Notes under the pieces: generated by a model
Database searches by the model: none
The model's input: only the letters and a program-made list of their open reading frames with translations
Told to the model about the DNA's origin: nothing
Shown: one piece after another, positions 1 to 15,391 of the stretch
How positions within the stretch are numbered: position 1 is the first letter of the stretch
Layout of the letters: the number at the start of each line of letters is the position of its first letter
Made by a program: the position numbers and the translations under genes
NCBI GenBank assembly: GCA_020536535.1
Contig: JAHLWZ010000810.1
Coordinates: 38,894-54,284, forward strand
Direction of reading: 5' to 3'
Source: Pelomyxa schiedti
Lineage: Eukaryota > Protista > Evosea
DNA length: 15,391 nt

Positions 1-25
1 GGGGGGGGGGGGGGGGGGCGGGGGG
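1..25. repeat. G18-C-G6 homopolymer at the window edge. Probable dG-tailing or poly-G sequencing artefact, not a telomere.
   Basis: Seen directly: 18 G, 1 C, 6 G at positions 1-25, followed by unique sequence. Known eukaryotic telomere repeats are not pure G. Confidence 0.5.
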
Positions 26-857
26 AAATGAGAGAGCCCATTAACACGTTGTTGGTTGGTGGGAATAATAGGGGAGTCTTGCCTGTTGCATTATGGCGCT
101 GTTGTGGCTGAACAGCGGACGACAGCATGTCACCAACGCGCCTCGTGCTTTGTGTCGGTTTTTATGTTTAATTACGAGGGTAAAATCTGTAATTCTGCCT
201 CGGTGTATTTTCGCCCTGGAGAAAGTTGTTAGAAAACTCGAAGGGAACAGGAAGGCGATTTAACTTCTATTTTCCGCTATCGGCCATTTTTAACCGTGCA
301 AGATTCAGCCCAGGATTGGTGAGTGCTCTTCCACCTTAAATGACTCTATTCCACACAGCACTGCACGGCAATGCCCAGCCAGGCCGATTCCGTCTGTTCC
401 CTCATATTTCCTCTCAGTCCATAGCAAAAATAAATAACCTCATCTTTAGGAACCACCTTGCTTCTCCCATGTTTGGGACGTAATGGGTGCGAGGGTTGTT
501 TCTTTCCCCTCGTCGTGGCTGCTGCGCCAAGCCACCGCACTGGTTCTACTACTCAAGACTCGCGCACCCAGTGGGTTGTTTTCTGGTGAACACGAAGTAA
601 CCCTTCTGGTTCAGGTGGTCACGACTGTAGTGTGCCTTCGCCGCTGTCAGGGCGGTACTTTCATAGCCATGGCTTGTGCTGCTTGTACACCGGGCAAGCC
701 TTGATGTTTTCCACCAGAGTTCAACAAAATCCTCTCACGTAAAAGGTTGAATAGAAGTCACGAAGAAATAAAGCCACTCAAAAGAATTTTGTTTGGAACT
801 ATTTTTTTTTCTTAGAAAACCAACACAAAACAAAACACTCAATCAAAACTTGCTTCT

Positions 858-1699
858 CTAGTGTCCAGAGGCGGGGGCGGAGACCAAGCCAGAGGCGGTG
901 TTGAACAAGTTAATTGGGCTGTTGCCATCGGTGATCATCAGTGACTTGAGTCCAAGGCCGTTGAGGAGCTTGGCCTGCATTTCTGGTCCGGCCTGTGCAA
1001 TAGCCCTGATTGTCTCTGGTCCAATGGCGGAAACTACCTCTCCGAACTTGGTGGTTTCGATTTCAGCAAGGTCGCGGGTGCGCTTCACCTCCAGCTGTGT
1101 GAGCTTCTCCTTGTGTGCAAGCTCCATTCCTTGTCGCTTCTTGAGCTCGTCAAGGGCTGCCTTTGCGGTAATGGTGGCAGAGTTTGCGGAGAGGGTTGCC
1201 TGCTTGACTGCGGCCTCGCCCTCGATGGTTGATGCAGCGGCAAGAGCTCGAGCCTCAGCTGTTGCCTGACCGGTGCTCTCCACGGTTGCGCTTTGTGCCT
1301 GGAGCTCAAGGAGTGACTTGCGGGCCCTCTCGGCCTCGGCCTCGTCGGCGAGCTTTTGTCTCTCAAGGCGGCCGCGGGCCTCCTGGTCAAGGCGCTCAGC
1401 CTCCTGGCGGGCTGTGGCCTCCTGGGACTTGGTGGTAATCTCAATAGCGAGTTGGACTGACTTCTGAAGGGAGTCGCGGGTGCGTTGGTCGACGGGCTCA
1501 ACAGACTGAATATCAATGTTGGTGACAACAAGGTTGTTGCTGCTGAAGACAAGTCGGTCATTGATTTCGCCGGTCTGTGTGTTGCGACCAAAAACGGACT
1601 CCTGAATGATATCTACGGAGTGCTTGTGGAAGGCATCGAAAGATGTAGAGGCAACAACTCCTCTGACGCGGGCACTGAGGGCCTTGCAAAGATCACCAA
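858..1699 (-). CDS. MVP: Major vault protein, exon 4 of 4. C-terminal shoulder, cap-helix and cap-ring region, ending at the TAG stop at 858-860.
   Basis: The minus-strand translation '...VGDLCKALSARVRGVVAS...[47 protein letters not shown]...' aligns with vertebrate MVP ([47 protein letters not shown]). The acceptor CGTAG lies at 1700-1701 and the exon enters in phase 1. Confidence 0.9.
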
Positions 1700-1745
1700 C
1701 TACGAGGTGTCAAAATAAAGAAAACCACACAAGAGAAAAACAAAC

Positions 1746-3089
1746 CGAAGTCAGGTGTGCTGAAGATGCGGCCAGCAGCCTCCTGATCGCTTTGGTCAAC
1801 CTCGAAATGCCAGTTATAGCTGAGCTTGAGAGCCAAACGGGCGTGATCAGCGGTTTCAACGGTGATCTGATCAGTCATGAAGTCGGGTCCAAGGAACAGG
1901 GAGATGGCGTGGATTTGGTTGGATTGTTTAGGAACACCACCGCTCATGTTAAGAGTTGTGAAGTGCTCATCTGGCTGGAGGAGGACAAGATCGGGTCCGA
2001 ATACAACACGTGATTTCTTCTTCTCATAGTCATACACTTGTACAGCAGCGCCGTGGGGTACACGGTAGCTGACAACGCGGGTTGGGTCGCGAGCCTTGGG
2101 AGATCCTGTCTTAATGTCGTTCTTGTCGCGAGAAGCATCAACAAGGAGCAACTTGTCGACTTCAGTGGGGAGAACCTTAGACCAGAGCTCCTCATTAGGG
2201 GCAAGCATGTATGAAGATCCAATGTGGGCGCGGATCTTGCCTGTGGTGATATCGCGTACGTAGATACCCTCGTTCTCGTCAAGAGGAATTGCTCTCCTCT
2301 TCTCGACTACCTCAACCTCTACTGGTGGGATGAAGTCTCGTGGGCCATAGAGCATCCACCTGTCTCCAGGGAGCTTCTTCTCTTCTGGAAGGGCAGAGCG
2401 GGCACGGAGAAGAAGGGCCTCCTCCTGAGCAAGCACGTACACATCCTGGATTCCATTCTCAAGCCTCTCACCTGGGTAGAGGAAGAAAGAAGCCTCGCCT
2501 CGGCGGAGTTCGCGGGCGCCGAACCTGGGCCTGCCGTCATGGCCAATTGGGTCGACAACAACGCAGAACTGTCGGTTGTTCAGGGTGGTGATTTTCACGA
2601 TTCCCTTGACTTGCTCATAAACGTCGGTGATGTAGGTCTCAGTATCTTGCATGGTGACAAGCCACTCCTCTCCAGCCTTGCGGACCTTGTTGAAGACATC
2701 AGAGAACGTGTTGTTGGCAACAAGGTGAAGGGCGGTAGTGGGAGTCAGAACAACGGCGCTGACAGTTCCAACGATTTCCTCATTGACATCAGGTAAGTAA
2801 GCACCGCTCTTGCGGACCAACCACTGCTCACCAGCGCATCTGTGCTGGGTGGTGCTATCAACGCAATCGAGTCTGGCGCGAAGCTTGAGGGCCTCATTCT
2901 CCTTGATGATTGTGCTGTTAACCTTCTCCACAACTGATTCCTCAACACGGGGAGTGTATGTGGAGGGTCCCTTGAACAGCCACTCGTCGCCAGAGGTTCG
3001 TTTGTGTCCTTCCTTGTCTTCGAAATCCCTCACGGCACGGATACGGAGTGCCTGATTGGCTTGAACGACAACCAAGGGTGTTGGCTTCT
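1746..3089 (-). CDS. MVP: Major vault protein, exon 3 of 4 (MVP repeat domains).
   Basis: A continuous 448-codon open frame, '...LVVVQANQALRIRAVRDFEDKEGHKRTSGDEWLFKGP...VVSYRVPHGAAVQVYDY...ITVETADHARLALKLSYNWHFEV...', is collinear with human MVP. The donor GTTTGT is at 1745-1744 (minus) and the acceptor TTTTAG at 3095-3090 (minus). Confidence 0.9.
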
Positions 3090-3145
3090 CTAAAACGCAG
3101 GATTAGTACTCGGAATTGGAATTAAAGGGAAAGAAGTGGGCATAC

Positions 3146-3322
3146 CCTTAAGAGACTCTCCAGGGAAGAGTGGGAATGGGTCCTGAGCGAAACGGATTTC
3201 CTCATCTCCATGTCTAATCTTGGGCATGCCAAACTGATCAAGGAGTGTGTTCCCCTTCTTGTCCTTCTCCACTGGGTTGGAGATCTTGCAGTAGTTGCGG
3301 GGAGGAACAGTAATCATAGCCT
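3146..3322 (-). CDS. MVP: Major vault protein, exon 2 of 4.
   Basis: The translation 'EAMITVPPRNYCKISNPVEKDKKGNTLLDQFGMPKIRHGDEEIRFAQDPFPLFPGESLK' corresponds to human 'MRMVTVPPRHYC...LAQDPFPLYPGEVLE'. It is flanked by the acceptor TTTCAG (3328-3323, minus) and the donor GTATGC (3145-3140, minus). The 56-nt downstream intron contains a TACTAAT branch-like motif. Confidence 0.85.
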
Positions 3323-3464
3323 CTGAAATTTAAATTAATAACCATTAAACCACAAGTATTTAAAAAGACACACACGACAAAAAACATCGCATTATTGAGT
3401 GTGTGTTGTAGTGGAAAAAACCCAATAACACGAAGGGAGAAAAACAAACAAACAAAAAGCGAAC

Positions 3465-3600
3465 CTGGGCCGAGGATGATGTTTTCATGGTCGCGGCGAG
3501 TGAAAGTTCGAGGACCGACAACAACAGTGGTAACGTTGGTGTTGTTATCAAAGACGTGGATGTAGTGGTTGGGCTTGATTCGAATGACTGACTCCGGCAT
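3465..3600 (-). CDS. MVP: Major vault protein, exon 1 of 4, with the start codon at 3600-3598.
   Basis: 'MPESVIRIKPNHYIHVFDNNTNVTTVVVGPRTFTRRDHENIILGP' matches the MVP N-terminus ([41 protein letters not shown]). The Kozak-like context is caaccATGc. The donor is GTTCGC at 3464. Intron 1 is 142 nt and A/C-rich. The exon phases make the four-exon total 2499 nt, which is 833 codons including the stop. Confidence 0.85.
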
Positions 3601-4043
3601 GGTTGAAACAAAACTTGACTTTTGGTTTGTTTTGGTTTTTCTTGTGTTTTTTTTTAAATTATGTTTTGGTTTTTTATTCGGCACAAAATAAAAAGTAGCT
3701 ACGCGGATCTAACGGCCAAAAAAAAAACCGAACGGAGGAAAAAAAAACAAACCAAGAATTGAAAGAGAAAAAAATAGGAATTCCTGAAAGCGAAAGGACT
3801 GGGCGTTGAATCAGTTGCTTTTTAATCCGGGGTTCTATCTTTCTATCCTCCGCGCCATTCTCCTCTCTGAGCATGGAAGCATCGCCTATTCCCAAGCCTC
3901 AATAGATACACAACAAGGTCTTTGTGAGCAGCTTCGAGACCCACACCACCAGAAAACACAAAATCCTTTCGCCGTGCCTGATTGTGTGCAATGCACTGCA
4001 TCTTTCACGAACGTTCTTCGTTGCCGTCCACCAACCGGCGAAC
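3601..4043. promoter_or_regulatory. Divergent intergenic and 5'-UTR region shared by MVP (minus) and the ROCO gene (plus). It is A/T-rich with long A tracts.
   Basis: The two genes sit head-to-head with their ATGs 443 bp apart (MVP at 3600, ROCO at 4044). The region contains tracts such as caaaaaaaaaaaccgaacggaggaaaaaaaaac. A 10-codon uORF (ATG 3873 to TAG 3905) is in frame with the ROCO ORF. No TATA element is obvious. Confidence 0.4.
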
Positions 4044-6051
4044 ATGCAACCTGCCAACGACGACCCCCCTTCTCCCTCGCCCCAGCCCACGGAATCCGCA
4101 GACACCCGCCCCTCCGCCTCTGCCTCTCCCCCTCCTTCACACCCATCCCACCACCACCGGGACCAACACCGGCACAGCTGCAGCCCAGAGAGGCAGCACG
4201 AAGGGTGCCCGGCAGACAGCCCCCCGCGGTGCGGCCTGCCCCCCCCGGGGGCCATCCGCGCCCGCGCCTCCACCTCCGCGTCGGTGCTGGACAAGCGGAA
4301 GACCCTGCAGCGCTCCAACGGCGTCCTCAACCTCCGCGGCATGGGCTGCGACGACACCTGCCCGCTGCCCCCGTCCTCGATCCGCGCCTCCTGCTCCCTG
4401 CTGCCGCTGCCCTCGTCCTCGTGCCCGCCCTCGTGCGCCTCCCACGAGGGGATGCCCTGCACCTGCCGCTGCTCCCTCACGACGACTACTACTACTGCTA
4501 CTACTACCTCGGCTTCCTCGTCGTCGCCGAAGGGGGTGGTGCTGCGGAGCCTGGGTAAAAACACTGCTGGGGCACCTACCAGCAAGTCGATGGACTCGGT
4601 GGTTTTGAACCCCACTGGGGGCGTCAAGTGCACTGTGAGGGGCACGGACAACGATCGCAACAACTCGCTCTCTCAGTCTCCAAATGCCACCAGGAAAAAA
4701 TCGACTTCCAAAAGACCTTCCCCATCTCCACCACCAAAATCCACTCCTCTGAAAACAATGGTAACTGTGAGCCAAATGGCCCAGGCTACTACTACGGGGA
4801 TCCCGCAACCTACTGAACAGATAGTACCAACTGGCGATTCAGGTGATTCAGCTTCTAGTAACACCCCTGCGAACAGCAGAACCAAAACGTCTCCAAGGAT
4901 TGCACTTTTTCCCACCATCAAAATACACTGCCTATGGAAACATGGCAGCCATACTACCGTGTCACAACTGTCAAGATACTCCCGTTGCATCGCGGAGGCG
5001 CTAATTCCGGAACTGCAGAGTGATGAACTTGACCGAGCAAGGGCATTAAAGAAGTTGCAGGAACAAAGCCCCAAGATTATCAAAGTGTTTGCCAACGTCT
5101 TCGAAGCTGCTTCTTCCGAGTCACATTCGTCGTTTGACACCTTTGGAGATTTTCACCCAATGGCATCCCTGGCACAGGCTTCCAACATTAGTGACCTAGT
5201 TTCTCCTGGTCTAAATTATACCACCCCCTCAGAGTCTCCCATGTCAGGCGACTCAACCCCAGAGTCAAGAGGTGCCAGCCTTCAAAGTGGAATGACTGAT
5301 GAAACGGCACTTATATTTATGCTTTCTGTGAGTGATAGCTCCATTCCTTATGTTTGGGTACATGCTGCCCATGCAGCTGTTGATGCTCTATGGTGCATTT
5401 GCTTAAGTCCGCGGTTCGCAAAACTTGTGCATCAAAATGTTGTCGTATTTGCATGCCGGCTATTCTTCCACTCTTTGGCATCGTCTTTGACCTGGTCTTC
5501 GCTTCCTCAGCTGCCTCCGTCATGTCTTTTGGAGTCGACTGCCTCAGCGGCGTTGTTGATGTCTTCCTCATCAAGCTCCCTATTATCACCGCACGTACCC
5601 TCTCTATCGCCCACTCCAGACACCAAAGCCACAGGATCTGGTGTGGCTCCACCAGTGGAGGAACCGGAAGCTCCACTAAATCCTCTTCGCAATGCTTCAG
5701 TTCGAAAAGATACCTGTGGTATTCTTTGGCGCTTGACAGAGATTCTAACAAATCGCATTGATGACTCCGGACTTCCTGAGGGGGGTGGACTTCAACAGCG
5801 CATGCAAATAAATAATGTTGCCCTACAGTCAGCAGTATCACGCCTTCTGAAGGCATTCCCTGAACACCAGCGCATCCAATATCACAGTTGTAAGTTGATG
5901 ACAGTTATGATAAAGCGGTATTCATTTTGCTGGGAATTCGTCAAACTTGATGGGCTCAAAGTATTGAGTAGTGCTGCCCGACTCTTAATGAGAACTGCTG
6001 AGGCAATTCCCGATACTCTTCAGGAGCTAAGAGATCATATTATTAACGTTG
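4044..6051 (+). CDS. ROCO-family kinase (LRR-Roc-COR-kinase), exon 1. An N-terminal Pro/Ser/Cys/Thr-rich low-complexity segment (GC-rich, 4047-4560) is followed by an ARM/HEAT-like helical region. The start is the first in-frame ATG at 4044 (upstream 3924 is GTG).
   Basis: The open frame is 2.0 kb long. Its C-terminal part, 'SIPYVWVHAAHAAVDALWCICLSPRFAKLVHQNVVVFACRLF...LKVLSSAARLLMRTAEAIPDTLQELRDHIINV', looks like armadillo-type repeats as found N-terminal in LRRK-type proteins. The codons are C-ending, like the MVP sense strand. The donor GTACTT is at 6052 and the exon ends in phase 1. Confidence 0.7.
4047..4560 (+). other. GC/CpG-rich compositional island (about 70% GC) inside ROCO exon 1. 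It has no stops in any of the six frames and includes a poly-Thr ACT/ACG run at 4483-4512.
   Basis: There is an abrupt composition shift relative to the flanking sequence, which is about 45% GC. In the ROCO frame the codons are predominantly NCC/NTC, consistent with the sense-strand bias seen in MVP. Confidence 0.6.
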
Positions 6052-6106
6052 GTACTTGCCCTCTGCGGACTGGATGCTCTTATTCTTCGTGTGTATATTC
6101 CTCCAG

Positions 6107-6601
6107 CAATGCATACTTATCTTTTTAGTGGTTCAGGGGAGACCACATGCGTTTCTGTTCTATATAATGCCTTGTTAGCAGAACAGTACCAAGAGCTTGT
6201 GTTAACTGAAAATATCACTTCACAGGCCTTGGCTCAATTTTTGCCTTCCCTGTACCCTTTCTCCCGAGTCGTTATGAGTAATTTGGGGCTGGACTCTGTG
6301 CCTATCGAGATAGGCAATCTTTCCAATCTCGTTCAAGTTGATCTGAGTCACAATCAACTTGGTTATGTCCCTTGTTCTTTTGCTAAGCTGGAGAAACTGG
6401 AACTTCTCAACGTTGAATACAATAAGATTGACCGGTTATTCCCAGGGTTTGGGCTCCACCCAACAATGAAACTGATGTGCCAGCATAATCCTCTCAAGGG
6501 AATACCCTTCATGGCCAGAAACTCTCCAAAAAACTTGAAGACTTATTTGAAAGACTTAAATGAAGACATGCACTACTGGAATCGCGTTCGGATACTCGTA
6601 G
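6107..6601 (+). CDS. ROCO kinase, exon 2: leucine-rich repeats plus the start of the Roc GTPase domain.
   Basis: 'MSNLGLDSVPIEIGNLSNLVQVDLSHNQLGYVPCSFAKLEKLELLNVEYNKIDRL' has the LxxLxLxxN LRR consensus. The exon ends '...WNRVRILV|' immediately before the P-loop. The acceptor is tcctccag at 6106 and the donor GTATGA at 6602. Confidence 0.8.
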
Positions 6602-6649
6602 GTATGATAATAGACTCAAATATATAAAAAGAGTAAATCTTTGTTCCAG

Positions 6650-6822
6650 TTGGAGAAGAATCAGCTGGCAAAACTTCTCTCATTCGCCGTTTGCAGTCAC
6701 GCAAATTCAAGTCCAACTCTCTGGCTACAAATGGAATTGAAGTAGCATCGAAGCAAGTAAGTATTGGTGAATCTACACTGGGACCTTCAGTTAAATTTAT
6801 GTGCTGGGACTTTGGTGGACAG
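6650..6822 (+). CDS. ROCO kinase, exon 3: Roc GTPase G1 (P-loop) to G3.
   Basis: 'VGEESAGKTSLIRRLQSRKF...KFMCWDFGGQ' carries the GxxxxGK[ST] P-loop and the DxxGQ switch II motif, as in the LRRK2 Roc domain (LNVWDFAGREEF). The acceptor is ttgttccag at 6649 and the donor GTAGTT at 6823. Confidence 0.8.
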
Positions 6823-6864
6823 GTAGTTCGCCTCTTACCCATAAATTATTCTAAAAGTCCTAAG

Positions 6865-6975
6865 GTGTGCTTCTATCCAACTCACCAGTTCTTCCTATCA
6901 CCCAAAGCCCTTTACCTAGTGACCTTTAGTCTGGAAAAGTTTCAGCTCTCCACTATTGATTACTGGCTTCAGCAG
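6865..6975 (+). CDS. ROCO kinase, exon 4 (Roc domain). The 5' boundary is uncertain.
   Basis: 'VCFYPTHQFFLSPKALYLVTFSLEKFQLSTIDYWLQQ' aligns with LRRK2 'EEFYSTHPHFMTQRALYLAVYDLSK'. The preceding 42-nt intron (6823-6864) is in frame and has no stop, so retention cannot be excluded. The donor GTGTGA is at 6976. Confidence 0.5.
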
Positions 6976-7016
6976 GTGTGATTAGAAGTTTTGTTGTCTG
7001 TTCTGAGATGCACAAG

Positions 7017-7163
7017 ATTGAAGCAATTTCCTCCAAAGATCAAACAGAGCCTCCAGTAATTCTTTGCGGGACGCACTCTGACGTTTTTCCTTCCCTAGAG
7101 GAAGCCACTATACAAATTCAAAGTATGCTTTCCAGATACAAGCAAAGGTTTCACAACATTAAG
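7017..7163 (+). CDS. ROCO kinase, exon 5 (Roc G4 region).
   Basis: 'IEAISSKDQTEPPVILCGTHSDV...' corresponds to LRRK2 'ARASSSPVILVGTHLDV'. The acceptor at 7016 gives a 41-nt intron, although a 32-nt alternative exists. The donor GTATAT is at 7164. Confidence 0.65.
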
Positions 7164-7207
7164 GTATATTGTGACTTTATTGTCTTCCAATATTCATCTG
7201 AGTCCAG

Positions 7208-7291
7208 GGAGCAATTGCACTGAGCAATAGCACTGGCATTGGCATCAATTCACTTAAGACGCTTCTCCTAAAAGTCGCTAAGGATACGAAG
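7208..7291 (+). CDS. ROCO kinase, exon 6 (end of Roc).
   Basis: 'GAIALSNSTGIGINSLKTLLLKVAKDTK' is in phase 0 at both ends. The flanking introns are 44 nt (7164-7207) and 43 nt (7292-7334). Confidence 0.65.
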
Positions 7292-7334
7292 GTAGTCCTT
7301 TGTCGAATACATTCTTTATTCATAAGTGGAATAG

Positions 7335-7510
7335 CTCACGAATATCGAAATTCCCACATCTTACTACTGCCTATCAAAACGGGTGATCTCGTTGCAAAAG
7401 GCATCCCCTGGAATGCGGGTAATGCCCTGGATGAGCTTTTATCAGCTCGCAAACCAGGTGAACTTATTTTGCCCTGTAAGTGTCCAACTTGCAGCGGAAT
7501 TTCTGTGCAG
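7335..7510 (+). CDS. ROCO kinase, exon 7 (COR-A).
   Basis: 'LTNIEIPTSYYCLSKRVISLQKA...QVNLFCPVSVQLAAEFLCS' aligns with LRRK2 COR 'GQLIPDCYVELEKIILSERKN...ENELPHAVHFLNES'. Internal GT sites (GTGAAC, GTAAGT) are read through. The donor GTAGAA at 7511 is required because an in-frame TAG follows. Confidence 0.6.
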
Positions 7511-7552
7511 GTAGAACTAGCTTCCTTTTATGCTTTCCTTTCCTAATCCCAG

Positions 7553-7619
7553 CAGTATGGGTTATTTGTTACACTACAACCACGGTTTACTTGCGGATGT
7601 GGTGTTTATGGACATGCAG
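7553..7619 (+). CDS. ROCO kinase, exon 8 (COR). The acceptor is either 7552 or 7555.
   Basis: 'SMGYLLHYNHGLLADVVFMDMQ' aligns with LRRK2 'SGVLLHFQDPALQLSDLYFVEPK'. The donor GTATTC is at 7620. Confidence 0.6.
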
Positions 7620-7661
7620 GTATTCGAACTCCTTCGTAATTTTTTCTGACATCTCCTATAG

Positions 7662-7751
7662 TGGGTTGCTAACGTTATGGCGACACTGATTTCGTTTACC
7701 CACAATTTCGGTAAAAGAGATGGGCTTCTTAGACCAGAGGACCTTAAACAG
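7662..7751 (+). CDS. ROCO kinase, exon 9 (COR).
   Basis: 'WVANVMATLISFTHNFGKRDGLLRPEDLKQ' aligns with LRRK2 'WLCKIMAQILT...GIISRRDVEKFL'. The preceding 42-nt intron has a CTGAC branch-like motif. Confidence 0.65.
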
Positions 7752-7797
7752 GTTCCCTATTGTTATCAATGCTCTTTAATTAAATCATGTGCCTAAG

Positions 7798-8033
7798 ATT
7801 CTGAAAGGAAGCACCACAAATTCACTGGAATTCATAGAGCTTCTTGTAAAATTCAACATTGCTCATGTTATTTCTAGCAATGACTCACTTCTCATCCCGT
7901 GCCTCCTGTCTGATGCCTGCCCCAATATGGAGTGGCCTCCACAATCTCCAAATGATAGCCTTACTTCACCTATGGTGATAAGTGCTTGTTCTAGGTACTA
8001 CAGATTATATGAATTTCGGTTTCTGCCTCTTGG
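7798..8033 (+). CDS. ROCO kinase, exon 10 (COR).
   Basis: 'ILKGSTTNSLEFIELLVKFNIAHVISSNDSLLIPCLLSD...RYYRLYEFRFLPLG' aligns with LRRK2 'YFKLLEKFQIALPIGEEYLLVPSSLSD...IIIRLYEMPYFPMG'. The donor GTGTGC is at 8034. Confidence 0.75.
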
Positions 8034-8083
8034 GTGTGCCAGCTGATGTTATAGAGGTTTCCTTACATTTTTCCATGAAATAG

Positions 8084-8301
8084 CTTTATGGGTAGATTGA
8101 TTACACAAATACTCCAGAGCCCAAATATATCCATGCTGAATTGCTGGAAGGATGGGCTTATTATTACAGATAAACTCCATCCCCAGTTTTGTCTGTTTAA
8201 GTATGACCCTGAACTGTGCACTGTGTCTCTTGATGTTGCTCTGTTTGGCTCTCTTGAGGACCCCAAGGCATCTTTGCTGCGAATATGTATTGAAATGATA
8301 G
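8084..8301 (+). CDS. ROCO kinase, exon 11 (COR).
   Basis: 'FMGRLITQILQSPNISMLNCWKDGLIITDKLHPQFCLFKYDPELCTVSLDVALFGS...' aligns with LRRK2 'FWSRLINRLLEISPYMLSGRE...'. The preceding intron is 50 nt. Confidence 0.75.
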
Positions 8302-8342
8302 GTGGGGATGATGTAAATCCTTGTACCCTCACAATAAAATAG

Positions 8343-8506
8343 AAGCCCTAGCGGAATGTTCATACCCAAGATTATTTTATTGTCTTCAACGAAGAGTTCC
8401 CTGCAACCACTGTAAAGCTCTCAGCACTGCTTCAGTTTTCAAGTATGAAGATATTGTATCACTGTATGTTTCTGGGCAAACAGACGTGAAATGTAATGGT
8501 GACTCT
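8343..8506 (+). CDS. ROCO kinase, exon 12 (COR-B). The 3' boundary is ambiguous.
   Basis: 'EALAECSYPRLFYCLQRRVPCNHCKAL...' resembles LRRK2 'DSLMEEWFPGLLEI'. A phase-0 donor is needed to reach the acceptor at 8553. Candidates are 8455, 8467, 8485, 8506, 8512 and 8515. I chose 8506 because it gives the modal 47-nt intron. Confidence 0.35.
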
Positions 8507-8553
8507 GTTACGGTTGTACCTATCAAATGCTACTGTTTACTGACACACCTAAG

Positions 8554-8649
8554 TTGGAAGACTTAGCACCGGACATAACATTCACTGATATACCAGTCCT
8601 AAAGGATGTACGAATTGTTAGAAAACTGGGTGAAGGAGGCTTTGGGGCT
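8554..8649 (+). CDS. ROCO kinase, exon 13: the COR-kinase junction and the kinase glycine-rich loop.
   Basis: 'LEDLAPDITFTDIPVLKDVRIVRKLGEGGFGA' carries the GxGxFG motif. The donor GTACTT at 8650 is the same hexamer as the intron 1 donor. Confidence 0.75.
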
Positions 8650-8693
8650 GTACTTCCATCTTTCCTCCAATTCAATCTTAGAATCAGTATTAG

Positions 8694-8738
8694 GTTTACC
8701 AAGGAATGCTAAATACGAGCAGCTGGGTGGCAGTAAAA
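8694..8738 (+). CDS. ROCO kinase, exon 14 (kinase subdomains I-II; VAVK catalytic lysine).
   Basis: 'VYQGMLNTSSWVAVK'. Donor options at 8739, 8742 and 8745 all preserve the frame, and 8739 (GTAGTT) gives a 42-nt intron. Confidence 0.6.
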
Positions 8739-8780
8739 GTAGTTGTGCTATGTTTCGACACAAATAACAAATGACTACAG

Positions 8781-8918
8781 GAGTTACTCGGTTCTGGAGA
8801 GGACACAGTACAGAAATTTACGCAGTTCCAGCGGGAAACTGCAATAATGAACTTCTTACATCATCCAAACCTCGTCTCACTTCTTGGAATAACTCTGACG
8901 CCTCCTCGTATGGTTTTA
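8781..8918 (+). CDS. ROCO kinase, exon 15 (kinase subdomains III-V).
   Basis: 'ELLGSGEDTVQKFTQFQRETAIMNFLHHPNLVSLLGITLTPPRMVL'. From memory, Dictyostelium Roco4 reads '[48 protein letters not shown]'. The donor GTATGT is at 8919. Confidence 0.75.
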
Positions 8919-8961
8919 GTATGTACCGCCAGAATAGCCGGAAAGTACTAAGTTCCCACAG

Positions 8962-9124
8962 GAATTCATACCTGGAGGAGACCTTTCACATTTCATGCAC
9001 CCACAAGCAGAGAAGACCATCTCACAAGAAGAATTCGACTGGGTATACAGATTGAACATCGCTATTGACATAGCTCGGGGGATGGAATACCTTCAAAAAA
9101 TAAAACCTCCCGTGATACATCGAG
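8962..9124 (+). CDS. ROCO kinase, exon 16 (kinase subdomains V-VIa).
   Basis: 'EFIPGGDLSHFMH...IAIDIARGMEYLQKIKPPVIHR'. The donor GTAAAT is at 9125. Confidence 0.8.
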
Positions 9125-9172
9125 GTAAATATCTATTACATTCCACTCTTTGCACAGTTCTCAGTGCACTAG

Positions 9173-9237
9173 ATTTACGACCTGCGAATATTTTCCTCAC
9201 TGGAACCACTGAAGGACCAATTTATGCGAAAGTTGCG
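9173..9237 (+). CDS. ROCO kinase, exon 17 (catalytic loop HRDLRPANIFL).
   Basis: The acceptor at 9172 restores 'HR|DLRPANIFLTGTTEGPIYAKVA'. The alternative acceptor at 9157 would destroy the HRD motif. The donor GTATGT is at 9238. Confidence 0.75.
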
Positions 9238-9291
9238 GTATGTGTTTTTGATAGCATTTGGTTCTTTTTTACCAATTCAATTCCACCTTAG

Positions 9292-9298
9292 GATTTTG
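9292..9298 (+). CDS. ROCO kinase, exon 18: a 7-nt micro-exon GATTTTG encoding the DFG motif.
   Basis: This is the only splice solution that keeps both DFG and the downstream 'LSRRVSEMNDSLPNWEWLAPE' in frame. Read-through from either side hits a stop. The acceptor ttccaccttag is at 9291 and the donor GTACCT at 9299. The flanking introns are 54 and 47 nt. Confidence 0.5.
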
Positions 9299-9345
9299 GT
9301 ACCTCGTTGTCTATTCCCGCCTCCCATAACTTCTTACTTTCCAAG

Positions 9346-9456
9346 GTCTCAGCAGAAGGGTATCCGAGATGAATGACTCTCTTCCAAATTGGGAATGGCT
9401 GGCTCCTGAAGTTTATTCAACCTCCTCGGTCACTAAGAAATATGACTGCAGCACAG
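9346..9456 (+). CDS. ROCO kinase, exon 19 (activation segment and APE motif).
   Basis: '(G)LSRRVSEMNDSLPNWEWLAPEVYSTSSVTKKYDCST'. The donor GTTAAT is at 9457. Confidence 0.7.
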
Positions 9457-9503
9457 GTTAATAAGTGGTTAACGGCAAATCAAATTGAACGAACTTCCTT
9501 CAG

Positions 9504-9652
9504 ATGTATATAGCTTTGGGCTTATATTGTATGAAATGGAGGCCTTGCGGATTCCCTATTCGGAATTTCGTGAAGACCCAAGATACAACACAACAGCAGG
9601 CACAAATAAAGCTGGGAAGCCTATTCTAAGATTCCAACTAATTAAATTCAAA
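9504..9652 (+). CDS. ROCO kinase, exon 20 (kinase subdomains IX-X).
   Basis: 'DVYSFGLILYEMEALRIPYSEFREDPRYNTTAGTNKAGKPILRFQLIKFK'. The donor GTACAC is at 9653 and the following intron is 47 nt. Confidence 0.7.
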
Positions 9653-9699
9653 GTACACAAACGCAATTTTTCCCCTTTTAAAATAATACACCCAATTAG

Positions 9700-9882
9700 A
9701 ACGCAATTGAGGAAGGACTGCGGCCCACTCTCCTAGAATCCCCTGAAATACCCCTTGGTTACAATGAATTGATGAAGCAATGCTGGGATAATGACCCCAC
9801 CAATAGACCCACCTTCTCCCAGATTTACGAGGACCTTACAAGGATATATGCAAATAACGACTGCAGTAGCCAACAGCACTAA
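9700..9882 (+). CDS. ROCO kinase, exon 21 (kinase subdomain XI, C-terminus, TAA stop at 9880-9882).
   Basis: 'NAIEEGLRPTLLESPEIPLGYNELMKQCWDNDPTNRPTFSQIYEDLTRIYANNDCSSQQH*'. From memory, Roco4 reads '[39 protein letters not shown]'. An AATAAA-like signal (aataataaa) sits about 30 nt downstream. The summed exon phases give a 4926-nt CDS of about 1641 aa. Confidence 0.75.
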   Translation, partial: NAIEEGLRPTLLESPEIPLGYNELMKQCWDNDPTNRPTFSQIYEDLTRIYANNDCSSQQH

Positions 9883-10233
9883 TTCTAATTCAGTATTGTA
9901 CAAAGAAGAAAGAAATAATAAATTGTATATTGTTTTCTATCTCTGGTTGTTTGGTTTGTATGCACATTGAAAATGTGTATGACTGCACCACTGAAGTTCA
10001 CCGCCTTAACTTAACAGGCTTATGCTTTGGCACCAGAGGGAGGTGAATTACCATAGAACCCTTCGAAATCTTCAAAAAAAAAAGTGTTACAAAGTGTGGT
10101 GCGTGCCTCAACGTTATAAACATATACACGTTATACCGTAAAAATAGGGAAGATACGGTAGTTTTATCAGAAACGGAATTCCCATCTTTGACGTAGTTTT
10201 TGTTTTCGTTTTGCTTGCTGGCAGGCTTCTTGG

Positions 10234-10860
10234 TCATTGAAAGGCAGCAACCAGTAGTATCATGCTTCTCTTCACTTGATCCTGAGAGTTATTCAATATT
10301 GTTAGTGCAGTTCGGGAACTTTCTATACCATTGTGTTGAGAGACAGACTGGGCGTCGGTGGATAAGGTGAAGGCAACTTGTAGTTTCGGTTTCAGCTTTT
10401 GCTTCACCTTTGCTTTCGTACGCGAGTTTGGCGACACAACGGGGTCCTCTGCATTGCCCACCTCCATCGCTTCGTCGGTCGACCGAGCAGTCGTTGCTGG
10501 CGCCGATTCCGCCCATCTGGCCCCTGTGGATGCCGTTTGGCCCCCCAATGGCTGCGGATCGCTCGTCTCCTCATCCTGTCCGTTGTCGCAGGGCAGCGCA
10601 CTCGCAGAAGAAGGTGCGCTGGAACCAGCCGCACGCGCCACAGCGTGCGGGCTTTGGATTCCGCCATCAGCGCTTGAGTTCTGCCCCACGCGCGCGCGCT
10701 TCCGTGCCGTTTCTCGCGCGAAATCCGACGCGTCGCCATGGGAAGAGGGCGACGACGCGGGAGAAAACGCAGGCGAGCGGGCGTGGGCTGCGGACCTGGA
10801 GTGCTGTTGCTGGCGGCGGCGTGGGAGAGCCGTGTGGAGGCTGAGCTGCACGATTTGTTC
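10234..10860 (-). other. Unresolved gene-like segment. The open frame encodes a low-complexity Ser/Ala/Arg-rich peptide ending at the TGA stop at 10234. Both strand and frame are uncertain.
   Basis: The ORF stays open across the GC-rich block 10400-10860, where every frame is open, and across the moderate-GC tail 10240-10400. A strong 3' splice-site motif ttccttgtgtattgcag sits at 10873-10857 (minus). No upstream exon with an in-frame ATG was found and there is no homology to anchor the frame. The plus-strand frame 10358..10882 shows C-ending codon bias similar to genuine genes here. Confidence 0.25.
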
Positions 10861-10956
10861 TGCAATACACAAGGAAATGTGAGAACGTGAAGGTTGGCAA
10901 GTGACTTGTGTGTGAGTGTGTTTTGTTTTGGTGTCAGGGAGAGACAACACAAACAC

Positions 10957-11349
10957 CCAAGTCCATGTGTGCCGTTCGCAAGGTTTTCTTTTTACGAGAT
11001 CTTCGGGTAAGACTACTTACTGTAAGCTCTCAGTGCAACTCACTGTCACTGCTTGGAGGACTGCTCCCCCAAGACCGTGGATCGTGATGTAGGATTATGG
11101 CTGACGGAGGAGCCGGAGTTTTAGGGAGTTACACACATCTTGATATCTGAATCATTCTGCGACTTCGAAGTCGCACTATCAACTGCATCTTCCTCGTTTG
11201 GGGAAAAAAGAGATAGGAAGTTTCTGGTGGCCGAAACCGCAACGGAGTTTTCCTTGGCGTTTTTATATCGATTTTGTTTTATGATGAAAGAAAATAAATA
11301 AATAAACAAACAGACACTCGTTCAATCGCTTATCCCACGCGCCAATAAG
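10957..11349. promoter_or_regulatory. Intergenic and upstream region of the SCP-type phosphatase gene. It may be divergent with the unresolved minus-strand locus.
   Basis: The region is A/T-rich with (aaat)n-like runs at 11290-11310 immediately upstream of the ATG at 11350. Confidence 0.3.
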
Positions 11350-11380
11350 ATGGTGTTGACTGCAGCTGTGTGTTCTCAAA
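11350..11380 (+). CDS. FCP1-homology (SCP/NIF-type CTD small) phosphatase, exon 1, with the ATG at 11350.
   Basis: The context is 'ataagATGG'. Exon 1 encodes MVLTAAVCSQ, followed by a consensus GTGAGT donor at 11381. The 41-nt intron (11381-11421) splices in phase 1 into the only frame carrying the phosphatase domain. That frame has no in-frame ATG before codon 'FMNM' at about 11576. Confidence 0.55.
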
Positions 11381-11421
11381 GTGAGTGCATTCTGCCATAT
11401 CGTACTGTTCATTCTTAACAG

Positions 11422-11705
11422 TAACGATAGGCACGCCACTCAAACAAGAGCAAGAGCCAATAGTAGTGCCAGAGAAACCCAAAGAGAAACCAGCTGCAAA
11501 AAAGTCAGGGATTTCCGCATTGCTATGCAGTGTCTTCTCTGTTCTTTTCAATCCTCTGATTCCGAGGTATGGTGCATTCATGAATATGCTGGCTCCAAAT
11601 CAACCTCATTCTAGACCTCTTCTCGAGGAACCCCATCCAAGTCATGTTGGGAAGAAGACTTTGGTCTTGGATTTAGATGACACCCTTGTCCACAGTTCAT
11701 TTCAA
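11422..11705 (+). CDS. SCP/NIF-type phosphatase, exon 2: a hydrophobic segment plus the DxDxT catalytic motif.
   Basis: '...KKSGISALLCSVFSVLFNPLIP...GKKTLVLDLDDTLVHSSFQ' carries the DLDxTLVHSS signature of the FCP1/SCP family. The donor GTGAGT is at 11706. Confidence 0.8.
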
Positions 11706-11757
11706 GTGAGTCACTCACAATTTATTGTGTTGTGTAAACCTGACAACTGATGCACAG

Positions 11758-11907
11758 CCGGTTGAACACTGTGACATGACGTTCCCAATTGAACTCGAAG
11801 GGAAACCCTTCACTGTTTATTTGAACAAAAGGCCAGGCTTGGATGAGTTCTTGCGTTACGCGACTCAGAATTTTGAAGTAGTAGTTTTCACTGCTAGTCT
11901 CAAACGA
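11758..11907 (+). CDS. SCP/NIF-type phosphatase, exon 3.
   Basis: 'PVEHCDMTFPIELEGKPFTVYLNKRPGLDEFLRYATQNFEVVVFTASLKR' aligns with human SCP1 '[50 protein letters not shown]'. The introns are 52 and 49 nt and both have GTGAGT donors. Confidence 0.85.
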
Positions 11908-11956
11908 GTGAGTTTCTGCTTTGTAATTTCACACATTTACTTACTTGATTTTCCAG

Positions 11957-12460
11957 TACGCGGATCCAGTTATAAACGCGATTGATCCGGACCACACAAT
12001 TCCCCACAGACTCTACAGAGGGTCATGCACAATGATACAGGGGCACTACATAAAGGACTTGAGCAGATTGGGCAGAGAGCTCCGGAACTGCATCATTGTT
12101 GACAATTCCCCAGTGTCTTACGCCCTTCATGCCCAGCACGCCATTCCAATCTCCACCTATGTAAATAGTCCCCATGATAGGTGCTTGGATTCGCTCCGCT
12201 TGATCCTTGATCAAGTCAACTCACACCCCGATGTGTGCGCGACCCTCAAGTGGGTTTTAAAGAGCCCTCTTGCCGCCGATCACATGGCGCAAGCAGAGCT
12301 CTCAGCGCGAGCCACTCTCGCGCCCCCCAAAGCTACAACAATCACCATCGCATCAACAACGACGTCATCTTCAAGAGCCACTGCGCCGCCAAACGCGCCA
12401 ACAATGACTACTGAATGCACATCAAAAACGCTAGTGCTCACAGCCAGTGGTCAGAGTTGA
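11957..12460 (+). CDS. SCP/NIF-type phosphatase, exon 4 (TGA stop at 12458-12460).
   Basis: '[69 protein letters not shown]' aligns with SCP1 '[69 protein letters not shown]'. It has a Thr/Ser/Ala-rich C-terminal tail. An AATAAA lies at about 12692. The total CDS is 969 nt, or 322 aa. Confidence 0.85.
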   Translation, partial: [167 protein letters not shown]

Positions 12461-12817
12461 ATCTGCCAGATCCGCCGTTTACGGTGGTCTCTACGATGTG
12501 GGCCGGCTAAGTCACGTGCCCCTCCCGCAGGGATCTCACCCTGTTGTATTTATTTTTGTTTTGACATAAAAAAGACAAAAGCAACTATTTTGCCCAAACT
12601 CTTTTCCTATTTCTTTTTCTCGGTGCAACTGCTTAGCTGGTCTCCTTTGGCATCATTTCCCTGCAGACCCTTATGTCACGATCTGGGTAGGAATAAAGCA
12701 ATCTAGTAAATAAACAAACCACACAAGGGACCGCAAGGGGGATCAGACATAAGAAGGAAATCAACAAAAAGGAAAACAAAGAAAAAAAAAAGTACGCAGA
12801 CCAACGTAACAACAAGA

Positions 12818-13212
12818 ATGGACGCGACACAAGCCAAAACTACTGAAGTCGTAACGGCACCTATTGCTACGCAACAACCTTCGGCCGCAGAAAGTTGTTC
12901 CACAAAGGTACTCGAAGTTAGCCCTCCAAGTGAAACAGACAAACAAAATTGTACCAATGGAGAAGCAGTAGTGCCAGAAAAAAAAGAACTAGAACCAAAA
13001 AATAAAGACGCAACCGAAGCGCCTCAAACACAGCAAGCTGAACAAAACACACAAATACCAACACAACAGCAACAAGAAGCAGCCGTGCAACCAGGTGATG
13101 GGAAGCCAGTCCCACCAAACGATAACCGTACCTTGTACTTTGGAGGCCTCGCGTGGCAAACATCGGAGTCTGACTTGGCTCATCACATTGAAGATACATG
13201 CGGTTGTCAAGT
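12818..13212 (+). CDS. Two-RRM RNA-binding protein, exon 1: a Q/E/T-rich N-terminus and the first half of RRM1 (RNP-2 'LYFGGL').
   Basis: The ATG at 12818 has the context acaagaATGG and follows an A-rich leader. The exon ends in phase 2 at a GTGAGT donor (13213). A 44-nt intron follows. Confidence 0.75.
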
Positions 13213-13256
13213 GTGAGTCACTCCTTGCTTCATTATTTTCAATTAATTTTGTCTAG

Positions 13257-14055
13257 GTTGGCAGTTGACATAAAAACCAAAGGAAGACAATCTTTAGGTT
13301 TTGGGTTTGTGGAAGTAGATACCCCTGAATCTGCATCAGTAGTAGTCAGTAAGCTGCACAATCAATCATTCCAGGGCCGTGTGATATCGGTGGATTTTGC
13401 TCGCCCTCGTAACTTCGTTCCGTCATCTTCTAGCTCGACATCGTCTTCAACAAACTCGACGTCAACATCCTCTCCTGTGCTATCCAGACCACCAATGCGA
13501 ACGGGCTTTCGCACCCAATGGGGGAATTCATACGGATTTCCAATGCCCAGAATGTGGCCAAGATTCCCGCGGGTGAGATATCCTTTTGTGCAAGCACCTA
13601 TTATGCCGAGATATACCCCACAACCAGCATTGATAGCTCAACCAAAGATGTCACTACCACCCCCTCAGCCACAGCTTCCCCTTCCCCCACCACCTCTAAT
13701 TCAAACCCACACTGTTTCCCAACCACTCATTTCTTCTCAGCCATCTGCTCCCCAGTCCCTTCTACCACAACAAGATGGAAGATATTCTATGCCACAGCGC
13801 CGTGGTCAATCTGTATCAGCCCAGCCTTTGCTCCCTACAACCCCGAGCCAACCTGCATTCCAGACCCCGGTATACAATGCCGCACCTCCTGCAATGCAAT
13901 CTACCACCCAATCTCAACAAACTAGACAAGGTGCTCCAATTCAACAGAACTTCCAGCGAGAAAGGTTTATTTTATTTGCTGCCCATCCCCTTTATCTCAA
14001 TAGTGATAGACAATTCTTTACTCAGCGGAGTTACAACGGACAAAGATCACCCAAG
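13257..14055 (+). CDS. RRM protein, exon 2: the RNP-1 motif of RRM1 plus a long Ser/Pro/Gln-rich linker.
   Basis: '(V)LAVDIKTKGRQSLGFGFVEVDTPESASVVVSKLHNQSFQGRVISVDFARPRN' has the RNP-1 octamer LGFGFVEV. The open frame runs to the GTAACA donor at 14056. A 39-nt in-frame GT..AG segment near 13960 cannot be ruled in or out as an intron. Confidence 0.65.
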
Positions 14056-14108
14056 GTAACAAATGCAATTTTGGTTACGGAGCCTAACTGCGAATTTAAA
14101 TAAAATAG

Positions 14109-14524
14109 TCTAGAAATATGTTGGCAATCAACTACCCTGCACCAGCAGCACAAATGATCAATCAGAACCCCCGAACCAACACTGGCATTTCCTACCAACA
14201 ACAGTACAACCAAGCACCGCAGATGTTGCAGTCACCACAGTGGCCACAGGTAGGCCAACCGCAACAAATGATGCAACCACAAATGATGCAGCCGCAAATG
14301 ATGCAACCACAACAAATGATGCAGGCACCTCAGATGATGCAACCACAAATGATGCAACCCCAGATGATGCAGCCTCAACAAATGATGCCGCAGTCCCAGA
14401 TGATGCAACCACAACAAATGATGCAACCACAGCAAATGATGCAGCCACAACAAATGATGCAGCAACCCCAGATGATGCAACCGCAGCAAATGATGCAGCC
14501 ACAGATGAATTATCCTCCAAGAAG
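14109..14524 (+). CDS. RRM protein, exon 3: a Gln/Pro/Met-rich tandem-repeat domain.
   Basis: The 53-nt intron 14056-14108 shifts the frame into 'SRNMLAINYPAPAAQMINQN...QPQQMMQPQMMQPQMMQPQQMM...QPQMNYPPR'. This is the only frame that continues in phase into RRM2. The donor GTTCTT is at 14525. Confidence 0.6.
14256..14507 (+). repeat. Imperfect 15/18-nt coding tandem repeat of about 15 units: CAACC(A/G)CA(A/G)(CAA)ATGATG.
   Basis: Seen directly. Units such as caaccacaaatgatg, cagccgcaaatgatg, caaccacaacaaatgatg and caaccccagatgatg vary mostly at synonymous positions, giving (Q)PQ(Q)MM peptide repeats. It produces spurious long ORFs in five other frames. Confidence 0.85.
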
Positions 14525-14567
14525 GTTCTTCCTCTTTGGAGGTTGCCAAATTACTGACTCTCTTCAG

Positions 14568-14667
14568 GGTTGAATCCCGCACTACCCTCTATATCGGAAA
14601 CCTTCCTGCTGTTGTTACCGATGCCACACTTAGGGAGATTTTTTCAGAGATGCCCGTGAAGGTTAAG
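14568..14667 (+). CDS. RRM protein, exon 4: the first half of RRM2 (RNP-2 'LYIGNL').
   Basis: '(R)VESRTTLYIGNLPAVVTDATLREIFSEMPVKVK'. The donor GTATGA is at 14668 and a 48-nt intron follows. Confidence 0.7.
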
Positions 14668-14715
14668 GTATGACGTACTTATGTTCCACTTCTCTTCTCA
14701 TAGTTCTTTTTACAG

Positions 14716-14863
14716 AACTGTAATGTCGCTCAAACGAACGATGGTCGCAGCAAAGGATTTGGATTTGTAGAATTCGCGTCTGAGCGCGATTTCCAGACTG
14801 CCTTAGAAACACTTGACAAGATCGAGATTGATGGCAATGTACTCATCCTCAAGCCTGCTCGTT
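14716..14863 (+). CDS. RRM protein, exon 5: RNP-1 of RRM2.
   Basis: 'NCNVAQTNDGRSKGFGFVEFASERDFQTALETLDKIEIDGNVLILKPAR' carries the canonical KGFGFVEF motif. A GTGAGT donor is at 14864. Confidence 0.7.
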
Positions 14864-14907
14864 GTGAGTTCCCTCTCGTTCCCCTTTCCCTTCTAACGTA
14901 ACACAAG

Positions 14908-14924
14908 TGCCTGTTCGTATGTGA
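14908..14924 (+). CDS. RRM protein, putative terminal micro-exon ('LPVRM', stop at 14922-14924). The alternative is read-through to the TAA at 14899-14901.
   Basis: A 44-nt intron (14864-14907) would use the GTGAGT donor and a CTAAC branch-like motif. Without splicing, the ORF ends 12 codons later. Either way the gene terminates near 14900-14925, and an AATAAG/AT-rich signal follows. Confidence 0.35.
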
Positions 14925-15391
14925 TCAGACTCTGGATAGGAAAAATAAGAATAATATAATTATTTGTTTTTCTCCTATGATGATTGGTGACTAGGGCATT
15001 GCCGTACAATGCACGCTCTTAATTTCCGGCTGCTTTTGCATGCAATTAACTACGATGATGGGAGACGGCGCTGGCGCAAAAGCCGAGGAGCAAGGTGTAC
15101 AAGTTGGTGCATTGGAGGCATTTTCGGTGTGCTGGCGGCCTGAGGATATTTTGGAGACTGAGGGAGGAGGCGTTTTGTGTCAGTACTCCCCTGCGTCGGC
15201 TGATGGTCCGTGTTTGACACACATCGTTTTCAGTTTGGCATATTAAATCGGGAGTTTGCAGGCTCTCGATGCGTTGGGGTTGTTGCTGTGTTGCGGCCAG
15301 AGACGTGTGATCAATCCTCTGCATTAAAGAGTGCGGAACGGGGACCGCAGATCTCAAAAGGGTTTGTGTGCCCTTCACCAGATCTGTGTTA

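Follow-up and report, generated by a model that had tools for sequence, protein, structure and literature searches.

Results

The window (the whole 15,391-nt stretch of DNA analysed here) is ordinary nuclear DNA of Pelomyxa schiedti, a free-living anaerobic amoeba of the Archamoebae, and has been previously sequenced and mostly annotated. A protist was among the source options offered by the original prediction. The G+C content of the window was 47.7%, versus 46.5% for the genome. Four genes were analysed, in which 33 GT..AG introns were placed, 31 of them firm and 2 optional. The first gene encodes the major vault protein (MVP) on the reverse strand, with four exons and three introns (858..3600, CDS plus stop). 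The spliced 832-aa model was identical to KAH3757025.1, deposited as 'major vault protein [Pelomyxa schiedti]', and carried the full Vault and MVP_shoulder Pfam domains. Intron 1 (3323..3464, 142 nt, GTTCGC..CAG) falls within this exact match, and its flanking residues GPE|AMIT aligned ungapped with P0121. Intron 2 (3090..3145, 56 nt, GTATGC..TAG), which has TACTAAT near its 3′ end, is flanked by SLK|EKP, ungapped versus both P0121 and the Mastigella transcript P0001. Intron 3 (1700..1745, 46 nt, GTTTGT..TAG) is flanked by PDF|VGD, ungapped in all homologs.

The second gene, on the forward strand, encodes a ROCO protein (LRR-Roc-COR-kinase) and, as deposited, has 21 exons and 20 introns (4758..9882). 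When threaded through the DNA, the protein P0122 (1409 aa, NCBI, Pelomyxa schiedti) matched at 100% identity across 20 GT-AG introns, each 40-54 nt long; the Pfam domains Roc, COR-A, COR-B and kinase were all full length. An N-terminal extension from the ATG at 4044 is possible. Intron 1 (6089..6128, 40 nt, GTGTGT..TAG) was placed by this threading in a poorly conserved region, where the deposited choice aligned best to the paralog P0123 (score 149 versus 115-119 for the alternatives). The threading also placed introns 2 to 20. Intron 2 (6602..6649, 48 nt, GTATGA..CAG) lies in the P-loop region, which aligned ungapped, and would introduce an in-frame stop if kept. Intron 3 (6823..6864, 42 nt, GTAGTT..AAG) must be removed because six homologs align without a gap across DFGGQ|VCFYPTHQFF. 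Homolog alignment together with a stop upon retention supported intron 4 (6976..7016, 41 nt, GTGTGA..AAG), intron 5 (7164..7207, 44 nt, GTATAT..CAG), intron 6 (7292..7334, 43 nt, GTAGTC..TAG), intron 7 (7511..7555, 45 nt, GTAGAA..CAG), intron 8 (7620..7661, 42 nt, GTATTC..TAG, with a branch-like CTGAC), intron 9 (7752..7797, 46 nt, GTTCCC..AAG), intron 11 (8302..8342, 41 nt, GTGGGG..TAG), intron 14 (8739..8780, 42 nt, GTAGTT..CAG), intron 19 (9457..9503, 47 nt, GTTAAT..CAG) and intron 20 (9653..9699, 47 nt, GTACAC..TAG). Homolog alignment likewise supported intron 12 (8513..8553, 41 nt, GTTGTA..AAG, with TACTGAC), intron 15 (8919..8961, 43 nt, GTATGT..CAG, with TACTAAG), intron 17 (9238..9291, 54 nt, GTATGT..TAG) and intron 18 (9299..9345, 47 nt, GTACCT..AAG). 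Ungapped residues flank intron 10 (8034..8083, 50 nt, GTGTGC..TAG; FLPLG|FMGRL), intron 13 (8650..8693, 44 nt, GTACTT..TAG; GGFGA|VYQG) and intron 16 (9125..9172, 48 nt, GTAAAT..TAG; VIHR|DLRPAN, in all homologs), the last of which splits the kinase HRD motif. Between introns 17 and 18 the threading left a 7-nt micro-exon, GATTTTG (9292..9298), encoding part of KVADFGLSRRV, which is conserved in homologs. The DFG motif comes from this micro-exon, and its skipping would leave a kinase without DFG.

The remaining two genes, both on the forward strand, were modelled in this analysis, and neither model had an exact entry in the protein collection. The CTD small phosphatase / NIF-family gene (11350..12460) matched Pfam NIF over positions 1-159 of 160 (E=1e-54). 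Its intron 1 (11381..11421, 41 nt, GTGAGT..CAG) was placed from the open reading frame and stop analysis, not from homology, and is required because the only upstream ATG must join the open N-terminal exon. The next two firm introns, at 11706..11757 (52 nt, GTGAGT..CAG) and 11908..11956 (49 nt, GTGAGT..CAG), are flanked by VHSSFQ|PVEH, ungapped in eight homologs, and by FTASLKR|YADP, also ungapped. An uncertain candidate (11567..11614, 48 nt, GTATGG..TAG, score 9.6) lies in an unconserved region. The other gene (12818..14924) encodes a protein with a long Q/P/M-rich repeat and two RRM_1 matches in Pfam, one of them covering positions 1-69 of 70. If its intron 1 (13213..13256, 44 nt, GTGAGT..TAG) were retained, a stop would follow 1 nt past the donor. 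The gene model and stop analysis placed the introns at 14056..14108 (53 nt, GTAACA..TAG, with CCTAAC) and 14525..14567 (43 nt, GTTCTT..CAG, with the branch-like TACTGAC), and RRM_1 was full length across the junction of the intron inside RRM2 (14668..14715, 48 nt, GTATGA..CAG). The last intron (14864..14907, 44 nt, GTGAGT..AAG, with TCTAAC) was fitted into the gene model by its motifs, because it changes only the last five codons. Another uncertain candidate (13965..14003, 39 nt, GTTTAT..TAG) lies in an unconserved region, with a score of 19.4, like the best true introns.

The analysis shows that these introns exist, where they lie and how long they are, and likewise establishes their sequence statistics and the source organism. 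All but one of the 33 were 39-56 nt long (mean 45.6, sd 4.2), the exception being MVP intron 1 with 142 nt, and every one had GT..AG ends. The density of about 8 introns per gene compares with 7.4 in the P. schiedti genome paper, which gives 98.4% GT-AG boundaries and no intron lengths. The original prediction of a narrow class of tiny GT..AG introns was thus borne out, and its lengths for the MVP, phosphatase and RRM introns agreed exactly; the range runs from 39 or 40 to 56 nt, not from 41 to 58. Of the two long exceptions it named, the MVP intron stood and the 98-nt ROCO intron did not. The exact threading of P0122 uses 20 introns of at most 54 nt. The ROCO gene has sixteen GT..AG pairs of 98 nt, not one of which coincides with these 20. 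The predicted total of 34 implies 23 ROCO introns versus the 20 found, and besides the 98-nt one, three more of the predicted ROCO introns could not be recovered.

Uniform length could in principle be an artefact of prediction, if the intron-length model of Augustus and the hand-built models, both ours and those of the original prediction, favoured short GT..AG stretches while the real introns were different. The deposited models do come from an automated pipeline (Augustus followed by PASA and EVM, with the authors' RNA-seq; PMC8887013), several frame-keeping GT..AG alternatives exist at any junction, and the ROCO intron at 6089-6128 and the last RRM intron are without strong independent support. 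However, 24 junctions (ROCO 2-20, MVP 1-3 and the phosphatase pair at 11706..11757 and 11908..11956) aligned ungapped to homologs, among them transcript-derived orthologs (Mastigella eilhardi P0001, Physarum P0127 and EukProt P0129). Because the flanking residues are ungapped, subtracting the coding residues from the genomic distance fixes the intron lengths independently of any length model. Pfam domains were full length across junctions, and the 142-nt intron was recovered by the same procedure. We therefore regard the artefact as highly unlikely; the pattern exceeds chance or predictor bias.

Retention would yield a premature stop for 29 of the 33 introns. Ten of the 33 have lengths that are a multiple of three, and four of these are also free of in-frame stops (6823-6864, 9125-9172, 11567-11614 and 13965-14003). 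Some of the four might be kept as coding insertions, or be spliced only alternatively, instead of being constitutive introns, particularly as two lie in unconserved regions. However, no homolog has a gap in the G3 (DFGGQ) or HRD motif, where retention of 6823-6864 and 9125-9172 would add 14-16 residues, and 13965-14003 scored as the best introns do. This reading is possible for some intervals but appears doubtful. Splicing of each intron was deduced from open reading frames, homology and the deposited models.

The splice signals were weak and diverse. As predicted, donor hexamers varied highly (24 different ones among the 31 firm introns), carrying about 2 bits of information beyond the invariant GT, with a consensus of AG|GTRNGT. 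Bias was found at donor positions -2, -1, +3, +5 and +6 and at acceptor position -3. Pyrimidine runs near the acceptor were short, the longest in the last 20 nt averaging 5.3, and 8 of the 31 introns had a CTRAY-like motif, positioned 8-15 nt before the 3′ splice site, about twice the number expected from composition (p about 0.04); both features had been anticipated. Exonic and intronic donor matches were anticorrelated (r=-0.47, permutation p=0.004), a signature suggesting that total base-pairing to U1 still matters.

These signals also bear on whether the intervals could be something other than ordinary spliceosomal introns, namely an 'introner'-like repeat family, U12-type introns or somatically removed DNA segments. 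The intervals are compact and uniform, and about 90 minor introns have been reported genome-wide for P. schiedti (PMC10639083). Nevertheless, no pair of introns aligned above shuffled controls (top score 12 versus a mean shuffled maximum of 13.7), no intron had an RTATCC donor or a TCCTTRAY branch site, and all ends were GT..AG rather than TA. The assembly and the deposited annotation also treat the intervals as introns. Such inserts are extremely improbable here.

The original prediction suggested that length, not motif strength, defines the splice. At a threshold of at least 6/9 matches to CAG|GTAAGT, 28 exonic GT sites were counted versus 16 real donors, so donor strength alone cannot define splicing. 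The exonic GTAAGT pointed out earlier is present, at 6757 rather than 6756. It is the best exonic donor (CAA|GTAAGT), and the AGs downstream of it end at distances of 34 and 66 nt, counted from its G, with none within 39-56 nt. In 29 of 32 introns the acceptor was the first AG at least 39 nt from the true donor, with the 39-nt threshold derived from the same introns. Together with the diverse donor hexamers and the unused strong exonic donors, this would suit a rule in which any GT with an AG about 40-56 nt further on is spliced and motifs are irrelevant. However, the four pre-mRNAs contain 626 GT..AG pairs of 39-56 nt for 32 introns, and 401 of the 626 lie wholly inside conserved coding exons. 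Length alone thus does not define the splice. The biased donor and acceptor positions, and the way donor positions compensate each other, also speak against motifs being irrelevant.

A leave-one-out score combining weak donor and acceptor positions, a U-rich/G-poor interior and a CTRAY bonus, trained on 30-31 introns of the same window, put true introns near the top. For 25 of 30 introns the true interval outscored every overlapping alternative, and 19 of 30 introns outranked all but five or fewer of the 401 exonic decoys. The mean difference between true introns and decoys was about 7 bits for interior composition, 5 for the donor and 3.5 for the acceptor. The composition contrast may reflect absent coding constraint and not a signal read by the spliceosome. 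Cryptic introns in exons numbered 13 versus 21.3 expected, a trend only (P=0.07). We therefore consider definition by length alone very unlikely; the information for finding introns is thinly spread over several features, none of which dominates. Some exonic decoys scored above one third of the true introns, which, with the two uncertain candidates, agrees with the earlier warning that ab initio annotation is error-prone here.

Discussion

The window contains many real, very short (~45-base) introns with weak start signals, a known style of architecture and no new class of element. Very probably these are U2-type (GT-AG) spliceosomal introns of four P. schiedti nuclear genes, near the minimum workable size (~39-56 nt). 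We infer recognition across the intron, a role for U1 and the use of branch sites. By intron definition, each short intron would be recognised as one unit. The 5′ splice site would be read through limited base-pairing, in which weak intronic donor positions could be offset by exonic A-2/G-1, and vice versa. The branch site would lie about 8-15 nt upstream of the 3′ end, which leaves roughly 30 nt between it and the 5′ end, and the acceptor would be the first AG past a minimum distance. The donor (~2 bits beyond GT), the YAG-biased acceptor, the U-rich/G-poor interior, an occasional CTRAY and the narrow length window may all contribute.

Minimal introns and intron definition are known from C. 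elegans (mode about 47 nt), Drosophila (about 60), S. pombe and Paramecium (about 25), and are reportedly treated by Lim & Burge 2001, Talerico & Berget 1994 and Yu et al. 2002. Pelomyxa resembles these genomes in its narrow lengths just above a lower bound, weak polypyrimidine tracts, tolerance of micro-exons and the division of information between weak sites and intron composition. It differs in belonging to the Archamoebae and in combining a mode of ~44-45 nt with a very high density of ~7-8 introns per gene. Multiple-of-three lengths are depleted in Paramecium, whereas there was no sign of this here (10/33, a small sample).

Within the Archamoebae, Entamoeba is intron-poor; about 88-90% of its introns carry a near-invariant GUUUGU(U) donor, the branch position is fixed and U1 has co-evolved (bioRxiv 10.1101/2022.06.08.495308). 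The two lineages share short GT-AG introns in which a branch-like YTRAY motif lies near the 3′ splice site, and MVP intron 3 of Pelomyxa carries the Entamoeba-type GTTTGT donor. In Pelomyxa, however, GTTTGT is 1 of 31 donors, among 24 different hexamers, and CTRAY lies at a variable 8-15 nt. Mastigamoeba balamuthi, with 3.7 introns per gene and a genome G+C of 60.7%, prefers GUGCGC as its donor and shows a corresponding change in U1. It is likewise a free-living archamoeba, intron-rich relative to Entamoeba and similar to P. schiedti in its GT-AG and GC-AG proportions, but has half the intron density; no GTGCGC donor was found among the introns of the window.

Irimia, Penny & Roy 2007 are said to have found heterogeneous 5′ splice sites in intron-rich lineages and homogeneous ones in intron-poor lineages. 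Weak, heterogeneous 5′ splice sites are established for intron-rich lineages, and strict ones for intron-poor lineages (bioRxiv 10.1101/2022.06.08.495308). The pattern described here is the known short-intron, weak-5′-splice-site type of intron-rich genomes. The dense introns and weak donors of Pelomyxa fit this rule, nothing contradicts it, and the window provides one more data point for it.

Gene content and gene models

Four recognisable eukaryotic genes were found in the window. The gene for major vault protein (MVP) lies on the minus strand. A gene for an LRR-Roc-COR-kinase protein (ROCO; deposited start ATG at 4758), a NIF/CTD-type small phosphatase gene (11350-12460) and a gene for a two-RRM protein with a Q/P/M-rich repeat (12818-14924) lie on the plus strand, and the last two encode full-length Pfam domains. 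The window belongs to the nuclear genome of Pelomyxa schiedti (Amoebozoa, Archamoebae, Pelomyxidae), with a G+C content of 47.7% against 46.5% for the published genome (PMC8887013). The top homolog found for the large MVP exon was a Mastigella eilhardi transcript (EukProt) with 80% identity, which indicates the Archamoebae, and a rough ROCO draft matched P0122. The deposited ROCO protein P0122 (annotated as 'leucine-rich repeat-containing protein [Pelomyxa schiedti]') was threaded on the window with 100% identity over all 1409 residues, and the spliced MVP model agreed at every residue with KAH3757025.1 ('major vault protein [Pelomyxa schiedti]') from the same 127,055-bp NCBI contig as P0122. 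The deposited models came from Augustus followed by PASA and EVM, with the RNA-seq data of the genome authors (PMC8887013).

When six candidate models were looked up by exact match (three for the phosphatase, two for the RRM gene and one for MVP), only that of MVP had an entry. The phosphatase and RRM proteins had no exact or close match in a collection of 15 billion sequences, in which the MVP and ROCO proteins of the same contig were present. A chimeric phosphatase-plus-RRM query returned phosphatase homologs only, together with a P. schiedti paralog of 52% identity. The deposited annotation may lack the phosphatase and RRM genes or may model them very differently. Rfam and tRNA scans of the window were empty, with no ncRNA or tRNA genes.

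Several other features of the window were recorded. Upstream of the deposited ROCO start, a patch of 70% G+C at 4001-4757 (plus strand) is open in all six frames. Within it, 4044-4757 is in frame with ROCO, its codon periodicity is clear (chi-square 37.6, p=1e-6), and GC3 shifts sharply from 0.77 in this segment to 0.42 downstream. The deposited ROCO model may lack 238 N-terminal codons, as implied by the start at 4044 in the original prediction. Between ROCO and the phosphatase, a 260-codon open frame on the minus strand (10237-11016) covers a patch of 61% G+C. It has no Pfam match, its first ATG lies at about codon 185 and its codon periodicity is modest (p=0.003); several other frames are open there as well. 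A possible 5'-UTR intron of MVP is a high-scoring 44-nt GTTTGT..TTAG interval on the minus strand (3709-3752), which lies some 110 nt upstream of the start codon. A second P. schiedti MVP of 833 aa (P0243, KAH3761641.1) falls in the same 90% cluster. It lies outside the window, on another contig of 29 kb, and represents a recent paralog or else an allele left uncollapsed. In the RRM protein, a long imperfect tandem repeat at 14240-14500 (plus strand) encodes (P)QQMMQP units. The poly-G run at positions 1-25 of the window (18 G, one C, 6 G) resembles an artefact of sequencing or assembly at a contig end, not biology.

Intron inventory and lengths

Threading of P0122 gave 20 ROCO introns of 40-54 nt, all GT..AG. 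The three MVP introns are 142, 56 and 46 nt long. The phosphatase introns are 41, 52 and 49 nt, with an optional in-frame candidate of 48 nt, and those of the RRM gene are 44, 53, 43, 48 and 44 nt, with an optional in-frame candidate of 39 nt. All 33 candidate introns, 31 of them firm, are GT..AG, within the GT or GC..AG ends of U2-type introns, and 23 of the 33 were already implied by deposited proteins. In this window, 32 of the 33 are 39-56 nt long (mean 45.6, median 44.5, sd 4.2). This narrow, unimodal distribution near the lower bound is that of a minimal-intron architecture within the window. The lengths originally given for MVP were exact, and those for the phosphatase and RRM genes were recovered. 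The predicted total of 34 implies 23 ROCO introns, where 20 were found. The predicted 98-nt ROCO intron is not in the deposited model, and the gene's sixteen GT..AG pairs of this length are all incompatible with that model. Apart from such small numerical errors, the earlier descriptive statements were right.

The deposited ROCO protein includes a micro-exon of 7 nt, GATTTTG (9292-9298, plus strand), between introns of 54 and 47 nt. This micro-exon encodes the kinase DFG motif and fits the KVADFGLSRRV of homologs.

Evidence for intron removal

Removal from mRNA was judged indirectly, from deposited proteins, ungapped alignment to transcript-derived orthologs and full-length Pfam domains. Retention would introduce a premature stop for 29 of the 33 introns. 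The other four are stop-free multiples of three; two of these interrupt the DFGGQ and HRD motifs and must therefore be removed, and two are the uncertain candidates at 11567-11614 (phosphatase) and 13965-14003 (RRM gene). ROCO junctions 2-20 aligned without gaps to a paralog, a Dictyostelium Roco protein, and transcript-derived Physarum and EukProt Trinity ORF sequences. The three MVP junctions were ungapped against the Mastigella transcript and an 84%-identical JGI sequence, and the two phosphatase introns within the NIF domain against eight homologs. Where a junction alignment is ungapped, subtracting the coding bases from the genomic distance gives the intron length, which is thus free of any length model. 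The only weakly supported ROCO junction is that of 6089-6128, where the deposited 40-nt choice scored 149 against the ROCO paralog P0123 and longer alternatives scored 115-119. Pfam domains were intact across the junctions, both in ROCO (Roc 1-119 of 119, kinase 2-258 of 258) and in our own models (NIF 1-159 of 160, RRM_1 1-69 of 70). Judged from these comparisons of protein sequence, the introns would be removed from the mature mRNA and the flanking exons joined in frame, in keeping with the U2 type.

Other classes of intron were also considered, and both the U12 type and an introner-like family were rejected. No intron matched the RTATCCTT donor or the TCCTTRAY branch site of U12-type introns. 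For an introner-like or repeat-derived family, pairwise local similarity among the introns was no higher than in shuffled controls. Translational surveillance of the Paramecium type, reportedly described by Jaillon and colleagues in 2008, is said to deplete multiple-of-three introns without an in-frame stop. Here, multiple-of-three lengths showed no depletion, at 10 of 33 where 11 would be expected, and 4 of the 10 contain no in-frame stop; the sample is small, and its discovery was biased towards ORF-breaking introns. The short-intron mechanism proposed here is the standard one.

Splice signals

The 31 firm introns carry 24 different donor hexamers. The commonest are GTGAGT (five introns) and GTATGA, GTAGTT and GTATGT (two each), and the donor holds only about 2 bits of information past the invariant GT. 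The biases are A at -2 (61%), G at -1 (68%), the lack of C at +3, G at +5 (52%) and T at +6 (55%). The acceptors comprise 13 TAG, 12 CAG and 6 AAG, with G depleted upstream, and the longest pyrimidine run in the last 20 nt is short (mean 5.3). A strict CTRAY motif was found in 8 of the 31 introns, with 8 of its 10 occurrences located 8-15 nt from the 3' splice site. Its frequency was about twice the composition-shuffled expectation (p~0.04), and looser motifs were not significant. The introns are U-rich and G-poor (T 38%, G 16%) compared with the exons (24% and 22%).

True donors matched CAG/GTAAGT at 5.4 of 9 positions on average, and 420 GT sites in exons at 3.65. In the donors, exonic matches were anticorrelated with intronic ones (r=-0.47, permutation p=0.004) and the two compensate each other, the classic sign of a role for total base-pairing to U1, which is predicted here.

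Contribution of length and motif strength

It had been suggested that length, not motif strength, defines the splice. For length alone this was overstated. Donor strength alone indeed failed to discriminate: 28 exonic sites have at least 6 of 9 matches to CAG/GTAAGT, against 16 true donors. Unused exonic GTAAGT is present as predicted, one base off the coordinate given for it. This strongest exonic donor, CAA/GTAAGT at 6757, is followed by AGs that end 34 and 66 nt from its G, with none at 39-56 nt. The first AG at least 39 nt past the true donor was the true acceptor in 29 of 32 introns. Against 32 introns of 39-56 nt, the four pre-mRNAs contain 626 GT..AG pairs in that length range, so that about 4 more bits are needed.

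A log-odds model combining donor (-3 to +6), acceptor (-6 to +2), interior composition and a CTRAY bonus was scored by leave-one-out. The true intron ranked top among all overlapping alternatives in 25 of 30 cases. Compared with 401 exonic decoys, at most 5 decoys scored higher for 19 of the 30 introns and at most 20 for 28 of them. A fair reading is that the information is divided in small amounts among several weak features, to which a tight length window is added. The first-AG rule and the tolerated 7-nt micro-exon are consistent with splice sites that would be paired across the intron. Narrow length distributions of minimal introns that are recognised across the intron, and that divide their information between weak sites and composition, are textbook knowledge in C. 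elegans, Drosophila, S. pombe and ciliates. This pattern was reportedly described by Lim and Burge in 2001 and by Talerico and Berget in 1994.

Some conserved coding segments, for example 6865-6919, outscored one third of the true introns, and the earlier warning that ab initio annotation is error-prone here is therefore justified. An ab initio listing of ORF-preserving GT..AG pairs was far too ambiguous to use. Two intron-like GT..AG intervals on the plus strand, 7458-7510 (53 nt) and 6865-6919 (55 nt), lie within conserved coding exons; each adjoins a real intron and scores as high as many true introns. These two are the best candidates for low-level cryptic splicing. High-scoring cryptic introns (at least 8 bits) numbered 13 in real exons versus 21.3 in synonymous-codon shuffles, a non-significant trend (P=0.07).

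Comparison with other Archamoebae

The P. schiedti genome contains 148,348-149,016 introns, or 7.4 per gene, with 98.4% GT-AG and 1.6% GC-AG boundaries (PMC8887013). The tiny introns would be an ordinary genome-wide property of this published, annotated genome, and they do not reveal a new mechanism or element. Intron lengths of P. schiedti are absent from the text of the genome paper and its Table S1 (PMC8887013), and a search of a literature library found no report of them elsewhere. The tight length distribution around 45 nt in P. schiedti seems modestly new and apparently undescribed.

In the intron-poor Entamoeba the donor is a near-invariant GUUUGU(U), the branch position is fixed and U1 has co-evolved, and Mastigamoeba balamuthi prefers a GUGCGC donor with a matching change in U1 (bioRxiv 10.1101/2022.06.08.495308). 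P. schiedti is the most intron-dense of the three and, in this window, has a weak and heterogeneous donor. The association between intron number and 5' splice-site homogeneity is established (bioRxiv 10.1101/2022.06.08.495308), and it predicts a weak donor in the intron-dense P. schiedti. It is possible, if somewhat doubtful, that the P. schiedti genome as a whole has introns of near-fixed length (about 45 nt) at 7.4 per gene, a density among the highest in protists, together with one of the weakest donor consensuses, and that its acceptor is essentially the first AG past a minimum distance. If true, this would set it sharply apart from its relatives Entamoeba (strict GUUUGU) and Mastigamoeba (GUGCGC), in each of which U1 has co-evolved, and the co-evolution of splice-signal strength, intron number and intron length could be studied across the three archamoebae as a compact natural series.

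In practice, donor motifs do not reveal exon-intron structure here, and gene models need transcript or homology support. The annotation risk is illustrated by two of the four genes, which have no counterpart in the protein collection, by one deposited N-terminus that is maybe short by 238 codons, and by a 7-nt exon. The window is a further example of the known tendency for weak 5' splice sites and minimal intron size to go with a high density of introns, and it indicates that the Archamoebae are a clade in which splicing signals follow three very different regimes.

Follow-up and report, generated by a model that had tools for sequence, protein, structure and literature searches.

A long open frame in the genome of the anaerobic amoeba Pelomyxa schiedti (Archamoebae, Amoebozoa), interrupted by many short introns, raises two questions: which kind of protein does it encode, and where does that protein begin? 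The family in question is ROCO, to which the human Parkinson's disease gene LRRK2 also belongs. The unifying feature of ROCO proteins is a Roc-COR tandem, to which members of group 2 add a kinase (PMC6337361). In the window examined (the whole analysed stretch of 15,391 nucleotides), 21 exons and 20 GT-AG introns on the plus strand make up one ROCO kinase gene. An earlier note had read this locus as an LRR-Roc-COR-kinase gene, and this core reading survived every refuting test that was run. Judged from its sequence, the gene is very probably a functional nuclear gene of P. schiedti that encodes an LRRK-type ROCO protein.

Gene structure

The frame is open from position 3924 and ends with a TAA at 9880-9882 (plus strand). 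Splicing from the ATG at 4758 gives a gene of 21 exons and 20 introns (4758-9882, plus strand), whose translation is 100% identical to GenBank KAH3757026.1 (1409 aa, Pelomyxa schiedti), annotated as 'leucine-rich repeat-containing protein'. The introns lie at 6089-6128 (intron 1, 40 nt), 6602-6649, 6823-6864, 6976-7016, 7164-7207 and 7292-7334 (introns 2-6), 7511-7555, 7620-7661, 7752-7797, 8034-8083 and 8302-8342 (introns 7-11), 8513-8553, 8650-8693, 8739-8780, 8919-8961 and 9125-9172 (introns 12-16), and 9238-9291, 9299-9345, 9457-9503 and 9653-9699 (introns 17-20), all on the plus strand. All are GT-AG, with lengths of 40-54 nt. A spliced model that begins at the ATG at 4044 has 1641 aa, and its 20 GT-AG introns measure 41-55 nt; it is the source of the domain residue numbers used here. 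Comparison with paralogues replaces three of its splice choices by the introns 6089-6128, 7511-7555 and 8513-8553. The earlier count of about 20 introns and the protein length of 1641 aa are thus reproduced, while the reported intron lengths of 41-56 nt give way to the 40-54 nt of the public gene model.

That the exons belong to a single spliced gene, as had been proposed, is borne out by the public model, which is one gene, and by the paralogue KAH3758928.1, which is collinear over residues 336-1630. Mean intron GC is 0.37 in the first-pass intron set, three boundaries of which differ from those of KAH3757026.1. Short GT-AG introns fit the intron-rich P. schiedti genome, which has 7.43 introns per gene and in which 98.4% of the boundaries are GT-AG; the public gene models were made with Augustus plus PASA/EVM (PMC8887013). 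The first 2 kb of the open frame are intron-free and the remainder is intron-dense.

The gene has two curiosities, namely a GC3-saturated 5' segment (see below) and a 7-nt exon carrying part of the DFG motif. This micro-exon, GATTTTG (9292-9298, plus strand), is flanked by introns 9238-9291 (54 nt) and 9299-9345 (47 nt) and encodes Asp-Phe, its last base opening the Gly codon. It provides the sole splicing path with DFGLSRR in frame; the public protein includes AKVADFGLSRRV, and the DFG motif is present in all paralogues compared.

Domains of the predicted protein

Pfam recognises Roc, COR-A, COR-B and kinase domains strongly, and the leucine-rich repeats marginally. The Roc GTPase (6589-7082, plus strand, three introns inside) covers residues 831-951, with 80.7 bits (cut-off 27) and an E-value of 1.3e-22. 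Its nucleotide-binding motifs are intact in the translated exons: the P-loop GEESAGKTS (6652-6678; GxxxxGKT), the switch II sequence WDFGGQ (6805-6822; DxxGQ) and the G4 sequence GTHSD (7068-7082; THxD), all on the plus strand. COR-A (7401-7908, plus strand; residues 1029-1154, 57.9 bits, cut-off 35.3, E 1e-15) and COR-B (7993-8500, plus strand; residues 1183-1321, 41.2 bits, cut-off 27, E 2e-10) follow in the same polypeptide. The Pfam order Roc, COR-A, COR-B is that of a ROCO protein; with repeats N-terminal to Roc and a kinase C-terminal to COR, the arrangement is that of group 2. Both Roc and COR were therefore found where the earlier note had placed them, between LRR and kinase.

The LRR domain is short (about 4-5 repeats; 6196-6528, plus strand), as seen from Pfam on the isolated exon and from alignment with LRRK2. 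In the whole protein LRR_8 (residues 731-777) scores 23.8 bits, below the gathering score of 27; when the exon is scanned alone, LRR_8 reaches 27.8 bits (cut-off 27) and LRR_1 23.7 bits (cut-off 20.6). The region aligns with the last LRRs of LRRK2 and shares 55% identity with KAH3758928.1; the sequence evidence for repeats preceding Roc is marginal but consistent.

The TKL-type kinase (8611-9837, plus strand, eight introns inside) matches PK_Tyr_Ser-Thr over residues 1343-1627 with 162.9 bits (E 1e-47). All catalytic motifs are present: GEGGFGAVY (G-loop), VAVK, HRDLRPAN, DFG and APE. Every motif quoted previously for the GTPase and the kinase was recovered, including PPRMVLEFIPGGDL and DFGLS. 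An insert of about 20 residues in the C-lobe, before the EEGLRP helix, is shared with KAH3758928.1. The stop codon follows 11 residues past the kinase, and no splice bypassing it, as read from the sequence, keeps an open frame. Among selected downstream ORFs scanned with Pfam, none showed a WD40 domain; the first plus-strand gene downstream that Pfam recognises encodes a NIF phosphatase and begins at about 11385. The protein does indeed lack the WD40 tail, as had been stated.

Upstream of the repeats, the region at 4758-6168 (plus strand) contains predicted helices and Ser-rich linkers and no recognisable domain. Of the description 'armadillo-like helices', the helices are borne out as a prediction, and the ARM label is not confirmed. 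No Pfam family matches residues 239-669 at E<=10, no PDB entry was matched by residues 239-690 with a two-sequence profile (region plus paralogue), and BLASTP against the ARM region of an LRRK2-like protein gave only E>0.6. A single-sequence AlphaFold prediction had an unusably low pLDDT of 37 and contained only helices; the region may adopt an alpha-solenoid fold. It is weakly conserved in KAH3758928.1 (20-27% identity, from residue 336, window position 5049), the one paralogue outside which the first ~690 residues have no detectable homologue.

The predicted layout is thus a long, partly disordered and partly helical N-terminus, about 4-5 LRRs, Roc, COR-A/COR-B and a TKL Ser/Thr kinase. By analogy with Roco4, CtRoco and LRRK2, Roc would bind and hydrolyse GTP, the COR domains would mediate dimerisation and relay the nucleotide state to the kinase, and the kinase would phosphorylate itself and substrates; the LRRs and the N-terminal region might serve targeting or autoinhibition. 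Motif conservation predicts GTPase and kinase of the active type, with function assigned by homology. The most likely cellular role, by analogy with Dictyostelium Roco proteins, would be to control the cytoskeleton or membrane traffic.

The start codon and the GC-rich 5' segment

The candidate start codons are the ATGs at 4044 and 4758. Between them lies a possible N-terminal extension of 238 codons (4044-4757, plus strand), in frame and stop-free. Pro, Ser, Thr and Cys abound in its first 169 codons, whose GC content is 72%. The earlier note had described such an unusual N-terminal extension; the open, strongly three-periodic stretch exists, and it is missing from KAH3757026.1.

On balance, ATG 4044 is slightly favoured as the start; the public model would then be N-terminally truncated and the 238 residues would be translated as a disordered tail. 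Over 4044-4550, the first, second and third codon positions have GC contents of 0.59, 0.70 and 0.86 (permutation p<5e-5). From 4215 to 4484, 90 codons in a row have G or C at the third position, and the two-fold degenerate codons counted are all of this kind (Asp 8:0, His 8:0, Cys 11:0, Lys 3:0, Asn 3:0). Tandem repeats account for only about 70 nt of the GC-rich stretch. The frame is already open from 3924, and the probability of meeting no stop over 4044-4757 is 0.016 in dinucleotide shuffles. The periodic stretch sets in at ATG 4044, which lies 454 nt from where a divergent MVP gene starts; if translation began at 4758, the upstream region would be about 1.1 kb long and would contain several upstream ATGs. 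The paralogue KAH3758928.1 likewise has an N-terminus of ~180 residues rich in Ser, Thr and Pro. Against this start stand, besides the public model, a GC3 of 0.86 to ~0.95 in the extension, unlike the 0.42 in the remainder of the same exon or any other gene in the window, and searches of the extension that found no Pfam match and no relatives. Openness carries little weight over 4044-4550, where none of the three forward frames has a stop; an antisense ORF (3899-4663) has the same wobble position, and periodicity alone therefore cannot fix the strand.

This antisense ORF also gives rise to an improbable alternative, in which the island 4044-4550 lies outside the ROCO protein, either as a minus-strand coding sequence or as a foreign or chimeric fragment from amplification or assembly. 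The ORF has 254 codons, the same third positions and GC of 0.61/0.55/0.80, the composition is unique within the window, and the genome assembly derives from multiple-displacement-amplified single cells of a polyxenic culture (PMC8887013). However, the first antisense ATG lies about 320 nt inside the ORF, so that it fails to account for much of the periodic stretch. No relative of either frame turned up among 185,579 species genomes of bacteria and archaea or in a metagenome collection, a Pfam scan of the plus-frame translation found no match, and an in-frame, stop-free join to the downstream gene is not expected of a chimera. Somewhat less doubtful, and still tentative, is the idea that 4044-4550 is a real unannotated coding segment whose GC3 saturation would mark either a coding fragment acquired recently and fused onto a ROCO kinase, or a very local bout of GC-biased gene conversion beside a bidirectional promoter. 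If 4044-4550 is so read, the GC3-saturated 5' segment and the intron-free first 2 kb, set against the intron-dense remainder, would make the gene a mosaic in which a young N-terminal addition is joined to an old ROCO core.

Relatives in Pelomyxa and known ROCO kinases

The P. schiedti genome holds at least 12 ROCO kinases; for comparison, Dictyostelium has 11 ROCO proteins (PMC4104024). The nearest relative is KAH3758928.1 (1485 aa, 'leucine-rich repeat-containing protein'), with 45% identity over residues 336-1630 (LRR 55%, Roc-COR 51%, kinase 64%). Like KAH3757026.1 it has a Pfam-free N-terminus, a short LRR, Roc, COR-A, COR-B and kinase, and it also lacks a WD40 tail, ending 10 residues past the kinase; it differs in that the N-terminal ~335 residues of the protein cannot be aligned. 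Further members are KAH3743364, KAH3765766, KAH3760136, KAH3744947, KAH3756512, KAH3760740, KAH3758484, KAH3766933, KAH3732372 and KAH3744221. Being already in GenBank and one of at least 12 such genes in the genome, the present gene is an ordinary member of the ROCO family.

In an expanded family of this kind, one copy could be a decaying paralogue, i.e. a pseudogene or dead enzyme, and the fast-diverging N-terminal region would suit such a fate. This is very hard to reconcile with a frame that is intact over 21 exons, with canonical splice sites throughout and with every GTPase and kinase catalytic motif intact. Moreover, paralogue identity peaks in the catalytic domains, the pattern of purifying selection. 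Decay is accordingly most improbable, and a functional gene remains the preferred reading.

Human LRRK2 and LRRK1 share with the Pelomyxa protein the Roc-COR-kinase core preceded by LRRs. As had been noted for the COR segments, the LRR-Roc-COR part matches LRRK2 (residues 1246-1716, 118 bits), followed by LRRK1 (86 bits) and CtRoco (74 bits), and LRRK2 has the same THxD G4 motif. In the Pelomyxa protein ANK, WD40 and ARM domains were not detected, there are only about 4-5 LRRs, and the kinase motif is DFG rather than the DYG of LRRK2. With the chain ending so soon after the kinase, there is no LRRK2-like C-terminal propeller, and the LRRK2-type contacts of WD40 and C-terminal helix with the kinase are impossible here.

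The kinase itself points elsewhere. Against solved structures, the kinase alone is best matched by Dictyostelium discoideum Roco4 (4F0F, 4F1O and others; 191 bits, 39% identity by BLASTP), followed by CTR1 (124 bits) and by TAK1, MLK and ABL (about 100 bits). Human LRRK2 and LRRK1 are absent among the 60 best structure matches, which places their kinase scores below 94 bits. With the whole protein, LRRK2 chains reach 162-170 bits; with LRR-Roc-COR alone the same chains reach 100-118 bits, leaving roughly 50-60 bits for the kinase. By these sequence scores, the kinase is much more distant from LRRK2 and LRRK1 than from Roco4, in agreement with the earlier assessment. The suggestion that the protein would make a good model for an LRRK2-like kinase is not upheld: Roco4 fills this role, and the gene is one of at least 12 paralogues in an organism for which all cultures are polyxenic (PMC8887013).

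Roco4 and the Pelomyxa protein have the order LRR-Roc-COR-kinase in common, as well as the motifs PPRMV.EF.P.GDL, PP..HRDLR..NIF, AKVADFGLS and EEGLRP. Roco4 carries a C-terminal WD40 domain; the Pelomyxa protein has none and differs further by its kinase insert. A neighbour-joining tree built from kinase domains (without bootstrap) places the Pelomyxa kinase with KAH3758928 and KAH3743364, and Roco4 with the dictyostelid Acytostelium proteins P0101 and P0114. Orthology with Roco4 was rejected on the basis of this separate branch and the missing WD40 domain. Judged by sequence comparison, 'Roco4-like' is the name of a type, the amoebozoan ROCO kinase, and not of a Roco4 orthologue.

Gene model and splicing

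A ROCO kinase gene had been read by the earlier note at 3924–9882, and this finding is correct in substance. On the plus strand, 3924–6128 is a single long open frame; downstream of it lie short open pieces, with a frame shift every 50–250 nt. Minimum-intron and codon-usage dynamic-programme gene models left stop-free, in-frame introns as coding sequence and contained frameshifted stretches, and were replaced by manual curation, in which open pieces were joined by GT-AG introns and each junction was checked against conserved Roc, COR and kinase motifs. The first curated model has 21 exons and 20 introns, and runs from an ATG at 4044 to a TAA at 9880–9882. Its 1641 residues match exactly the protein length previously quoted.

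A protein search returned a near-identical database entry, KAH3757026.1 ('leucine-rich repeat-containing protein [Pelomyxa schiedti]', 1409 aa), which starts at an internal ATG (4758) and has three splice sites unlike those of the first curated model. With introns 6089–6128, 7511–7555 and 8513–8553 adopted, the translation of the window equals KAH3757026.1 with zero differences. The alternative choices (6052–6106, acceptor 7552 and donor 8507) were ruled out by alignment with paralogues, on which the GenBank choice is better at all three sites: GTCPLRTGCSYSS pairs with LTSGLHQACSYKC of the paralogue; a single Ser, not two, stands ahead of MGY in the paralogue alignment; and SV-T is matched by paralogue SI-P ahead of LEDLAPD. 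The acceptor of intron 7 (7550–7555) is of the NAGNAG type (cccagcag), with two possible products one Ser apart.

In the corrected model, 20/20 introns are GT-AG, with lengths of 40–54 nt; their GC content is 37% in the first-pass set, three boundaries of which differ from the corrected set. Genome-wide, introns number 7.43 per gene in P. schiedti and 98.4% of their boundaries are GT-AG, in an annotation built with Augustus, PASA and EVM (PMC8887013). Within the gene, introns are spread very unevenly: the long coding sequence is intron-free for its first 2045 nt, and the remaining 2.9 kb has 20 (~1 per 145 nt). Retained introns are usually biased to the 5′ end, and the distribution here runs opposite. 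A position-weight scan of exon 1 turned up no convincing hidden intron; its top candidate, 5641–5700, was rejected with 55% GC against 37% for real introns. The 42-nt intron 6823–6864, right after WDFGGQ, is in frame and stop-free, so its retention would add 14 residues to switch II rather than truncate the protein.

A 7-nt micro-exon, GATTTTG (9292–9298, plus strand), codes for the Asp-Phe of the kinase DFG motif and contributes the first base of its Gly codon. Canonical introns of 54 nt and 47 nt lie on either side of the micro-exon, and the public protein model includes it. The sole alternative free of a micro-exon is a 131-nt intron, which would delete DFGLSRRVSE; another splice path keeps DFG, but through a 15-nt exon and with the non-conserved motif DFGTSF. 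DFGLS is found in the public protein and in all paralogues. The micro-exon offers a neat test for gene predictors on genomes with introns of ~45 nt.

Domain architecture and kinase affinity

Pfam searches of the conceptual protein place Roc at residues 831–951 (E 1.3e-22), COR-A at 1029–1154 (E 1.4e-15), COR-B at 1183–1321 (E 1.8e-10) and PK_Tyr_Ser-Thr at 1343–1627 (E 1.1e-47). Of the proposed order ARM-LRR-Roc-COR-kinase, the part from the LRRs onwards holds, with a marginal LRR signal: for LRR_8 the whole protein gives 23.8 bits and the isolated exon 27.8 bits (cut-off 27), LRR_1 scores 23.7 bits on the isolated exon (cut-off 20.6), and 4–5 repeats can be counted by eye. The Roc motifs are intact (P-loop GEESAGKTS, switch II WDFGGQ, G4 GTHSD), the G4 motif having the THxD form, as in LRRK2. 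Equally intact are the glycine loop GEGGFGAVY, VAVK, HRDLRPAN, DFG and WLAPE of the kinase. An insert of ~20 residues (DPRYNTTAGTNKAGKPILRF) ahead of the EEGLRP helix is common to the paralogues, so it is coding rather than an overlooked intron.

The ARM part, a putative armadillo-type solenoid, found no support in any test. Residues 239–690 gave no Pfam match, even with E<=10 included; BLASTP yielded nothing significant against either a paralogue or the ARM region of an LRRK2-like protein from sea urchin, and a two-sequence profile matched no PDB sequence. A word-indexed homologue search with the N-terminal 431 residues also returned nothing; this negative has little weight because the search missed the query protein itself. 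Single-sequence AlphaFold prediction without an alignment gave residues 319–669 a pLDDT of 37; helices are the only structural elements of the model, and long unstructured Ser-rich linkers lie between them. The nearest paralogue is collinear across the region at 20–27% identity, which marks it as a genuine part of the protein that evolves fast.

In comparisons with solved structures, the isolated kinase domain reaches 191 bits with Dictyostelium Roco4, 124 bits with Arabidopsis CTR1 and about 100 bits with TAK1, MLK and ABL, while LRRK2 and LRRK1 lie outside the best 60 matches and hence below 94 bits. The view that the kinase is nearer to Roco4 than to LRRK1/2 is thereby borne out. LRRK2 chains reach 162–170 bits against the whole protein and 100–118 bits against LRR-Roc-COR alone, leaving roughly 50–60 bits for the kinase. 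For LRR-Roc-COR, the best structure alignment is with LRRK2 (residues 1246–1716), followed by LRRK1 (86 bits) and bacterial CtRoco (74 bits). To our knowledge, there is no PDB structure of the Roco4 Roc-COR unit. The 2527-aa protein P0151, of human LRRK2 length, was discarded as an LRRK2 proxy, since its kinase matches that of the ROCO protein far too strongly to be human LRRK2.

The protein ends 11 residues past the kinase alignment, and the sequence after the stop codon is AT-rich. In the window sequence, no donor/acceptor pair was found that bypasses the stop and leaves an open frame, and selected downstream ORFs scanned with Pfam showed no WD40; a WD40 tail is absent, as had been proposed. 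The nearest relatives are likewise without a propeller: in the paralogue KAH3758928.1 only 10 residues follow the kinase, and in KAH3743364.1 and a Mastigella eilhardi transcript about 70 do.

The GC-rich 5′ segment and neighbouring genes

The ROCO frame is open from 3924 and its first in-frame ATG is at 4044, which places 238 codons (4044–4757) outside the public model. That translation starts at this ATG, and that the extension is coding, is moderately probable. A stop-free stretch of 238 codons has P = 0.016 in dinucleotide shuffles, and GC at codon positions 1/2/3 over 4044–4550 is 0.59/0.70/0.86 (permutation p < 5e-5). Between 4215 and 4484, 90 consecutive ROCO-frame codons have G or C as their last base, and two-fold degenerate codons use no other form (Asp 8:0, His 8:0, Cys 11:0, Lys 3:0, Asn 3:0). 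Tandem repeats account for only about 70 nt of the GC-rich stretch, and 4215–4484, which is without relatives, is not a tandem repeat. ATG 4044 itself lies where the periodic stretch begins, with 454 nt separating it from the start codon of the divergent major vault protein gene. If the extension is coding, 238 codons would be missing from the N-terminus of the public model.

However, the GC-rich part has no stop in any of the three forward frames, and an antisense ORF (3899–4663, minus strand, 254 codons) overlaps the island and uses the same wobble positions, so the periodicity cannot fix the strand; nor does the likelihood of amino-acid composition separate the sense from the antisense reading. 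GC3 is near 0.95, whereas the remainder of the exon has 0.42 and no other gene in the window resembles it in this respect, and no other 150-nt stretch of the 15 kb reaches GC 0.85 in any phase. No homologue was found in Pfam (plus frame) or, on either strand, in metagenomes and prokaryotic genomes; one metagenome scan and two GTDB genome scans gave no relatives of the N-terminal region, and the antisense ORF has no prokaryotic relatives. This ORF probably arises as a side effect of the G/C-ending codons on the opposite strand. Codon usage changes abruptly inside one exon, at the GC3-saturated 5′ segment, and this is the sole unexplained item.

Upstream, the major vault protein gene (1–3590, minus strand; Pfam Vault repeats and MVP_shoulder) starts at an ATG at about 3590 and is divergent from the ROCO gene. 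The AT-rich interval 3600–3800, with poly-A/T runs, looks like a promoter region common to both. Downstream, a GC-rich ORF (10234–10956, minus strand, 240 codons, about 61% GC) without a Pfam match or 3-periodicity lies between the ROCO gene and an NIF/FCP1-like phosphatase gene (11385–12460, plus strand; Pfam NIF 95 bits), which is split by short introns. An RRM-domain gene and then a Gln/Met/Pro-rich ORF follow (12818–14573, plus strand); in the latter, (P)QQMMQ repeats are encoded by a tandem array whose units are 15 or 18 nt long, with 13 copies in register (14241–14522).

Relatives within the ROCO family

Of 150 representative ROCO kinases recovered by an exhaustive profile search, 40 were compared. 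Closest among these 40 is KAH3758928.1, a P. schiedti paralogue with identical Pfam architecture and 45% identity over residues 336–1630 (LRR 55%, Roc-COR 51%, kinase 64%), followed by KAH3743364.1 (35%) and KAH3765766.1 (31%). In a partial neighbour-joining kinase tree of these 40, built without bootstrap, the window protein and its two closest paralogues form one clade, which suggests a lineage-specific group. Roco4 is grouped apart with two Acytostelium proteins, so 'Roco4-like' denotes only the amoebozoan type of ROCO kinase, not a Roco4 orthologue. Other matches came from Mastigella, Pyxidicula, Acytostelium and environmental contigs.

P. schiedti has at least 12 Roc-COR-kinase proteins (search entries P0001, which is KAH3757026.1, P0002, P0018, P0093–P0097, P0099, P0106, P0122 and P0124), and an LRR-Roc-COR protein without a kinase (KAH3762641.1). 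Its ROCO entries are named inconsistently ('leucinerich repeat kinase', 'FBox-LRR protein', 'Rho GTPase'). A term search of the genome paper found no mention of this expansion (PMC8887013), and no description of it was found in the literature searched.

The gene is an ordinary member of a well-known family, already deposited under a generic name, which can become ROCO/LRRK-type kinase in annotation. For ROCO biology it carries little weight: the family, its domain logic and the amoebozoan expansion are established knowledge, and the sequence is publicly available already. The lineage is known for ROCO expansions (PMC6337361; PMC4104024), and with at least 12 ROCO kinases in P. schiedti the amoebozoan expansion now reaches the anaerobic Archamoebae.

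Follow-up and report, generated by a model that had tools for sequence, protein, structure and literature searches.

Ultra-short coding microexons, including ones that encode parts of kinase domains, are already known, and the exon described here would add another case. Plant genomes carry many microexons of at most 15 nt, which are conserved and often absent from annotations; competition between the two introns around such an exon is proposed, with later removal of one, usually the upstream intron (PMC8831610). In Chlamydomonas, Pkinase and PK_Tyr_Ser-Thr are the top domains encoded by microexons of this size (PMC8831610). For C. elegans it was reported that microexons with flanking introns of approximately 49-58 nt do not need PRP-40 for their inclusion, which fits default intron definition, and that a shorter flanking intron relieves the PRP-40 dependence of a microexon (PMC8378409). 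Papers that unite the terms microexon, DFG motif and kinase were not found in the literature.

The window analyzed here is a stretch of 15,391 nt from the amoebozoan Pelomyxa schiedti, for which 7.4 introns per gene have been reported. Most of it has a GC content of approximately 42-50% and its introns measure approximately 45 nt, against 60.7% GC and a mean intron of 137 bp in Mastigamoeba balamuthi. It contains a ROCO kinase gene in which, as the evidence below suggests, positions 9292-9298 are likely to be a genuine 7-nt internal coding exon of the main mRNA (micro-exon 18).

Gene model of the ROCO kinase

The gene model was obtained by tblastn searches guided by homologues, and each junction was read manually. 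In this model, the start codon is less certain than the rest, as are introns 1, 6 and 11. Gene finders based on minimal introns and codon usage were unreliable, as exons were skipped and introns were read through, and their output was superseded by the homology-guided junctions. The resulting reading frame of 1643 aa stays open across all 21 exons, and the domains and all catalytic motifs are present. Pfam profiles exceeded their cut-offs for Roc (residues 831-951, E-value 1.3e-22), COR-A (residues 1029-1153, 1.9e-17) and COR-B (residues 1182-1324, 1.2e-10), and a TKL-type kinase domain (PK_Tyr_Ser-Thr, 1.1e-47) occupies residues 1345-1629, C-terminal to COR. The LRR_8 match in the N-terminal part (E-value 3.8e-5) reaches 23.8 bits against a cut-off of 27 bits; the LRR part of the ROCO homologue P0242, a tblastn query whose alignments cover LRR, Roc, COR and kinase, aligns there. 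The gene is a true ROCO gene with the order Roc-COR-A-COR-B-kinase, preceded by putative LRRs, and the first-pass annotation, which had been made from the sequence without database searches and had named it a ROCO kinase, is thereby confirmed. The best solved relative of the kinase is Dictyostelium Roco4 (4F0F, E-value 2e-55, top PDB match) and the best named kinase match is from Pelomyxa sp. The reported intron density of P. schiedti fits the architecture of this gene. The features of the window are listed in Table 1.

Table 1. Features modeled in the 15,391-nt window
Feature	Positions	Strand	Description
MVP (major vault protein) gene	3600-1102	-	4 exons, 832 aa
ROCO coding region	4044-9882	+	21 exons, 20 GT-AG introns, 1643 aa; LRR-Roc-COR-A-COR-B-kinase model
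Kinase-domain region	8554-9882	+	9 exons; GEGGFGAV, VAVK, HRDLRPAN, DFG and APE in the spliced product
Exon 17	9173-9237	+	(D)LRPANIFLTGTTEGPIYAKVA; phase 0 end after the Ala preceding DFG; homologue alignments end at 9237
Intron 17	9238-9291	+	54 nt, GTATGT...CCACCTTAG, GT-AG
Micro-exon 18 (predicted)	9292-9298	+	GATTTTG, 7 nt
Intron 18	9299-9345	+	47 nt, GTACCT...CTTTCCAAG, GT-AG, phase 1
Exon 19	9346-9456	+	(G)LSRRVSEMNDSLPNWEWLAPEVYSTSSVTKKYDCST; activation segment through APE; begins GT CTC AGC AGA AGG
Premature TGA	9370-9372	+	reached on skipping of micro-exon 18 or retention of intron 18
CTD/FCP1-like small phosphatase gene	11385-12460	+	DLDDTLVHSSF motif
RRM-type RNA-binding protein gene	12818-14600	+	

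Several further properties of the ROCO gene were recorded. Intron 11 (8302-8351) has two in-frame acceptors 9 nt apart, at 8342 and 8351, and the choice between them would add or drop the residues EAL in COR-B. The choice is ambiguous, with a slight preference for 8342 from the spacing of homologues. Two introns, 6823-6864 (42 nt) and 9125-9172 (48 nt), are multiples of three without an in-frame stop. Their retention would add 14 and 16 residues, respectively, without truncation, the former in the Roc domain and the latter in the kinase between HR and D of HRD, while retention of any of the other 18 ROCO introns leads to a premature stop. The first exon contains a region of 70% GC (4001-4500) that encodes a low-complexity sequence rich in Pro, Ser, Thr and Ala, and the remaining gene has approximately 42% GC.

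Reading frame at the DFG motif

The last codons of exon 17 are ATT TAT GCG AAA GTT GCG, ending at 9237. With GAT (Asp) and TTT (Phe), micro-exon 18 contributes two complete codons of DFG, and its final G opens the codon for Gly. When 9173-9237, 9292-9298 and 9346-9456 are joined, the stop-free product DLRPANIFLTGTTEGPIYAKVADFGLSRRVSEMNDSLPNWEWLAPEVYSTSSVTKKYDCST is obtained. Around the micro-exon it reads DLRPANIFLTGTTEGPIYAKVA-DF-G-LSRRVSEMNDSLPNWEWLAPE, with ...IYAKVA directly before DFG, and the predicted order of junctions in the mRNA is AAAGTTGCG/GATTTTG/GTCTCAGCAG, with slashes at the exon boundaries. Between exons 17 and 19 the frame is offset by 7 nt, exactly the length of the micro-exon; inclusion of the latter keeps the frame and restores the conserved residues.

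All mis-splicing outcomes that were examined, namely skipping and retention of either intron, result in a premature stop. Intron 17 has a length divisible by three and carries an in-frame TAG at its 3' end (9289-9291), at which translation of a transcript retaining it would stop. Retention of intron 18 shifts the frame and leads to the TGA at 9370-9372. Skipping of the micro-exon corresponds to an intron of 108 nt (9238-9345), is out of frame and yields KVAVSAEGYPR before the same TGA, which is reached after 8 codons, 25 nt into exon 19, and has two introns downstream of it. On re-reading, the introns of 54 and 47 nt and the GATTTTG between them, as the first-pass annotation had placed them, proved exact. 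Its claim that read-through in either direction meets stop codons also holds, given the TAG in intron 17 and the TGA beyond intron 18, and its exon numbering agrees with the 21-exon model, in which the micro-exon is exon 18.

Homologue evidence for the DFG codons

The segment A-K-x-A-D-F-G is invariant in an alignment with ten homologues, and all 20 of the 20 best homologues have [AG]DFG[LM] at the position of the micro-exon in a gap-free alignment. The same applies to the closest solved structure, as AKVADFGLSQQ of Roco4 (4F0F) aligns with the spliced AKVADFGLSRR without a gap. The window was also searched by tblastn with nine homologous queries (five database proteins and four ORF translations of one locus, L002) and additionally with P0242. 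In every case the alignments end with ...AKVA at 9237 and restart with GLSR at 9345/6, so that exactly the residues D and F remain unaligned.

The pattern AG/GAYTTYG/GT occurs once on both strands of the 15,391 nt, and 0.02 occurrences are expected from shuffled sequences; therefore, the micro-exon is beyond chance. Scaled from this value, the chance of finding the motif at one of the approximately 25-30 admissible positions within the 108-nt gap, i.e. those that leave two introns of normal size, is approximately 2e-5. It had been claimed in the first-pass annotation that a 7-nt exon must encode the DFG motif. In the best gene model such an exon is indeed needed, for Asp, Phe and the initial base of the Gly codon, on the basis of the frame, the exact two-residue gap against the homologues and the splice signals. 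The kinase is very likely of the active type, with its catalytic Asp predicted to be supplied by micro-exon 18.

Flanking introns and splice signals

With a length below the limit of 15 nt, an AG directly upstream, a GT directly downstream and plausible introns on both sides, AG/GATTTTG/GT has the form of a canonical microexon. Introns 17 and 18 resemble in size the 18 other ROCO introns, which range from 38 to 55 nt with a median of 44 nt, and, with the exception of a 142-nt intron in the MVP gene, the introns of the adjacent genes (46, 49, 52 and 56 nt). Donor and acceptor position weight matrices were built from these 18 introns of the same gene model; the number of sites is small, and the scores are supporting evidence and not decisive. 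In the region 9225-9420, no other GT scores as high as the donors at 9238 (6.5 bits) and 9299 (5.8 bits). Both fall in the upper half of the real donors, which score between -0.7 and 8.0 bits in leave-one-out tests. The acceptor at 9291 is the top AG locally (6.2 bits). The acceptor of intron 18 at 9345 (CCAAG) is mediocre (2.6 bits) within the leave-one-out range of real acceptors (-5.4 to 10.5 bits), and an AG further downstream at 9352 (TCTCAG) scores above it with 4.6 bits. The GTACCT donor of intron 18 is also used by the ROCO intron 8516-8553, and the branch site of intron 18 may be CATAAC, with the A at 9329, or TCTTAC, with the A at 9336.

RNA structure around the micro-exon did not exceed that of shuffled sequences (z = +1.07), Rfam gave no matches in the window, and introns 17 and 18 showed no significant similarity to other introns. 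Among 190 intron pairs, the highest similarity was found between introns 8650-8693 and 9238-9291, which have the 10-mer CCAATTCAAT in common near their 3' ends. An origin by intron duplication ('introner') was rejected for this pair, as its score of 21 compares with a maximum of 22 for shuffled sequences.

Alternative splice paths

All GT-AG paths with one or two introns between the anchored exons were enumerated, and 59 of them are open and in frame. The earlier view that DFG can be kept in frame only by the 7-nt exon is too narrow, since a 14-nt exon (9292-9305) followed by the intron 9306-9352 gives the motif as well, as do 17-nt variants and paths that use the alternative upstream donors 9232 and 9244. 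The same annotation had regarded a single intron of 107 nt, deleting DFG, as the sole alternative. The canonical skip measures 108 nt and is out of frame, and loss of DFG within an open frame requires other junctions: the single introns 9242-9345 (104 nt), 9261-9352 (92 nt) and 9261-9358 (98 nt), and three further ones that end at 9368.

Use of the 14-nt exon (GATTTTGGTACCTC) together with the 47-nt intron 9306-9352, whether in the main mRNA or in a minor isoform, would be in frame, obeys the GT-AG rule and gives a protein with DFGTSRR that has the same length as the one with DFGLSRR; its acceptor at 9352 is also the better-scoring one (4.6 against 2.6 bits for 9345). The donor at 9306 (GTTGTC), however, scores only -0.1 bits, a value that 75% of all GTs in the gene equal or exceed, and the residue following DFG is L or M in 20 of the 20 best homologues, with Thr found in none of the 110 sequences that have a D[FYL]G motif among the 120 matches listed. 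We regard this path as very improbable. Still less probable is that one longer frame-keeping intron (9242-9345 or 9261-9352) is removed, that the product is a DFG-less pseudokinase and that GATTTTG is coincidental. Such paths are open and of the GT-AG type, 9242-9345 giving KVAVC-LSRR; their donors at 9242 and 9261 score 4.5-4.7 bits, and the 142-nt intron of the neighboring MVP gene indicates that an intron of approximately 100 nt is possible in this genome. Against this, all 18 of the 18 other ROCO introns measure 55 nt or less, so that 104 or 92 nt would be twice the normal length, and stronger donors and acceptors would have to be bypassed. DFG is present in every close homologue, the remaining catalytic motifs are intact, and a well-placed AG/GATTTTG/GT is not expected by chance, as calculated above. 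A pseudokinase in this sense would have no encodable Mg-binding Asp at the DFG position, whereas here DFG can be encoded by canonical splicing. An assembly error or a decaying pseudogene that lacks a functional splicing pattern is the least probable explanation of the locus, as the 1643-aa frame is open over 21 exons with intact domains, the missing D and F codons could not be created by a single indel, and the flanking exons are offset by precisely the length of GATTTTG.

A proposed regulatory role of the micro-exon

It had also been proposed that regulated inclusion of the micro-exon, with skipping as an off-switch for the output of the ROCO kinase, generates kinase-dead isoforms. As a purely logical point, the catalytic Asp depends on the recognition of a 7-nt exon, and a kinase made from the skipped transcript would end after strand beta-8, at a stop that lies upstream of two introns, which makes the skipped form a possible target of nonsense-mediated mRNA decay (NMD). 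A full-length kinase-dead isoform, on the other hand, is impossible by skipping because the 7-nt exon shifts the frame; the length is not frame-preserving, as that of a switch-like microexon would be. Both neighboring introns are short and have signals of normal strength, and in such a setting microexons do not require PRP-40 for inclusion (PMC8378409); the local RNA structure is unremarkable. Frequent exon skipping that preserves the frame has been described as an animal trait, with high skipping rates reported for bilaterian animals only and frame preservation for animals generally (PMC6142364). The proposed switch is therefore not supported, as skipping leads to a frameshift and the TGA in exon 19 and the introns are ordinary. 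It is considered unlikely, and micro-exon 18 as a regulatory device of any kind is about as unlikely or marginally more so.

At the lower end of this range we place a tunable recognition of the micro-exon. Its basis would be either mRNA decay linked to skipping or to intron detention, by which the amount of active ROCO kinase would be set, or the pairing of 9306 with 9352, which would swap the Leu after DFG for Thr. The residue after DFG influences whether a kinase prefers to phosphorylate Ser or Thr. If either applied, splice-site choice at a micro-exon would be a direct control of the catalytic center of an LRRK2-type kinase in a protist.

Proposed splicing of micro-exon 18

The reading preferred here is that micro-exon 18 is probably an ordinary by-product of a very intron-dense gene and is always included. 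Its inclusion in the mRNA, the order of intron removal and its constitutive use are what we infer from the anatomy, frame logic, homologue fit and signal quality described above. In this intron-dense genome of an amoebozoan, two ordinary short spliceosomal introns would happen to be separated by 7 nt; the first, of phase 0, would precede the Asp codon, and the second, of phase 1, would interrupt the Gly codon of DFG. Each of them, with 54 and 47 nt, would be recognized separately by intron definition in the manner of the other 38-55-nt introns of the gene. Their removal is most likely sequential, because acceptor and donor complexes are hard to fit 7 nt apart, and once the first intron is gone, the 7 nt would become part of an exon of normal size. 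The main mRNA would then encode ...YAKVADFGLSRR..., and inclusion of the micro-exon would probably be constitutive. Sequential removal and essentially constitutive inclusion are also expected from the behavior of microexons in C. elegans and plants (PMC8378409, PMC8831610).

Homologous loci in databases

In a collection of 5.8 billion clusters, identity to the spliced kinase did not exceed 51% for any protein, the best matches having 50-51%. A scan of JGI metagenomes with exact peptides, two of them spanning introns, gave no matches. A profile-based metagenome scan recovered 80 distant kinases with at most 41% identity, none of them informative; the two seed patterns included AK[VI]ADFG[LM]S, which favors loci with an uninterrupted DFG. 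The micro-exon structure was shared by none of 86 homologous loci (the best approximately 50% identical): in 84 of them the alignment is unbroken over the DFG region, and the other two have introns elsewhere, downstream. The environmental ROCO homologues that were examined also have an uninterrupted DFG.

Two environmental loci, homologues with partial coverage, were considered as sharing an intron with the P. schiedti gene and were rejected, as their introns lie at other positions, after DFGLS(R) in P0020/L006 and inside the WxW-APE segment in L046. Both encode ROCO-like kinases. The intron in the region 1040-1260 of L006 splits the Arg codon of DFGLSR and has a GTACCT donor, and the intron of L046 lies in the region 1770-2050. 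The activation-segment region thus gained introns at different positions in different lineages. The only AGGAYTTYGGT match among all loci, in L073, has no relation to a kinase DFG.

Neighboring genes

The MVP gene has introns at 3464-3323 (142 nt), 3145-3090 (56 nt) and 1745-1700 (46 nt), the first being the only long intron seen in the window. Its product is 80% identical to MVP of Mastigella eilhardi, the best match with a name, and 84% identical to a JGI protein. Between the ROCO and phosphatase genes, the region 10501-11000 has 61% GC and contains an ORF of 240 aa on the minus strand. The two introns of the phosphatase gene, 11706-11757 (52 nt) and 11908-11956 (49 nt), have GTGAGT donors, unlike the GTA-rich donors of the ROCO gene. 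After the RRM gene, a tandem repeat at 14256-14503 with a unit of 18/36 nt and approximately 14 copies encodes a low-complexity tail rich in Gln, Pro and Met ('PQQMMQ').

Significance and comparison with known systems

A 7-nt exon is almost surely missed by automatic gene prediction, which would leave a broken gene or the annotation of a DFG-less 'pseudokinase'. For this reason, the inventories of kinases and ROCO proteins in intron-dense protists could be systematically wrong. The locus also provides an extreme natural test case for an intron-definition spliceosome that is confronted with two introns only 7 nt apart, and it poses the questions of the order of their removal and of steric exclusion between acceptor and donor complexes. 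Its value lies mainly in this annotation warning and in the test of intron definition, and it says nothing yet on the regulation of ROCO/LRRK2-type kinases.

The constitutive microexons of up to 15 nt in plants and green algae (Yu et al. 2022, PMC8831610) likewise comprise a few nt, are flanked by canonical introns and encode part of a conserved domain. The exon described here differs in that it is amoebozoan, that it lies between two tiny introns of 54 and 47 nt and that none of the 86 homologous loci shares it. The C. elegans microexons with very short introns (Choudhary et al. 2021, PMC8378409) are similarly too small for exon definition, but they are mostly neuronal, alternative and a multiple of three in length, whereas the P. 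schiedti exon has 7 nt and is probably constitutive. The SRRM3/4-dependent neuronal microexons of animals are also very small exons inside a functional protein surface or domain. They preserve the frame, have long introns with specific enhancers and are demonstrably regulated, and none of these properties holds or is evident for micro-exon 18. At the protein level, Dictyostelium Roco4 and human LRRK2 have the same LRR-Roc-COR-kinase order, the LRR part being putative here, and the segment AKVADFGLS of Roco4 is identical to that of the spliced kinase. In contrast to both, the P. schiedti gene has a long low-complexity N-terminal exon, encodes no WD40 domain after the kinase within the window, and is cut by approximately 20 tiny introns.
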